Assembly: GCA_963734525.1 (NCBI GenBank)
Contig: CAVTHI010000006.1
Location: 49,740 to 113,739 of the forward strand
Source: an uncultured archaeon
GTDB taxonomy: Archaea > Micrarchaeota > Micrarchaeia > Anstonellales > Bilamarchaeaceae
DNA length: 64,000 nucleotides
Direction: 5' to 3'
Below the pieces are notes generated by a model, which did no database searches, was not told where the DNA came from, and saw only the letters and a list, made by a program, of their open reading frames with translations. The position numbers and the translations under genes are program-made. Shown here in pieces: positions 1-64,000 of the stretch. Every line of letters begins with the position of its first letter. Within the stretch, counting starts at the first letter, position 1.

Positions 1-864
1 GATAGCGAGGATTCCCATGATGATAGAAACTTGCTTCCAGCCGGGCCGGACTGATGCGGAGAGCTTCGAGCCTATTATGACGCACAGGCTGACCAAGGCG
101 AAGAAGAAGCCCATCATATCCGGACCCCAGCCGGCCATCGAATTGAGGGTTATCTGCCAGTAGAGGAAGAGGCCGAACGTGCCGAGGCCGAGAAGGAGGG
201 TGATAATGTATATGATGCCGATGGAAGGGTTCCTTGCGGATTCCTTGAGCGATAGTGCCATTTTTTTGAGGATGCTGCGCTCGGCGCGGTCCAGGCTGGT
301 TTTAGGGGCGTCATCCTCCAGGCTGAACCATGAGAAGAGCAATCCTGCGAGGGCGAATGGAAAACACAGGACCATCGGAAGGTCTATTGATATGCTGCCT
401 GCAACGCCTCCGACAAGGGAACCGACCAGGAAGAGGGCGAACTTGTAGGTCCTTCCTGAAGAGAGCAGGCGGTGGGTGTAGTCCATCCGTTCCCGCTCTT
501 TGAGCATGTCGACCGAGTAGGCTTCGGCGGCGCCGGACATCATCGAATCGGCGGCCGCTACGACCAATGCGAAGATGGTGAACAGAACCCCGCCAGGCAG
601 GAGGACGAACGCCGGGATGAAGAAGATTTGGAGGAGGAAGCCGAGCGCTATCGCGTTCCTTCTCCCGTATGCGTCTGCGAACGCGCCGGACGGCACTTCA
701 AGCACCAGCGCGCAGAACGAGTAGACGGCGAAATACAGGGCTATCGCTGACGAATCCATCCCCTTCGCCATCAGGATGAACGGGAACAGCCCGGCCGTGA
801 AGGCGAAGGTTCCGGCATATAGCAACGACAGTGTTTGGTATGTCCGAATGGCTTTTTTTGGCAT
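1..864 (-). CDS. MFS transporter (3' end outside window)
   Basis: Hand translation from ATG 864: MPKKAIRTYQTLSLLYAGTFAF...LEVPSGAFADAYGRRNAIALG (MFS motif A); multiple TM helices; frame is open to base 1. Confidence 0.85.
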   Translation of the reverse strand, partial: MPKKAIRTYQTLSLLYAGTFAFTAGLFPFILMAKGMDSSAIALYFAVYSFCALVLEVPSGAFADAYGRRNAIALGFLLQIFFIPAFVLLPGGVLFTIFALVVAAADSMMSGAAEAYSVDMLKERERMDYTHRLLSSGRTYKFALFLVGSLVGGVAGSISIDLPMVLCFPFALAGLLFSWFSLEDDAPKTSLDRAERSILKKMALSLKESARNPSIGIIYIITLLLGLGTFGLFLYWQITLNSMAGWGPDMMGFFFALVSLCVIIGSKLSASVRPGWKQVSIIMGILAI

Positions 865-929
865 TGAAACCGGACACGATATCGCGCTTGGAAAGATTAA
901 ATACGGGTGTAACGGCTGCGGCAGATCGT

Positions 930-1470
930 CTAATCGGCCCCGTCTTTCTGGACTTGGCCGGCTTCCTTGCGCATGACCTGTGCCTGTTTCATAAGAAACG
1001 CCAGGCAGTCGCCCATCTTCCCGGGCTTTTTGTTCCATTCCTTCACGATTCGCTTATACGCCTCGAGCTCTTCCTTCATCGCCGATGCGCTTATGTCCGC
1101 GCCTTTCAGCCGGAAGGCAAGCTGAGGGAGGAGGGGGCAGAAACGGGCGTTGAGCTTGCCGTCGAGCTGGAAGGGGTAGCGCTGGCACGAGAGCGGGGCG
1201 GATGCATGGATTGTGCAGCGGTTCTTCTCCAGAAAGACGCACGGGTGCGACTTGAACCCGAGCAGGTAAACCCACGTGTCGTCCTCCATGTCCAGCGTCG
1301 TGTCCGGGTCGAATGCGAGGAGGCGCGCCTGGTGGAGCATGGCGAAATCCCCTGGCCTTGCGCCCGGTCTGCTCCATGACGCGAAGGACGTCGAACGCCG
1401 TGGCTGTAATTATGTAGCTTTTGCAGCAATTCGCGTCGCAGAGCGAGCAGGGGTTGATGCGTGATGCCAC
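930..1470 (-). CDS. YkgJ-family (CxxCxxxCC) cysteine-cluster protein, frameshifted near 1345
   Basis: NPCSLCDANCC in one frame continues as PCVFLEKNRCTIHASAPLSCQRYPF in another. Confidence 0.75.
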
Positions 1471-1574
1471 AGGTGGATATCCGCGTCCGGTTTTTAACTG
1501 TCTGCCGGGCCGGACTACTGGACGGGCGTGCCGGTCAGCCGGCTCCGCCCGCATCCATCCCGTGCGCCCTTGCA

Positions 1575-2174
1575 TCAGACTGAGGGGTGCCCGTCTTCCT
1601 TGTCCGCTTTCCCGCCGGCATGGCCGTTGCCCTGCCTGAGGAGTGATGCGACCCTGGACAGCAGTTTCGTGTGCGCCTTGTCCTCGCAGAGCGAGGCCGC
1701 ATCATCGAACGCGGTGGCAAGGATTGCCTTCAGGACGGGGTCTGGATACTTCCTGGCGAGGTCATAGAAAACATGATTGGGCGTCTGGCCGCCGTTCCCG
1801 GACGCGAAGCCGAGTGCGACGCCTTCAGCCTCGTATGTGAAGCTCAGCAGCGAAATGGCCTTCGGTTCGATCGGACAGCCGTTTGCGCGCCTCTGTATTT
1901 CCGTCGCGACCTTGTGCTTCAGCGAAGCGCCTGCGCCTGCGAGCGATTCGGCGAACTCCACCTGCTCTTCCGGCCTCCAGTTGAGGAACGAATTCACCGC
2001 TTCGGAAACCGGGGCGGTCTTCGATACGACCCTCTGCGCGACGCCTGCGGGGCTGGTTGCTGAAACCGAGCCGTGCTCAGCCTGAAGGGCCAGTGCGAGG
2101 GTGCTCCACCTGTCCGGCCGCTCGCCTCTCGATGAGGACGGGCCGGGTCTGATGCTTTGGTGTTGTTTTGCCAT
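1575..2174 (-). CDS. hypothetical protein (199 aa)
   Basis: ATG-started ORF filling the gap between genes; low-complexity N-terminus. Confidence 0.55.
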   Translation of the reverse strand: MAKQHQSIRPGPSSSRGERPDRWSTLALALQAEHGSVSATSPAGVAQRVVSKTAPVSEAVNSFLNWRPEEQVEFAESLAGAGASLKHKVATEIQRRANGCPIEPKAISLLSFTYEAEGVALGFASGNGGQTPNHVFYDLARKYPDPVLKAILATAFDDAASLCEDKAHTKLLSRVASLLRQGNGHAGGKADKEDGHPSV

Positions 2175-2275
2175 AGGTACACCTTGGATATCGGATTTCG
2201 ATTATCGTTATGCGGATTTTGCCATCAATCATTCTGCTGTTTTTCCTATTTTTTTCGCCGGGGGTGTGTGTTCGT

Positions 2276-2659
2276 TCAGGCTATCCTTTTCAGGTCCTCG
2301 TGAAGCGGGGGCATCTTGCGGACGCCGAGCCTGATTTCGCGAAGGTTCGCAAGCGCGTCTGAAAGCTCCTCCACGGCAGGCTCTTTCCTGCTCCCCTTGA
2401 GCATGGCGCGCACGGCGTCCCGGAGGCCTTCCTCGTCCATCTTGGGCCTTCCGTCCCGGAGGCGCCGGTCGTTGATAATCCGGAGCACGTCCGTCACCAT
2501 CTGCTTCGAGCCGCCCCATGGGACCCCTTCGTCTATCTCATGGCCTTTCGCCATGTGGATGAGGGCCGCCTTCTCTGATGTGAGGAGGCCGTGACCTTCC
2601 AGGCGCACATGCATTGCCGCGGTGATGCGGACGAAATCCTTTGGCCGGTAAGCAATCAT
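2276..2659 (-). CDS. hypothetical protein (127 aa)
   Basis: ATGA overlap with the glycosyltransferase stop codon. Confidence 0.6.
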   Translation of the reverse strand: MIAYRPKDFVRITAAMHVRLEGHGLLTSEKAALIHMAKGHEIDEGVPWGGSKQMVTDVLRIINDRRLRDGRPKMDEEGLRDAVRAMLKGSRKEPAVEELSDALANLREIRLGVRKMPPLHEDLKRIA

Positions 2660-4104
2660 CGTTCCATCCCCCTCCGGATAGCCTTTTCGAACTGCTCGAA
2701 CATGGACCTGTCGGTATACGACTCGAAATAGCCTTCGAGGCCCGCGCGGTCGTGCTCGCTTGGCTTATTTGAACCACAAATAGCCATAATTAACTGTTTT
2801 ACGAACGTGTTTTTATCGCTATCTATTGGAACCAGCGTGCCGAGGCGCGGGTCCACGACGATTTCCGGGATGCCCCCGACCGGCGTCGAAACGACGTAGG
2901 CGCCGCTGAAGACGGCTTCAAGAATCGCAAGCCCGAACGCCTCGCTCCGGGAAGGGTGGAGGTAGACGTCGGATATCGACTGGACGGGCACGTTGGTGGT
3001 GCCTCCGTACATCCGGGCGAAAAGCGGGTTCGCCAGCGCCTGCTGAAGGCCGTGCCTCAGCGCGTAGTCGAAAAGCATGAACTCGACGTTTTCCCGAAAG
3101 CGCGGGTCGCCGCGCGTGTATTTCGATATGTCGATTGCGACTTTCAGGCGGTCCTCGCGGATGAGCCTCTGCATCCTCAGCAGGCCCTTGAAAGGCTTGG
3201 ACGCCTGGTCGACGTTGAGCAGGTGCGATGTCCCAATCACGAACCCGGTGTTCGCGAGCGCGGGGTCCGTGCTCTCCTCGTAGTGCTCGAGCACCTTGAC
3301 TAGGTAATCGCTGCCCTTGAGGCGGTCCATCCTGCCCACGAACGAGACTATCTTGTCCAGCCCTTCGGCCAGCCCCAGATCGAGCCGGGCTTCCCGGACT
3401 TCGCGCTCGTCCTTGGTGACATAGATGTGTGGGTTGATGCCGTTCCGGACCACCGACGCCTTTTCCGGGTCAAGCCCCAGCTCATCGCCGCCGTCTTGCA
3501 CGCGGAGCTTCACGAAATTGTCGCGGACGGCCTGGCTGACGCCGATGATTCCGTCGGATGCCCTGACCATCGCCGCATGATAGACCGAGAAAAGCGGGTC
3601 GGACGGCCTGTGATAATGGCTGTCCGCATTCGTGTGGAGGTAGAAGTGTATGGACGCATGGTCGAGCAGGCCGGCCATCTCGAGCGACCTGCGGAGCGCG
3701 TAAGCGTACTGCGTGTCCGGGCTCACCGGGAAATGGAAGACGAGGGCGCTGTGGTATCCTTCTTCGGCCATGCCCCTGACAATCCCGGTCATCTCGTCAA
3801 GCGTATCCTTCGAGTATCCGACCCGGACATCGGTGTTGAACCTGGCCTTCGCCAGCTCGCGGGCCTTTTCCCCCATGAGGGGCTCGGCCATGGCATCCTT
3901 CCCGGTGAAGTCGGCAAGCGGTTTCTTCAGGTCGCGCAGCATGACGATGTTGCGCCTTCCATCGTGGTATCTCGATGCCGCCGTGAGGTCGCCCATCACG
4001 AAGGTCTGCCCGAAGAATATCGGGTTGATGGGAAACGGGAAGCGGCTCCCGAAGTGGAGGTATGCCATCTTCTGGGGTGCATGGGATTGGGAGGCGCCTT
4101 GCAT
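2656..4104 (-). CDS. GT4-family (GT-B) glycosyltransferase
   Basis: VRNGI, FVGRMDRLKG, PSRSEAFGLAILEA, VGGIPEIV motifs; start taken at ATG 4104 downstream of an AT-rich promoter. Confidence 0.85.
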   Translation of the reverse strand: MQGASQSHAPQKMAYLHFGSRFPFPINPIFFGQTFVMGDLTAASRYHDGRRNIVMLRDLKKPLADFTGKDAMAEPLMGEKARELAKARFNTDVRVGYSKDTLDEMTGIVRGMAEEGYHSALVFHFPVSPDTQYAYALRRSLEMAGLLDHASIHFYLHTNADSHYHRPSDPLFSVYHAAMVRASDGIIGVSQAVRDNFVKLRVQDGGDELGLDPEKASVVRNGINPHIYVTKDEREVREARLDLGLAEGLDKIVSFVGRMDRLKGSDYLVKVLEHYEESTDPALANTGFVIGTSHLLNVDQASKPFKGLLRMQRLIREDRLKVAIDISKYTRGDPRFRENVEFMLFDYALRHGLQQALANPLFARMYGGTTNVPVQSISDVYLHPSRSEAFGLAILEAVFSGAYVVSTPVGGIPEIVVDPRLGTLVPIDSDKNTFVKQLIMAICGSNKPSEHDRAGLEGYFESYTDRSMFEQFEKAIRRGMER

Positions 4105-4275
4105 AGTGATAGTATTACGCATCGAAGGTTTATATATCTTACACATTTATACATAATTAGCGAAATTTAGCCTATAGGCGTGAAAAACGAAACAGCAGGG
4201 CGCAAAATGTGATAAAAACACAATAAATAAAGCAAAAAGGCGGGAACTGGAGGTTAAAGTTGTGGGTATTCGGGC

Positions 4276-6076
4276 TTAAATGAAGTCCTTGCCCTGCTCC
4301 TTCTTCCCTTCCTTGATGACCGCCGCGACGTCCTGGGCGTCCACCTGGAGGCGGTATTTCTGCATTATCGCCTTCATGTCGAAATCCATCTCCATCGCGA
4401 TGGCCTCCAAATCCTTTCCGGAGATTTTCTGCAGCCGGTAGACCTTGAGCACCGCGTCCACGCGGGCCCCCTTGGCCATCCCCTTGAGGACCTCCGGGAT
4501 TGCGGCCTTGACGAACGTGCCTTTCTGGAATTCGCTGAACAGCTCGGCCAGCGCCTTTTCCAGGTCGCTGAACTCGAAGCCTTCCCTCCGGAGCGAGACG
4601 ACCGTGTCTTCCAGCGTCGTCGCCGCGAGCATCGGGTCGGTCCCTGCTTCGACCAGCTTTTCGAAAAGGTGGAGATGCCTCGATTTGAGCATGCGCCCGG
4701 CCATCTCCTTGTTAAGCAGCTTTTCCAGCCGGGACTTCTTGTCTTCGAGCGATTCGGCCCGCTCCACGGACGCGATGAGCTCGCCCGTAATCAGGATCGG
4801 GGGCACGTCGGTCTCGGGATACAGCCTGGCCCGCCCGGGAAGCGGCCGCATGAACGTCGACGTCCCGTCCGGGTTCGCCCTCCGCGTCTCGCCCGGGACG
4901 TAATCCATGTTAGCGCGCTCGAGGACGAAGCCCATCGCCTTCTTCGCCTGCTCGAGAGGCGCCACTATCAGGACGAACGAGTCGTTTTCCCACGCCCCGA
5001 GGGCGTCGCGCACGGCCCGCTCCTCCGCTTCAGAAATGCCGTACTTGGCAAGGTCCTCGTCGCTGTGGATTATCCCCTTCACGCCGGCCTTTTTCGCATA
5101 GTCGCTCAGCTCGGTGCCGTAGCGCCGGCCGGGCTGGATTTCCATCCCGAGGATGCCCTCGTGCTCAGGGAGCTTCTGGCCCAGGACGGCCGAGCCGTTC
5201 TTGATTCCCCCGGATATCAGGCCGGGTTTGGCTGAGCGGAAAACGTCGCTGAACTCCACCATGTGCTCCTTCACCGGGAGCGCCTTGCGCTCGCGCAGCT
5301 CGTTCAAAAGCTTCAGGAGGAGCAGCTGGCGCGAGACCTCGTTCTCGACGTACTGAGGAAGCATCTTCAGGTCCTGCGCGCCTTTCAGCTCGACGCGCGC
5401 CCCGCCTTCGGTGGAGATGTTGACGTCCTGCCGGATGGTGCCGAGGCCACGTGCGACCTTTCCGGTCGCCCTCAGCATGAGCCCGATTTTCTCGGCGACT
5501 TCCGTGAGGTGCGCCCCGTCCTTGATGTCGGGCGTCGTGGATATCTCGATAAGCGGGTATTCCGAGGCGGTCGAGGCTGTATGTCGCCTTGCCTTCGGAG
5601 GAGGACACGATGCCCGCGCTCTCCTCCTCTATCGCAATCATCGGGATTCCTATCGAGCCCTTCGAGCTGTCCAGGTGCCCGTTCACCGCGACGATGGCCG
5701 TCCGCTGGAAGCCCGACGTGTTGCTGCCGTCTATGACCGTCTTCCTCATTATGTGCACTTCGCTGACCGGCGTGGCGTTCAGCTCCATGGCCATCTGCAG
5801 CCCTATCTTCAGCGCCTCCGGGCTCAGCAGCCCCGGGGGCTCCTCGTCCGTCTCGACCAGGCAGTTGTTCCTGAACGTGTGGTATTCGAAAGAGCGGTCC
5901 TTCGCGAATTCGGCCTGGGACGCCTCGTCTGTCTCCCCGAGCTCGCTCATGACCGGGTGCAGCCTGCGCGTAATCACCGATTCGGGCTTCGCGTCCCCGT
6001 CCGGAAGGGCGGACGGGCAGTTGCAGAAAAGCTTGGTCGTGTCAAGGCGCTGGTGTATTTCTATGCCGATTTTCAT
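4276..6076 (-). CDS. gatE: Glu-tRNA(Gln) amidotransferase subunit E, frameshifted near 5555
   Basis: MKIGIEIHQRL..KLFC, IDGSNTSGFQRT, LDRLGIP, then RGLGTIRQDVNIS and RPLPGRARLYPETD in a second frame; TGATG overlap with gatD. Confidence 0.93.
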
Positions 6077-7392
6077 CAGTATCCCTCTATAGCGGAGCGC
6101 TCGGTTATCTCCCCGGCGATATTTTCCATCATCAGCCTCGCGACCTCGTTCCTGTCCTTCGTCTGGCCGAGCGCCCAGCACATCTTCGCGTACGCCGCTT
6201 CGGGCGTCCAGTCCGCACCGTCGCCGATGACGCCGGCGTCCATGAGCAGCCTCCCGGTGGAATAGACGCGCATGCAAATCCTCCCGGATATGCACTGGCT
6301 GGACATGGCCATCGGAATCCCGGACGATATCAGCTCGCGGATGGGCTTGATTATGCCCTTAACGCTCTTGTCATCGAACGCGTTCGTCGGCGTGTGGCCG
6401 AGGCCGGTTCCGACGAGCACGATGCCGTCGTAATCGTCGAGCTTCGATATCAGCGACGGCTTGATGTTGGGGTGGACGTAAATCAGGGCGACGTTGTCGT
6501 TCATCTCCTTTTTCGCGACGAGGCCCCCCTTGTGGCGCGGCATCCAGTCTGAAAGGCGCTCGAAGCGCCTCGCCCGGTAGTCCACGGCCGCAAGCGGGCG
6601 CGCGTTTATCGAATGGAATGCGTCCCGCCGCGAACTGTGCATCTTCCTCACCCTCGTTCCCCGGTGCAGGTGGCAGAAATCGTCGTTCGTGGTCGCGTGC
6701 ATGCACACGCCGACCTCGCCGAGGTCCTGCGTGGCCGAGAAGACCGCATTCAGCATGTTCATCTCGTTCTCGCTGGACGGCCGGTCCGAGCTCCTCTGCG
6801 AGCCGACGAGCACGACCGGGACGGGCAGGTTCTGGAGCATGTAGCTGATAGCAGAGGAGGTGTAGTTCATGGTGTCGGTGCCGTGCATCACCACCACGCC
6901 CTCGCTCCCGTCCTTTATCTCGTCCTCGATGGCGTCTGCGAGCAGCCTCCAGTGCGTGGCGTTCATGTCCTCGGAGAACAGCGAGAATATCTGCCGCGAA
7001 TGGATGTCCCATTTCTGGAGCGCGGGGAACGCCATGCGCAGCTCGCGCGGGGTGATTGACGGGTATACCGCGCCGGTCTTGTATTCTATCTTCGACGCTA
7101 TCGTTCCGCCGCAGCCGAGAATGGCGATTCCGCCCCGGGCGCGCGTCTCGTCCTCCTTGTCCTGGGGCGGCGCGGGTTTGGGCGGGGCTTTCCTGACAAG
7201 CTCCAGCGTGTCGGCCCTGAGGCCGGTGTTGTAGCCGCTGTCGAGCTTGAGGACCACTATGTCCATGTCCCCCGAGAGCGGGCGCGGCATGAGAAGGCCC
7301 TCGAATTCCACACCGGAGCAAACGAGCTTGACCCGGTCGCCGATATCGATGCCCGTCTTCCTGAATTCGTCCAGCAATCGCTTTGAGTACAT
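6076..7392 (-). CDS. gatD: Glu-tRNA(Gln) amidotransferase subunit D
   Basis: KLDSGYNTG N-domain, GGTIAS, HGTDTM, GSQRSSDRPSS asparaginase motifs. Confidence 0.96.
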   Translation of the reverse strand: MYSKRLLDEFRKTGIDIGDRVKLVCSGVEFEGLLMPRPLSGDMDIVVLKLDSGYNTGLRADTLELVRKAPPKPAPPQDKEDETRARGGIAILGCGGTIASKIEYKTGAVYPSITPRELRMAFPALQKWDIHSRQIFSLFSEDMNATHWRLLADAIEDEIKDGSEGVVVMHGTDTMNYTSSAISYMLQNLPVPVVLVGSQRSSDRPSSENEMNMLNAVFSATQDLGEVGVCMHATTNDDFCHLHRGTRVRKMHSSRRDAFHSINARPLAAVDYRARRFERLSDWMPRHKGGLVAKKEMNDNVALIYVHPNIKPSLISKLDDYDGIVLVGTGLGHTPTNAFDDKSVKGIIKPIRELISSGIPMAMSSQCISGRICMRVYSTGRLLMDAGVIGDGADWTPEAAYAKMCWALGQTKDRNEVARLMMENIAGEITERSAIEGY

Positions 7393-7602
7393 TTTCCTCC
7401 CGCAGGGTTATTCGGTGGGAGTGATTTTAAATCAGCGCGGCGTCCGCGTGCCCGAATAGCGCCATAGTCCTGGTTCCCAGGTTTGGGCGATGAGCAAGCC
7501 CGGGGGCTGGGGGAGGCTGGATTCGCGCGCGGCGAGGCGGAGGGTGGGGGTGAAGGCGGGGCCGGATATCCAATCATGCCGGTATGGCTGATAGGCCCGC
7601 CA

Positions 7603-10600
7603 TCATTCCGCTATCTTGTATATCTTGACCGCTCCGCCGGGCGACTCGTAGACGAGATTGAAGCCGGGGACCTCGCCCAGGAATACCGCCTGGTAGAGCG
7701 CCGAGTCGTAGAACTTGCCCTTCCGGTCCTCGTATCCGCTCTTCACCATGCCGTTTTCGAGCCATACCGCGTCCTTCGTATAGAAGAGCGTCAGCCCGGT
7801 GGCGGCCCCGAAATGCGTGCTTGTCGGAAGCTCGGATGGCAGCTGGAGAATCGCCTTGTTGAGCTTCAGGTCGCCGTTCGGGTAGGTCTCGTTCAGGTAA
7901 TAGGTCGCATACGTCCCCTGCCCGTTCACGAGCGTCGCGTTCCCGACGCAGTATGCGGGGATTGCGTGTATGTAGTCGCGGCAGTAGGCTATGGCCTGCG
8001 GGTCGGACGGGGCCATGCAGAAGCTCGGGTAATACGGGAGATAGGCCTGGCCGGCGTACATCTTGTATGCCGTGAAGCCGGTCTTACCGGTGAGCGTGGA
8101 GATTGTGCAGGGGTTGCCGGTCACGAATACGGTCTCCCAGAGGTGCTCGGCCTCGCATTCGGATTCGCCTGGCGAGCTTGCCACGGACGTGAGGTTGTCC
8201 CTCGCGCAGGAGAGGTAGTTGAGCGCGCCGTACTTGCCGCCGAGCGAGCCCCCGCTGGATATGAGCTCTATGTCGAACAGCGCGTACTTGCTGTCGTGCT
8301 CCTTCATCCAGGCCCTGAGCTCGTCGGGCGTGGCGTCCAGGTAGCCGTGCGCGACGTCGCCTATCATCTTCTGCGATGCGTGCTCGTTCCTGACCACCGC
8401 GTTCCGCTCGCCGAAGTAGTTTATCCAGTGACCGTAGTCCCACCACGAGGTCACCCTCGCGCCGGGCTCGGTGCTGTTCATAATCCACTCCATCGAGTCG
8501 ATCCAGTATTCGGAAAGCCTCTGGCAGCGGAACGACGCGGCCGTGGCCTCATACGTGGGGATGAGATAGTCGTTGGCCGGGTTCCCGTCATACATGTACG
8601 AGAGGGAGGTGTAGTTCGAGTAAAGGGAAAGCATGCACAGCTTGGTGCTGTACTGGCTGTTGGTCCCCAGCGAGGCGTATCCTTTGGGGTCGGCCGCGGC
8701 GGCGCAGACCTCGCTGTCGTTGGTCGCCGCGCATATCTGCTGGAACTTGGGCGCAAGCGCTGCCGGGTCGTTCTGGTAGAGCGTCTGCGCCGAGCCCCAT
8801 ATCAGTGACGGCGCGAACCCCTGGTGCACGAACTGCAGCGTTATGAGGATTGCCGCAAGCACGATGGGCAGCGTGTACACGAGTTTCCCGATTTCAGGCT
8901 GCTTGAACGCCTTTCCGAGGTATTCTATCAGGCTCCCCATCTGGCCGAGCGTGAATCCGATTGCGACCGCCAAAAGCACGCCCGAGTAAATCGTGTATTT
9001 GGCCTTTATGAGGCCCACGACCAGGGCAGGCAGGATGATTGCGAGGAAGAACAGGAAGAGTCCCTCGTCCTCCTTCTTCACGAACTTGAACGCCGACCAT
9101 GAGGCGGCCACGAAGAACAGGAAAATCCACAGCTGCATGAAGCTGACCGCCTTGTCCCCGAACGAGACGTCGGTGCCGAGCAGCAGGTTCGTCAGCCCCA
9201 CGAACACCGAGAGCACCATGTTGACTATCAGGGTGAACGGGGCGAGCATGACCGACATGACGAAGTTGATGAGGTTCGATATCGAATCTATGGACTGCGG
9301 GAAGTAATAGTCGGACGCTATGAAGCCCATCTGGCTGCCGAAAGACGAGGGCGCCTCGCCCTGCTCGGCTATCGTCCGGTCCAATGGCGCGTTATACTTG
9401 GCTATCTCGAAGCCAGCCTTGGCGAGCGACTTCACCGAGTCCCCAAGCGGCGTCGCCACGAAGATTGCGAGGCCGAGGATGACGATGGCAGCGAGTATGG
9501 CCGCGCCGGTCGTCCTGTCCGGGACGGATTTCTTTATCGCATAGAGCGCGGCGACGAATGCGAGCGGGAGTGCGAATGCGATTGCGATGCTCAGCGACAC
9601 CGTCCCCGAGCTGAAGAGCGTCTTGATTATGCTGCTGGCAATGAGCGGCCCTATCACGAAGATGATTGAATTGGACAAAAGCATATGCCGGAGGCCGTCC
9701 GTGTCCTTGTCCCGCAGGAAGTAAAGGACGCCTTGCGCGCTGATGAAGACTATGAGGGAGACGACTGCGAGTATCTGCGACGAGCTTCCGAGCGCGAGCG
9801 CGGCGAATGCGAGGCCTGCGAGCACCGGATAAACGATGTCCTTGCCCATCGACAGGTCCTTGGCCGTGGGCATGCGGATGTCCTTCCGTATCAACGAGAG
9901 GACGTACATCGAGTAGAAGAAGAACAGGGCGAAAAACGCGTAAGGCTGGACCTCCTGCTCGCCGGCCGCGAGCTTGAAGATGAATACCGGCACGAACGAG
10001 GCGATGCCCGCCGCGGCGAGCCCCCATTCCCTCTTGGACGCGACCGTCACGAGGAGATAGATGAAGAATACCGCGAGGACCGCGGCAATCGGCGGGTACA
10101 TCGATGCCACGAGGGCGAGCAGCATGTTGTCGTAGGCCGCGCCGCCGGAGTAGAGCGCATACCATTCGGCCTCAAGGTAGCCGATGGCCGGTATCGAGCG
10201 GTGGTTGACCTCCACTTCGGGATACCACGAGGTGGCATCCGACATGGGGTTCTCGCCCACGCTGATGAGCTGGGTGGCCGAGTAGGTGTAGTAGTAGGGG
10301 TCGAGCTCCTGGAAAATCGGGCTGTAAGAGCTGATGCGGACGAGGTACGTCAGCAGGAGGATGAGGACGAGGAGCGCCGGGAAGACGGCATCCTTGTATG
10401 CGTCGACCTTCATCTCCTTCGGGAGCATCCCCTCGTATGCCTTGTTCTTGACGAAGAATATGAGCGCCAGCAGGTACATGAGGCCGAGCGACAGCAGGCT
10501 TATCTCGTATGTGAACTTCACGCCTGCGAGGAAATACATCAGGAACGGGATGAGGGGAAGCAGGACGAAGGCCATGGCGAAGCCTATCAGGAGCTTCTCG

Positions 10601-10716
10601 GCCAGGTTCAGGTATTGGTCCTTCTTGAAAATCGAATACGACAGAATCGAGCCGGGTATCACCCCGGATATCAATACCCATGCCAGGAACAAAACTGGAT
10701 TGAATTCAACAAACAC
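7603..10716 (-). CDS. aglB: oligosaccharyltransferase AglB (STT3 family)
   Basis: ELDPYYY, TIAE, SWWDYGHW motifs; polytopic membrane N-half and extracellular C-domain. Confidence 0.92.
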   Translation of the reverse strand: MFVEFNPVLFLAWVLISGVIPGSILSYSIFKKDQYLNLAEKLLIGFAMAFVLLPLIPFLMYFLAGVKFTYEISLLSLGLMYLLALIFFVKNKAYEGMLPKEMKVDAYKDAVFPALLVLILLLTYLVRISSYSPIFQELDPYYYTYSATQLISVGENPMSDATSWYPEVEVNHRSIPAIGYLEAEWYALYSGGAAYDNMLLALVASMYPPIAAVLAVFFIYLLVTVASKREWGLAAAGIASFVPVFIFKLAAGEQEVQPYAFFALFFFYSMYVLSLIRKDIRMPTAKDLSMGKDIVYPVLAGLAFAALALGSSSQILAVVSLIVFISAQGVLYFLRDKDTDGLRHMLLSNSIIFVIGPLIASSIIKTLFSSGTVSLSIAIAFALPLAFVAALYAIKKSVPDRTTGAAILAAIVILGLAIFVATPLGDSVKSLAKAGFEIAKYNAPLDRTIAEQGEAPSSFGSQMGFIASDYYFPQSIDSISNLINFVMSVMLAPFTLIVNMVLSVFVGLTNLLLGTDVSFGDKAVSFMQLWIFLFFVAASWSAFKFVKKEDEGLFLFFLAIILPALVVGLIKAKYTIYSGVLLAVAIGFTLGQMGSLIEYLGKAFKQPEIGKLVYTLPIVLAAILITLQFVHQGFAPSLIWGSAQTLYQNDPAALAPKFQQICAATNDSEVCAAAADPKGYASLGTNSQYSTKLCMLSLYSNYTSLSYMYDGNPANDYLIPTYEATAASFRCQRLSEYWIDSMEWIMNSTEPGARVTSWWDYGHWINYFGERNAVVRNEHASQKMIGDVAHGYLDATPDELRAWMKEHDSKYALFDIELISSGGSLGGKYGALNYLSCARDNLTSVASSPGESECEAEHLWETVFVTGNPCTISTLTGKTGFTAYKMYAGQAYLPYYPSFCMAPSDPQAIAYCRDYIHAIPAYCVGNATLVNGQGTYATYYLNETYPNGDLKLNKAILQLPSELPTSTHFGAATGLTLFYTKDAVWLENGMVKSGYEDRKGKFYDSALYQAVFLGEVPGFNLVYESPGGAVKIYKIAE

Positions 10717-10801
10717 GTCTTCACCTTAACCGTTTCCTAATCTGCTTCCTGATGCGTTACCGGATGGGTCAATGCAATCTCCCAATGCCAGCCTTGAGCG
10801 T

Positions 10802-11887
10802 TCAGAGGTATTCCAGGTCGCCGCCGCTTCCGCCGGATGTTTGCGATGCGGCGCTGTCCGTGCCGGCCTTCCCCAGGATGTACGGGGACTTGACGCCGGT
10901 GATTATCGCGGTTATCCTGATTCCGTCTTTCAGCTGGGGGTTGATGCGCGCGCCCATCTTGACGTTCGCGCTCTCGTCGAAGCTCTGCGTGAGGAGCTCG
11001 CCCGCCTTGATGGCGTCCCCGAGGGAGAGGTCCGGCCCGCCCTCCAGGTGGATGAGGCAGCCTTTCGCGCCCTCGTAGTTCACGTCCAGAAGCGGGTGCT
11101 CGAGGGTGTCTTTCACGACGTTTTCGACCTTGTCGTGGCCGTTTCCGGAGCCCAGCGAAATCATCGAGAGGCCCCCGCCCTGCATGACCGTCTTCACGTC
11201 CGCGTAATCGACGTTGATGAGGCTCGGGAACATGATGGTGTCCGATATGCCCGTGACCGCCCTCGTCGTGATGGAGTCCGCAAGCTCGAACGCCTTGTTG
11301 ACGGGGAGGTTCGGCACGTATGAAGCGAGGCGGTTGTTGTCGACGACCACGACCGTGTCGCAGACCTTCACCAGCTCCGAGAGCGCGGCCTGCGCCTTCT
11401 TGAGGCGCACGCGCTCGAGCGCGAATGGGTATGTGACCATCGCGACGACGATGGCGCCCTGCTCGCGCGCAATCTGCGCTATTGCCGGGGATGCGCCGCT
11501 TCCGGTCCCGCCGCCCATGCCCGCTACAAGGAACACCAGCTCGTTCTCGCCGATTTCCTTCCGCAGCGCGTCGCGGTCCACGTCGGCGCATTTCCTCGCG
11601 ACGTTCAAGTCGCCGCCTGCGCCGAGGCCGCGGGTGATTGTCTTGCCGAGCAGGAACTTCTTGTTCGCGCCTATCATGTTCAGGTGCTTGCCGTCGGTGT
11701 TGATTGCGAACGTATGCGCGCTTTTCAGGCCGCTCTGGTAGAGCCTGTTCACGCAGTTGCAGCCTGCGCCGCCGACGCCGATTACGGAAATGCGGATGGC
11801 TGAATTGTCCATCTCGCTCGCAGGAGCGGCTTGCTGTGCCGGCTGCGCACCACCCTCCTTTGCAGCCTTGATGATGTCATCGAACAT
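10802..11887 (-). CDS. ftsZ: cell division protein FtsZ
   Basis: GVGGAGCN, NTD, GLGAGG, AGMGGGTGSG, INVDYAD. Confidence 0.96.
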   Translation of the reverse strand: MFDDIIKAAKEGGAQPAQQAAPASEMDNSAIRISVIGVGGAGCNCVNRLYQSGLKSAHTFAINTDGKHLNMIGANKKFLLGKTITRGLGAGGDLNVARKCADVDRDALRKEIGENELVFLVAGMGGGTGSGASPAIAQIAREQGAIVVAMVTYPFALERVRLKKAQAALSELVKVCDTVVVVDNNRLASYVPNLPVNKAFELADSITTRAVTGISDTIMFPSLINVDYADVKTVMQGGGLSMISLGSGNGHDKVENVVKDTLEHPLLDVNYEGAKGCLIHLEGGPDLSLGDAIKAGELLTQSFDESANVKMGARINPQLKDGIRITAIITGVKSPYILGKAGTDSAASQTSGGSGGDLEYL

Positions 11888-12119
11888 CAGAACCACCTTC
11901 GATAATCATTCAATAATAAGTGAAATACAATTACCTAAGAAAAGAATATAAAAGAGCGTCTTGCGGGGGGGCGCCGATGGGCGGATTATAAGGCTTTGCG
12001 ATGCTTCGCGCCCGGGCGGGTGATAAAGAGGGGTAAATAATTCATGAAAAGTATGGGGGGATGGCCACCAACCAGAAGGAGGGATGGGTGGGTGGAATGG
12101 TGGTTCCCCGCCATAAGCG

Positions 12120-12839
12120 TTAGTTGTCCGGTGGCTGGTAGTCCCCGTAGCCCTTCATCAGGTCGTCGAGGTTGCATGCCTTCCCGGACACCACGAACTT
12201 CGAGGCGTCGTAGACCCATGGGGTGCAGCTGATGTCCGCCGGGGGCACGTCGGCATAATCCGGCGGGGACGCGGTCCCGGCCGTCGGCGACGCCTGCCCG
12301 GACGGCTCGACGCTCATCTGGAGCCATTTGCAGCCCTGCATGATGTCGCCTTCGACACAGCCTATGTAGACTGTCTTGCCCTTCATTATAGTGACCATCT
12401 GCGTGCACGTTTCAGTGCCTGCCAATGTCGTTTCGCTGCGGACCTCCTCGCTGCCTTTCATATAGACATGCATGTTCATGGTCGTGCCGTTCGAGGTCGT
12501 CGTGATGTCGCACTGGAGGGGGACGCCCATGGCGGCGAGCGCTTCATAGCCCTTCCCGGCCAAATCATCGCCGGATGTGCCCGTGCTTCCGGTCCCTGTT
12601 CCGGTGCCCGATGCGCCCGTGCCGCTCGAGCCGGTCCCGGATGTGCCGGTTCCGGTCGTTCCGGTGCCTCCGGATGCGCCCGAGGTCCCGCCGGTCTCGG
12701 TCGGGGGCGTTGTCTGCCCTCCGGTCGGCGCAGTCGCGTTCGCGCTCTGGTTCGGCTTCGCCGGCGGTGCCGGGCTTGTGCAGCCGAAGATGAGTATTCC
12801 CACTACGAGCAGTGCTACGAAAATGTTTGCGCCTCTCAT
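12120..12839 (-). CDS. putative lipoprotein with Gly/Thr/Ser-rich linker and Cys-containing C-domain
   Basis: Signal ending in LIFGC lipobox; GT/GS repeats. Confidence 0.75.
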   Translation of the reverse strand: MRGANIFVALLVVGILIFGCTSPAPPAKPNQSANATAPTGGQTTPPTETGGTSGASGGTGTTGTGTSGTGSSGTGASGTGTGTGSTGTSGDDLAGKGYEALAAMGVPLQCDITTTSNGTTMNMHVYMKGSEEVRSETTLAGTETCTQMVTIMKGKTVYIGCVEGDIMQGCKWLQMSVEPSGQASPTAGTASPPDYADVPPADISCTPWVYDASKFVVSGKACNLDDLMKGYGDYQPPDN

Positions 12840-12969
12840 GCGTTTCAATCTTGACTAATATTTATAAAGGTTCGAGTCGCTCCGTCGTGGGAAAACGCCA
12901 CGGAATACCGCCGCAGGCAATTTCGCAAGGGTTTTATTCCCTCTTCGCGAACGAAGGGGAGGTAAGAAC

Positions 12970-13910
12970 ATGGCCAGCCTGCAGAACCAATTTTTCAAGA
13001 AGAAGATAAAGAACCCCGTATTCCTCGCCTCCGGCGTGCTCGGCATGACGAAGGGCAGCCTCGAGGCGGCGTGCGACAATGGCTGCGGCGGCGTGATAGC
13101 GAAATCGCTGACACTGGAGCCGCGCAAGGGCCACGACGGCCCGAACATCGTCGAGACCGAATGCGGCATGCTGAACGCCATGGGATACCCGAACCCCGGG
13201 ATTGAATCCGGCCTCGCCGAATTCGGGGGCTGGTCACGGGAGGAGGCGCTAATCATCAGCATCGTCGGGAAGGATGCGTCCGAGTTCGGGCTTCTTGCGG
13301 AGAAGGTCGAAGCCGCAGGGAAAACGCTGGGGGCCAGCGCGGTCGAGGCCGCGATTTCATGCCCGCACACGCCCGGATACGGGACGATGGCCGGGCAGGG
13401 GACTCCGGAATCCATCATCGCGATTACGAAGGCGATAAAGGATGCGTGCTCGCTTCCGCTCATCATCAAGCTGTCGCCGTCGATTCCCGGCGAAGGAAAG
13501 GCGGCGAAAGCGGCGGAGGATGCCGGGGCCGATGCGATAAACATGGGGAACTCGCTCGGGCCAGGGATGAAAATCGACCTTGCGCGGCGCAAGCCGGTCC
13601 TGGGTTTCGGCGTCGGGGGCCTCACACGGCCCGGCAATCAAGCCGATAATCGTCCGCGCCGTGCACGACATCTACGGGAGCGTGAAGATACCGATTATCG
13701 GGACCGGCGGGATCAACAACGGGCGAGGACGCGATAGAGATGATGATGGCCGGCGCCACATGGGTCTCCGCCGGCTCGGCCGTATATTATAGGGGGCCGA
13801 AGGCCTTCGGGGAGATAGCGAAGGAGATGAAGGCGTGGATGGAAGGGAACGGCGTGAAAAGCCTGAAGGAAATCACAGGTGTTGTCCATGAGAAAACCAG
13901 GGGTTGCTAA
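12970..13910 (+). CDS. pyrD: dihydroorotate dehydrogenase family 1B catalytic subunit, two frameshifts (~13628, ~13722)
   Basis: KNPVFLASG, MLNAMGYPNPG, ISCPH, IIKLSP; then GPAIKP/IPIIGTGGI and AIEMMMAGA..SAGSA in shifted frames. Confidence 0.9.
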
Positions 13911-14686
13911 TCCGGTCCGGACCGCGAAGGTCAGGAAAATCATCGAAGAGAACTACCGCGTCAGGACGATAGAGGCCGACTGCGACATGCCGCAGGCGCT
14001 TCCGGGCCAGTTCCTGATGGTCTGGGTTCCAGGCTCCGGCGAGAAGCCGATGAGCATAGGGAACTCGAACCCGCTGACCATATCCGTGGCCAATGTCGGG
14101 AAGGTCTCCGGCGAGCTCCACAAGCTCAAGTCCGGCGACCTGCTCTCGTTCCGCGGGCCGCTCGGCAAGCCGTTCTCGATTCCGGAAAAGGCTGAAGCGC
14201 ATACTGGTGATAGGCGGGGGCTACGGGGTCGTCCCGATGTACTTCCTCGCGAAAGTCGCGCGCGAGAATAACATAGAAGCGCTCGCGGTCATCGGGGCGA
14301 GAACGGCCAGGGACATCGTCTGGGAGAAGCAGCTTTTCACGGTCTGCAGGGAGGTCTTCGTGACCACCGACGACGGGACGCGCGGCATGAAGGGGAATGT
14401 GATGATTGAGGCCGCGAGGCTGATAGAGGGGAAGAAAATCGACGCGGCGTACGCGTGCGGCCCGGAGAGGATGATGGAGGCCGTCGCGAAGCTCTGCAAG
14501 GAGCACAAGGTGCCCTGCGAAGTGAGCGTCGAGAGGTACATGAAATGCGGCGTGGGCGTGTGCGGCTCGTGCGCGATAGACGGCAGGCTCTGCTGCACCG
14601 ACGGGCCGGTGTTCAGCGCGGACGAGGCGCTCTCGTTTCCGGAATTCGGGAAGTCGCACCGGGACGCGAGCGGTCGGAAGGTTTAG
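13888..14686 (+). CDS. pyrK: dihydroorotate dehydrogenase electron-transfer subunit, frameshifted near 14190
   Basis: PGQFLMVW, RGPLG, GGGYG, ACGPE, MKCGVGVCGSC..CTDGPVF. Confidence 0.92.
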
Positions 14687-14696
14687 GGACGGCAGG

Positions 14697-15350
14697 TCAG
14701 CCTGGCTCGACTTTGGCGGTGAAGATGCTTCCGTCCCTGGTGTCCAGGACGAAATTATGCTCCTCCCGCTGCTCGAACCTCGACACTATGCCGGAGGATA
14801 TCAGCGCGCCGGCCTGGGCCTCGAGGAATCCTGCGAGCGCGTCGTTCCACTCGCGGGTGCCGTTGCGGCCGTTGAACGAATAGAGGATGAACTTTTTTCC
14901 GCCGATGATGCCCGCGACCTCGATGGCCTTGGATATCATCTTCGCGACGTGCGCGAAATCCCGCGTTTCCGAAGCGAGATTGACGTGCGCCACCGAGCCG
15001 ACGCAATTGCCGGGGTCGTAGGCAGCGATGCCGATGCAGGTGGTGAGCGTGGAGGTGCCGATGCAGGACAGCGGGCTGCTGGATTTGACGGCAGTTACTT
15101 CGTCCACTCCCACCATGTGCGTCTTGCCGGCGAACTCCTCGTCAAAGCGGTCGAAGAATATCGATTCTTCGAGGATGCTGCTCCATTTGGGGTCCTTGGC
15201 GAATGCCTCGGGAATCTTGTGGTGCGGGGATTCCGCTTCGCGCGATGCGGCGCCTTGCGGTAGGGCGGCCTTTTGCCCTTGCGGCGCTGCGGCGGCGGAT
15301 GCCACATCCCTCGACCTGAGGGTCTGCGGGGGCTTGGAGGAATGTGACAT
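14697..15350 (-). CDS. CheD/NTAN1-like (CNF1/YfiH fold) cysteine deamidase homologue
   Basis: IGTSTLTTCIGIAAYDPGNCVGSVAHV resembles the Cys...His motif of CheD and NTAN1. Confidence 0.5.
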   Translation of the reverse strand: MSHSSKPPQTLRSRDVASAAAAPQGQKAALPQGAASREAESPHHKIPEAFAKDPKWSSILEESIFFDRFDEEFAGKTHMVGVDEVTAVKSSSPLSCIGTSTLTTCIGIAAYDPGNCVGSVAHVNLASETRDFAHVAKMISKAIEVAGIIGGKKFILYSFNGRNGTREWNDALAGFLEAQAGALISSGIVSRFEQREEHNFVLDTRDGSIFTAKVEPG

Positions 15351-15422
15351 AATATTTATATTTTTGGGTAAAAGTGTTTAAAAATGTTGGCAGGAAGAGG
15401 ACAGGAGGCAGTTGGGGATTCT

Positions 15423-16343
15423 ATGGAGCTTGTCCACAAGGAAGGTTATCGGATGTATAAGGCCGGAAACAGCAATTTTCCGGACAGGACGTATATCATC
15501 TGCTCGGATGAAGGAAGCGGAATATTGCTCAGGCCGCACATCGCAGGGAAGGAACTGCAGGACAGGATGGAAAAAGTCGCGGAGATATTCATGGACGCGG
15601 CCGGCCGCCTCGCGCTTAAGGGAAAGAAGCAAGGCAACATAACCGAGCTGATTTTCCTTGCGGGGGGGCTTTACTACCAGCTGAACCACGGGTTCAAGAA
15701 GAACTTCGATGCGGCGATACCGCAGTGCTTCCTGGGTATAAAGCGGCAGAGGGTGGAGGGGAGCGAAGGCGCGTTCACCGCGGTGGCGACATATGAGAAC
15801 TTCGAATCCCTTCCCGACAACGCGACGGTCGTGATAGGCGACACGATAGCCACGGGGGCGACGCTCCAGCAGGGCATCTACCATCTCCTCGACGCGCTCG
15901 ATTCGAAAGGCTACAAACTGGACAATCTCGTCGTATGCTCGCTCGCGTGCTCGGTGAACGGAGCGCGGCTCATGAAGGACGTGGAGAAACGGGTCAAGCG
16001 GGATTTTCCGGACGCGAACGTCTACCTGATTGTGGCCGAGGGGCTCTTGCACCTGATGCCGGACGGGACGGACTTGAGGTTCCTTTACGACGACGCGGTG
16101 ATGCCGGACGAAGCGCGCGGGCGCGTGCTCACTGAATACGGCCCGCAGCTCGCTCGTGAGATGAAATGCGCGGTCTTCGACTGGGGGACGCGCTGCAAGA
16201 ACCCGCTCAAGCACTACCGCGAATTCCTGGAGTTCGTGGAGGACATGAAAAAGATTGGGGCGGATGAAAAGACGAAATCAGTGATGGAAAAGATGGAGAA
16301 GGAGACGAAGGCCGCGCTCGCGCAGTTCGAGAAGCCGCTCTAA
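15423..16343 (+). CDS. type I phosphoribosyltransferase (uracil PRTase-like)
   Basis: PRPP-binding loop VVIGDTIATGATL. Confidence 0.7.
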   Translation: MELVHKEGYRMYKAGNSNFPDRTYIICSDEGSGILLRPHIAGKELQDRMEKVAEIFMDAAGRLALKGKKQGNITELIFLAGGLYYQLNHGFKKNFDAAIPQCFLGIKRQRVEGSEGAFTAVATYENFESLPDNATVVIGDTIATGATLQQGIYHLLDALDSKGYKLDNLVVCSLACSVNGARLMKDVEKRVKRDFPDANVYLIVAEGLLHLMPDGTDLRFLYDDAVMPDEARGRVLTEYGPQLAREMKCAVFDWGTRCKNPLKHYREFLEFVEDMKKIGADEKTKSVMEKMEKETKAALAQFEKPL

Positions 16344-16363
16344 TGCGCGGCAAGCACGCGCCG

Positions 16364-17759
16364 TCATTGGCCGTAGGCGAGCTTCCAGAGCGCGCGCATC
16401 GCGGACTCGAGCATGCGCCCCTGGCTCTCGTTGGCTTTCTCTTCCTCTTTGCTGCCAGGTTCGGCAAACGAGCCCCCGGGAACCGTCCCGACCACGGTGG
16501 ATATCAGGCCGTTGGACGCCTGGATGCCCGCGCGCGTGAGCACGTCCGTGAGGTGCGCGAGTCCGAAATGCTCCATCTCGGTCGAAAGCGCGCCGTATCT
16601 CCTCCTTAGGTCCTTGACGCGCTCCTCGTCGCTTTCAAGGTATAGCGATTCCTTGGTGAAGTTGCCGCCCTCGTGGCATGTCAGGCCGAGGCCGGTGCTC
16701 GATGAGAACAGGGCATCGACGACTTCAGGAGAGGAACGAACCACGGGCCAGGTGCCGTCGGTGGTCATGCGCCCGCCGATTGCCGCCCGGTAGCTGGAAA
16801 TGTCCTCCGGGTTCAGGCTGCTCCATGCGCCCATCCTCTGGCGCACCGTCGCCCCGTCCGCGAAGCTGTAGGTCGCGTTCACGACATCGCCGATTTCTAT
16901 GATGGGCTCCTCGAGCTGCCCGCCTTTCCCGTCCGGGATGATAATGCCGCCGCATGTGCCTGCGCGTATAGCGGCCAGCCCGCGCCCCGGGACTTCCGTG
17001 CTTCCGAGCATGTAGCCGTCCTCGCGCGAATTCACGAGCGCCTCCCAGGCATTTATGTCCTGGGCGGAACAGCCCATCTGCGTTTCAAGTATGGTGAGGG
17101 GAAGCGGCTTGCCGTTGTATTCGAAGACGCCGATTGCCAGGTTCACGCGGCCGGCATCCGCCGTCACATAATCGGACAGGTACTGCAGCCGCCTGGCAAT
17201 CCGCTCATGCATATCAAGGTCCGCGCCGACTGCCCAGGTCGCGTCCATGATGAGCGATGTCAATGCGCCCTCGAGGCGGCCAGGTGAAAAGAATTCCCGC
17301 GTGGGGCTGTGGCCCAGCCAGCCACTCAAGTTCTGAGGTGAGCTGCTCCATCACCTCGTACCACCTGCGCACTAACGGTTCGGTCTGGCTAAGGAGGATG
17401 GCTGAGGCAGGAAACGCGTCGAAAGGCTTCTGGAAGCGAAGGCAGAGATGGCCGGACTGCATTGGTTCGACGAACAGCCCCGCTCCCTGCGCCATCAGCC
17501 TGATTTCCTTAAGTCGCGAAAGCACATGTTTAATTCGGCTCTTGAACACCGCTTCTTCGTCCCAGCCCGCCCGCGTGACCTCCTTATGAAGCAGGATATG
17601 GTCGGCAAGAGGCATCACCCCGGCAAGGACGCGCCTGCGGTCCCCCACCACAATCATATACGGGGGGAGCATGCCGTCGTTGTCTTTCAGGAATGGTATC
17701 CTCTTCCAAAGGCCGCCTTCGCGGGCGAGTGAAATAGGGGTGTGCTGTCCCAGCACCAT
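16364..17759 (-). CDS. NP-I family nucleoside phosphorylase (uridine/purine), frameshifted near 17330, with large insertion
   Basis: IVVGDRRRV, ETQMGC, IRAGTCGG, STEME motifs. Confidence 0.7.
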
Positions 17760-17848
17760 CGGTCGGTCCTTGCGGTAGCCTGCGAGCGTCATATGTCCAG
17801 CCTCTACCATGATTCTGTGTTTAAATTTAAAATGTTATGTGTAATGGT

Positions 17849-17864
17849 TACCAAAAAACGGGTA
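17849..17864. promoter_or_regulatory. palindrome TACC-N8-GGTA downstream of a TATA-like element, upstream of the rib operon (candidate RbkR operator)
   Basis: TACCaaaaaacgGGTA; TTTAAATTTAAA at ~17820-17831. Confidence 0.4.
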
Positions 17865-17906
17865 GTTACCAATAAATAGGTGAAGACGGAAAGCAGGAAT
17901 GGTTCT

Positions 17907-18587
17907 ATGACTTCAATGGACAAGGCCGTAGCCGCGCTCAAGGCCGGGGGAATGGCGATAATTTACGACGGCGACGAACGCGAAGGCGAGGCGGACTTGG
18001 TAATCCATGCCCGGAACGCGAAACCGGAAAACGTCGAAACCCTGCGCAGGGACGCCGGCGGGCTCATCTGCCTGGCGCTGGATGGCGCAATCGCGGAACG
18101 GCTCGGGCTCCCGTTCTACGCGGACATGCTCGCGGCCTCGAAGCTCCCGGTGTCCTCGATGGAATGCAAGAAGACGGCATACGGCGACAAGCCCGCGTTC
18201 TCAATCCAGGTAAACCACAAGGACGTCTTCACGGGCATCACCGACAACGACCGCTCGCTCACAATCAGGAGCATGGAAAAGCTGGCCGCGATGGGCAACA
18301 TGACGATGGAAGATGCCAGGGCGGCGTTCCACTCCGAATTCTATGCACCTGGCCATGTGTTCCTGCTGATAGGGCGCGGCATCGGAAACCGGCGCGGCCA
18401 CACCGAGCTTTCGCTGGAGCTTGCGAGAATGGCCGGGATTAGCGGCATGATGGTCCTTTGCGAGATGCTCGGGAAAGGGAAGGCGCTGCCGAAATCCGAG
18501 GCGAAGGGGTATGCGGATGCGCACGGGCTCGCGTTCATCGAAGGCAAGGAGATAATCGAGGCGGCGAACCGCAAGCGGACGGTATGA
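17907..18587 (+). CDS. ribB: 3,4-dihydroxy-2-butanone-4-phosphate synthase (archaeal type)
   Basis: YDGDEREGEADL, DAGGLIC, FTGITDNDR, PGHV, RRGHTE. Confidence 0.95.
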   Translation: MTSMDKAVAALKAGGMAIIYDGDEREGEADLVIHARNAKPENVETLRRDAGGLICLALDGAIAERLGLPFYADMLAASKLPVSSMECKKTAYGDKPAFSIQVNHKDVFTGITDNDRSLTIRSMEKLAAMGNMTMEDARAAFHSEFYAPGHVFLLIGRGIGNRRGHTELSLELARMAGISGMMVLCEMLGKGKALPKSEAKGYADAHGLAFIEGKEIIEAANRKRTV

Positions 18588-18611
18588 TTGCCGGCCGGGG
18601 AGTTGGGATTC

Positions 18612-19535
18612 ATGAGAATCGGGATTGTTGACACGACATTTTCACGGGTGGACATGGGCGCAATCGCTATCGACGAGATAAGGAAGCACCTGCCGAATAT
18701 GGAAATTGAACGAAGGACGGTTCCGGGCATCAAGGACCTGCCCGTCGAGTGCAAACGGATGCTCGAACGCGGCACTCAAATGCAGGGCGCGGCGGGCGTT
18801 GTGCCGGGGCCCGGATGCGACATAGCACTTGCGCTCGGCATGGTCGGCGGCGCGCCGATAGACACGCAATGCGGCCACGAGGCATCGCTGGGAATCCAGC
18901 AGGCGATGCTGCTCACGAACAAGCATATAATCGAGGTCTTCGTGCACGAGAACGAGGCATGGAGCGAAGAGGAGTTCAAATCCATATGCGAGAACCGCAT
19001 CCGCAAGCACGCGCAGAACGCGATTGCGCTGGTGCTGAAGCCCGAGGCGCTCGTGAAATTCGCGGGGCAGGGCCTGCGGCAGGGCAAGGAGAGCGAAGGC
19101 CCGATAATTGGGGACAGGAAGCTCAAGCTCGGCATCGTGATCGGCAATTTCAACGGCGAGATAACATCGAAAATGAAGGCGAAGGCCGAGGCTGCCGCGG
19201 CGGGCGACGGCGCGGAAACGGTCGTGATGGAAGTACCCGGAGTCTACGACATGCCGCTTGCCGTCAAGAAACTGCTCATGGATAAAAGCGTCGATGCGGT
19301 CGTGACGCTCGGCGCGGTCGTGAAAGGCGATACGGCGCACGACGAGGTAATCACCAAGGACACGGCGCGGAGGCTCGGGGACCTGTCGCTCGAGTTCAGG
19401 AAGCCCGTGACGCTCGGCATAATAGGCCATGAGGTGACATGGGAAAAGGCGCAGGAGCGGGCGGACGGTTATGCCGAGCGCGCGACTAAGGCGGCAATGC
19501 ACCTCGTGAAGACGCTTAGGCAAGGGAGCGGGTGA
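18612..19535 (+). CDS. ribC-ribH: archaeal riboflavin synthase RibC fused in frame to lumazine synthase RibH
   Basis: N-half MRIGIVDTTFSRVDMG..VPGIKDLPV..IIEVFVHE..AGQGLRQG; C-half LGIVIGNFN..VPGVYDMP..LGAVVKGDTAHD..KPVTLGIIG. Confidence 0.9.
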   Translation: MRIGIVDTTFSRVDMGAIAIDEIRKHLPNMEIERRTVPGIKDLPVECKRMLERGTQMQGAAGVVPGPGCDIALALGMVGGAPIDTQCGHEASLGIQQAMLLTNKHIIEVFVHENEAWSEEEFKSICENRIRKHAQNAIALVLKPEALVKFAGQGLRQGKESEGPIIGDRKLKLGIVIGNFNGEITSKMKAKAEAAAAGDGAETVVMEVPGVYDMPLAVKKLLMDKSVDAVVTLGAVVKGDTAHDEVITKDTARRLGDLSLEFRKPVTLGIIGHEVTWEKAQERADGYAERATKAAMHLVKTLRQGSG

Positions 19536-19539
19536 AGGA

Positions 19540-20121
19540 ATGGCTGTGGAACATGTCGGGGAGGCGTTCTTCCCGAGCAGGTATGGAAAATTCAGGATTC
19601 ATGCGTTCAGGGGCGGCGACGGGGGGGAGCACCTCGCCCTGGTCCGCTGCGAGCATGTGCCGCACGGGGCGCTGCCGGCCCGCATCCATTCGCGGTGCCT
19701 GACGGGCGACGCGCTTTCATCTGAAAGGTGCGACTGCAGGGAACAGCTGGAAGCGTCCATGAAATACCTGGAGAAAAAGAAATGCGGCATACTGATTTAC
19801 CTGGACCAGGAGGGGCGGGGAATCGGCCTCGCGAACAAAATCAAGGCGTACGCGCTCCAGGACCAGGGGATGGACACCATAGAGGCGAACATCAGCCTGG
19901 GGTTCGGCGAGGACATGCGCGATTTCACGCTGGCCGCGGACATACTGAAATACTTCGGAATCAAGGAGGTCGCCCTGCTCACCAACAATCCGAACAAGAT
20001 TGCGGTGTTGAAGAGGGAGGGGATACGCGTCGTAAAGCGCATCCCGCTAATCATCAAGCCGAACAGGTACAGCAGGAAATACCTGGAAACGAAAAAGAAG
20101 AGGATGAACCACCTGCTCTGA
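19540..20121 (+). CDS. ribA: GTP cyclohydrolase II (bacterial type)
   Basis: RIHSRCLTGD..RCDC, QEGRGIGL.NKIKAY.LQD.G.DT.EAN, LLTNNP.K. Confidence 0.95.
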   Translation: MAVEHVGEAFFPSRYGKFRIHAFRGGDGGEHLALVRCEHVPHGALPARIHSRCLTGDALSSERCDCREQLEASMKYLEKKKCGILIYLDQEGRGIGLANKIKAYALQDQGMDTIEANISLGFGEDMRDFTLAADILKYFGIKEVALLTNNPNKIAVLKREGIRVVKRIPLIIKPNRYSRKYLETKKKRMNHLL

Positions 20122-20148
20122 ATCCCTAGGCCGGCTGGATGATTCCGG

Positions 20149-21114
20149 TCATTTCGGGAGCGCGAGGAAGGATTCGGGCACGTCGTCCGTGAAATACGTG
20201 AGCGTGGTCCGCTGGTCGACGCGCATGAATCCGCCGGCCGCGAAATCGAACCGGTATACGCCCGCGAGGTCCAGGGCGATGCTCCTGGATACGATGATGC
20301 CGCTCCCGTCGTCCAGGCATTCCTCGAAGGGCCCGGCCTGGTGGGCAAGCGACCAGAGGAGCGCGCGCTGGTCGTCATCCATGAACATGCTGGAGTTGAG
20401 GAGCGACTGCGCGTAGGCCTTGTTGCCGAATATCAGGAAATTCTCGCAGCGGGAATCGTTCTTTTCAACGCGCCCGGTATTCTGGATGGAGAGCAGGCGC
20501 GTGAGGTTGACCGAAGCGGGCAGCGCCGTCCGCCCGAAATACGCGCACCCAGAGCGCATCTTCGCAAGGCCGTCGAGGTACGCCTGCCACCCGGCGTCGC
20601 CGAGCAGGCGCATCGTGCAGTTGGGATTGCACTGGTATAGGCGCCCATCTTTCCAGATGGACGTGTGGTTGCCTTCGGGAGTGACGAGCACCTTCTTCAT
20701 CGCATCGCCCCGGACGTAGGTGCGGGTGTCCTGGGTGAACGCGAAACCTTCCATTATGAGCGCGGCCGCGGACGCCTCGTCAGCGGAGAGCCCGCTGGCA
20801 CTCCAGGCGGATTCGTCGTGCGTCGATATCAGGAAATTCTTTGACAGCGTCTGGCAGGATTTGTTTTTCAGGCTGTAATAGAACTGCATGTCCTTGGGAA
20901 TGGCCGGTTCGCCCGTCTGGTTCTGCGTGATTGGGGGCTCGGGAAGGTTCGGGATAACGGGGGGCCAGCCGAATGATGGCAGGCTTAGCGTTTTCGCATA
21001 GCCGATTATCTGCGGCATGAAGAGCAGGGCGAGCAGCCCGAAGACGGAGAGGAAGATGATGACGAGGATTGGGATGACGTCGAAGACCGATGTCCCGTCC
21101 TTGTAGCGGCGCAT
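20149..21114 (-). CDS. membrane-anchored extracellular hypothetical protein
   Basis: N-terminal TM helix, Pro-rich linker, several Cys and N-x-S/T sequons. Confidence 0.7.
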   Translation of the reverse strand: MRRYKDGTSVFDVIPILVIIFLSVFGLLALLFMPQIIGYAKTLSLPSFGWPPVIPNLPEPPITQNQTGEPAIPKDMQFYYSLKNKSCQTLSKNFLISTHDESAWSASGLSADEASAAALIMEGFAFTQDTRTYVRGDAMKKVLVTPEGNHTSIWKDGRLYQCNPNCTMRLLGDAGWQAYLDGLAKMRSGCAYFGRTALPASVNLTRLLSIQNTGRVEKNDSRCENFLIFGNKAYAQSLLNSSMFMDDDQRALLWSLAHQAGPFEECLDDGSGIIVSRSIALDLAGVYRFDFAAGGFMRVDQRTTLTYFTDDVPESFLALPK

Positions 21115-21167
21115 GGATGGATTGGGAAAGGGAAAGTTTAGAATAGTTGGTTTCGGAGAATGGACTG

Positions 21168-22268
21168 ATGGACGATTACATGAGGCTCGCTATTCGCCTT
21201 GCGAAGAAGGCTGACCCTTATCCGAATCCCCGCGTCGGGGCCGTGCTGGTGAAGGGCGGCAAGGTTATAGGGAGCGGATACCACAGGGCCCCTGGAAAGG
21301 CCCATGCCGAAATCGAGGCGATTGAAGACGCCAAGAGCAAAACCGGAAACCCTCACGCGGCATCCGGCGCAACGTTATATGTGACGCTCGAGCCGTGCTC
21401 GCACGCCGCGAAGCGCACCCCTCCTTGCACGGATGCGATAATCCGGGAGGGGATAGCGGAGGTCGTCTATGCGATGAGGGACCCGAACCCGCTCGTCAGA
21501 GGCGCGGATGCGCTTTCGCGCGCGGGCGTGTTGGTGCGCGGGCCGGCAAACCCGAAGGAAGCCGCAGCCATAAACAGCCGCTACATCGCCCTCATCTCGA
21601 AGAAACCGTTCGTCGCAATCAAGATGGCGATGAGCGCGGACGGGAAGACCGCTACGCGGACGGGCGATTCCAAATGGATAAGCAGCCCGGAGTCAAGGGC
21701 GTTCGTCCACAGGATGAGGGCGGGATTCGACGCAGTGATGGTCGGAGCAAGGACAGTCGGGATAGACGACCCGGAACTGACATCACACGGCAAGGGGCGC
21801 GACCCCATCCGCATAATAATAGACGGGCGCCTGCGCATCAGCCCGGATTCAAAGGTCGCAAGGAGAAATGACGGGAAGACTCTCGTCGTCGTGAGCGAGA
21901 AGGCGGACAGGGCCAGGGCGCTCGCCATACAGAAGTCAGGGGCGCACGTATTCGTCTGCGGAAAGGACGATGTCGACCTGGGCAGGCTCGTGATTGCACT
22001 CAACGCCATGGGCATCAGGAAAATCCTGATTGAAGGCGGAAGCGAACTGAACGCCAGCGCAATCAAAGCCGGAATCGTCGACAGGCTCTACCTGTTCGTC
22101 GCTCCGAAAATCATCGGCGGGCGCGGGGCCAGGGGCGTGGTGGGCGGGGTTGGTGCCGCGTACGTAAAGGACGCGGCCGTGCTGAAGTCGATGAAAGTAA
22201 AAAAAATAGGCCCGGACATCCTGATTGAGGCGGATGTCATCCGGAAGGGCGTCAGCCGGAAGCGCTGA
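21168..22268 (+). CDS. ribD: bifunctional diaminohydroxyphosphoribosylaminopyrimidine deaminase/reductase
   Basis: PNPRVGAV, HAE, TLEPCSH..TPPC, S.DGK, IEGG. Confidence 0.95.
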   Translation: MDDYMRLAIRLAKKADPYPNPRVGAVLVKGGKVIGSGYHRAPGKAHAEIEAIEDAKSKTGNPHAASGATLYVTLEPCSHAAKRTPPCTDAIIREGIAEVVYAMRDPNPLVRGADALSRAGVLVRGPANPKEAAAINSRYIALISKKPFVAIKMAMSADGKTATRTGDSKWISSPESRAFVHRMRAGFDAVMVGARTVGIDDPELTSHGKGRDPIRIIIDGRLRISPDSKVARRNDGKTLVVVSEKADRARALAIQKSGAHVFVCGKDDVDLGRLVIALNAMGIRKILIEGGSELNASAIKAGIVDRLYLFVAPKIIGGRGARGVVGGVGAAYVKDAAVLKSMKVKKIGPDILIEADVIRKGVSRKR

Positions 22269-23412
22269 TGTTCTGGTAGGCCATGCCGGTCAGCAGGTCG
22301 TGCGCGCGGAAGACGAACCACCCGTCGGGCTCGATTGTGCTCGTCTGGTTCAGCCACACCTCGCTGAAATACGGGTAGTATCTCGCGTCCGGGGAATAGA
22401 TGAGCGTCGGAATCCTCGTGATGTTGTATTCCGCAATCAGCGCGCGCCCGTCCGTCGAATCTGCCTCGTACGTCTGCGACTCGGCGACCACGAGCCCGGT
22501 GGACTGCGAGATGTAATCCGAAAGCAGGTTGATGTCGAAGCATTCCGTGCACGAGGAATTCACCAGGTATTTCGCCGAGACCAGCCCGCGGAGCGTCCTG
22601 TTGTCAGCCAGGTCCAGGTAGGGGGGGACGACGTCGCGGAGTATGTACCACCCGTCCTCCACGGTGCCCAGCATCTTTATCTGGCTGTAGACGGGGTATG
22701 CCGATGCGCCGTCTTCGCTCAGGAGAAGGGACGGGATTTTCGTGATGTTGTATCTGGCGATGAGCGCCCTCCCCTCGCTCGAGTTGTCGTCATAAACGCT
22801 CTTCTCCGTGAATACCATGCCGACGGTCGGGCCCTCGAGGGATGACATGAACATCTCCGGGTCGCCGCATTCGGTGCATCCCGTGGCCTTGATTCCGACC
22901 GCCTTCACAAGGCCGACGACCTTCGCCGTGGTGACATTGTAATACGGGGGATAGCCCAGGCGCGTCACGAGCGCGTTCGCGCCTTCCTGCGTCCCCACGT
23001 TCTCCTTCCAGGACGCGACGAAATCCGGGTCGCGCCCGACGTCCCCTTCCACTATGACGACGGGAAGCTCGGTTATGCTGAACCTTGACATCAGCGCCTT
23101 CGCTTCAGGCGTATCCATGCCGATTGTCTTCGAGACGCCAGCCTTGAGGAATCCGGAGTTCAGGAGGACCGTCTTCGTCTGCTCGAGAAGGATGCCCTCA
23201 GCGTTGCATTCATCGCAGCCAGGCGCCTCTATCATCGTGAGGTTCACGGTCCCGGTCTCGAGGACCTGGGGCATCGTGTCGTTCGGAGGGGGCGTATTCT
23301 GGAGCATCTGCGGCGGCACAGGGGACGGGGCCTGCAGGAAAACGAACCATATCCCGAAACCCATAATTACCCCGAGGACTGCCCAGAGGATGGCCTTGAC
23401 ATAGAATTGCAT
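22252..23412 (-). CDS. membrane-anchored protein with three tandem thioredoxin-like CxxC repeats
   Basis: GCDEC, GCTEC, SCTEC, each followed by a ..ALI/M..Y/F.IT..P motif; N-terminal TM helix. Confidence 0.75.
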   Translation of the reverse strand: MQFYVKAILWAVLGVIMGFGIWFVFLQAPSPVPPQMLQNTPPPNDTMPQVLETGTVNLTMIEAPGCDECNAEGILLEQTKTVLLNSGFLKAGVSKTIGMDTPEAKALMSRFSITELPVVIVEGDVGRDPDFVASWKENVGTQEGANALVTRLGYPPYYNVTTAKVVGLVKAVGIKATGCTECGDPEMFMSSLEGPTVGMVFTEKSVYDDNSSEGRALIARYNITKIPSLLLSEDGASAYPVYSQIKMLGTVEDGWYILRDVVPPYLDLADNRTLRGLVSAKYLVNSSCTECFDINLLSDYISQSTGLVVAESQTYEADSTDGRALIAEYNITRIPTLIYSPDARYYPYFSEVWLNQTSTIEPDGWFVFRAHDLLTGMAYQNISASG

Positions 23413-23513
23413 AATATCACTGATTCCTACAAAAACGGGCGCACCGATATTTTTAAAATGATGCCTATCATAAAAGGAAACTACCAAACGCTCATTTTGT
23501 TTCCTGTGATGAT

Positions 23514-24038
23514 ATGACGGACGAGGAGACCCTGAAGACCAAGATTGAAGAGCTCGAGAAGAAGAAGACCGAGCTCATCGAGCGCATAAAGCAGCTCAAC
23601 CGCCGCATTAGGTACAAGAAGTACGAGCAGAAGGCCCTTGAGCCGTTCCTGGAGCAGACGAAAGACGTCCAGATCGCCCCGTACAGGAAGCAGAAGCGCG
23701 CTCTCGAGTTCAAAATCGCCACGGCCGCTTACACTCCGAAGATGGAGAAGGAGCTTATCAAGCACCTTAAGAAGATAGACGAGCAGCTCGACAAGGTGAA
23801 GGAGGTCGAGCGCGCGAGAAGGAAAATCAAGTACGTGGAGCAGGACATACTCGACGGGGAGACCGAAATCGGCAAGATAGAGGTCGAGCTCAAGGTCATC
23901 CGCGACGAGCTCCGCAAGCTCTACGACGACATGAAAGGCTTCCGCATAACCGCGAGGAAGCAGGCAGCCGCGCTGCAGAGGGCCGACGAGGACCTCGTCG
24001 CGCTCGGCGACCTTGCAATCCTCGAGAAGGAAGAGTAG
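23514..24038 (+). CDS. coiled-coil hypothetical protein
   Basis: K/E-rich heptad pattern; strong coding bias. Confidence 0.75.
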   Translation: MTDEETLKTKIEELEKKKTELIERIKQLNRRIRYKKYEQKALEPFLEQTKDVQIAPYRKQKRALEFKIATAAYTPKMEKELIKHLKKIDEQLDKVKEVERARRKIKYVEQDILDGETEIGKIEVELKVIRDELRKLYDDMKGFRITARKQAAALQRADEDLVALGDLAILEKEE

Positions 24039-24073
24039 GGCCGTCCAGCATCTTTTTTCATTCTATTTCTATC

Positions 24074-24469
24074 CTATTTCAGATTGTTCAGCTGTGCGAG
24101 CGCATCGGCGACGATTCTTCCGTGGTCGGTGCATAGCGGCGGCAGCTTCCCCAAATCGAACCATTCCGCCTCATCCGCATCGTCGCCGCCTTTCACGGAG
24201 CCGCCCACCCTCCGCACAAGATAGGCCGCGGCAATGATGCCCCTGGGGTCGCGCTTCGGGTCTGAATAGATGCCGGTTAGCCCCAGGATTTCTACGTCGA
24301 GGCCGGTCTCCTCCTTCATCTCGCGCTTCGCGCACTCCTCTGCGGTCTCGCCTTCCTCTATCCGGCCGCCCGGAGTGGCCCACTGCCCCTTGAACGGCTC
24401 GCGGCCGCGCAGGACCAGAAGGATTTTCCCATTTTCAACAAGAACCATGTCGCAGGCGAAAGGCCTCAT
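24074..24469 (-). CDS. NUDIX hydrolase (ADP-ribose pyrophosphatase-like)
   Basis: PGGRIEEGETAEECAKREMKEETGL Nudix box; RDPRG. Confidence 0.92.
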   Translation of the reverse strand: MRPFACDMVLVENGKILLVLRGREPFKGQWATPGGRIEEGETAEECAKREMKEETGLDVEILGLTGIYSDPKRDPRGIIAAAYLVRRVGGSVKGGDDADEAEWFDLGKLPPLCTDHGRIVADALAQLNNLK

Positions 24470-24571
24470 ATTCAACACCTAGTCGGTCTGCCCACGCGGC
24501 CTTGGTTGATTGATGTCCGCGTGAACTTAGAATACACATGAGAAGCCACGGTTGGCTTTAGAATGAGAAGA

Positions 24572-24823
24572 CTAACGCAAAACCTTAACGTCCCAGATGA
24601 ACTTGCTCCTTGTCGGGACGGCGTCGACCTTCACGCTGATGCCGTAGTTGTTGTTCTTGATGAGGGTGTTCAGGTCGGCGAGCATCTTGTCGTCGATGGG
24701 GTCGGTGTTGACCCAGGAGCAGGACTTGCGGGTGACTATGCAGTCTGCGATGACGAGGGCATCGTGCTCGGTGATGCCGATGCCCATGAGCTCGGCGATA
24801 ATCGCTTCTGACCTGTCTGCCAT
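24572..24823 (-). CDS. small hypothetical protein (83 aa)
   Basis: MADRSEAIIAELMG...; TTTAAA promoter-like element upstream; coding bias. Confidence 0.65.
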   Translation of the reverse strand: MADRSEAIIAELMGIGITEHDALVIADCIVTRKSCSWVNTDPIDDKMLADLNTLIKNNNYGISVKVDAVPTRSKFIWDVKVLR

Positions 24824-24869
24824 ACATTGCATTTGCGAAATAAGGTTTAAAACAGAGCGTACGTCCGGG

Positions 24870-25313
24870 CTAGAACATCTGGCTCTGGCCGGCTGAAGGC
24901 GCGACTTCGCGGATGAGCCTGAGGACCGGTTCCCACGATGGGTCGGTGATTGTTTTCGGAATCGCCATGCCGTCGAAAAGGACGCCGGCTGCAAGGCCGA
25001 TCATCTTCTTCGCACGCGCTTCGTTCGGGGCGGCGCTGCGGAGCGATACGACCGCATCGAGCATGATTGCCGCGTCCTCCTTTGAAAGCGTCAGCATGTC
25101 GCGCTGTCCTTTGCCGTATTTGCATGTGACGGCCATGAAGGGGTCCTCCCTCCGGGCGATTTCATCTGCGGTCGGGCGCTTGTCCGATGAGAGCAGCCGC
25201 AACCCGTCTTCGAGCACCTTCGTCGTCTGCCCGCTTTTAGCCCAGGCTTTCGCAACATAGCCCATGTCGGCCTTCTGCCTCGCCGTCAGGTTGTTCAGCT
25301 TGTAGCATGCCAT
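24870..25313 (-). CDS. hypothetical protein (147 aa)
   Basis: ATG ORF with a TTTATAA promoter-like element upstream. Confidence 0.55.
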   Translation of the reverse strand: MACYKLNNLTARQKADMGYVAKAWAKSGQTTKVLEDGLRLLSSDKRPTADEIARREDPFMAVTCKYGKGQRDMLTLSKEDAAIMLDAVVSLRSAAPNEARAKKMIGLAAGVLFDGMAIPKTITDPSWEPVLRLIREVAPSAGQSQMF

Positions 25314-25457
25314 GACGATGATATGCCCTGTAGGTTATAAAAAGCTTCATAATGTGGTCGGAAAGCATGGCTTTGGCTGTTTTTTGCAGTTCTTCGAGAG
25401 GCTTTTCGGGGTGTTTTGATATAAAAATTATATTTCCCAAATGCCTGCGGTGGTATG

Positions 25458-25585
25458 CCTGAGGTTTCACAAAGGACGGAGTCAAACCGGACAGGATGGC
25501 CGGGCCTACCTAGGCTTCTCTAGCGTGGCCCAGGCTTTGCCCCACCTGAGGTCTCACAAAAGACGGAGTCAAACCGGACAGGATG
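25458..25585 (+). repeat. two 41-bp direct repeats (25458-25498, 25545-25585) flanking a GC-rich hairpin; probable structured ncRNA
   Basis: CCTGAGGT(T/C)TCACAAA(G/A)GACGGAGTCAAACCGGACAGGATG, 2 differences. Confidence 0.85.
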
Positions 25586-25623
25586 TTTAGTGAAGTTTTG
25601 ACAGGGGTTGATAAGGAGAAAAA

Positions 25624-25722
25624 GTTCGGTCAGACGCTGTTGACATCATCATATGAACACGGACGGCGTAGGAAGCCGTTTGGCCCGGTCCTCAGAGGTT
25701 GTTCACGTCATCATTCCGGAAC
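25624..25722 (-). ncRNA. box C/D 2'-O-methylation guide sRNA
   Basis: Minus strand: gttccgg-a-ATGATGA-cgtgaacaacct-CTGA-(39-nt hairpin)-ATGATGA-tgtcaacagcgt-CTGA-ccgaac-TTTTT; terminal stem; TTTAAA ~20-25 nt upstream. Confidence 0.85.
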
Positions 25723-25743
25723 ATATTGTGATTGAAGGCGGAT

Positions 25744-26346
25744 TTAAACCTGCGGTTTCTCGGCTTTCAGCAGGAATATGCTCTCAAAGAAGAAGTTTTC
25801 GCTGTCCATCATCCTGACCTTGTAGCCCATCCCCTCCAGGCGGGACTGCGTCTTTTCCACTCCGTTCAGGCTGCTTTGGATGAGGAGCAGGATGCCGCCG
25901 GGCTTCAGGTACGGGTCGAATTCACCGAGGAAGCGGTCGAGCACCTTGCGGCCGTCGGCCCCGCCGTCGAACGCGTGGTTCAGCGGCCCTTTAACGGTTT
26001 CATCGTCCGCCGTGGGAAGGTACGGGGGATTGAACAGGATTGCGTCGAAGCGCTGGACTCCGACTTTCGAGAAAAGGTCGCTTTCCGTGAACAGCGCGTT
26101 CGGGATGCGGTTCCGGTCCGCGTTCTGCTTGGCGGCCCTGACCGCGGACGGGTTGATGTCCACCCCGAGCACGAGGGTGTCCGGGTGGGCTTTTGCGCAT
26201 GACAATGAGGCCAGCCCGCTCCCGCACCCTATTTCAAGGACGTTGCCCCGCAGGAATGCCGCGGCGTCGGCGAGAAGGAACGAGTCGTCGGACGGCGGGT
26301 AGACGTCATCCGGCACTTCAAGGGAAAAGCCCTTGTAGGATTCCAT
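25744..26346 (-). CDS. HemK2/Mtq2-type protein glutamine N5-methyltransferase
   Basis: VYPPSDDSFLL, VLEIGCGSG, FNPPY, DGGADGR..LDRF. Confidence 0.9.
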   Translation of the reverse strand: MESYKGFSLEVPDDVYPPSDDSFLLADAAAFLRGNVLEIGCGSGLASLSCAKAHPDTLVLGVDINPSAVRAAKQNADRNRIPNALFTESDLFSKVGVQRFDAILFNPPYLPTADDETVKGPLNHAFDGGADGRKVLDRFLGEFDPYLKPGGILLLIQSSLNGVEKTQSRLEGMGYKVRMMDSENFFFESIFLLKAEKPQV

Positions 26347-26350
26347 GCAA

Positions 26351-26376
26351 TTTTATATGTTGGCCGCCATATAAAA
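26351..26376. promoter_or_regulatory. divergent promoter: perfect inverted repeat TTTTATATG-N8-CATATAAAA between hemK and ribK
   Basis: Back-to-back TATA-like boxes in a 36-bp intergenic gap. Confidence 0.55.
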
Positions 26377-26382
26377 AATCAT

Positions 26383-27009
26383 ATGGACGAGATGCTGATT
26401 CTGCTCCTGCGGAAGGGGGCGCATGCGAAACCCTGCAGGCTCACGACGGCGGAGATTGGCGCCCTTGCAGGCATGTCCCAGCAGAACGCATCCAGGAGAA
26501 TCAGTGCGCTTGCCGGAGCGGGCATGCTCGTGCGCAATAAGGACGGCATCATGCTCACCGCAAAGGGGCATCAGGAGCTTGCAGGCCTCTACTCATCCCT
26601 GAAAGCCGTTTTCGAGGGAGGGAAGCTGGAGCTCAGCGGCATCATCGTCCGCGGCCTAGGGGAAGGCAGCTTCTACATGTCCCTCGGGGGGTACAGGAAG
26701 CAGATACGCGAGCGCCTCGGCTTCGACCCGTTTCCCGGAACGCTCAACATCAGGCTCGATGAAGACGAGCGGTGGAAGAGGCAGAGCCTGATTGAGAACG
26801 AGCCTATCATCATCAGCGGGTTCAAGGACAGGGACAGGACATACGGCGAGCTCTATGCATACAGGTGCAGGGTGGAGGGCAGGGATGGCGCGATAATCGT
26901 CCCGCTCCGCACGCATCATGGGCAGGAGATACTTGAGATGATATTCCCATTCGACGCGAAGGCCGAGTTCGGGAAGAAGGACGGCGCCCGGGTGAGGGTG
27001 AAGGCATGA
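26383..27009 (+). CDS. ribK: CTP-dependent riboflavin kinase with N-terminal wHTH (RbkR-type)
   Basis: HTH T.AEIG...MSQQNASR; G.IVRGLGEG.FY, LGFDPFPGTLN, P.RTHH. Confidence 0.92.
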   Translation: MDEMLILLLRKGAHAKPCRLTTAEIGALAGMSQQNASRRISALAGAGMLVRNKDGIMLTAKGHQELAGLYSSLKAVFEGGKLELSGIIVRGLGEGSFYMSLGGYRKQIRERLGFDPFPGTLNIRLDEDERWKRQSLIENEPIIISGFKDRDRTYGELYAYRCRVEGRDGAIIVPLRTHHGQEILEMIFPFDAKAEFGKKDGARVRVKA

Positions 27010-28364
27010 TTTCGCTCGAAGGCGTCGTGAGCAGGATACGCTACTACCGGGGCAAGCGGGACTACGTCCTCACCGACGGGAAGGGCGAATACGCCTTTTT
27101 CACGGACGCCGTGCTGGGGATGGGTTCCTGCGTGGCGCTCGAAGGCGAGATGGCCGTAGGCGGCCTGAGGGCTGAAAAGGCGGAGGCGCTTGCCGGGGAG
27201 AAGGAACTGCGTGTCCTCGAAAAGGTCCGATCGAACATCCGCGAGGGCGCAACCATCCCGCAGGAGCCGGCGCTCGTCAAGGACGAGGCTATGAGGAAGA
27301 TGTGGCCCGCGCTCGGCAGCGCCGCGCTCGAGCTCATCATCGCAAAAAAGCTTGGGCGCTCGGTCATGCTCAGGTTCCACGGGGACGCGGACGGCATCTG
27401 CGGCGCTTTCGCAATCACGTCCGTCCTGCCGTGCAAGGCATTCCAGCAGAACTCGGCCATTTACACCGTCAAGGACGCGCTGAGGGACATCCAGGCAATC
27501 GGGCAGGAGAGCAGGCCGCTGATTGTGCTGCTGGATTTCGGCTCGGCGGACGGCTGCGCGGAGGGGCTGGAGCTATTGAGAGCAGGCGGAATAGACTGCA
27601 TAATCATCGACCACCACCCGTTCTCAAGGAAGGACGACGCCCGCATCGTGAACCCTTTCTCGGTTTCGGACAACGCCTCGAAATACACGGCGGGCTATCT
27701 CGCCTGCGAGGTTGCGGCAGTCTGCGGGCTGGATTTGGCGAAGGCGGAGGAGCTGGCGAAGGTCGCATGCTCCGGCGACAAGAGCGACATAATCCCCAAC
27801 GGCCCGGAAGACGCCAAGAAGGCGATGGTCCTCGATTTCCTCGCCTCGCACGTCTCGTTCGGCAACAACCTCGACTTCTACAAGAAGGTGATGGAGAAGG
27901 ACGAGCTGTTCTCGTCAATCGCCCAGCAGGCCGACGACTCCATCCGCGATGCCGCGGCCAAGGCGATGTCGAAGATGAAAACAAGCGAGGCCGGTCCGCT
28001 CACCATAATCACGTTCCCGCTCGAAGGCATCGTGGTCAAGGGCGAATGGCCGCCATCGAGCAAGATAACGACGCGCGTCTACGACATTATGAGGGCGGAT
28101 TCCCCAGACAAGCCAATCCTCTGCATCGGCTACACCGAGCGCTCGATAATCCTCCGGCTCACCGAAAGCGCGGCTTCGCTCGGACTCAGCGCCAACGACT
28201 TGGCAGAGCGCGTGAAGAAGAGCATGGCCGACTTCGTGGACGGCGGGGGCGGGCATGTGAAGGCGGGCGCGGTCCGCGCGAAGGATGGCTTCGTGAAGGA
28301 GGTCGTGAACGAGATAATCCGGGAGGCCTCTGCGGCGGCTTCAGCTGGCGGGAGAAAGGATTAA
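27006..28364 (+). CDS. DHH-family phosphoesterase / RecJ-like nuclease with N-terminal OB fold
   Basis: FHGDADG, LLDFG, IIDHH, GGGGH. Confidence 0.85.
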   Translation: MISLEGVVSRIRYYRGKRDYVLTDGKGEYAFFTDAVLGMGSCVALEGEMAVGGLRAEKAEALAGEKELRVLEKVRSNIREGATIPQEPALVKDEAMRKMWPALGSAALELIIAKKLGRSVMLRFHGDADGICGAFAITSVLPCKAFQQNSAIYTVKDALRDIQAIGQESRPLIVLLDFGSADGCAEGLELLRAGGIDCIIIDHHPFSRKDDARIVNPFSVSDNASKYTAGYLACEVAAVCGLDLAKAEELAKVACSGDKSDIIPNGPEDAKKAMVLDFLASHVSFGNNLDFYKKVMEKDELFSSIAQQADDSIRDAAAKAMSKMKTSEAGPLTIITFPLEGIVVKGEWPPSSKITTRVYDIMRADSPDKPILCIGYTERSIILRLTESAASLGLSANDLAERVKKSMADFVDGGGGHVKAGAVRAKDGFVKEVVNEIIREASAAASAGGRKD

Positions 28365-28409
28365 TAGCACATCCTTCCGTATATGCTTCATCTACTTGTA
28401 GGTGGGAGA

Positions 28410-29420
28410 ATGAAGATAGCGGTCAGCGGTTTCGGCAGGATTGGGAAGTCGTTCTTGAGGGCTGCGATAAAGCAGGGCGCGCTCGGAAAGGACTTCGAAG
28501 TCGTCGCGATAAACACGCGGAGCCCTGTCGAATTGCACGCCCACCTCTTCAAATACGATTCCGTCTATGGCCGCTTCGACGGCAAGGCCGAGGCCAAGGA
28601 CGGCAACCTCATAATCAACGGGTATCCCATCAAATGGATAACCGAGACCGACCCGCTGAAGCTCCCGTGGAAGGAGCTCGGCGTGGACCTCGTGCTCGAA
28701 AGCACCGGCGTGTTCCGCTCGAAAGCGGATGCCGAGAAGCACATCAAGGCGGGCGCGAGGATGGTCATCATCTCCGCCCCCGCGAAAGACGCGAAGGAGG
28801 TCGACGCGACGGTTGTCCCGGGCGTCAACGACCACATCGTGAACAAGGGGATGAGCATCTTCTCGCTCGCTTCCTGCACGACGAACTGCCTCGCCCCGGT
28901 CCTGAAAGTCATGGACGAGAAGTTCGGGATAGAGAACGGATTCCTGAGCACCGTGCACGCCTACACGAACGACCAGAACCTGGTGGACGGCAGCCACAGC
29001 GACCTGCGGAGGGCGCGCGCTGGCGCGATGAACATCATCCCGACGAGCACCGGGGCGGCAAAGGCCATAGGAGAGGTGCTTCCGGGCCTTGCGGGGAGGC
29101 TGGACGGAGTTGCGTTCCGCGTGCCTGTTGCCTGCGGCTCGATGAACGACATGACGCTATTGCTGAAAAGGGATGCGACGAAGGACGAAATCAATTCAGA
29201 GCTCAGGCGCGCATCCGGCGAAGAGCTCAAGGGCATCCTGGGATACACCGAGGACGAAATCGTCTCGCAGGACATCGTGGGCCTGCCGCTTTCGGCGCTC
29301 ATCGACGCGAAGCTGACCAAGTCCAAGGGGCGCCTCGTGAAGGTCTCGGCCTGGTATGACAACGAATTCGGCTATTCGAACAGGCTTGTGGACTTTGCCA
29401 GGAAGCTCGGCAAGGCCTAG
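28410..29420 (+). CDS. gap: class I (bacterial-type) glyceraldehyde-3-phosphate dehydrogenase
   Basis: GFGRIG, ASCTTNCLAP, NIIPTSTGAAKA, WYDNEFGYS. Confidence 0.96.
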   Translation: MKIAVSGFGRIGKSFLRAAIKQGALGKDFEVVAINTRSPVELHAHLFKYDSVYGRFDGKAEAKDGNLIINGYPIKWITETDPLKLPWKELGVDLVLESTGVFRSKADAEKHIKAGARMVIISAPAKDAKEVDATVVPGVNDHIVNKGMSIFSLASCTTNCLAPVLKVMDEKFGIENGFLSTVHAYTNDQNLVDGSHSDLRRARAGAMNIIPTSTGAAKAIGEVLPGLAGRLDGVAFRVPVACGSMNDMTLLLKRDATKDEINSELRRASGEELKGILGYTEDEIVSQDIVGLPLSALIDAKLTKSKGRLVKVSAWYDNEFGYSNRLVDFARKLGKA

Positions 29421-29479
29421 GCGTAAACATCGCCGGAACTAAGAAAGATATATAAAGATGTTTCAGCCTATTTTTTACG

Positions 29480-29734
29480 ATGGCAACTGGTCTTGAAGTC
29501 GCGGCATCGAACATAGCCTCATTGCTTTCGGCCCTCGCCCCGACAATAGCGATTATCCTCGTGACCGCGGGCGGCATCACATACGGCCTCGCCCAGACGC
29601 AGCCCGGCGAGACGCGCGGCAAATGGCAGACCATAGGCATCGGCATGGTCGTCGGCGGCATCATCGTGATGGCGATAACCGGCGCGGCGAGCTTCATCAC
29701 CGAGCAGTCCTCGAACCTGCTGAAGCCGGTATGA
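29480..29734 (+). CDS. TrbC/VirB2-like two-TM pilin
   Basis: 84 aa; two hydrophobic helices separated by a short basic loop (GETRGKW); own TATATAAA promoter. Confidence 0.6.
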   Translation: MATGLEVAASNIASLLSALAPTIAIILVTAGGITYGLAQTQPGETRGKWQTIGIGMVVGGIIVMAITGAASFITEQSSNLLKPV

Positions 29735-29889
29735 TTCGGGCGTGCCTGGACTCGATTTTGTCTAATCCCCCAGCTTCAGCCATCCCTTATTCTGAATAGA
29801 GAACCGCGGAAATGAGGTGTCGGGCGAGGTTTATATACAACCAATCCCATAATCCCATTAGTATATACGTATAATTGTAGTATATACTC

Positions 29890-30198
29890 ATGGGTGGAAA
29901 AATGAAAGACACTGAAGTCAAATTGGATGATGAGGGGTTTGAGGAGATTACGTCCGAACCGAAACCCGAACCGGGGGGCGGGTCGCCCGGTGCGGGGGGC
30001 AGTGCGCCGGGAGCCAGCGGCTCGGGCGCCAACAGGCCGGATTTGCGCGTGGTGCAGACCGACCGCGACAAGGACGGGAATGTAGTTTACGCGAACGTGG
30101 GGGGCATGTGGAAGAACGTCTCCAAGAACGGGAACGTGTTCTACACGCTCCGGATAGGGCAGCTGAAGCTGCTGGTCTTCCCCAATGACAGGAAATGA
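29890..30198 (+). CDS. DUF736-like small protein (possible ssDNA-binding)
   Basis: RPDLRVV...VGGMWKNVSKNG..FYTL resembles the DUF736 PDYRV..GAAW..SK.G..Y pattern; acidic/Gly N-terminal tail. Confidence 0.55.
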   Translation: MGGKMKDTEVKLDDEGFEEITSEPKPEPGGGSPGAGGSAPGASGSGANRPDLRVVQTDRDKDGNVVYANVGGMWKNVSKNGNVFYTLRIGQLKLLVFPNDRK

Positions 30199-30343
30199 TT
30201 TTCTTGGAGCAGGGCGGGGATTCGCGCTTGATGAAATGGACGGCTGCCGATGCGAGCAGGAGCAGGCCGGAGTCCGCATCGGCGTTCCGAAATGCATGAG
30301 GAAAAAGAAGACAGAAGAATGAGAAGTTGGGCAGGCGATATAT

Positions 30344-31315
30344 ATGGCAGAAGACAAGGAGAAGGACAAGAAAAAGAAGTATTACAAGGACCTGGAAGAC
30401 CTTCCGGGGATAGGCGAAGTGACGGCTGAGAAGCTTCGGGCCGCGGGATTGGGCGAGTTTGCCGCGCTAGCCACCGCGAATCCGCACGAATTGGCGGAAG
30501 CCGGCGGGATGGGCGTCGAATCGGCCAAGAAGGCGATTGAGGCCGCAAAGAGCATGGTGGAGATAGGCTTCGAGACTGCCGATGTCGTCTATGAGAGGCG
30601 CAAAAATATCGTGAGAATCAAGACCGGCTCGCAGGCGCTTGATGACCTCCTGGGGGGCGGCGTCGAGACCATGGCGATAACCGAGATGTACGGGAAGTTC
30701 TCGAGCGGAAAGAGCCAGCTCGGGTTCCAGCTCGTCGTGAACGTCCAGAGGCCGGTGGAGCAGGGCGGACTCGGGGGAAGCGTTCTTTTCGTTGATTCTG
30801 AAGCCACCTTCAGGCCGGACAGGATAGCGCAGCTGGCAGAGGCGCAGGGCATGGACCCGCAGGCAGTGCTGAAGGGCATCCATGTCGCAAGGGCTGAAAA
30901 CAGCGACCACCAGATAATCCTGCTCGAGAAATCCGAGGAGACGATAGAGAAGAACAACATCAAGCTCATCGTCATTGACTCCCTCACCTCGCATTTCAGG
31001 TCGGACTATATCGGACGAGGGGCTCTGAGCGAGAGGCAGCAGAAATTGAACAAGCATGTCCATATGCTCCAGAAGCTGGCCGAGAAGTACAACCTCGCGG
31101 TCTACGTGACCAACCAGGTCATGGACAACCCGGGAATCCTTTTCGGCGACCCCACCACGCCTATCGGCGGCCACGTGCTCGCGCACATGTCGACCTACCG
31201 CCTCTATGTGAGGAAGAGCAAGGACGACAAGAGGATTGCGAGGCTCGTTGACTCCCCGAACATGCCCGAAGGCGAGGCCGTCTTCAGGGTGACGCCGGGC
31301 GGGCTCACGGACTGA
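30344..31315 (+). CDS. radA: DNA repair and recombination protein RadA
   Basis: HhH LEDLPGIG, GKFSSGKSQ Walker A, IDSLTSHFRSDY.GRG.L.ERQQ, TNQV, ARLVDSP. Confidence 0.96.
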   Translation: MAEDKEKDKKKKYYKDLEDLPGIGEVTAEKLRAAGLGEFAALATANPHELAEAGGMGVESAKKAIEAAKSMVEIGFETADVVYERRKNIVRIKTGSQALDDLLGGGVETMAITEMYGKFSSGKSQLGFQLVVNVQRPVEQGGLGGSVLFVDSEATFRPDRIAQLAEAQGMDPQAVLKGIHVARAENSDHQIILLEKSEETIEKNNIKLIVIDSLTSHFRSDYIGRGALSERQQKLNKHVHMLQKLAEKYNLAVYVTNQVMDNPGILFGDPTTPIGGHVLAHMSTYRLYVRKSKDDKRIARLVDSPNMPEGEAVFRVTPGGLTD

Positions 31316-31317
31316 GA

Positions 31318-31400
31318 TTTTTTCCTTTGCCTTTTTTTCCTTATTTATTTTTCGATTTTCGAAATAATTTTTTCTTTTGCTTTTTTTTTGATTTCGCTGA
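31318..31400 (+). terminator. oligo-T terminator tract after radA
   Basis: Multiple T5-T9 runs. Confidence 0.6.
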
Positions 31401-31549
31401 TTTATCTCGTATTTTCTTAGTTCCCATCTTCCCCAATTCCATTACGAATTACGACAATCGCCTCCAAAAACGCAGGAGGGCATAAAAAGCTTCCACCCAA
31501 GTTGGTTGCCTAATTATCACATTGAATCTTGATTGGGAGGCGAAGCCAT

Positions 31550-33115
31550 ATGGGAAACGGGGAGCATTTCAAGACGGAGAGATTCAGGAACCACGCGTCG
31601 AGGACATACGGGAGGATGGGGCTGACCACGCTTAGAAGGACCGGCCTCGAGGACGTCCTGCGCAAGGCGACGGAAAGGAACCTCGCCATCTTGGAGAACT
31701 CGATGGGCGCCGCCGAATTCCGCAGGTTCAGGGGCAAGTTCGGGCCCGAGGGCGTCTGGAGGGAAGTGAAGAAGCGCGGTCTTGCCGGAAACGGCTCCAA
31801 GGAGATTCTCGGCATGTCGCTCGGCAATCCGAGCGCGTATAGCGACTACCCCCCGAACAGGAGGGTGATAGACTGCAAGGCCCAGCTTGCCGCCGAGGAC
31901 GAGGCAATCGTCAGGGAAAGCGCGGGCTATACGAATTCGTTCGGCTACCCGCCGCTCCTTGAAAGGCTGAAAAGGATGAATTTCTCGAACCCGAGAAGCG
32001 CGCAAAACGACCCTGAGAAGTACAAGGACGTGCGCGTGTACGTGACCGCAGGCGGAAGCTATGCCGCAGAGCTCGCCATGGGCCCCGCGATACTTGCACC
32101 CGAGGACACTGCGGTCGTCCATGACTGGACGTACATAATCCACCTTGGCGCGGCCTACTACCGCGGCGCGCACATAGAAAGCTACGAGTGCCGCGACGAC
32201 GGGAGGCCGGACGGGGAGAGCCTGAGGCGCATACTGTCCGGCGACCACCGGACCGACCACCAGGTGCAGGCGGTCGTTTTCACCCCGATAGGGAATCCGG
32301 TCGGGGCCGCGATGACGCAGGCGGATATCCTCGAGCACATGAACATGGTCGGGGATGCAGGCCTGAAGGCTGGGAGGCCCATCCTGGCGATTGTGGATGT
32401 CGCCTATGAAGCGTTCAGGAGGGACGGGAAGCCGCTCGACCCCATCCAAATCGCGATTGAGCACAAGGTCAGGGCGCCAATCGCCGTCCTTGACACTTCT
32501 TCGAAGGGATACGGGACGTGCGGGTGGAGGCTGGGGAAGCTGGCCATCTACTGGCCAGAGGACTTCTTCCCGGACCACCGGGCGGATTATTTCAAGGCCA
32601 TAGAGAACAAGCTCCTGCCCACGCTCGGCGTCGTCGGACTTCCGCTCCAGATGGCATACAACAATTTCTTCGAGAAGCTGGAGGCCGACCCCGCGCTCAT
32701 GGAGGAAACGGTCGCGTTCTTCAACAGGAGGCGCGAGCTCGTGAATGCGAACCTTGTGCGCGTCGCTGAGGCCCTCAGCGGATTGAAAGGCGTCTACCTG
32801 GCGAAATACTACGACCATGCGGGGAGGAACGGGGGCATCGAGCCCGACACGCTCTCGTCGTTCTACCTGCTTTTCGGGTTCACGAGGCTGAGCGAGCGCT
32901 ATGGCAGCGGGTTCAACCAGGCCGTCGCATTCGGCGAATTCGCCCTGGACACGCCGGGAGTGCCGGTCGTGAACTGCGTCCCCGGCCAGTCCTTCCTGCC
33001 TGAAAAGCGGTGGTCGCAGCACCCCGGCCTGATTCGCGTGACCGGGCTGACGAACTCTGAGGAGACGGAAACGTTCGTCAAGTCTGTCGAGGCGTTCGCG
33101 CGCGATTTGGGCTGA
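31550..33115 (+). CDS. PLP-dependent aminotransferase class I/II with N-terminal extension
   Basis: SLGNP, GNPVG, VDVAYE, DTSSKGYGTCGWRLG. Confidence 0.85.
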   Translation: MGNGEHFKTERFRNHASRTYGRMGLTTLRRTGLEDVLRKATERNLAILENSMGAAEFRRFRGKFGPEGVWREVKKRGLAGNGSKEILGMSLGNPSAYSDYPPNRRVIDCKAQLAAEDEAIVRESAGYTNSFGYPPLLERLKRMNFSNPRSAQNDPEKYKDVRVYVTAGGSYAAELAMGPAILAPEDTAVVHDWTYIIHLGAAYYRGAHIESYECRDDGRPDGESLRRILSGDHRTDHQVQAVVFTPIGNPVGAAMTQADILEHMNMVGDAGLKAGRPILAIVDVAYEAFRRDGKPLDPIQIAIEHKVRAPIAVLDTSSKGYGTCGWRLGKLAIYWPEDFFPDHRADYFKAIENKLLPTLGVVGLPLQMAYNNFFEKLEADPALMEETVAFFNRRRELVNANLVRVAEALSGLKGVYLAKYYDHAGRNGGIEPDTLSSFYLLFGFTRLSERYGSGFNQAVAFGEFALDTPGVPVVNCVPGQSFLPEKRWSQHPGLIRVTGLTNSEETETFVKSVEAFARDLG

Positions 33116-33171
33116 ATGATAGCTTGGCGCCGTATCATCGTTTTTAATTTTCTTTCCATCCTTTTCCCAGC

Positions 33172-33879
33172 GTGAACTGGGATACCATAGCAGGGGACAT
33201 CGGGGGATTCAGATGGCAGCGGCTCCCTCCTTCGGCCCAGATGCTCCTGGCCAGCAACGCCCTCACGATAATAGTCGCAATCTTTTTCGGTCTCGACCCG
33301 GCTGAAATGATATGGGTGTACTGGCTCGAAAGCGTGGTCATCGGCGTTTACACGGTCCTCACGTTCATCACGATGGGGTTGCACTTCAAAGCCGGTGAGA
33401 AAAAAACCGGGAAGGCCGGCTCGCCCGCAGGAGCATACGGATACGCGATTTTCTTCTGCATCCATTACGGCATGTTCCACGGGGCGTACGCACTTTTCCT
33501 GTCCGTGATGCCGTGGTTCAACATCCAGAATCCCGATTATGCAGGCATGGGAATAACCGCCGCAATCCTCGCGCTGAGCCATGGATACTCCTTCTGGAAG
33601 AACGTGCTCGGCAACCCGGCGGGTCTGGTCATTACGCAGGAAAACGTGACGCGGGTGATGAACGCCCCGTATCCGCGCATCATACCGATGCACCTGACGA
33701 TTATCTTCTCGGGCTTCCTCATGATTCCTCTTGGAATCCTTGAGGCTGTCGCCGAGCTTATATGGTCCGGGCCAGGGCTCGTTGCGGCGGATTGGGTCAT
33801 TAAGATGGCCGTGCTTGTGCTCTTTATGGGAATCAAGACCGCCGCCGACCTGTACACCCACATCAACCGCTACCAATAG
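33172..33879 (+). CDS. DUF6498-like membrane protein
   Basis: VYWLESVVIG, FFCIHYGMF, PYPRIIPMHLTII. Confidence 0.7.
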   Translation: MNWDTIAGDIGGFRWQRLPPSAQMLLASNALTIIVAIFFGLDPAEMIWVYWLESVVIGVYTVLTFITMGLHFKAGEKKTGKAGSPAGAYGYAIFFCIHYGMFHGAYALFLSVMPWFNIQNPDYAGMGITAAILALSHGYSFWKNVLGNPAGLVITQENVTRVMNAPYPRIIPMHLTIIFSGFLMIPLGILEAVAELIWSGPGLVAADWVIKMAVLVLFMGIKTAADLYTHINRYQ

Positions 33880-33919
33880 CCTTATTACGTTCGCAGAAGA
33901 GGACGATAGCGGTGTCCCT

Positions 33920-34226
33920 ATGGGCATTATCAGCGAATTCAAGGAGTTTCTGAACTGAATACAAGGTTATTGGGCTGGCAATCGCGTTCATCATGGGCGC
34001 CGCGGCAACGGATTTGGTCAAGTCGCTCGTCAGCAACATAATCATGCCGCTCATCGCCCCGCTGATGCCGGCCGGAGACTGGCAGATAACCGCGGTAGAT
34101 GTGGGCCCGTTCAAGCTCCTTCTCGGCGCGTTCCTCGCTTCGCTCATCAACTTCGTCATCATCGCGTTCGTAATCTTCCTGATGGCGAAATTCATCCTGA
34201 AGGAGGAGAAGGTCACGAAGAAGTGA
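33920..34226 (+). CDS. mscL: large-conductance mechanosensitive channel, frameshifted near 33955
   Basis: MGIISEFKEFL joined to YKVIGLAIAFIMGAA..LVKSLVSNIIMP..GAFLASLINFVIIAFVIF. Confidence 0.88.
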
Positions 34227-34307
34227 CCTTTCAATGATTATCCCTTTTTACTTCCTTTTTTGTGGTGTTAGAAAGTGTTTTAAACAGTATTAAACACATA
34301 CTGACGT

Positions 34308-35003
34308 ATGACGCTCAGGACGACTGCGAGGAATCTCGCTTTTTCAGGCATGGTCGCAGGCGCGCTCTACGGCTGCGCCACGACGCAGGCGACAACGCAG
34401 GCCGCAAGGCCGGCCGCTTCGGCTTCCGCCGCTCCGGCAAGGGTGGAAACCCCCACGGAGAGGTGCCAGAGGACGCAGAGGACCAGGGTGCAGAACTGCA
34501 TCATCGAGAGCATAGCGACCTCCTGCCGGGAAGGCAACGCCGGCAACGAAGACGGCTTCTATTCATGCATATCGGAAAGACTGGTGATTCCGCATCCGGA
34601 AACCCCCGGCGAGGCCAGGCAATACAGCGTAACCGTGTCTTTCGGCGATGAAGTCATGTCGGTGAGGGCCGGCAGGGCGGTCGTCATGGAAGTTGGGCGG
34701 CTCGAAGTCGCGCAGATTGACGAGAGGGGCGTGGCTTTCGTTTACGAGACCGAAAGGATTGCCACCGCCGCGCCGACCGAAAGGACGCAGGTCGTCCTTG
34801 TCACGGTCAGGTACAATTTCGACGGGACTTCCGAGGGCGAAACGTCCCAGCTCAGCGGCCTGCCTGTGTGGCATCTGGCCGTTCAGGCGACTGGGGACGG
34901 CCGGGCGACGGCGAGCTTCGAGACGAACGACCCTGCGGTCCTTGTACGGACTTCTGGTTCTGCTTCGATAACGTCTGAAGGCCCGGAGCAGAAAAAGAAG
35001 TGA
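34308..35003 (+). CDS. putative lipoprotein
   Basis: GALYGC lipobox, Ala/Thr linker, four-Cys subdomain. Confidence 0.65.
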   Translation: MTLRTTARNLAFSGMVAGALYGCATTQATTQAARPAASASAAPARVETPTERCQRTQRTRVQNCIIESIATSCREGNAGNEDGFYSCISERLVIPHPETPGEARQYSVTVSFGDEVMSVRAGRAVVMEVGRLEVAQIDERGVAFVYETERIATAAPTERTQVVLVTVRYNFDGTSEGETSQLSGLPVWHLAVQATGDGRATASFETNDPAVLVRTSGSASITSEGPEQKKK

Positions 35004-38000
35004 GCCGCCTCGGTTCCTTCTTCTCTTTCGGATTTCTCACCATATAGATTCCGATTCCTGCAAGCAAGGCGATGCCGGTGACGCTGAGTATCAGCAACCC
35101 GCTGCCTTCAGGCTCTTCAATCGAGTCCAGCTCTTTTGTCAGGGCGCTTTGTGCCCGCAAAGCATTGACGTAGTCCCCGGCTTCGGCCATTTTTCGGATG
35201 GAATCCAGCTTGGCCCCGAGTTCAGCTTTTTTCTCCTGGACGATATTCCGGGAAGCGATAATCGATTCGAGCATGGACATGCGAGCTTCGCTTTCATTTT
35301 TCAGGGATTCCAGCGCGGATTCCATCCTTATGCGGCTTCTGTTGAGTTCACCCAGCCTCGACTGGAAAATCCTGGGGTCGGAGTCTATCGAATCTTCGGC
35401 TTCTGCGGCCAGTGAATTCACTTTCTTCTCGCTCTCTACGAACAGGCTGCTGTAATCCGTCCCCTTTGCTGCGGAGGCTTGGCGCAAATAGCGCTCGAGC
35501 GAATCGAGGGTGTCCCTTTTGATGCCGTCGAAAAGGGCGCGCATGCCCGATTTTTTCGTTTCTGATGACGCTTCCTGCCCGTTCACGACGCGTTCGGCAG
35601 AATCGAGCTGTTGGATTGCATCGACACCGTATTCAAGGCGTGCCCCTGTTTCGAGCCGGCGGTATGAATCTTCGAAAGAAAGGAATTCGACGGGCGTTGT
35701 GGTGTTGCCCGAGGCATAGAAGCGCTCACGGATGCCGTTATACCGCGAAAAAAGGTCCTTCTTCAGGGACGCAATTTCTTTTTCGAGCCACTTCCCGTCG
35801 ATTTTCTGAAGAGTTTCCATCCTGCCGGACAGGTCGCTTGCATTGGATTCGGCAAGTGCCCTCTCAAGCTCGTTTTTCCTGGAAACGAGTTTTAGCATGA
35901 AAGGCGATGTAGAATTCACGCCCTCCAAAGCCGATTGGACATCGGCAAGCTCCCCGCGAAGCGTTTTTTCTACTGAATCGCATTGGGATTGCAGCTTGGA
36001 TTTGGCTTTTTCCTCTTCCTTAGCCGTGGATACCGCCCGCTCTATCAATGCCAGCGCTTCGGTTGCGTTGCCCATCGCGGCCTGGGATTTCGCCTGCTGC
36101 ACCATATCATTTGCCGAGGGCCCGAGGTCCAGGCCTTCGATTGACGACAGCCTTTCTTTCACGAATGATTCCGTGTCTTCAACCTGGTAATGGGCTTTGA
36201 GCACCACTTCCTGGTTTTTTCTCAACCCTGATACGAGCACGGAATATCCGGTATCGGATATCCGGGCCTTTTCTTTCACGGATTCTCCGGTGGCGCTTGT
36301 GACGTCGAACGATGAAATCCTGGAGTCGTTTATGCTTGTGATATACACCCTTGCGCCGTCCATATCGATTGCAGGCATCAGCCGGATGTCGTATTCCACG
36401 CGTGCGTTCGTGCCGATGCGGTATGCCTTGATGTTTTCCACGTTCTCCGCGTATGCATCCTCCATGATCCGGTCCGAGGCGAGGCTGTGCTTTCCGGGGG
36501 ATATCGTCCCTTCAGATGCGGCTCCGTCAAGCATGGCCAGCTCCATGCCTGCAGGGATGCTTAGCCCGGATGCGCTGCACTCCAGGGTAAAATCAACCTG
36601 CTCCTGCACCCTTGCCCTGCCGTTGCCCAACCCTTCGGCGTGAACCGTCCGCTTTAGCGAATGCGCGATTATGCTTTTTTTCACGAAAGTGATGCGTTTG
36701 GTCTCGTAAGGGGCTACTGAGGAGAGTATAACCGATATCGTTTTCCCCCCTTCCAGGGAGCGGATGCTTTCCACCCCCTCCTGGCCCCGCACGATGTCGC
36801 TGAAGAGAAAATCGAATGGCTCGTCCATCCGTATCTGGGCATTGACGTGAGATGCATTGTAGGGCCGCGGATTTGCCATGACGACGTCGAGGAGCATATC
36901 CGACGGCTCGTCCAGTCTGGCTAATGGGACGAACGGATTGGCGGATACCGACATGGCGTTGCCAACGGTATCGGAGGCGTATTCCTCCAGCACGGCTTCC
37001 AGGTTGGCATAATCCGAATCGAGCTGTTTCAGGCTGCCGATTGAATCCGGGAGAACGAGGACGCCATCAACAACCAGGCCTTCTTCACACCTGGCCAGGT
37101 CCGTATTAAGGTCCGCAGCGGCCGGCCCGGCCAGGGAGATTTTATCTGATATCAGCAATCTCCGTTCCAGAAGGCGGCTTTCATATTTTGCGCGCGCTTT
37201 GGCTACGATGCCGTCAACCGAGGATTGCACCGCGCCGGCAACCTCCGACGGCGGAAGCATGGCCAGCAATCCGAGGTTCTCCTTTTCGCTAACTACGTTT
37301 ATCTCGTCTTTTTCCGCTCTTTCAATCAACGATTTCAACGACGCGGCAGGTGCCACGGCGCTATTTTCTGAAGCGTAAGATTCGGCATTGCGCGCTGCCC
37401 GCGCCAGGGAGGCCGCCTTCAGGTAACGCTCGAATCCCGAGCCAAGAGTCCGCGCGGATTCCGCGGATTGAAAGCTGGCTTTCGCATCATCGAGCAAATT
37501 CGCGGCTTCATCGCCGGGCGGTGCGGATTTGAACGCCCGCTCTGTAGCGGCTATCTCAGATAGCGCTTCCTCCTGCTGTTCGTCCACGGTATCGCGGGCG
37601 TCGGATAACAGGGATTCCGCCCCATCGGCCATATCACTGAACCCCTCCCCGGACGATTCCGCCAGGGAAACCGATTTCGCCAGATACCCGGGTTCCGTGG
37701 TTCGGGAGTACTGGAGCCTGGATTCCGAAAGCAGTGCGTCAAGCCGGCTCTTTTCCCCAATCAGGCCGGAATACCGTTCGGAGATGGAGCCGGCACTACC
37801 GGAATCGAATCCGGATGGCCCGCGGGAGATTTTGCGGGCTTCTTCGGCTTCAAGGGCTTTCATCCGCGACTCTGCGAGCGTTTTTCTAATCGCCGCTTCG
37901 GATGCCGTTTCGGAACGGTATTTTTCCGCGAGCAGGGATGCGGATTGGGCCGATGAACCGAGGTTCCTGAATGATTTGACGACCCCCTCGTCCCCCCATA

Positions 38001-38694
38001 CAAGGCCCAGAATCACCGGGGACTTCCCCAAATCAGGTGTATCTTTTGACAGTCCGGCTTCGAGCTCGCCGGAGTATTGCTGAACCAGCGCGAATTTCCC
38101 GTAATCGCCTTCGGCGACACCCCCATCGACGCTTTGGAATGCGCTTTCCATGACAGAACAGTTTTCGCTTCCGGGGCCCGTGTAATCGTCGCTGCAAAGG
38201 CCGAGGTATTCCATGCGTTCATAATCCACCCTTGCTTCAGCCACTGCTTTTTCAGATGCATCGATGCTGTCTTCGACGGCGAGCAAATCCGAATCGACTG
38301 AACGTCTCCAGTCGGATGAATACGTCATGCAGGCGGATGAGTCTGAGAATATTGCCATGAATGCCACGGAAGGGAATGCCGGGAGGAAACCAAGCGCCAG
38401 TAAAAGGTCCGCATGGCAGCGGCCCATGTTAATGCCCGCTTCATCCGAGTACTCTTTGGCCTCGGACAGGTAGCTGGCTCCGGGCTCCTCTATAGGAATC
38501 CGGGAAGCGGCCGGATAATCCGCGCTGTCCAGCGTCTTTTGGAATTCCCCCAGGTTCCACCAGTACGCCTTCCCGAATGTCCAGATGTTAGGGTTTGCCT
38601 CGACCCAGGATTCGTCTTCCCACGGGCGGGAGAATTCCGCCATAGATATCGGTACGAGGAGCGCCAGGGCCAGGAATATTGAAAACTTGCACAT
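34852..38694 (-). CDS. large secreted, C-terminally membrane-anchored coiled-coil/beta-sandwich protein (~1280 aa)
   Basis: Signal peptide MCKFSIFLALALLVPISMA; helical regions flanking a beta-rich core; C-terminal TM LLILSVTGIALLAGIGIYMV followed by a basic tail. Confidence 0.8.
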   Translation of the reverse strand: MCKFSIFLALALLVPISMAEFSRPWEDESWVEANPNIWTFGKAYWWNLGEFQKTLDSADYPAASRIPIEEPGASYLSEAKEYSDEAGINMGRCHADLLLALGFLPAFPSVAFMAIFSDSSACMTYSSDWRRSVDSDLLAVEDSIDASEKAVAEARVDYERMEYLGLCSDDYTGPGSENCSVMESAFQSVDGGVAEGDYGKFALVQQYSGELEAGLSKDTPDLGKSPVILGLVWGDEGVVKSFRNLGSSAQSASLLAEKYRSETASEAAIRKTLAESRMKALEAEEARKISRGPSGFDSGSAGSISERYSGLIGEKSRLDALLSESRLQYSRTTEPGYLAKSVSLAESSGEGFSDMADGAESLLSDARDTVDEQQEEALSEIAATERAFKSAPPGDEAANLLDDAKASFQSAESARTLGSGFERYLKAASLARAARNAESYASENSAVAPAASLKSLIERAEKDEINVVSEKENLGLLAMLPPSEVAGAVQSSVDGIVAKARAKYESRLLERRLLISDKISLAGPAAADLNTDLARCEEGLVVDGVLVLPDSIGSLKQLDSDYANLEAVLEEYASDTVGNAMSVSANPFVPLARLDEPSDMLLDVVMANPRPYNASHVNAQIRMDEPFDFLFSDIVRGQEGVESIRSLEGGKTISVILSSVAPYETKRITFVKKSIIAHSLKRTVHAEGLGNGRARVQEQVDFTLECSASGLSIPAGMELAMLDGAASEGTISPGKHSLASDRIMEDAYAENVENIKAYRIGTNARVEYDIRLMPAIDMDGARVYITSINDSRISSFDVTSATGESVKEKARISDTGYSVLVSGLRKNQEVVLKAHYQVEDTESFVKERLSSIEGLDLGPSANDMVQQAKSQAAMGNATEALALIERAVSTAKEEEKAKSKLQSQCDSVEKTLRGELADVQSALEGVNSTSPFMLKLVSRKNELERALAESNASDLSGRMETLQKIDGKWLEKEIASLKKDLFSRYNGIRERFYASGNTTTPVEFLSFEDSYRRLETGARLEYGVDAIQQLDSAERVVNGQEASSETKKSGMRALFDGIKRDTLDSLERYLRQASAAKGTDYSSLFVESEKKVNSLAAEAEDSIDSDPRIFQSRLGELNRSRIRMESALESLKNESEARMSMLESIIASRNIVQEKKAELGAKLDSIRKMAEAGDYVNALRAQSALTKELDSIEEPEGSGLLILSVTGIALLAGIGIYMVRNPKEKKEPRRLTSFSAPGLQTLSKQNQKSVQGPQGRSSRSSPSPGRPQSPERPDATQAGR

Positions 38695-38854
38695 ATGATC
38701 CCTGTTGAGAGGGGGGTTTTTGGCGGTATTAATATTTTTCCGGATAGGATAATGGCGCAGGCACAATATTCCAGGAAAATAATGTGGGCATCGAATCCGG
38801 TGGGTCCAAATGGCCGTGCAAAGCGTTTAAACCCTGCCCGGAGATAAGAAAAAC

Positions 38855-39430
38855 ATGAGAGCGGCCATTGCGATTTCCATCCTATTCGTAATCATCACCG
38901 CGGCGATGCTGGGCTGCACTAACAGGCAGGATGCCGCGGGCTCTGGCGCAACGGGGCCGCAGAACCCGGAGCCGCAGGCGCAGGCCAATGAATCCGCGCC
39001 CCCCGAATCTGAACCGTCGCCCCTTCCCGACACGTCGAACCTCTCGTTCACGCGCAATGTCAGCGACGTGGTCAACACCGATACGGAATTTTTCAAAAGG
39101 CCCGAATTCGATTTCTCGGAAATCACGAACGGGAGCGGCGCCCTAATCGTCTATTATTTCTATGCCCCGTACTGCTCGGCATGCAAGGCGCTGGCGCCCG
39201 AAGTCGAGAGGCTCGAATCGGACCACCCCGAGGTCGAATGGAGGAAATACGACATCACGAGCCAGAACGGCACATACGCCTACCAGGATTTCGCCAACCA
39301 GACCGGCTTGAACCAGAGCCAGAGGATGGTTCCGCAGGCCCTCGTGAACGGCACGGTAATCACGGACAGGTTCAACATAAACAGGACGCTCGGGGGGATA
39401 ATCTCCTCGTTCAGCGCAGGCCCATCCTGA
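38855..39430 (+). CDS. thioredoxin-fold lipoprotein
   Basis: MLGC lipobox; YFYAPYCSACK; MVP cis-Pro loop. Confidence 0.82.
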   Translation: MRAAIAISILFVIITAAMLGCTNRQDAAGSGATGPQNPEPQAQANESAPPESEPSPLPDTSNLSFTRNVSDVVNTDTEFFKRPEFDFSEITNGSGALIVYYFYAPYCSACKALAPEVERLESDHPEVEWRKYDITSQNGTYAYQDFANQTGLNQSQRMVPQALVNGTVITDRFNINRTLGGIISSFSAGPS

Positions 39431-40196
39431 GCATGATGCGGCCGAGGCTTTTTTTCAGGACGCCGACCCTGGAGCTGTCGGCCTCGATGTCGTTCGAGGC
39501 GAATTTCAGGAAATAACCGAGCGCCTCGTCCCCTTTCGTGGAGCTGTTCCACATGCTTACGGCTTTCTGGTAGCGCCGCGACTCGTAAAACATGGCCTCA
39601 AGCGCTTCCGCTGACATCTTCGCGCGGTCGGCTTTCAATATGTTGTTGAAGGGGCATATGGCATCCTCCCGCAGATACGGAATACCGTCTCTCAGGGAAA
39701 ACGGATAGCCCAGGCATATGGCAGGCTTGGCCTTCTCGATTGCGCATTTCAGCGCTCCGGCCCCGGTGAAACAGCATCGGCCGTTTTCATGCCTGAGCGC
39801 CAGCTTGAAAAGCCCGCCGTTCAGCCTGATGGCGAAACAGTCGTTTTCTGCCGCAGGGACCAGGGCTATGAATTCCTCCATAGGCCTCCCTTCCAAGTGG
39901 AATATGCGGACTATGTCGAAGAGCGTCAGGTCTACACGCAAGCCGCAGCAGAAGGCGTTGCAGCCCAGGCACATGTTCGTGCTTTTCGGGGTTAAAGGCG
40001 GCGAGGGGGGTTGGGCGGGCGGAACCGGCTGTGGCGTGGCTCGTACAGGTGAAACGGAAGGCGGAGGGGCGGGTGGCAGGGCGCGGGGGGCGGCGCCAGG
40101 GGATTTGATTTTGACTCTTGTGCCGGAAACCGATCGAGGTGATTTCTGCCCGTTTTTCTTCGATGCCCGATGCCGCCTGCTTTTCGACACTGCCAT
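39411..40196 (-). CDS. YkgJ-family cysteine-cluster protein with Pro-rich N-terminus
   Basis: CLGCNAFCC, CAIEKAKPAICLGYPF. Confidence 0.75.
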   Translation of the reverse strand: MAVSKSRRHRASKKNGQKSPRSVSGTRVKIKSPGAAPRALPPAPPPSVSPVRATPQPVPPAQPPSPPLTPKSTNMCLGCNAFCCGLRVDLTLFDIVRIFHLEGRPMEEFIALVPAAENDCFAIRLNGGLFKLALRHENGRCCFTGAGALKCAIEKAKPAICLGYPFSLRDGIPYLREDAICPFNNILKADRAKMSAEALEAMFYESRRYQKAVSMWNSSTKGDEALGYFLKFASNDIEADSSRVGVLKKSLGRIMLRMGLR

Positions 40197-40249
40197 AAGG
40201 CGATATTTAAGCCAAAAGATATAATTGTTGGGCAGGAAGAGGGAAACCG

Positions 40250-41287
40250 ATGAGGATCGTGCATTTCGACAGGAAGACCGGGGAGCTCAAGCTCCAGGTC
40301 GATACGCTCGACGACATGTGGCATCTCGACAAGGTGCTCGCCCCCGGGGACGAGGTCGAGGCCCACAGCCTGCGCACGTACAAGGTCGGGAACAAGGAGG
40401 AGAAGAAGTCGGTGAAGATACGCGTGAAGACCGAGCGCGTCGAGTTCTCGAAGACGTCTAACCGCCTGCGCATCCTCGGCCCCATCATATGGGGCGAGCC
40501 CGAGGAGTACATCCAGCTCGGGAAATACCACACTATCGACGTCGAGGAAGGGGGACGGATAAAAATCACCAAGCAGTGGAAGAACCACGAGGTGAAAAGG
40601 CTCCAGGATGCCGAGAAGGAATCCAAGAGGCCGCGCATCCGGATAATCGTGATGGACGAGGAGAAGGCTCTCACCGCTATGCTGAGGGTGTTCGGGGTGG
40701 AGTATGGCGCCGAATTCTACAGTTCCGGGAGCAAGAAGAGCGAGAATTACGAGAAGTCCGAGGGCGAGTATTTCGGCAACATAACTGCGGAAATCGAGCG
40801 CCATCCGGAAAAATACGTGGTGGCCGGGCCGGGATTCGCCAAGGAGAACCTGAAGAAGTTCATCGAGAAGCGCAAGCCCGAGCTCCTCAGGCGGATCGTG
40901 TTCGACAATGTCAGCTACGCCGAGCGCAGCGGGGTGAACGAATTGTTCAACCGGGGCGTCATCGAGAAAATCATGGGCGAGGAGCGGTTCGAGAAGGAGA
41001 TGAAGCTCATCGAGGAGCTCCTGATTGAGGTGCACAAGGACACCGGAAGGGCGGCGTACGGGATTGCCGAGGTGAGGAAGTCCGTCGAAGCGTACGCGGT
41101 GAAGAAGCTCATAGTCCTGGACGATTATATCCGCACCGACAAGCAGGCCGAAGCGGTCGTGGAGCAGGCGGATGCGGCGAAGGCCGAGATAGTGATATTC
41201 TCCTCAGAAGGCGATGCCGGCATGAAGCTCAAGGGGCTCGGGAAAATCGCGGCCCTCCTAAAGTTCAGGCTTCGGGACGCGGAATAG
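40250..41287 (+). CDS. pelA: pelota (Dom34) ribosome rescue factor
   Basis: DTLDDMWHL, LRILG.I, G.YHT, AGPGFAK, LKGLG.IAALLKF. Confidence 0.93.
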   Translation: MRIVHFDRKTGELKLQVDTLDDMWHLDKVLAPGDEVEAHSLRTYKVGNKEEKKSVKIRVKTERVEFSKTSNRLRILGPIIWGEPEEYIQLGKYHTIDVEEGGRIKITKQWKNHEVKRLQDAEKESKRPRIRIIVMDEEKALTAMLRVFGVEYGAEFYSSGSKKSENYEKSEGEYFGNITAEIERHPEKYVVAGPGFAKENLKKFIEKRKPELLRRIVFDNVSYAERSGVNELFNRGVIEKIMGEERFEKEMKLIEELLIEVHKDTGRAAYGIAEVRKSVEAYAVKKLIVLDDYIRTDKQAEAVVEQADAAKAEIVIFSSEGDAGMKLKGLGKIAALLKFRLRDAE

Positions 41288-41891
41288 TCCCAGGACGACA
41301 TTCTTGAAATAGGAGAGCCTGAGCATCGACTTGTGGAGATACGGCTCGAAGCGCAGCGAGTTGAGGGGGCTCTTCCTCAGAACGATTTCGAAATATCGGA
41401 CGCGGACCTTTTTATGCATGTAAGCCATGTCGTGGGAAGGATAGAATTTCGCCCCTCCTTTCTCATGGAATCTTATCGCCTCCGGGCCGGAAAACGCGTA
41501 TATCTTCCTGAACCCCCGCAGACGCGCCCGCCTTATGCGCTCGTCCCTCAGCATGGTCCCGACATGGATTCCGGATTTGCCCCGCTGGTATTTTTCCCGG
41601 ACATACAGCCCTTTCAGGTACGTGCTCCCAAGGAGACGGTCTGCGAGGCGGTCGTTATACGCGCCCACGCCCGCGATTTCCCCGGTCTCCTGGTTTTCTG
41701 CGACGATTACGATGGAATCCTTGAGGATATAGCCGATTATCGCCTTATCGTCCTGGGCGAGCCACCGGTCAAGTTCATCGTCCGGATGCTGGCCGCCGCG
41801 GCTCGCCCTCAGTGTCGAGAACCCGTCCCTGAATCACCTGCGCGACCTCGCGATAGTCCCCGGGCGCATAATCGCGGATGATAATCGTCAT
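41258..41891 (-). CDS. GNAT-family acyltransferase 1, frameshifted near 41832
   Basis: MTIIIRDYAPGD joined to FRDGFSTLRASRGGQHPD..LYVREKYQRGKSG..EAIRFHEK.GA; paralogue of 50249-50878. Confidence 0.75.
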
Positions 41892-43237
41892 GAAGGCCGG
41901 CCCCCGCCGCTGATTGCCCGCCGCCGGGACACCTTCGATACCAGCCGGTCGAGCTTTCCCCTCCGGTTCCGCTTGATTTCATCGGCCTGCTCGAACTCAA
42001 CGCGGACGGGTTCATTGAGGCATGCGATGGCTATGCGGCGCTCGATGTCCCTCCTGGACGAATCCTTGAAGCCCGCCGCTGATGCGACATAGCGGAAAAG
42101 GAAAAGGTCCTCCTTCTCCTGAATCAGCTGGTAGGTGCGGATTCCTTTCACGACGCATTCCAAATCCGTGAAACGGACCGAAAGCGGCGAGCGCATCCGG
42201 CCGCTCGGCAGGACGACCATGTCATCCGCCCGCCCTTCGAGCGATTTGAGCACAGGGAGGCCGCGCCCGCACGGGCAACGCCCGCCCCAGCTGGCAAGAT
42301 CCCCCATCTCGTACCTGATGAGGGGCATGGCGCTGTTGCAGAGCGAGGTCATCACCACCCTCCCGGTCCCCTGGCGGAGCGGGCGGTTCCCCCCGTCGAG
42401 TATCTCCATATGGAACGAGCCGGTGTTCACGTGCATGCCGTGCCCTTCCGGGCACTCCCATGCGATCGGGCCGAACTCCCATGAGCCGTACTTGTTGAAG
42501 ACCGGGCACGAGAACGACTCCTCAAGAAGGCTGCGCCAGCCCGGCGTCAGCATCTCGGCCCCCGATATGACCTGCTTCAGGCGCACCGGCCTTGCGCTGT
42601 CCAGGTTCGCCTGCGCAAGCAGCGTCATCGCCGATGGATAGTATCCGAGCGAGTCCGCCCCTTTCCTGCGCATGGTTTCCAGGTTCTTCCGCTCGTCTTC
42701 AAGGATATCGAGGGAGAACCACGGAAGGACGCCGTACATCCGCCCCGAGTCCCGCCGTTTCGTGCCGTCGTGGAAATGCAGGGCCGCCGTCCGGCTGAAT
42801 GGCGTCAGACCGATTGACAGGGAATTCAGCAGCATCAGCGCGGTGCGGATTGTAGAGGCATTCCTGTCCATGCGGACGGTGAGCGGCTTTCCGGTCGAGC
42901 CGGTGGTTTCGCGGGAGATGACTGCGCCGTCCCCGGCAATCCCGCCCCCGCCGGGGCTGAAAGCGCCGGGATTCGACTGTATCTGCTCCTTAGAGGTGGT
43001 AGCGAGGGATTCCAAAACCGAGAAAGCGTCGTCGTGCCCGGTGCCGGTGCGAAAACCGCTTTCCCCCAGCATTTCCTTATAGAATGAAACGCCCGAGGCA
43101 TCTTCTAGCGCCTTTGCCAGGCGCTTCTCCTGCATGCTCAGGATTTCGTCGGGGCTTTTCCACTGCTCCAAAGCGAATCCGGCAAGATAACGCGCACCCC
43201 CGAACATCCCCATGCCCGCACCAAAAACCCGGTTCAA
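41888..43237 (-). CDS. PaaK/CapK-like adenylate-forming ligase 1
   Basis: TTGSTG P-loop, YGSWE, MPLIRYEMGD, CPCGRG, GRADD. Confidence 0.87.
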   Translation of the reverse strand: MNRVFGAGMGMFGGARYLAGFALEQWKSPDEILSMQEKRLAKALEDASGVSFYKEMLGESGFRTGTGHDDAFSVLESLATTSKEQIQSNPGAFSPGGGGIAGDGAVISRETTGSTGKPLTVRMDRNASTIRTALMLLNSLSIGLTPFSRTAALHFHDGTKRRDSGRMYGVLPWFSLDILEDERKNLETMRRKGADSLGYYPSAMTLLAQANLDSARPVRLKQVISGAEMLTPGWRSLLEESFSCPVFNKYGSWEFGPIAWECPEGHGMHVNTGSFHMEILDGGNRPLRQGTGRVVMTSLCNSAMPLIRYEMGDLASWGGRCPCGRGLPVLKSLEGRADDMVVLPSGRMRSPLSVRFTDLECVVKGIRTYQLIQEKEDLFLFRYVASAAGFKDSSRRDIERRIAIACLNEPVRVEFEQADEIKRNRRGKLDRLVSKVSRRRAISGGGRPS

Positions 43238-44128
43238 CGGCCGCCGAGGCCGAGAATCATCCTTGCTTCGGATGGCGTTGCTACCGGGCGGCCGAGCTCC
43301 CCGGCGATTCGTGCGATGCGCTTGACCAGCATCTCGTTCGTGGCCGGGACCGTCTTGCCGTAATCGTAATACAGGTTGTCCTCCAGCCCGACACGCACAT
43401 GCCCGCCCATCACCATCGCGGACGTGTTGATTGGCAGCTGGAACTTCCCGCCGCCTGCCGCGCCCCAGACTGAGCCTGCCGGGATGCTGTTCACCTGGTG
43501 GACGATGTCCACGAAACGGCCGGGCATCGTGCCGAGAAGGCCGAAGAACAGGTTCATATAGAGCGGCTGCCTGAAGAAGGACTTCCTCGCGAGGTAAGCC
43601 GCATAGTTTATCATGCCGGTCTCGAAAATCTCGAGCTCGGGGCGGATTTCCTTCTCGGCCATGCGCTTTGCGAGGCTTTCAATCATGCTGCGGAGAATTG
43701 ATGCTCGGCTCCGTGGGAAAGTTCATCGAGCCCATCGAGAGGCTTGCGAAATCGGGCTTCGCGTCGCCTTCGAGGTCGAGGACGGAGGAGCGCTGCTCGA
43801 ATGTCTTGAATACGCGGCCGCTTGTCGTCACGCAGATGATGCCGTCCGGGCAGGCCTTCCTTACCTTCGAGATGATTTCCACGTAAAGCTCCTTCCTGCA
43901 GGAGGGCTTCCCGTCATCCTCCCGGGCGTGGATGTGGAAGAATGACGCTCCCGCCGCGTAGCACTTTCCCGCATCGGAGGCGATTTCATCAGGCGTGCAG
44001 GGGACGTTCGGATTGGCGGCCTTGGACGAGAAATTGCCCGTGAGTGCGGCGTTGATGATGAGCTTCCTGCCTATCGGCAACTCGGAGCTCCCCTCCAGGT
44101 GGTACAGCCCTCCTTCCGTTTCGTCCAT
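43234..44128 (-). CDS. beta-keto acid cleavage enzyme (BKACE/Kce, DUF849), frameshifted near 43685
   Basis: IINAALTG, PNVP.TPDEI, HIHAR, SLSMGSMNF, PELEIF, GGHVRVGLEDN, ATPSEAR. Confidence 0.9.
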
Positions 44129-44240
44129 GTCGACCAGGAATGATATTGGAGGCTCAAAAATAAAAAACCGAGGCGGCGGGCTGGAAATGGGGATGGCAGT
44201 GCGACGAGCGGAGCGATTGGCGGCATAAGCCGCGGGAAAG

Positions 44241-45500
44241 TCACGGGGAGGGGTCGATGCGGGATATGAAGTCCCGCGCCTTCCCCCGCGTCCCGTGCGG
44301 GATTTCCCCTACCGCCTCCACGAACACCGGGATTTTTTCCGGAAGCGCGGCGAGGATTCCGTCCCGCACCCGCCCCTCGGCCCCGGAAGGGTTGCCCGGG
44401 ACCGGCACGATTATCACATGAAGCGAGCCGTCCTTCTCCTGCACCGCATGGTAGGATATGAGGCGGTCGGAAGAGTTAATCGGAATCTCGACGAAAATCC
44501 ACGGGAAGCGCCTGCCGCTCGGGAGGAGTATGAAGTCGGACGTCCGCCCGTCCAGGGAATTGATGACATGCAGGCCGCGGCCGCACCTGCATCCCGCGCC
44601 GAGCGTGCCGCAGTCGCCGATTTCATAGCGAATGAAGGGCATGGAATGGCGCCAGAGCGGCGTCACCAGGAGCCTGCCGCTCTCCCCTGCCCCCGCAAGC
44701 CTGCCCTGCGCGTCGACCGCCTCAACGATGACATTGTCGGAATTTACATGCAGGCTCCCTTTTTCGCATTCCCAGGCGATGGCCCAGCACTCGCTCGCCG
44801 CGTAGTAGTTCCTGATGCTCGCGCCGAAGGATTCCTCAATCGCCTTCCTTGCGTGCTCCCGCAGGATTTCTGATACCGAGATGGCCTTCGTTATCCTCAG
44901 CCGCGAACCTGACCTCATGTTCTGCTCTGCCATCAGCGCCATCACGGACGGGTAGGCGTAGATGACGTCCGGCGAAGCCGATTTCAGGGCCAGGAAGTTT
45001 TTTCCGATGTCCGGAGAAGGGAGGACGTCCCTTACGCGGAAGAGCAGGGGCTGCAGCGGGAATTTCGGCATCCGGCTGTACGCCATGTTCGCGAGCAGGT
45101 CGCGCGGCGAGAAGCCGCACTGCATGAAGCTGTGCTGGCGCAGGGCGGCGCCAATCATCCCGTCGGAATGGTCCATGAAATGCTCTAGGGCCTCGCCGGT
45201 CGTCCCGGTGGTGCGGTATTTCCTGAGCGAATCCCGGCCGCAGGAGTCGCTGATGAACGATGGGCAGTCCGCGCGTATGTCCGCCTTTTTCAGTATCGGA
45301 AGCGACTGCAGGCTCCCCAGGCCTTCGAACGCGATGCCGTTCAGGCATTTCCGGTAGTGCGGCACATGCTTCCGCGCGTGGGCGAGCAGGAGGCCCAGCC
45401 TCTCCTCCTGTATGGACTCGAGCTCTTCGCGGCTTTTCCACTGGTTTATGCGCAGCTCGGCCAGTTTCAAGGCCACGCGCACGGGGTCTCCCAACGCCAT
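44241..45500 (-). CDS. PaaK/CapK-like adenylate-forming ligase 2
   Basis: TTGTTG, YAASE, MPFIRYEIGD, CRCGRG, GRTSD. Confidence 0.87.
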   Translation of the reverse strand: MALGDPVRVALKLAELRINQWKSREELESIQEERLGLLLAHARKHVPHYRKCLNGIAFEGLGSLQSLPILKKADIRADCPSFISDSCGRDSLRKYRTTGTTGEALEHFMDHSDGMIGAALRQHSFMQCGFSPRDLLANMAYSRMPKFPLQPLLFRVRDVLPSPDIGKNFLALKSASPDVIYAYPSVMALMAEQNMRSGSRLRITKAISVSEILREHARKAIEESFGASIRNYYAASECWAIAWECEKGSLHVNSDNVIVEAVDAQGRLAGAGESGRLLVTPLWRHSMPFIRYEIGDCGTLGAGCRCGRGLHVINSLDGRTSDFILLPSGRRFPWIFVEIPINSSDRLISYHAVQEKDGSLHVIIVPVPGNPSGAEGRVRDGILAALPEKIPVFVEAVGEIPHGTRGKARDFISRIDPSP

Positions 45501-45617
45501 GATGTGGATTCAGCGGAAGCGGATAAATAGTTATACATATGCATGCCTGCGGGCCATAACTGCGGCGCTTGCGAGCTATGCCTGCCGGCTACGCTCGGAT
45601 ATGTGCGATGCACAAGG

Positions 45618-46883
45618 TCATGACTGCGGCGCCTGCGGCCGGAGCTTCGACACGAACTCCCTCATCTTGCCCGAGGCCGGGCGCGGGATGTCCCCCACGA
45701 ATTCCACTTCGACGTCCATCCGCTCGGGGAGGACGTCATTGAACAGACGGATTATCTCGTCTTTGCCGCATGGCCGCCCCGCATCCGGAATTGCCAGCAC
45801 ATGCAGCTTCTCCAGGCTTTCCTGTATGACCTGGTAGCCGAGCAGGCCGCCGATGCAGCTCAGCTGCAGGGCGACTTGGGACCAAGCGGCCCCTTTTCCG
45901 CTTGGAAGCGTTATCATCTGGACGCTGCGCCCCTCCAGCGACCGGATGACATGGAGGCCGCGCCCGCAGGCGCATTTTCCGCCGAGCGTTGCGATGTCGC
46001 CGAGGCGGTAGCGGATGAACGGCATGGAATGCCTCCAGAGGGAGGTAATCAGGACTTCGCCCTTTTCGCCTTCGCGGACCGCTCGCCCGTCCCTGCCCAC
46101 GACTTCGAGTATGACCGAGTCCGAGTTCACATGCATGTTCCCGCGCTCGCATTCCCATGCGAGGGCCCACGACTCGTTCGAGCCGTAGTAGTTGCGGATT
46201 CCGCACCCGAAGGATTCTGAAATCAGCTTCCGCGCCCTGCCGCCCAGCATCTCGGATGAGGATACCGCTTTCGGGAATCGGAGCGGCGAATCCGTTTCCC
46301 TGTTGATGCCTGCGAGGATTGCGAGGATTGAGGGGTAGGCGAACAGCATGCTGGGGCGCAGGGCTTTCAGCGCGGATAGCATCTTTTCCGGGCGCTCGGA
46401 CGGCGCAATCGCGCTGACGCGGTAGATGAAGCGCTGGATTCGGGTGGTCACGAACTTCGAATGCGTGAGCGCCGCCAGGCGGTCGGACGGGCCGAAGCCG
46501 CACTCGGTCAGGACGTGGTAGCGCAGCGCGGAGCCGAAGACGCCCTCGGACTCGTCGAAATATATCATCATCGGCACGCCCGTCGTGCCGCCGGTGCTCA
46601 TCTTGTGCAGGCTTCCTGCATCGCACCTGCGGTTGATGAACGAAGAGGGGCTGGCATTGATTTCGTCTTTTTCCATAATCGGCAGGCTGGCGAGGTCTTC
46701 GAGACTGCGCACCTTCACTGAGCGGAACGCCTTGCGGAAATGCGGGACGTCCTCCCTCGCGCGCGAGAGCACGTTGAGCAGCCTGCTTTCCTGGATGGAT
46801 TCGAGCTCTTCGCGGCCCTTCCACTGGTTGCGCTTCATGAGCGCTATAATCAGGCCGGCATCCAGCAGGTTTTTCAGGCCCAT
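45618..46883 (-). CDS. PaaK/CapK-like adenylate-forming ligase 3
   Basis: TGGTTG, YGSNE, MPFIRYRLGD, CACGRG. Confidence 0.87.
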   Translation of the reverse strand: MGLKNLLDAGLIIALMKRNQWKGREELESIQESRLLNVLSRAREDVPHFRKAFRSVKVRSLEDLASLPIMEKDEINASPSSFINRRCDAGSLHKMSTGGTTGVPMMIYFDESEGVFGSALRYHVLTECGFGPSDRLAALTHSKFVTTRIQRFIYRVSAIAPSERPEKMLSALKALRPSMLFAYPSILAILAGINRETDSPLRFPKAVSSSEMLGGRARKLISESFGCGIRNYYGSNESWALAWECERGNMHVNSDSVILEVVGRDGRAVREGEKGEVLITSLWRHSMPFIRYRLGDIATLGGKCACGRGLHVIRSLEGRSVQMITLPSGKGAAWSQVALQLSCIGGLLGYQVIQESLEKLHVLAIPDAGRPCGKDEIIRLFNDVLPERMDVEVEFVGDIPRPASGKMREFVSKLRPQAPQS

Positions 46884-46927
46884 ATGACAACCGCGCGTTT
46901 CATTTCAGGGGCGTGCATGGCACACCG

Positions 46928-47686
46928 TCATTTGCCGAGCTCGCGCGCCTTCTGTGTCGCGAATCGGACTGCCTCGTGTATCGCCTTGTCCGCGCCCTTC
47001 TGCTCCAGCATCTTCAGACCCGCCTCCGTGGTCCCGCCCGGGCTCGCGACCGTCTCGATGATTTTTTTCGTGCTCCATCCGCTCCTCATGAGCTTCCCGG
47101 TCCCGAGGAACGTCTGGGCCACGCATTTCTCGGCGGTCTCGCGGGTGAGCCCGCTTTTTACGGCCTCCTCAATCATCGCCTCTGCGAAAAAAGCCACGAA
47201 TGCCGGCCCCGAGCCGGATGCCGCCGTGATCGGGTCGAGATGGGACTCGTCGGTCTTGATGCAGAGCCCGAGCGACGAGAACGCGGTCAGGAAGACCTTC
47301 TCCTTCCTCTCGACCTCAGGATGCAGTGAGTATGCGATGACCGCGGATTCCACCTCCGCGCATATGTTCGGCATCACGCGGATGACGTTCTCCGCGCCCC
47401 ATGATTCGAGCTTTCCTATCGGCACTCCGGCGGCGCACGATACGATGAGCGGCGCGCCCACAAGCTGCCTGACCACTTCCTCGACGTGGGCCGGCTTCAC
47501 GGCGATTATTATCATGTCCGCGGTCTTGACCATGGAAAGGTCCTTGACCGGCAGGGCCCCGAGCTCGGATGCGATAGTCGCCGCGTTCTTGAAATCGCGG
47601 TCCACAAGCAGGAGCTCGTGGCTCTTCGAAAGCACGCGCGCGAATACGCTCCCAAGCCGTCCGATGCCTACGATTGCGATTCTCAT
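46928..47686 (-). CDS. proC: pyrroline-5-carboxylate reductase
   Basis: AVKP, RVMPN, SGSGPAF, SPGGTT. Confidence 0.94.
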   Translation of the reverse strand: MRIAIVGIGRLGSVFARVLSKSHELLLVDRDFKNAATIASELGALPVKDLSMVKTADMIIIAVKPAHVEEVVRQLVGAPLIVSCAAGVPIGKLESWGAENVIRVMPNICAEVESAVIAYSLHPEVERKEKVFLTAFSSLGLCIKTDESHLDPITAASGSGPAFVAFFAEAMIEEAVKSGLTRETAEKCVAQTFLGTGKLMRSGWSTKKIIETVASPGGTTEAGLKMLEQKGADKAIHEAVRFATQKARELGK

Positions 47687-47764
47687 GGAAACCCCTCGTA
47701 CTGGTAATGCATGTCTTGCCAACCGCTAATAAAGATGAAGGATTCGGCTGATTGCCCGGCGGAA

Positions 47765-49012
47765 TCATTCCCGGACCTGGCCCGTCCCCTCGACAATGTA
47801 CTTGTAGGTCGTAAGCTCGTGCAGGCCCATCGGGCCCCTCGCGTGGAGCTTCTGCGTTGAGATGCCCACCTCCGCGCCGAACCCGAACTGACCGCCGTCG
47901 GTGAAGCGCGTCGAGGCGTTCACCATGACCGCGGCGGCATCGATGTTTTGGGTGAAGAGCCTCGCGTTTTGTTCGTTCCGGGTGACTATCGCCTCGGTGT
48001 GCTTCGAATTGTATTTGTTTATATGGACGATTGCCTCTTCCACGTCCGCCACGACCTTTATCGCGATGATGAGGTCGAGGTATTCCTTCGGCCAGTCCTC
48101 TTCAGCCGCTGGCTTCGCGTAGGGGACGAGTTTTTGCGTCTCCGGGCATCCCCGGATTTCGACGCCCTTCTCCCTGAGCGCGGCGGCCATTCCGGGGATG
48201 AACGCGCTTGCCACGCCCCTATGCACCAGCAGCTTCTCCTCGGCGTTGCACACGCTAGGCCTCTGCGTCTTGGCGTTGATGACAATCCGCTTCGCCATCT
48301 CCAAATCCGCGCCATCGTCCACATAGACGTGGCAGTTGCCCGTGCCGGTCTCGATGACAGGGACGCGCGAGTTCTCCACGGTGTGCTTGATGAGGCCGGC
48401 CCCGCCGCGCGGGATGAGCAAGTCCAGGCGGCCCCGGGCCTTCATCATGATGTCGACTGCGGCCCGGTCAGGCGTGTCTACGAGCGCGGCTGCGCCCCGG
48501 AGACCGGCCTCAACGAGCGCCGGCGCGATTGCCGCTACGAGGGCGCGGTTGGAGTTCAGCGCGCTTGCGCTCCCGCGCAGGATGCAGGCGTTGCCGCTTT
48601 TTATGCAGAGCGTTGCGATGTCGATTGTCACGTTCGGGCGGTTCTCATAGACGACGCCGATGACGCCGAACGGCACGCGGACCTTCCGGATGCGGAGGCC
48701 GCTGGGAACGGTCCAGCTTTCCTCCTTCCCAAGGGGGTCCGGGAGTGCGGCGACTGCGCGCACGTCCGAAGCGATTGCCTTGACGCGCTGCGGGGTGAGC
48801 ATGAGCCGGTCGAGCTCGCTTTTCGTCATTTTGGCTTTTGCCGCATCCACGTCCAGGGCGTTCGCGCGGACGATGGCCTCCGAGCCCTTGTCCAACCCAT
48901 CCGCCATGCGCATGAGGAGCGCCACCCGTCCTTCCGCGCCCATGGACGCGAGCTTCAGGCCCGCGGCCTTCGCATCGTCCAGGAGGCCGTAAACGTATTT
49001 TTCAACATCCAT
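47765..49012 (-). CDS. proA: gamma-glutamyl phosphate reductase
   Basis: YENRPNVT, IPRGGAGLI, RPSVCNA, NASTRFTDG, STQKLHARGPMG. Confidence 0.96.
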   Translation of the reverse strand: MDVEKYVYGLLDDAKAAGLKLASMGAEGRVALLMRMADGLDKGSEAIVRANALDVDAAKAKMTKSELDRLMLTPQRVKAIASDVRAVAALPDPLGKEESWTVPSGLRIRKVRVPFGVIGVVYENRPNVTIDIATLCIKSGNACILRGSASALNSNRALVAAIAPALVEAGLRGAAALVDTPDRAAVDIMMKARGRLDLLIPRGGAGLIKHTVENSRVPVIETGTGNCHVYVDDGADLEMAKRIVINAKTQRPSVCNAEEKLLVHRGVASAFIPGMAAALREKGVEIRGCPETQKLVPYAKPAAEEDWPKEYLDLIIAIKVVADVEEAIVHINKYNSKHTEAIVTRNEQNARLFTQNIDAAAVMVNASTRFTDGGQFGFGAEVGISTQKLHARGPMGLHELTTYKYIVEGTGQVRE

Positions 49013-49072
49013 CGATATCCACCCAATCAGCCGTTCATCTCGCTGCAACCCGTTCATATCACTGCGAACCGT

Positions 49073-50158
49073 TCATACCACTACGGCCATGTCCGAGCTT
49101 CCGACGACCTCGGTATAGACGAAGCCGAGCTCGCGGCAGATGGATTCGATGTCCTTGCCCCTGATGCGCTCGAGCTCGTGCGAGAAGTAGTTCGTTATTC
49201 CCTTGCAGAGGACGCGGCCGTCATCGCCGGCTATCTCGACGACGTCCCCCTTGTCGAAATTCCCGCTGACCGACAGGACATGCTGGGGTATTATTCCGCA
49301 GCTCTTGCCGATTGCGCAGGACATCGCCTGTTCGCTGACCGTGATGCGCCCCTTGGGCTCGGATGCGAACGCGAGCCAGTGCTTGCCCTCGCTGAGCCGG
49401 GGCTTGTCCGCGGGCAGGAACACGGTGCCGGATTCCCCGCTTATCGCCGTGGCCAGCGAGCCGTTCTTCGTCCCGTTCGCGACTATGACCTTCACCGAGG
49501 CTTCGGACGCGATTTTGGCCGCGCGCAGCTTTGCCGCCATCCCGCCCCTGCCCAGCGCATTGGCGCCCGAGCACATCCCCAGCGTGTCGTCGGTGACGAT
49601 TTTCACTTCCCGGATTAGCTTCGCCCCGTCCTCTTTGGGGTTCCTGTCGAACAGGCCGTCGACGTCCGTGAAAATCAGGAGCAAATCGGCGTCTATCGCC
49701 ACGGCGACATGCGCGGCCAGCGCGTCGTTGTCCCCGAAGGCGGACTTCTTGATGTCGAGCACGGTGACCGTGTCGTTCTCGTTGATTATCGGCACGGCCT
49801 TGTGCGCCATCAGCGTGTTCAGGGTGTTGCGGATGTTGAGGTATTTCATCCGGTTGGAGAAGTCCGCGTTCGTGAGCAGGACCTGCGCGAGCGTCCTGCG
49901 TTCCTCGAACGCGTTCTCGTACGCGTGCATCAGGTCGCTCTGGCCTATCGCGGCCAGCGCCTGGAGCATGGCCACGTCCTTGGGCTTCTCGTTCAGGCCG
50001 AGCTTCTTCATGCCGGTGGAAATGGCTCCAGAGGTGACTATGGCGAACTCGTGCTCCTGCATGCTCAGAATCTGGCTCGCAAGCTGGTCGATGAATATCG
50101 TGTTGACGCCGCTCCCGCCATTAAGCAGGGAGCTGCCTAGCTTGAGGACAATGCGCAT
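49073..50158 (-). CDS. proB: glutamate 5-kinase with PUA domain
   Basis: VLKLGSS, TSGA, INENDT, FGDND, GGM.AK. Confidence 0.95.
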   Translation of the reverse strand: MRIVLKLGSSLLNGGSGVNTIFIDQLASQILSMQEHEFAIVTSGAISTGMKKLGLNEKPKDVAMLQALAAIGQSDLMHAYENAFEERRTLAQVLLTNADFSNRMKYLNIRNTLNTLMAHKAVPIINENDTVTVLDIKKSAFGDNDALAAHVAVAIDADLLLIFTDVDGLFDRNPKEDGAKLIREVKIVTDDTLGMCSGANALGRGGMAAKLRAAKIASEASVKVIVANGTKNGSLATAISGESGTVFLPADKPRLSEGKHWLAFASEPKGRITVSEQAMSCAIGKSCGIIPQHVLSVSGNFDKGDVVEIAGDDGRVLCKGITNYFSHELERIRGKDIESICRELGFVYTEVVGSSDMAVVV

Positions 50159-50248
50159 GACTGTTAGCAGCAATGAGGTGAATTTAAACCTATGTTGCCG
50201 ACGCTGGTTGAATCGACATATGACGAAGCGGCGCAATCAGCCGGCGCT

Positions 50249-50878
50249 TCAAGCGCTGGCGGCAGGCTTGCCCGGCCCGCGGAAGAAATTGAGGATATAG
50301 CCGTATATCCGGCCGAGCCGGTGCACGTATGGCTCGATGTGCAGGCTGTTCCACAAGCTTTTCCTCAGTTCAATCTCGTAGTATTGCACGGTCACGGTCC
50401 CGAAGAGCTTCGCGTTATGCCGGGGGTAGAAGACGGCGCCGAACTTCTTGTGGAAGCCGACCGCTTCGGGGGTGGAGAATCCGTACATCTTCCGGTAGCC
50501 GAGCCTCTTGGCCTCGCCGATCGTCGCCTCGCGGAGCGGGCGGCCGATGCTGAACCCGGCCTTGCCGTGCTGGAACGCCTCCCTGACGTAATGGTTCCGG
50601 CTGTATGTGGAATTGATTATTCGCGCCGGCAGGTTGTCCGTGAGCGCGCCGATTCCCGCAAGCTCCTCGGTCCCTTCCACCTCGGCTACGAACACTATCG
50701 AGCCGTGGAGCAGCAGCTTGAGGAGGCTTTTGCCGTCCCTGGCCAGCAGCAGGTCCACCTCGTTGTCCGGATGCGTCCCGCCCCTGCTTTTTCGGAGCGT
50801 GCTGCTCGCGTCGCGGAAGACGCCTACGGCCTGCGGCCCGTCCCCTTCGCGGTATCTTCGGATTATCAGCCCGGCCAC
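50249..50878 (-). CDS. GNAT-family acyltransferase 2
   Basis: IIRRYREGD..YVREAFQHGKAG..EAVGFHKKFG; paralogue of 41258-41891. Confidence 0.75.
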   Translation of the reverse strand: MAGLIIRRYREGDGPQAVGVFRDASSTLRKSRGGTHPDNEVDLLLARDGKSLLKLLLHGSIVFVAEVEGTEELAGIGALTDNLPARIINSTYSRNHYVREAFQHGKAGFSIGRPLREATIGEAKRLGYRKMYGFSTPEAVGFHKKFGAVFYPRHNAKLFGTVTVQYYEIELRKSLWNSLHIEPYVHRLGRIYGYILNFFRGPGKPAASA

Positions 50879-50883
50879 GCCAT

Positions 50884-52143
50884 TCACTCCCCGCTTCCCG
50901 CATCCGCCCTGACTTTCGACATGACGGTCTGGATTTTTCCGGTCCTTCCGCGGGCAATAGAGGGGACCTCCTCGAATTCCACGCGGATTTCCTCGCCCAG
51001 GCACCCGGCCCGGATTCTCGATTCGACTTCCTTGCGTCCTTTTGCCCCGATGCCCCCGGACGGGACGTAGCGGAAAACGAAGAGCGAGGGATTCTCCTGG
51101 ATTATCTGGTATGAAAGCATGCCGGGGATATCGTCCATGAGGTTTATCGAGCGCGCCGAGCGGATTTTCCCGCTCGGGAGCACGAGGATGTCGTCCTGCC
51201 GCCCGCGGGCCACGCGGAGCGTCCGGAGCCCCCGCCCGCATTTGCACGGCGGGCCGAAGGAGCCGCTGTCGCCCAGGCTGTACCTGATGAACGGCATCGC
51301 CCGCCTCCAGAGAGGGGTGACGACAATCGTGCCCGTCTTTCCGCCAGGCACGCCTTTCCCGTCCTCGCCGACAATCTCCACCGCCACCATGTCCTCCTGG
51401 ATGTGCAGGCTGCCTTCCCTGCACTCCCACGCCGCCCACGAGCTCTCCATCGAGCCGTAGCGGTCGAAGACCGGGCAGCCGAACGACGAGGATATCTCCT
51501 TGCGGACCGCCGGCGCGAGCGTTTCGCCGCCCGAGAGCGCGAGCTTCAGCTGGAGATTCAGGCCTTCCGAGGAATTGATGCGGGCCAGCGGGAGCAGGAT
51601 GGACGGGTAGGAGATCAGGATGCCGGGCCGGAGCGAGGCGAGGCGGAGCAGGGTTTCGGTTTCGTCCGCGCGGACGTCCAGGTAGCGGCAACGGAACACC
51701 CCCAGGCGCTGGAGGAGGTTCGGGCGGGACTCGTAATGCGCTATCCGGACCTGCAAATCGAAGAGGCCGGCCCCGCATTCGGTGAGGTGGTGCGTCTCGA
51801 ACGCGACGCCGTATGCGGATTCCGCGCGCGAATAGAACAGCGGGACCTGGATGCCGGTCGAGCCTGACGTGTATGTCGCCTGCAGGGAGCGCCTGTTGAA
51901 TGCCGAGCTTACGAATAGCTCGGCGCTGTCGCGCACCACCGTCTTGGACAGGATGGGCAGGGACTGCAAATCCTCCATGGAGCGGACATCGAATCCGTCC
52001 AGGCTTTTCCTGTAGAACGGGACCGTTGCGCGCGCGTGCGCGATGAGGGATAGGAGCTTCTTTTCGGAAATCCTGCGCAGGGCGCCTTCGCTGAGCCACT
52101 GGTTGCGCTTCATCTGGGAAAGAAGCAGCGGGGTGTCGAACAT
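50884..52143 (-). CDS. PaaK/CapK-like adenylate-forming ligase 4
   Basis: TSGSTG, YGSME, MPFIRYSLGD, CKCGRG, GRQDD. Confidence 0.87.
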   Translation of the reverse strand: MFDTPLLLSQMKRNQWLSEGALRRISEKKLLSLIAHARATVPFYRKSLDGFDVRSMEDLQSLPILSKTVVRDSAELFVSSAFNRRSLQATYTSGSTGIQVPLFYSRAESAYGVAFETHHLTECGAGLFDLQVRIAHYESRPNLLQRLGVFRCRYLDVRADETETLLRLASLRPGILISYPSILLPLARINSSEGLNLQLKLALSGGETLAPAVRKEISSSFGCPVFDRYGSMESSWAAWECREGSLHIQEDMVAVEIVGEDGKGVPGGKTGTIVVTPLWRRAMPFIRYSLGDSGSFGPPCKCGRGLRTLRVARGRQDDILVLPSGKIRSARSINLMDDIPGMLSYQIIQENPSLFVFRYVPSGGIGAKGRKEVESRIRAGCLGEEIRVEFEEVPSIARGRTGKIQTVMSKVRADAGSGE

Positions 52144-52144
52144 T

Positions 52145-53026
52145 TCATCCTCCGTTGGGGAGGGGCTGCGGATAGCCTATGAAGACAAGGCGCAGGTAGA
52201 GCGTGATTTTCCGCATCGTGTTGACATAGGCGCGCTTGCCGAAAACCTCGTAGTGGTTCTCCTCTATCACGCTGAGGATCTCGCGGTAGAGCGTCGAGGC
52301 GAGGGCTATCACCATGCGGACCTCGTTGTGGATCGTCCCGATGCAGCTCATCGCCTCGCGGTAGTACCTGCGGGCGCGCTCGACCTGGAACTTGAGGAAG
52401 TCCATCAGGCCCTCCTTCTTCCGGAGCGAGAGTATGTCCCCGATTGTGAGGCCGAACTTCGCGAGCTCGTCCTTCGGGAAATACACGCGGCCCATGCGGG
52501 CATCCTCGCCCACGTCGCGGAGTATGTTCGTCAGCTGCATGGCTATGCCGAGGCTGACTGCGCAGCGCTTGGAGCGCTTCGCGTTCTCGATGCCGAAGAT
52601 TCTCATCAGCATGAGCCCCACGACGGAGGCCACGCGGAAGCAGTAGCGGCGCAGTTCCGTGAAGGTGCCGTATTCCTTTTTCGAGATGTCCATGCTCACG
52701 CCCTTTATGAGCTCGAGCGGGTATCGGAGCGGGATTTCGTATTTCTTCATGATATGGACGAACGGGTTGAGGACCGGGTCGGATGAATGGCCGGTTTCGT
52801 AGGCCTCGAGGAACCTCCTCTTCCAGTCGCGGATGAGGAGCCTCTGGATTCTCGGGTTGCCCTCGTTGTCGTCGACGAGGTCGTCGGTGTGCCTGCAGAA
52901 CGCGTAAATCGCGTAGAACGCGTTCCTCCTCTCGCGGCCCATGAACCTCGATGCGAAATGGAACGTCTTGGAGCCCCGGCTTATCGAGTTCTCCGCATAC
53001 TTGTAGTCAACCTGCAGATTTCCCAC
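52145..53026 (-). CDS. crtB: phytoene/squalene synthase family protein
   Basis: SKTFHFAS, YAFCRHTDDLVD, YCFRVASVVG, QLTNILRDVGED..GRVY.P. Confidence 0.88.
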   Translation of the reverse strand: MGNLQVDYKYAENSISRGSKTFHFASRFMGRERRNAFYAIYAFCRHTDDLVDDNEGNPRIQRLLIRDWKRRFLEAYETGHSSDPVLNPFVHIMKKYEIPLRYPLELIKGVSMDISKKEYGTFTELRRYCFRVASVVGLMLMRIFGIENAKRSKRCAVSLGIAMQLTNILRDVGEDARMGRVYFPKDELAKFGLTIGDILSLRKKEGLMDFLKFQVERARRYYREAMSCIGTIHNEVRMVIALASTLYREILSVIEENHYEVFGKRAYVNTMRKITLYLRLVFIGYPQPLPNGG

Positions 53027-53061
53027 CTTTCCTCATTGTAATTATATTGCGCTGGAAAGAT

Positions 53062-53914
53062 TTATATCGTCATCTGCCGTTTTGGCCAATCTTTGCGCCT
53101 GCGGCTGTTTTCCAGCGTATGCCCGAGTATGCATGGCGGCGTGCGGATGCAGAACCAGAACTTGCCGGGCAGGCTCATTTTCGCGGATTCGCCGGCGAAA
53201 CCGGTCTTGAGCCTGAATGCCCGCGCAGCGAACAGCATTTCCGGGCCCGCGCCAGGCGGGGAGGCCCCCCCTTCCGCGAGCGCACGGATTTCATCATACT
53301 TGTCGTCGAACGTGAAGAGGACGCCCTTCGCGCACCGGTGCAGGACGCGGTCCGGGGCCAGGACGAAAAGCGGCTGGATGAGCAGGGTGACGAGGAAGTC
53401 GTAGGTGAAGCGGCTGCGCTGGTTCGCGGCCCTGATGATTTGCGGGTCGGCAAGCAGGTTCCTGCCGAAAAGCACCTTCCCGTTCCTGATGCGGCCGCGC
53501 AGCAGCTGCTGCTCGAGGCCGAGGAGGGAGGTAAGCGAGAGGGCGGGCTTCAGCTTGCGCCGCCATCCAACCGGCCCCATGACGTAGAATGGCCGCGCGG
53601 CTAACCCGGCCCCGCCAGCCAGGAACGAAAACCCGTCCGCGAGCTTTCTCCCGTACGAGCGGACGAGCTTGAGATTGTGCCTGCGGTTCTGCTCCCAGAA
53701 CAGATATCGAAGCCGAGCGCTCCACAGCGCTGACGTCACGCTCGTCCTTGAGGATGATGTGCATGTCGATGTCGCTTTCCCCGATTGTGAAATCGCCGCG
53801 GGCCGCGCTGCCGGAAAGGAGGATGCAGTCGATTCTGCCGGGAAATTCGCCAGTGATTAGCCGGACGAAGTCCTTGAGGAACGCATCCAGCGCGGCTTCA
53901 TCTCCCTTGGGCAT
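53062..53914 (-). CDS. minimal-type nucleotidyltransferase-domain protein 1, frameshifted near 53705
   Basis: LSGSAARGDF..SDIDMHII; C-terminal half in a second frame. Confidence 0.7.
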
Positions 53915-53940
53915 GATGGAGCATACACCTTCTGCCTTAA

Positions 53941-54801
53941 TCAGTTTTTGCCCGCGCCCGGCTTTCCCTCGGGGCGCATATGCCTGACGATATTGTGCGC
54001 GAGGATATGGATTGGCGCCGCGAGGCAGAAAAGGACCTTCTCCGGATAGCTGACTGCGGGGCCGGCTTGCAGGATGTGCCGCTTCATATAGACCGCTTCG
54101 CGGGCGAACAGCGGCAGGGGGATTCCCCGGATGATGTCGCCCTCGAATGAGAAGAAAACCGCGCGGAGCGAGCGGCGGAATGCGCGGGACGGGGAGATGA
54201 GCGAAAGCGGAATCATCGCTACGGCGGAGAGCAGGTCGTATGTGACGATGCCGGGATTTTCCACGACTGGAACCTTCGCCGCGCCCTGTTTTTGCGGCGG
54301 TTTCCCGTATATGGCCTTCATCGACATCCGGCCGCTGCTGCGGAGCGATTTGGAGAAGCCGTGCACCCAGTCCAGGCTGGAAAAAAAGTCGCTGGCATCG
54401 TTTTTCGGGGTCGAGGGGCCTACGACCATGAAGGGGGGATAATCCTGCCCGGAAACCTGCCCCGATACGCCTTGCGAGCCTTGCGGTCTGCGCGGACCGA
54501 CCTGGCCCGCACCAATGATTCGCTCGGCGTTTTTCCGGTCCTGCGCCTCCCTGAGCATCATCCCGTGCTTCCTGTCGAGCTCGTGGAAAAGCGCGAACGC
54601 GGCGTCCTTCACCGCCTGCACGTCGGCGTCCTTCTTCACGACCACGATGAGGTCCATGTCGCTGCTGCCTATCTGGAAATCGCCACGGGCCGCGCTGCCC
54701 CCGAGCAGGATGTAATCGACCTTCTGCGGGACGCGCGACTCGAGCTGGGAGACGAAATCCCTCAGGAATGCGTCCGCCTTCACCATGTCGCGCGCGCCCA
54801 T
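53941..54801 (-). CDS. minimal-type nucleotidyltransferase-domain protein 2
   Basis: LGGSAARGDF..SDMDLIVV; paralogue of the neighbouring gene. Confidence 0.75.
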   Translation of the reverse strand: MGARDMVKADAFLRDFVSQLESRVPQKVDYILLGGSAARGDFQIGSSDMDLIVVVKKDADVQAVKDAAFALFHELDRKHGMMLREAQDRKNAERIIGAGQVGPRRPQGSQGVSGQVSGQDYPPFMVVGPSTPKNDASDFFSSLDWVHGFSKSLRSSGRMSMKAIYGKPPQKQGAAKVPVVENPGIVTYDLLSAVAMIPLSLISPSRAFRRSLRAVFFSFEGDIIRGIPLPLFAREAVYMKRHILQAGPAVSYPEKVLFCLAAPIHILAHNIVRHMRPEGKPGAGKN

Positions 54802-54853
54802 ACCTGCCGATTCTCCTGCGCGGTTTAAAAATAACGGATGTGGAAGGGCTTGC

Positions 54854-55586
54854 ATGGCATCAGCGGTGCAGGTGGCGGAGCTTGCGAAGGTCATCAACGA
54901 CAAGATTATCGTGGACCGCATCTCGTTTTCGGTAGAGGAGGGCGAGGTGTTCGGCCTGCTGGGGGCGAACGGCTCGGGAAAGACGACCACGTTCAACATG
55001 CTGTCCGGGCTCCTGGCCCCGTCGTCGGGCTCCATAACCATCCTCGGGAAGACGGTGAAGGAGTTCCGCAAATCGAGGCCGGAAATCGGCTTCGTGACGC
55101 AGGAGGACTCGTTCTACGAGACGCTGACCGTAAGGGAGAACATGGAGTATTTCGCGTCGCAGTTCGGCGTTTCCGGCAACGGACTCGCGCGAGCGCGTGA
55201 AGAAGCTGCTTTCGCAGATGAAGCTCACGGAAAAAAGCGACGTGCTCGCGTCCAAGCTTTCCGGCGGCATGAAGAAGAGGCTCAACATCGCCTGCTCGCT
55301 CGTGCACGACCCGAAAATCGTGTTCCTGGACGAGCCGAGCGTGGGGCTGGACCCCGTTGTCCGCCGGGAAATCTGGGCGGTCATAGAGGAGCTCCATGCG
55401 TCGAAGAAGACGATAATCATAACCTCGCATTACATGGAGGAGATAGAGCGCCTCTGCCGGCGCGTCGCAATCATGTTCGCCGGGAGGATAGTCGACAGCG
55501 GCACCCCCGGGGAATTGAAGCAGAAATACAAGCTCAAGCAGATGGAGGACGTGTTCGCGTACCTCGTCCGGCCGGTGGTCCAATGA
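54854..55586 (+). CDS. ABC exporter ATP-binding subunit, frameshifted near 55195
   Basis: GANGSGKTT, then LSGGMKKR, FLDEP, TSH in a second frame. Confidence 0.9.
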
Positions 55587-57553
55587 AGGCCCTTTCCGCA
55601 ATCAAGAAGGAGGTCCTCGAGGTCGTGCACGACCGCACGATGCTCCTCGTCCTGCTCGCGTTCCCGGTATTCGTCATGGTCTTCATGGGAAGCTCGTTCC
55701 GCTCGATGGAGATAAACGGCCTCCCGATAGGCCTCTCCGGGCCAGAGAACATCAGCGCGAGCCCGCTTTTTGCAGGCCTGAACGAGTCGGCGGCGTTCAA
55801 GCTCCAGAGCTTCAACAGCGAGGAGGACGCCATGACCTCGTTCAGGAACGGCAGGCTGCGGGCCGTCATCGTGGTGCCGCAGGACTTCGAGGAATCGCTC
55901 GGGCGGGGCAACGGCTCGGCGGTCCGCATCATCGTCGACAATTCCGACATCGCGCTCGAGCAGTCGGTCCTCGCCGCATTGTCGTCGGTCATCGAGGCCT
56001 CCTCGCGCGACATAACGAAAAGCTACGTCACATCCGCATGGGACGACCTCATCCTGCTTAACGGCTCGGCCGCGCAGCTTGGCGAGGGATTGGCGCAGAC
56101 TAAGGCGAAGATGAACCAGACCAAGGCCTCGCTGGTGCAGCTCCGCACGGGGATGGGCGGCATCGGCATCGATTCGCTCGAATCGTCCCTCGAAAACGCA
56201 TCGGACAGCGTCGCATCGCTGAAAGCACAGCTCGAGGCGCAGAAGGCCGACCTCGCCAACATCTCCGCGGACAACGACGCCATGCTCAACAAGACGGGCG
56301 CGTTCCTAATCAACGCGAGCGATGCGCTCAACCAGTCGCAAACCACCGTGCAAAGCACGCACGGCAAGCTCAAGGCGCAGGTGACGCAGCTGAACGGCAC
56401 GATTGCGGCGCTCGGCGCGTCGATTGCAGGGTTAGAGGCGATAAAGGCGGGAAGCTCGGACCCGACCGTCATTGCCGCGCTCGATTTCAACATCGCCAGC
56501 CTCCAGTCGCTGAGGAGCACCTCGCAAAGCCAGATGGTTGACGCGCAGGCGGAGATTTCCGACCTGGAATCCCTGAATGACACGCTCGATTCGTTCGCAC
56601 AAGCCCTCGAGGACTATTCCGAAGAGGTGGAAAGCGCGAAGGCGGGCCCGGACAGGACGGCGGAGCTCGCGGCCGCGCTGGATGGCGCCATGCTGAAGCT
56701 GACCAGGCTGGATTCGTCCTTCGAAACGGCCAGGGCCGAGGTGGCCGAGCTCAAGGCTCTCCTTGGCGAGATTAAGTCCACGACCAACGAGATCGACGGG
56801 ACGCTGGACGACGCGATTGCGCAGACCGCATCGGTCGACGCCCTGATAGGCACGCTGCAATCCACCGTGGCCGCCCAGACCGGGAAGGACCCTGACACCA
56901 TCGCCGCCCCGCTTTCGGTGACGGTCGAGAGCCAGTACGAAAAGCCGAGCTTCGTCGACTTCATAATGCCGCAGGTGATTGCGGTGTCGCTCCTGTTCTC
57001 GTGCTTCCTGTTCGGCTCGATAGGCATAGTCCGCGAGAAGACCAGGAAGACCATCGTCCGCGCGCTCCTTGCGCCGGATGCGCTCATGAATCTCGTCCTC
57101 GGTAAGATTGTGACGCTGGTCATGCTGTCTTTCGGGCAGATTGCGGTCATCCTGCTGGTGGCCGTGCTGTTTTTCGGCGTGAACGCCCCGGACAATTTCC
57201 TCATGCTGCTGTGGGGGACCGCGATTTCCTCGCTCGTCCTGACTTCGATAGGCATCATAGTCGGATTCTACGCGCGAAGCGAGTCCGCGGCCATACAGAG
57301 CTGCCTCCTGCTCGCGATTCCGATGCTCTTCCTGGGGAACATCATCTTCTCGCCGGATTTGCTGCCCGCGTACACGCAGGTGCTCCAGCAGCTGCTGCCG
57401 CTTGCGCATGTGACGAGCATATTCAAGGTCGTGCTCATAACGAACGGCGACCCGGCCGTGGACATCGCGGCCCTGCTCTCGTATTTCGTGCTCCTCGCGA
57501 TCATCCTCGCGTATATCGTCTTCAACAGGCGCGACATCACGAACTACATCTGA
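55583..57553 (+). CDS. ABC-2 type permease with long extracellular coiled coil (YhgE/Pip-like)
   Basis: MKALSAIKKE..RT TM1; ~350-aa helical ectodomain; five C-terminal TMs with the REK motif. Confidence 0.85.
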   Translation: MKALSAIKKEVLEVVHDRTMLLVLLAFPVFVMVFMGSSFRSMEINGLPIGLSGPENISASPLFAGLNESAAFKLQSFNSEEDAMTSFRNGRLRAVIVVPQDFEESLGRGNGSAVRIIVDNSDIALEQSVLAALSSVIEASSRDITKSYVTSAWDDLILLNGSAAQLGEGLAQTKAKMNQTKASLVQLRTGMGGIGIDSLESSLENASDSVASLKAQLEAQKADLANISADNDAMLNKTGAFLINASDALNQSQTTVQSTHGKLKAQVTQLNGTIAALGASIAGLEAIKAGSSDPTVIAALDFNIASLQSLRSTSQSQMVDAQAEISDLESLNDTLDSFAQALEDYSEEVESAKAGPDRTAELAAALDGAMLKLTRLDSSFETARAEVAELKALLGEIKSTTNEIDGTLDDAIAQTASVDALIGTLQSTVAAQTGKDPDTIAAPLSVTVESQYEKPSFVDFIMPQVIAVSLLFSCFLFGSIGIVREKTRKTIVRALLAPDALMNLVLGKIVTLVMLSFGQIAVILLVAVLFFGVNAPDNFLMLLWGTAISSLVLTSIGIIVGFYARSESAAIQSCLLLAIPMLFLGNIIFSPDLLPAYTQVLQQLLPLAHVTSIFKVVLITNGDPAVDIAALLSYFVLLAIILAYIVFNRRDITNYI

Positions 57554-57630
57554 ACGGATGGCTTCCGGGCGAGGGGGCCTGCGCCGAAGCAAACCGCAAG
57601 CGGTTTTAATTGCATAGGGGATGCTACTGC

Positions 57631-58116
57631 ATGGCATCGTTGAATCGTCTTGTGTTCCTGATTGCGATATTGGCCGTCCCGCTTTCGTTCGCGGACGTAG
57701 GCCCTGCCCCGGCGCCCCCGAAGGTCGTATTGCACCTCATGGACGGCGGCGCGCCTGCAGCATCGGTCTCGCAGGTGACATACCACTGCATGAATGTAGA
57801 AAGCGCCGAGCCCGGCTCGGTGAACCCTTACCCGGTCGACCTTCCGTGCAATGCAGGCGTCTGCACCAACGACGGGAGCTGGTACTACAAGTTCAACCCC
57901 TGCTTCGGATTCCCTGAGGGCTACCTCACATACGAATACGGCGGAAAGCAGGTGCGGTCCGAGGCGGTCGGCTCGAACAAGAGCTATGACAAGTATGACA
58001 TCACGATAGACGCGCCCACCGGGCAGGTGTCCGGAAACGTCCAGAGCTCGTGCAACCTCACCGGGTTCATCCTGGCCGCGGTAGCGGCATCGGCGCTGGC
58101 ATATTCGCGCAGATGA
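57631..58116 (+). CDS. small secreted, C-terminally anchored Cys-containing protein
   Basis: Signal peptide, ADVGP, C-terminal SSC-hydrophobic-RR. Confidence 0.65.
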   Translation: MASLNRLVFLIAILAVPLSFADVGPAPAPPKVVLHLMDGGAPAASVSQVTYHCMNVESAEPGSVNPYPVDLPCNAGVCTNDGSWYYKFNPCFGFPEGYLTYEYGGKQVRSEAVGSNKSYDKYDITIDAPTGQVSGNVQSSCNLTGFILAAVAASALAYSRR

Positions 58117-58167
58117 AAATGTGAATGCGCAGGCTCAGGCACGGAGCCAAACGCGGGGATTGGGCAG

Positions 58168-58491
58168 ATGGATTTCATTTCCGCATACGCGCTCACGGTT
58201 TCAATCGAGGCCGTGGCGCTCTTCCTTCTCCTCCGCAGGGATTATGGCGCCGCCCTCATCGCCCGCAATGCCGTCCTCGCCAGCTCGCTCACGCTGCCGT
58301 TCGTCTGGTTCGTTTTTCCGGCCCTCGGCCTCTCATGGGGGCCGCAGACCGCGCTTGCCGAGGCGTTCGCCGCCTTAGCGGAGGCGGGATTCTATGCCAT
58401 CGCGTTCAAGGGCATGAAGATGAAGGATGCGCTCCTATCGAGCGTTTTGTGCAACTGGGCGTCGTTCATCATCGGGCTCGCAGTCGCCTAG
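58168..58491 (+). CDS. small 4-TM membrane protein
   Basis: LTVSIE..SSLTLPFVW..AE....AE..N.ASF pattern. Confidence 0.7.
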   Translation: MDFISAYALTVSIEAVALFLLLRRDYGAALIARNAVLASSLTLPFVWFVFPALGLSWGPQTALAEAFAALAEAGFYAIAFKGMKMKDALLSSVLCNWASFIIGLAVA

Positions 58492-58592
58492 TGAGGCGCA
58501 TCGGATGGGCAGTGCGCGGGGATGCACGGGAGTATAGCGGGGGCAGGAGGGGGAAAGGCAGGGTTAAATCCGTTATTGCCGTTCATGTTCAT

Positions 58593-59741
58593 ATGGATGG
58601 TTACAAGGTCACCCCGTGGGAGGTAAGCGGGGAAATCGACTACGACAAACTAATCAAGCAGTTCGGGACGAGCAGGTTGGACACGGCGCTCCGCGAGAAG
58701 CTGATAAGGCTTTCCGGGGGCGACGAGCCCCACCACATGCTGAGAAGGGACTTCTTCTTCTCGCACAGGGATCTGGGCCCGGTGCTCGACGATTACGAGA
58801 AGGGGAAGGGCTTCTTCCTCTACACCGGCCGCGGGCCGAGCAAGGCCATGCACATAGGCCACCTCGTCCCGCTGATTTTCACGAAATGGCTCCAGGACAG
58901 GTTCAAGTGCAACCTTTACATCGAGATAACGGACGACGAGAAGTTCCTCCACAAGCGCGAATACGAGTGGTCGGACATCCAGAAGAACGCGGACGACAAC
59001 ATACTCGACATCGCCGCGGTGGGGTTCGACCCCGAGCGCACGTTCATCTTCAAGGACAGCGAATACGTCCGGAACGTCTACCCGCTCCTCATGAAGACCG
59101 CGAGGAAAATCACCGGCTCGACCGCGAAGGCCGTGTTCGGGTTCGACGACTCGACCAACATCGGCATGCAGTTCTACCCCGCATACCAGGTCGTGCCGAC
59201 GTTCTTCGAGAAGAAAAGGTGCCTGATTCCCGCGGCCATAGACCAGGACCCCTACTGGAGAATCCAGCGCGACATAGCCGAATCGCTCGGATACCACAAG
59301 ACATCGGCCGTGCACTGCAAGTTCCTCCCCCCGCTGCAGGGCATTTCAGGCAAGATGAGCTCGAGCGCGGGCGCTGAGACGGCGATTCTGCTCACCGACG
59401 ACGAGAAGGCGGTGAAGAACAAGATAAACAAGTATGCGTTTTCGGGCGGGCAGCCGACAGTAGAGGAGCACAGAATCAGGGGCGGCAACCCGGACATAGA
59501 CGTCCCCTACCAATGGCTGTCGATACTGTTCGAGCCCGACGACTCGCGGCTCAAGCAAATACACGACGACTACCGCTCCGGCAAGCTCCTGACCGGCGAG
59601 ATGAAAGGCATCCTTATCGAGCGCATCAATGCTTTCCTCAAGGAGCACCGCGAGAGGCGCAAGAAGGCGGAGAAGGAGATTCCGCGTTTCATGAAGACCG
59701 GGAAGCTCGCGGCCGAGATGTGGGGGCGGCTCTATGAATAG
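58593..59741 (+). CDS. trpS: tryptophanyl-tRNA synthetase (archaeal/eukaryotic type)
   Basis: VTPWEV.GEIDYDKL, YTGRGPS..MHIGH, AIDQDPY, KMSSS. Confidence 0.96.
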   Translation: MDGYKVTPWEVSGEIDYDKLIKQFGTSRLDTALREKLIRLSGGDEPHHMLRRDFFFSHRDLGPVLDDYEKGKGFFLYTGRGPSKAMHIGHLVPLIFTKWLQDRFKCNLYIEITDDEKFLHKREYEWSDIQKNADDNILDIAAVGFDPERTFIFKDSEYVRNVYPLLMKTARKITGSTAKAVFGFDDSTNIGMQFYPAYQVVPTFFEKKRCLIPAAIDQDPYWRIQRDIAESLGYHKTSAVHCKFLPPLQGISGKMSSSAGAETAILLTDDEKAVKNKINKYAFSGGQPTVEEHRIRGGNPDIDVPYQWLSILFEPDDSRLKQIHDDYRSGKLLTGEMKGILIERINAFLKEHRERRKKAEKEIPRFMKTGKLAAEMWGRLYE

Positions 59742-60310
59742 CGGCAGGGACGGCAGGATAGACAAGACGCTGAGAAGGCTGGAGCGCATGGTCCGCTCGG
59801 GCGGCCGGTTCCTTCCCATCGTGGGCCCGGAGAAAGGGGGAATTCTATTACCTGGTCGCCAAATCGTGCAAGGCCAGGGATGTGCTCGAGCTCGGCACTT
59901 TGATAGGGTATTCCGGCCTGCTTTTCTCGAAGGCGGTGGGGGCCGGAGGAAGGGTGCTCACTGTCGAGAGGGACGCAGGTTTCGCCAGGGAGGCGGAAGG
60001 CAGCTTCAGGAGCGCGGGCGTCACGAACGTCCGGGTACTCAATTCGGATGCGAGGGACGCGGTCAAAAGCCTCTGCGGGAAGGGAAGGAAATTCGACCTC
60101 ATCATGCTCGACATAGAGAAGGACGAATACAACGAAGTGTTCGAAGGCTGCGTGTGCATGCTCCGCAAAAACGGCATAATCCTCACGGACAACGTCCTGT
60201 GGGACACCAAGGATGTCAAGTCGTTCCGGAAGATGCTGAAGGGCAACAAGGACGTCGAATCGGTGATAATCCCGATTAAGGACGGGATAGCGATGAGCGT
60301 CAAGAGATAA
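59734..60310 (+). CDS. class I SAM-dependent O-methyltransferase, frameshifted near 59835
   Basis: PIVGPEKG joined to VLELGTLIGYS, FDLIMLD, DNVLW. Confidence 0.82.
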
Positions 60311-60378
60311 GATGAATCAGCGGCCAAGGCCGGGGGGAGGACAGGCGGGTAGCGGGCAGGTTGGCGGGGGATGTTTAC

Positions 60379-60783
60379 ATGACTGTTGAAAGGCCGAAAG
60401 CGCTCATTTGCGGCATGCTTGAACTGGAAGGCAAGGCGCTCTTCCTCAAGAGGAAGGAGGCCGGGGGCGAGGGGATAGAGATGCCCTCGGTGTACGGCAT
60501 ACTGAGCGCGGACCCGATATCGCAGCTCGCCGAGGCGTTCAAGAAGCAGACCGGCATCAAGGCGGACGCCGGCCAGGTGGTCCTCGAGAGCAGGCATGAA
60601 TACGAAGGCGCGCACATCCCATGCCTGGTTTTCAGGATGACTCCCATCGATGAGGGCGAAATCGCACCCGAGCCTTCGGGGGCATATTCCGGGTTCGAGT
60701 GGCTGGCGATAGAGGACGCGAAACTGAAGAGGCATGCCCCGAAAGGGAAATGGCTTTCCGAGCCCATCATGAGGGTGGATTAA
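60379..60783 (+). CDS. degenerate NUDIX-fold protein A
   Basis: KALFLKR..IEMP..DPISQLAEAFKKQTGI..GFEWL.IE; Nudix-box glutamates absent. Confidence 0.55.
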   Translation: MTVERPKALICGMLELEGKALFLKRKEAGGEGIEMPSVYGILSADPISQLAEAFKKQTGIKADAGQVVLESRHEYEGAHIPCLVFRMTPIDEGEIAPEPSGAYSGFEWLAIEDAKLKRHAPKGKWLSEPIMRVD

Positions 60784-61242
60784 GTGGGCAGGCGGCGCGT
60801 CCCGACCGGGACTCCGATACCCAAGGCGCTCGCCTGCGGGATGCTCGAGGATGGGGGGAGGGTGCTGTTTTTGGTGCGCGCTGATGCGAGCGGAGCCGAG
60901 CGCATCGAGATGCCCTGCGTGCTCGTGCCGTCCGGAAGGAGCCCGTTCGCGGAAATCAAGGAATCCTTCGGGAGGCTCACCGGCATAGCGGACTGCCAGG
61001 TGCATGAAGTGGAGCTTGAGGGCAGGTTCAATTCAGGCTCGCGGAAAAGAAGGTTCCTCGTCCCGGTCCTCGCGTTCAGGGTCACGGCGAGGGAAAGGCG
61101 GGCGAAGCCTGCGCCGGGGTTTTCCGGCTTCCGGTGGCTTTCAATCGAGGAGGCGCTGAAGCAGAGGCTTTCGCGCAACCTGGAATGGCTGAGAACCGCT
61201 AGAAAAGCATCAGCGCCAGAACCGCCAAAGCAAGCAGGATGA
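60784..61242 (+). CDS. degenerate NUDIX-fold protein B
   Basis: Paralogue of A: PKALACGMLE..IEMP..F...TGI..GFRWLSIE. Confidence 0.55.
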   Translation: MGRRRVPTGTPIPKALACGMLEDGGRVLFLVRADASGAERIEMPCVLVPSGRSPFAEIKESFGRLTGIADCQVHEVELEGRFNSGSRKRRFLVPVLAFRVTARERRAKPAPGFSGFRWLSIEEALKQRLSRNLEWLRTARKASAPEPPKQAG

Positions 61243-61933
61243 GGAACGCGCCCAGGCCGATGCTCGCAAGAGCCTTTTCATCCATGACCACGCCGGCGTC
61301 ATGAACGCCTATCACGAGAGGGTATTCAAGCGTCCCGGAGATACTGGAGCCTGCGCCGACTTGCGGGGCGAGCGGGTCGACCGCCACATTGACGCTGGTT
61401 CCGAGCGGCAGGCAGTATTCGGTCACGCGGATGGCCCCGTGCATGTAGTTCTTCATCCTTTCCTTCGCCCCTGGAAGCGCCAGCACCGTCCGGAGGACGC
61501 GCTCGTCGAGAATCTCTCCCGGGCTGATTTCGCTCGTGATATCCGCGATGCCCCGGACCTGGCGCATGGCCGGCCCGAGCATGTCGAAGAGGCCGGGATT
61601 CGGGCGGATGTATCCCTCGTATCTTTTTGGGGGCGGGAGATGGAACGAGGCGTGGGCCGGGTCCACGGCCTTCCCGTCAACCTTGAAGGGCACCTTCGAC
61701 TCGAACGAATAGATTTCCTTCCACGGGTTCGCCCCGCGCTGGTAGTATTCAACTACCACTTTCGAGTATGCGCACCCTTGGGCGGTGATGTGGCTTTGGA
61801 GCTGGCCGCCCGACGAGAGGGGGCCGGATATGGTGACCTTCTTGCCGGATTTCCGCATCGCGCCCCGGTAAAGGAGGTAGCCCCCGGCCAGCGTCAGCAC
61901 CGCAGGGAACACGAGCATCAGGATTTCCACCAT
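61199..61933 (-). CDS. two-TM protein, possibly GIDE/E3-ligase-like ectodomain
   Basis: Terminal TMs; L.S.IT...C.Y, VPF.V, RVTE..LP.G..V pattern. Confidence 0.5.
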   Translation of the reverse strand: MVEILMLVFPAVLTLAGGYLLYRGAMRKSGKKVTISGPLSSGGQLQSHITAQGCAYSKVVVEYYQRGANPWKEIYSFESKVPFKVDGKAVDPAHASFHLPPPKRYEGYIRPNPGLFDMLGPAMRQVRGIADITSEISPGEILDERVLRTVLALPGAKERMKNYMHGAIRVTEYCLPLGTSVNVAVDPLAPQVGAGSSISGTLEYPLVIGVHDAGVVMDEKALASIGLGAFLILLALAVLALMLF

Positions 61934-62001
61934 AACGATACCTTCCCAGGCGTTGAACGCACCCCGGAAACTCACGAAAGACAAAGGAACGGAATGCCGG
62001 T

Positions 62002-62400
62002 TTACACCAGCTTGAACTTGAACCCGTAGTGGATGAGCCCCTCCGGGTCGTCGCGCTGGATGACGCGGAAGACGCGGTCCACCCTGGAGCCGATTTTGAT
62101 GTCGTCCTTATGGGCATCAACAATCTGTCCGGTCAGCCTCGCGCCCTCGTCGAGCTCGATTACCGCCAGGATGTAGGGCACCTGGTCCTCGAACCCTTCC
62201 GGGGGGGACGTGACCTCGGTGTATGAGAAGACCTTGCCTTTCCCTGCGAACTGGATTTCAGCGAGCTTTCCCTTGCGCCTGCATTTGGGGCAAATCGCCC
62301 TTTTCGGGAAATAGGCGGTTTTGCACGTCTCGCATTTGACGCCGAGCATCCGGTATCTCTCCGGAATCCTTCTCCATGTGAGCGGGATTGACTCTTTCAT
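62002..62400 (-). CDS. DUF35/ChsH2 Zn-ribbon + OB-fold protein
   Basis: KCETC..YFPKR.ICPKC, GKVFSYT, PY.LA.IEL, GLIHYG.KF. Confidence 0.88.
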   Translation of the reverse strand: MKESIPLTWRRIPERYRMLGVKCETCKTAYFPKRAICPKCRRKGKLAEIQFAGKGKVFSYTEVTSPPEGFEDQVPYILAVIELDEGARLTGQIVDAHKDDIKIGSRVDRVFRVIQRDDPEGLIHYGFKFKLV

Positions 62401-62458
62401 ATGACGACCTCTGCATGCCTCTTCGGATGATAGATGGGATAAAGTGAATAAAAACCTG

Positions 62459-63103
62459 CTATTTCTTCGTTTTCGCGTAATCCTCCTTGAACTGCGCGAT
62501 GCCCTTGTCCGTGAGCGGGTGCCGGAACATCTTCTCGAACACGTCTGCCGGCATCGTCGCGACGTGCGCGCCCATCCTCGCCGAATCGACGACGTGCATC
62601 GGGTGGCGGACTGATGCGACTATGACTTCGGTCTTGAATTCGTATGCGCCGTAGATGTCGAGGATGTCGGCTATCAGCTTCATTCCGTCTTCCGAGATGT
62701 CATCCAGCCTGCCGACAAAGGGCGAAACGTAGGTCGCCCCGGCCTTGGCCGCAAGAAGGGCCTGCGATGCCGAGAACACGAGCGTGACGTTGGTATCGAT
62801 TTCCTTGGATGCCAGGTAGCGGACGGCCTTCAGGCCTTCCTTGGTCATCGGGAGCTTCACGACGATGTTCGGGCCCCATTTCGCGAACTCCTCGGCCTCC
62901 TTTATCATGCCCTGCGCGTCGTCGGCGATGCCTTCCACGCTGATTGGGCCCTTGACGATTTTCGCGATTTCCTTGATGACGGTCTTCTGGTCCTTGCCGG
63001 ACTTCATGATGAGCGTGGGGTTCGTCGTAACGCCGTCGCACATGCCTAATTCGACCGCCTTCCTGATAGCTTCCACATCCGCCGTGTCGATGAAGAATTT
63101 CAT
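62459..63103 (-). CDS. tal: transaldolase / fructose-6-phosphate aldolase (Fsa/TalC type)
   Basis: [36 protein letters not shown]. Confidence 0.92.
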
Positions 63104-63219
63104 ATGATGCGCCTCACGATTGATTGAGGTGGGGAAGATTTTAGTAATCTTGCGGACGGCCTTCGGGGGTGGCCGGACGCGGCGAAACCAATTAATAATG
63201 TTTTAGTAGATAGTCAATC

Positions 63220-63528
63220 ATGAATAGCGGGAAGAAGGCAAGCACGCGCGCCAGGTATCATGAGGCAGCGCCGGACGTGACGGCAACCGGCATAGGCAAG
63301 TGCTACAGGAGGAGCAGGGTATTTTTCGCCAGGAAGAAAGGGGAGCTGGAGCTCATAGAGGACGATTACAGCATCAGGGCGCCCACGCCACAGGAGGCGG
63401 AACGGTTCAGGAAGGATTTGACTGCTGCCGCGGCGGTGGACCGTAAGGTCGCGAGGTTCCTTGAGGAGTTCCCGGAGCTTGTTTTCAGGGATGCCGGGCC
63501 TAAGGCCGAGGGGCCTGCGGGCGGCTGA
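63220..63528 (+). CDS. hypothetical protein (102 aa)
   Basis: ATG ORF after an AT-rich promoter-like stretch. Confidence 0.5.
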   Translation: MNSGKKASTRARYHEAAPDVTATGIGKCYRRSRVFFARKKGELELIEDDYSIRAPTPQEAERFRKDLTAAAAVDRKVARFLEEFPELVFRDAGPKAEGPAGG

Positions 63529-63540
63529 AGCGGGCCGCCA

Positions 63541-64000
63541 TCAGTTCTTCGGGCTCTTCGACTTGAGCGCATCCTCGGCCGCCTTCTCGATTCCCGCGGC
63601 ATCGAGCCCGTATTTCTTATAGAGCTCTGCGCAGTTGCCCGACTCGCCGAACCTGTCCTTCATCCCCACCCGCACGAGCGGAACGGAACGGGCGATGGCC
63701 GAGATGGATTGCGGTTCGCAAAGCGATTTCAGCTATCGCGCTTCCGAGTCCGCCGTTTATTTGATGGTCTTCGGCCGAAACGAGGACGCCGCATTTTTTT
63801 GCGTAAAGGACGACGGTTTCCTTGTCGATCGGCTTGATGGAGTGCATGTCTATTACGGCCGCGTCGATTCCCTTCTTCTTCAGCTCTTCCGCCGCCTTCA
63901 GCGCCTCGAAGACCTGGAGGCCGCACGCGAATATGGCTACGTCCTTCCCGTCGCGGTAAACGTTCGCCTTGCCGATCTCGAACGGGGTTTGGGGAGTGGT
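63541..64000 (-). CDS. transketolase C-terminal subunit (5' end outside window; garbled near 63690-63730)
   Basis: MHSIKPID, AEDHQINGGLGSAIAE, VGMKDRFGESG. Confidence 0.88.

Follow-up and report, generated by a model that had tools for sequence, protein, structure and literature searches.

On balance, we read the window, that is, the whole 64,000-nucleotide stretch of DNA analyzed here, as a mosaic and not as one pathway. Within it lies an accessory, species-variable island, which here carries four PaaK/CapK-like ligases, two copies of a GNAT, and one beta-keto acid cleavage enzyme (BKACE), and which would be a hypervariable module for tailoring surface glycoconjugates through the addition of acyl or aminoacyl groups. 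The island appears to lie at a fixed insertion hot spot bounded by the pelota gene and by a conserved backbone of SQS_PSY, an ABC-2 transporter, and an aminoacyl-tRNA synthetase (aaRS); the proline genes presumably occupy this hot spot too, independently of the island. As the earlier note on this DNA had it, no described pathway matches: the literature searched yielded no description of a pathway or island with this gene set, although the ligase type does have a genetic precedent, VpsH (PMC13463779).

The gene content, order, and strand of the minus-strand run NTase-NTase-crtB-ligase4-GNAT2-proBAC-ligase3-ligase2-kce-ligase1-GNAT1 are as previously claimed (Table 1), and so are its tight junctions, with a 1-bp gap between crtB and ligase4 and 4-bp ATGA overlaps at kce/ligase1 and ligase1/GNAT1. 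An additional 4-bp overlap, absent from the earlier note, joins the GNAT2 start to the ligase4 stop. The "terpene synthase" is indeed a prenyl-diphosphate enzyme, more precisely a member of the head-to-head squalene/phytoene synthase family, and the two "NTases" are nucleotidyltransferases, albeit of the Pol-beta type (PF01909) and not sugar nucleotidyltransferases. The divergent ABC transporter is present at 54785-57553, but the single 922-amino-acid exporter open reading frame (ORF) drawn for it is an artefactual fusion of two genes, an ATPase running to 55586 and a permease starting at 55583; residues ~132 to 266 of this ORF are out-of-frame sequence, and the ATPase signature motif and Walker B are found in the +1 frame.

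Table 1. Features of the locus, with positions in the window
Feature	Position	Strand	Identity and remarks
Pelota/eRF1-like gene	40250..41287	+	Borders the variable island on one side in every relative examined
GNAT1	41258..41891	-	Lineage-specific acyltransferase with a GNAT fold, paralogous to GNAT2; the assembly has a +1 frameshift near 41833
Ligase1	41888..43237	-	PaaK/CapK-like adenylate-forming enzyme (models, motifs, tree)
BKACE (kce)	43234..44128	-	Beta-keto acid cleavage enzyme family, PF05853; one-base frameshift near 43686
Ligase2	44241..45500	-	PaaK/CapK-like adenylate-forming enzyme (models, motifs, tree)
Ligase3	45618..46883	-	PaaK/CapK-like adenylate-forming enzyme (models, motifs, tree)
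proC	46928..47722	-	Proline synthesis (Pfam)
proA	47765..49057	-	Proline synthesis (Pfam)
proB	49073..50236	-	Proline synthesis (Pfam)
GNAT2	50249..50887	-	Divergent GNAT-fold acyltransferase, very small family
Ligase4	50884..52143	-	PaaK/CapK-like adenylate-forming enzyme; PDB PaaK matches, E 1e-19
SQS_PSY ("crtB")	52145..53026	-	Prenyl-diphosphate head-to-head synthase family; Pfam, 255 bits
NTase-1	53062..53914	-	Pol-beta-type nucleotidyltransferase, paralogue of NTase-2; frameshift between 53618 and 53703
NTase-2	53941..54801	-	Pol-beta-type nucleotidyltransferase; PF01909, E 6e-6
ABC transporter ATPase	54785..55586	+	Probable start 54854; frameshift near 55176-55180
ABC-2 family permease	55583..57553	+	Large coiled-coil extracytoplasmic loop; conserved backbone gene
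Class Ib (Trp/Tyr) aminoacyl-tRNA synthetase	58125..59741	+	Second conserved flank of the locus

Comparison across 36 genomes of the same genus and 24 genomes of other genera revealed that the PaaK/CapK-like ligases, the divergent GNAT family, and the BKACE form a co-inherited core. Within the genus, GNAT is present in 15 genomes, BKACE in 13, and ligases in 12; all ligase-positive (12/12) and all BKACE-positive (13/13) genomes are GNAT positive, and neither ligase nor BKACE was found in any of the 21 GNAT-negative genomes. No ligase, GNAT, or BKACE of these kinds was found in the 24 genomes of other genera. The conserved acyl-activation and transfer module previously proposed is thus borne out for these three components. 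Their strict co-occurrence, along with an 18.5-kb metagenome contig that is ~93% identical to and colinear with window positions 41200-55176, also speaks against a chance arrangement. The genomes are kin, and the perfect nesting of ligases and BKACE within GNAT-positive genomes may reflect one or a few gain-loss events.

The ligases match PaaK-type models and structures only. PaaK chains are their best solved-structure matches (PDB 2Y4O, 2Y27, 4R1L, and 9S3L; E 1e-19 to 6e-14), and the adenylation motifs are conserved, as evidenced by a P-loop T-x-G-x-T-G and a C-terminal G-K in 8/8 aligned sequences. Nevertheless, the matches to PaaK-type NCBIfam models score 50 to 86 bits against equivalog cut-offs of 646 to 700, and the Micrarchaeota ligases differ further from PaaK in lacking a paa catabolic context and in possessing invariant Cys241, Cys300-x-Cys302, and His247. 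In a phylogenetic tree, all 58 ligases of the genus form one clade relative to six outgroups (SH-aLRT 99). Genomes of only 1.0 to 1.6 Mb carry 4 to 9 paralogues each, and tandem arrays hold up to 8 of them.

GNAT1 and GNAT2 share 49% identity, and their family has a GNAT fold as judged from structure prediction. The AlphaFold2 (AF2) model of GNAT2 (pLDDT 82.7) retrieved GNATs as all of its top Foldseek matches (E 4e-10 to 6e-8; TM scores of 0.5 to 0.6 normalized to the query and 0.6 to 0.78 to the target), although Pfam GNAT models gave no match to the protein at E ≤ 0.001. The family is very small: of 1.84 billion cluster representatives, 27 match at E ≤ 1e-30. An alignment and the AF2 model place a Q-x-G-K-x-G loop where GNATs bind the CoA pyrophosphate. 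The fold and the position of this loop are shared with small-molecule N-acetyltransferases (phosphinothricin/ArsN-type, SpeG, and PaiA), yet identity to them is only 12 to 21%, and the Micrarchaeota protein carries two additions, a conserved N-terminal segment (R-K-S-R-G-G-x-H-P-D) and a helix at the C terminus. The BKACE aligns with the entire PF05853 profile, and its best NCBIfam model is that of Kce, the 3-keto-5-aminohexanoate cleavage enzyme that founded the BKACE/DUF849 family. Unlike Kce, however, the BKACEs of intact relatives fall below the equivalog cut-off (276 to 281 versus 382 bits), have no lysine-fermentation neighbors, and belong to a clade that recurs beside ligases, GNATs, and glycosyltransferases.

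A surface glycan, suggested by the earlier note as one possible target, is the best-supported one, given that members of these ligase and GNAT families occur within glycan-assembly loci of six relatives (G032, G035, G019, G022, G023, and G006). The ligases there are accompanied by CysD/CysN and GT4/GT2 glycosyltransferases, by a pyruvyl transferase in 5/6 genomes, by a Wzx-type flippase in 2/6, and by GNAT in 4/6. On the tree, ligases from the hot spot and from glycan loci intermingle, and the ligase4 clade includes a G022 glycan-locus ligase that adjoins a GNAT. In the 64-kb window itself, no glycosyltransferase or flippase gene adjoins the island. Related BKACEs are found in glycan loci of other phyla as well. 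Among the closest BKACE relatives outside Micrarchaeota, PaaK-like ligases lie within 8 kb in 8/74 loci, and glycosyltransferase or other glycan genes occur in 6/16 annotated loci, a chosen set of which 5 were already known to bear ligases. The complete ligase-GNAT-BKACE trio appears in 2 of these 16, both bacterial; one of them, L062, sits among four GT4 genes and encodes a GNAT that aligns with the profile of the Micrarchaeota GNATs at an hhalign probability of 92.9% (E 4e-7).

The genetic precedent comes from Vibrio cholerae, where a lipid-linked disaccharide that lacks glycine is trapped when the PaaK/CapK-like gene vpsH is deleted (PMC13463779). As presented there, VpsH is needed for the addition of glycine to l-GulNAcA, the uronic acid of the lipid-linked sugar, by a chemistry that is biochemically undefined. 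VpsH is a stand-alone PaaK-like protein of ~420 to 450 amino acids encoded in a polysaccharide (VPS) locus and genetically tied to the decoration of a lipid-linked sugar through an amide, and the Micrarchaeota ligases are likewise PaaK-like and found in glycan loci; the likeness drawn here is one of family and context. The archaea differ in carrying 4 to 9 paralogues instead of one, accompanied in every case by a dedicated GNAT and in most cases by a BKACE, and in that a uronic-acid-forming dehydrogenase went undetected in half of the ligase-positive genomes. Specifically, the nucleotide-sugar 6-dehydrogenase family PF03721 was found in 6/12 ligase-positive and 6/24 ligase-negative genomes of the genus, and in neither G032 (88% complete, with 9 ligase matches) nor G034 (92% complete, with 7). 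This makes it unlikely that the carboxylate is a uronic acid in every case.

Tandem ligase arrays might instead serve a soluble small-molecule pathway with no glycan, in which ligases and GNAT build an N-acyl amino acid, an oligo-amide, or an osmolyte-like compound without a nonribosomal peptide synthetase (NRPS), an alternative that we consider unlikely but worth weighing. Amino-acid-forming enzymes are indeed found among the ligases and could be a dedicated supply, namely, ProBAC here and, in relatives, a TrpB-like (TrpB2) pyridoxal phosphate (PLP) enzyme (452 to 456 bits versus a cut-off of 366) and ELFV-type dehydrogenases. Also, some GNAT-BKACE pairs lie next to a YchF-type GTPase gene with no glycan genes around them, and PaaK-like enzymes that make small-molecule esters or amides exist, the BagE/FevW model being one of those matched by the ligases. 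However, none of the annotated loci contains a carrier protein, thioesterase, or condensation enzyme, and such a pathway would fit poorly with six genomes in which the ligases have glycosyltransferase, pyruvyl transferase, and flippase genes as neighbors, or with the setting of the bacterial L062 trio among four GT4 genes.

The island could also be decaying in this genome, for GNAT1, BKACE, NTase-1, and the ABC ATPase all carry single-base frameshifts in the assembly. GNAT1 reads in two frames with one internal TGA, BKACE has Pfam profile positions 1 to 126 and 127 to 274 in different frames, and NTase-1 is matched in two frames by the protein of a relative. We think it quite improbable that the shifts in GNAT1, BKACE, and NTase-1 are real inactivating mutations. 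The sites read, in GNAT1 and BKACE, lie outside long homopolymers, and the extra base at 41833 is retained in a run X1 contig of at least 99% identity. Nevertheless, X1 may be the source sample of the assembly, and so this contig is evidence neither for nor against a genuine frameshift; X1 contigs are, moreover, short (367 to 731 bases) and shallow. The extra bases at 41833 and 43688 are missing from the contigs of runs X3 and X5, and BKACE is in frame in all relatives. Assembly indel errors are the most likely cause, since essential housekeeping genes of the same window are likewise split across frames (GatE, PyrD twice, and PyrK), and the completeness score of 53% in only 9 contigs is as expected for an indel-rich assembly.

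It is very doubtful that the set belongs to catabolic or salvage acyl-CoA metabolism, with ligases activating organic acids from the host or environment, BKACE cleaving beta-keto acids as in lysine or carnitine breakdown, and GNAT incidental. Phenylacetate-CoA ligases are the nearest characterized relatives of the ligases by sequence, and all characterized BKACE models matched (the Kce, 3-oxoadipate, and 3,5-dioxohexanoate enzymes) are degradative, but every match is far under its equivalog cut-off. Also, no ring-epoxidase, beta-oxidation, or lysine-fermentation genes lie beside ligases in any annotated locus, and the number of paralogues in such small genomes, their occurrence only together with a single narrow GNAT family, and the glycan-locus placement are all a poor fit.

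SQS_PSY, the ABC-2 transporter, and proBAC are conserved bystanders that are distributed independently of the ligase-GNAT-BKACE core. SQS_PSY, which scores below the NCBIfam cut-offs for HpnD (234 versus 278.6) and CrtB (229 versus 550), is present in 29/36 same-genus and 15/24 other-genus genomes irrespective of ligase status. The ABC-2 permease, found in 30/36 same-genus genomes, GNAT-negative ones included, usually adjoins it. ProA occurs without ligases in G012 and G026 (the latter having the order crtB-proA-proC-pelota) and was not found in four ligase-positive genomes (G032, G001, G002, and G014), of which G032 has 8 ligases and BKACE but no pro gene between pelota and crtB. NTase-2, which has a GS...D.D motif and a helical C-terminal domain, and whose weak predicted model gave weak ANT-like matches, is partly associated with ligase arrays, as its type is found in 7/12 ligase-positive versus 2/24 ligase-negative same-genus genomes.

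These distributions do not support the earlier proposal of a single pathway made up of every gene named, and they leave isoprenoid decoration and a dedicated product exporter with adjacency only. The least credible reading is accordingly one unified cluster, in which an SQS_PSY isoprenoid is acylated by ligases, GNATs, and BKACE, possibly with ProBAC-derived proline units, the NTases activate an intermediate, and the ABC transporter exports the product: the genes do form a compact run in a single orientation, with junctions of 1 bp and 4 bp, a ligase directly neighbors SQS_PSY in 9/13 ligase-positive genomes (G000 counted), ligases are interspersed among pro genes in G000, G019, G006, and G022, and the NTase is enriched with ligases, but SQS_PSY and the permease are adjacent also where the core is missing, a search of this incomplete genome for a phytoene-desaturase-type partner yielded only a 31-residue FAD-motif match, and the SQS_PSY-adjacent ligases come from different clades in different genomes, suggesting a shared position and not a partnership.

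If the island does tailor a surface glycoconjugate, the ligases would use ATP to activate carboxylates as acyl-adenylates and would hand these to CoA or straight to an amine, as proposed for VpsH. BKACE would supply an additional acyl-CoA from a beta-keto acid and acetyl-CoA, and GNAT would move acyl groups from CoA to amino groups, such that the three together could place acyl or aminoacyl decorations on the glycoconjugate. The ligase-GNAT-BKACE set probably decorates a cell-surface sugar chain in a tiny DPANN archaeon, and the number of ligase paralogues in each genome may set a species-specific decoration pattern.

The source genome (1.15 Mb in 9 contigs, with about 59 to 60% G+C) carries a minus-strand run of genes and a divergent ABC transporter that the earlier note had taken for one candidate biosynthetic cluster. 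ORF listing together with Pfam and NCBIfam scans upheld the content, order, and strand of this run, and the junctions quoted for it (1 bp between the SQS_PSY gene and ligase4 and overlaps of 4 bp at either end of ligase1) are correct.

Genes of the run and the adjoining transporter, with positions in the window
Feature	Position	Strand
GNAT1	41258-41891	-
ligase1	41888-43237	-
BKACE	43234-44128	-
ligase2	44241-45500	-
ligase3	45618-46883	-
proC	46928-47722	-
proA	47765-49057	-
proB	49073-50236	-
GNAT2	50249-50887	-
ligase4	50884-52143	-
SQS_PSY protein	52145-53026	-
NTase-1 (Pol-beta-type nucleotidyltransferase)	53062-53914	-
NTase-2 (Pol-beta-type nucleotidyltransferase)	53941-54801	-
ABC transporter	from 54785	divergent to the minus-strand run

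Four genes contain one-base frameshifts in the assembly, namely those for BKACE, GNAT1, NTase-1, and the ABC ATPase. Two overlapping frames carry Pfam profile positions 1-126 and 127-274 of BKACE, the first 20-odd N-terminal residues of GNAT1 are out of frame with the remainder, and the protein of a relative matches NTase-1 across two frames. From approximately 55176 to 55180 onward, the ATPase gene continues in the +1 frame, which carries its signature motif, Walker B, and H-loop. Accordingly, the 922-amino-acid "ABC exporter" ORF results from accidental read-through; it runs from the first half of the ATPase through about 135 out-of-frame residues into a separate ABC-2 permease, the start of which is at 55583.

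Housekeeping genes are split across frames as well (GatE, 4276-6358; PyrD, in three frames, 12868-13910; PyrK, 13867-14686), which indicates pervasive single-base indel errors in the assembly, and these errors probably explain why the genome has a completeness score of only 53% despite its few contigs. Moreover, contigs from two sequencing runs, X3 (about 93% identity) and X5, have exactly one base fewer at 41833 and 43688, and BKACE is in frame in all relatives. Taken together, these observations argue that the four frameshifts most probably arose as errors of assembly. A single contig from a further run, X1, retains the extra base at 41833 at an identity of at least 99%; because X1 may be the source sample, this contig is not independent evidence. 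Only small shares of the window's words (0.16 at most) occur in the sequencing runs, and the four runs that were aligned to the window provide contigs of relatives, with independent deep coverage of the source strain absent and uncovered parts of the window uninformative. An X3 contig joining 46008 to 49766 was discounted as too weak (n = 1, depth of 4, the shorter side spanning 29 bases).

The four ligases, which share 35 to 38% mutual identity and are the sole copies in the source genome, match only the PaaK, F390-synthetase, and DVU_1553 models of NCBIfam (E values of 1e-10 to 1e-42, every score far under the curated cut-off), and ligase4 matches PaaK chains of the PDB (E value of 1e-19). 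On these matches, all four are assigned to the PaaK-type adenylate-forming family of the ANL superfamily. They are not assigned to the phenylacetate-CoA ligase PaaK equivalog, as their scores fall far below the curated cut-offs (50 to 76 bits versus 646 for TIGR02155 and 79 to 86 versus 700 for NF041878). Adenylation competence is defined by a P-loop and a C-terminal catalytic lysine motif. Residues T92, G94, T96, and G97 of the P-loop (T/S-x-G-x-T-G) and G402 and K403 of the C-terminal G-K are invariant in 8/8 aligned sequences. Also invariant, in the four ligases and four distant homologs, are Cys241, His247, and Cys300-x-Cys302, a set that may constitute a metal site particular to this CapK-like branch. 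PF27533 is a precomputed domain in most of the ligase homologs listed.

GNAT1 and GNAT2 match no Pfam family at an E value of 0.001 or lower, and their one NCBIfam match is weak (E value of 0.007). An AlphaFold (AF2) model built from 20 homologs (pLDDT of 82.7, pTM of 0.79) resolves these ORFs, because every top Foldseek PDB match listed for the predicted fold is a GNAT (E values of 4e-10 to 6e-8). The family, predicted in this way to have the GNAT fold, is very small, with 27 representatives at E values of 1e-30 or lower and 34 at 1e-10 or lower among 1.84 billion cluster representatives. Weaker matches to its profile are ordinary GNATs or repeat proteins, and its more distant relatives match Acetyltransf_1, _7, and _10. 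A 515-amino-acid family member, P0004, was considered as a GNAT-BKACE fusion; it matches no Pfam domain, and the fusion is unsupported.

Across its two halves (136.8 and 153.6 bits versus a gathering score of 24.8), the window BKACE covers the full PF05853 profile, which its intact relatives match at 304 to 316 bits, and it is a family member by this profile evidence. The window protein scores under every equivalog cut-off, and it is not assigned to the 3-keto-5-aminohexanoate cleavage enzyme (Kce) equivalog, given 276 to 281 bits for the intact relatives versus a cut-off of 382. The SQS_PSY protein is assigned at family level, to the squalene/phytoene synthases (PF00494, 255 bits), and is likewise under the equivalog cut-offs for specific products (234 versus 278.6 for HpnD, 229 versus 550 for CrtB, and 170 versus 250 for HpnC). 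A carotenoid or squalene partner (PF01593) was sought in the source genome, where a 31-residue FAD-motif match was all that turned up; in an incomplete genome, this does not imply absence. For NTase-2, the structure model is poor (pLDDT of 64.5), and its weak fold matches to aminoglycoside nucleotidyltransferases (E values of 1e-3 or higher, TM score of about 0.35) are a possible lead only.

Distribution among relatives separates these genes. In one fixed draw of 60 relatives, comprising 36 genomes of the same genus and 24 from 17 further genera in the order, the GNAT is found in 15/36 genus genomes, BKACE in 13/36, and the ligases in 12/36 (4 to 9 matches per positive genome), and none of the three is found in the other 24. 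Every ligase-positive and every BKACE-positive genome has the GNAT, and neither partner occurs in any of the 21 genus genomes that lack it. The relatives are kin and many are incomplete; counts from this draw represent association rather than independent events. SQS_PSY is present in 29/36 genus genomes and 15/24 others, and the ABC-2 permease in 30/36 and 5/24; in ligase-free genomes (e.g., G005, G010, and G018), the permease lies less than about 2 kb from SQS_PSY. Also, proA is present in ligase-free G012 and G026 and was not found in ligase-rich G032, G001, G002, and G014. The single cluster proposed in the earlier note does not survive these patterns: SQS_PSY, the ABC transporter, and proBAC are independent of the ligase-GNAT-BKACE set. 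The NTase is intermediate, occurring in 7/12 ligase-positive versus 2/24 ligase-negative genus genomes.

Genus-wide, ligase-free genomes included (e.g., contigs G005:C1, G010:C12, and G018:C7), SQS_PSY lies beside the ABC-2 transporter, which consists of an ATPase and a permease bearing a long coiled-coil loop (together 52145-57553 in the window). They form a conserved pair in organisms presumed not to synthesize lipids of their own.

Tblastn and Pfam analysis of fetched loci, which left the flanks of low-GC L023 and L024 out of annotation, revealed three recurring contexts for the island genes. The first is a hot spot of variable content between pelota and SQS_PSY-ABC-aaRS. It holds four ligases, two GNATs, one BKACE, and proBAC in the source genome; three ligases in otherwise the same order in G023; eight ligases and BKACE without a pro gene in G032; ligases between pro genes in G022, G019, and G006; and crtB-proA-proC-pelota without a ligase in G026. 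The second is a glycan locus in six genomes (G032, G035, G019, G022, G023, and G006), with genes for CysD, CysN, a type-I phosphodiesterase-family protein, and GT4 or GT2 glycosyltransferases, along with polysaccharide pyruvyl transferase in 5/6 genomes and a Wzx-type flippase in 2/6. Inside this locus are one to six ligases, a GNAT in 4/6 genomes, a TrpB-like PLP enzyme in 2/6 (above the NCBIfam cut-off), and an ELFV-type dehydrogenase in 2/6. The third is GNAT-BKACE, with or without one ligase, beside a YchF-type GTPase gene (G034, G028, and G033). GNAT, BKACE, and ligase genes are also together in G001, G002, and G014. The fetched loci of this GTDB genus span approximately 38% to 63% G+C, and its low-GC genomes retain all three genes (loci L023-L026 and L033 of G001, G002, and G014).

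A 1304-amino-acid minus-strand ORF (34852-38766) has no Pfam match, and unannotated ORFs near pelota in G032 (L051:505-4194), G034 (L053:186-3983), and G022 (L055:14116-17802) are similar in size (1228 to 1265 amino acids). In the Trp/Tyr-type aaRS ORF at the other flank of the hot spot (57610-59741), about 170 amino acids extend the N terminus; in G032 (L052:2424-4935), the synthetase is preceded by an ORF with a LAGLIDADG domain. A remnant of a homing endonuclease or a further frameshift may account for this. Elsewhere in the window (17880-22268 and 26383-27009) are riboflavin synthesis genes for DHBP synthase, lumazine synthase, GTP cyclohydrolase II, RibD, and CTP-dependent riboflavin kinase, a set that is notable in a reduced DPANN genome.

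In the window itself, the ligases are not inside a glycan locus; their paralogs and orthologs are, in the six genomes with that locus. In a maximum-likelihood tree comprising 6 outgroups and 58 ligases of the fetched loci, the latter form one lineage-specific radiation (SH-aLRT of 99) in which hot-spot and glycan-locus ligases are interleaved. The ligase4 clade holds a glycan-locus ligase of G022 that adjoins a GNAT 50% identical to GNAT2.

Beyond Micrarchaeota, the closest BKACE relatives (44 to 55% identity) come from many bacterial and archaeal phyla. A PaaK-like ligase lies within 8 kb of BKACE in 8 of 74 such loci, and tblastn found the Micrarchaeota-type GNAT at none of the 74. Sixteen loci, picked for long flanks and diversity and including five already known to bear a ligase, were annotated; six encode glycosyltransferases or carry other genes dedicated to glycans (L062, L073, L074, L075, L077, and L127), and two more contain envelope-related genes (L110 and L132). 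A ligase-GNAT-BKACE trio occurs in two of the 16, amid four GT4 genes in L062 and adjoining an ELFV-type dehydrogenase in L117. The Micrarchaeota GNAT profile matches the L062 GNAT with 92.9% probability and the L117 GNAT with 62%.

A full-text literature search returned no description of the island, and the sole paper with both "Micrarchaeota" and "phenylacetate" mentions, in the passages available, only PaaD and proline statistics. Precedent comes from Vibrio cholerae VpsH, which, according to a 2026 mBio paper (PMC13463779), is genetically required for placing glycine on the uronic acid in a lipid-linked disaccharide of VPS, was formerly annotated as phenylacetate-CoA-ligase-like, and is likened by the paper's authors to CapK-like proteins, its chemistry being left open there. 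A nucleotide-sugar 6-dehydrogenase (PF03721) is encoded in the source genome and is detectable in only half of the ligase-positive genus genomes (6/12, versus 6/24 ligase-negative), which weakens the idea that the ligases specifically amidate uronic acids and argues against a strictly VpsH-like uronic-acid mechanism.

An AglB-like oligosaccharyltransferase and a GT1-family glycosyltransferase are encoded at 7603-10716 and 2656-4146, respectively. Judged by family, these genes show a predicted capacity for protein N-glycosylation, and this pathway might provide acceptors for what the island produces. For AglU/MMP1084, an archaeal gene for threonine attachment to an N-glycan, the literature search returned no relevant paper.

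The interpretation in the earlier note is partly supported: ligase-GNAT-BKACE is a real acyl-activation and transfer module, without the prenyl synthase, proline genes, and exporter that the note had joined to it. We propose that the module is probably directed at a glycan: the ligases would activate carboxylates that go on to form amides or thioesters, BKACE would supply acyl-CoA, and the GNAT would move the acyl group onto an amine of what may be a surface glycoconjugate. The recurrent interleaving of ProBAC, TrpB2, and the ELFV dehydrogenase with ligases hints at amino acids as substrates. The main rival, a pathway to a soluble metabolite, is equally compatible with these amino acid-forming enzymes; the ligase and GNAT families do sit in glycan loci elsewhere. 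A bolder version of the glycan-directed reading, which we regard as improbable, is that the ligase arrays perform template-free, NRPS-independent assembly, in which a surface glycan receives one specific unit, an amino acid or acyl group, from each paralog. Dedicated supply enzymes (ProBAC in the source genome, TrpB2 and the ELFV-type dehydrogenase in relatives) would then feed an otherwise auxotrophic DPANN symbiont, and hypervariable copy numbers of 0 to 9 per species would create a species-specific surface "barcode" for host-archaea attachment or virus escape.

The apparent cluster of "terpene plus exporter plus proline" turns out to be a positional mosaic, and it cautions against over-reading adjacency in small genomes. 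The island is probably a glycan-tailoring module of a poorly characterized type, the ligase component of which received its first genetic characterization only recently (VpsH, 2026). The trio's presence in bacterial glycan loci suggests that the module is widespread. BKACE enzymes, to our knowledge known so far from catabolism, gain a candidate biosynthetic role. DPANN archaea spend their lives attached to other cells, and we know of almost nothing reported about what they display on their surfaces. The hypervariable island commits up to about 12 kb of CapK-like ligase paralogs, along with a private GNAT family and BKACE, in a genome of 1.0 to 1.6 Mb, and so large an outlay in so small a genome points to strong selection on surface chemistry.
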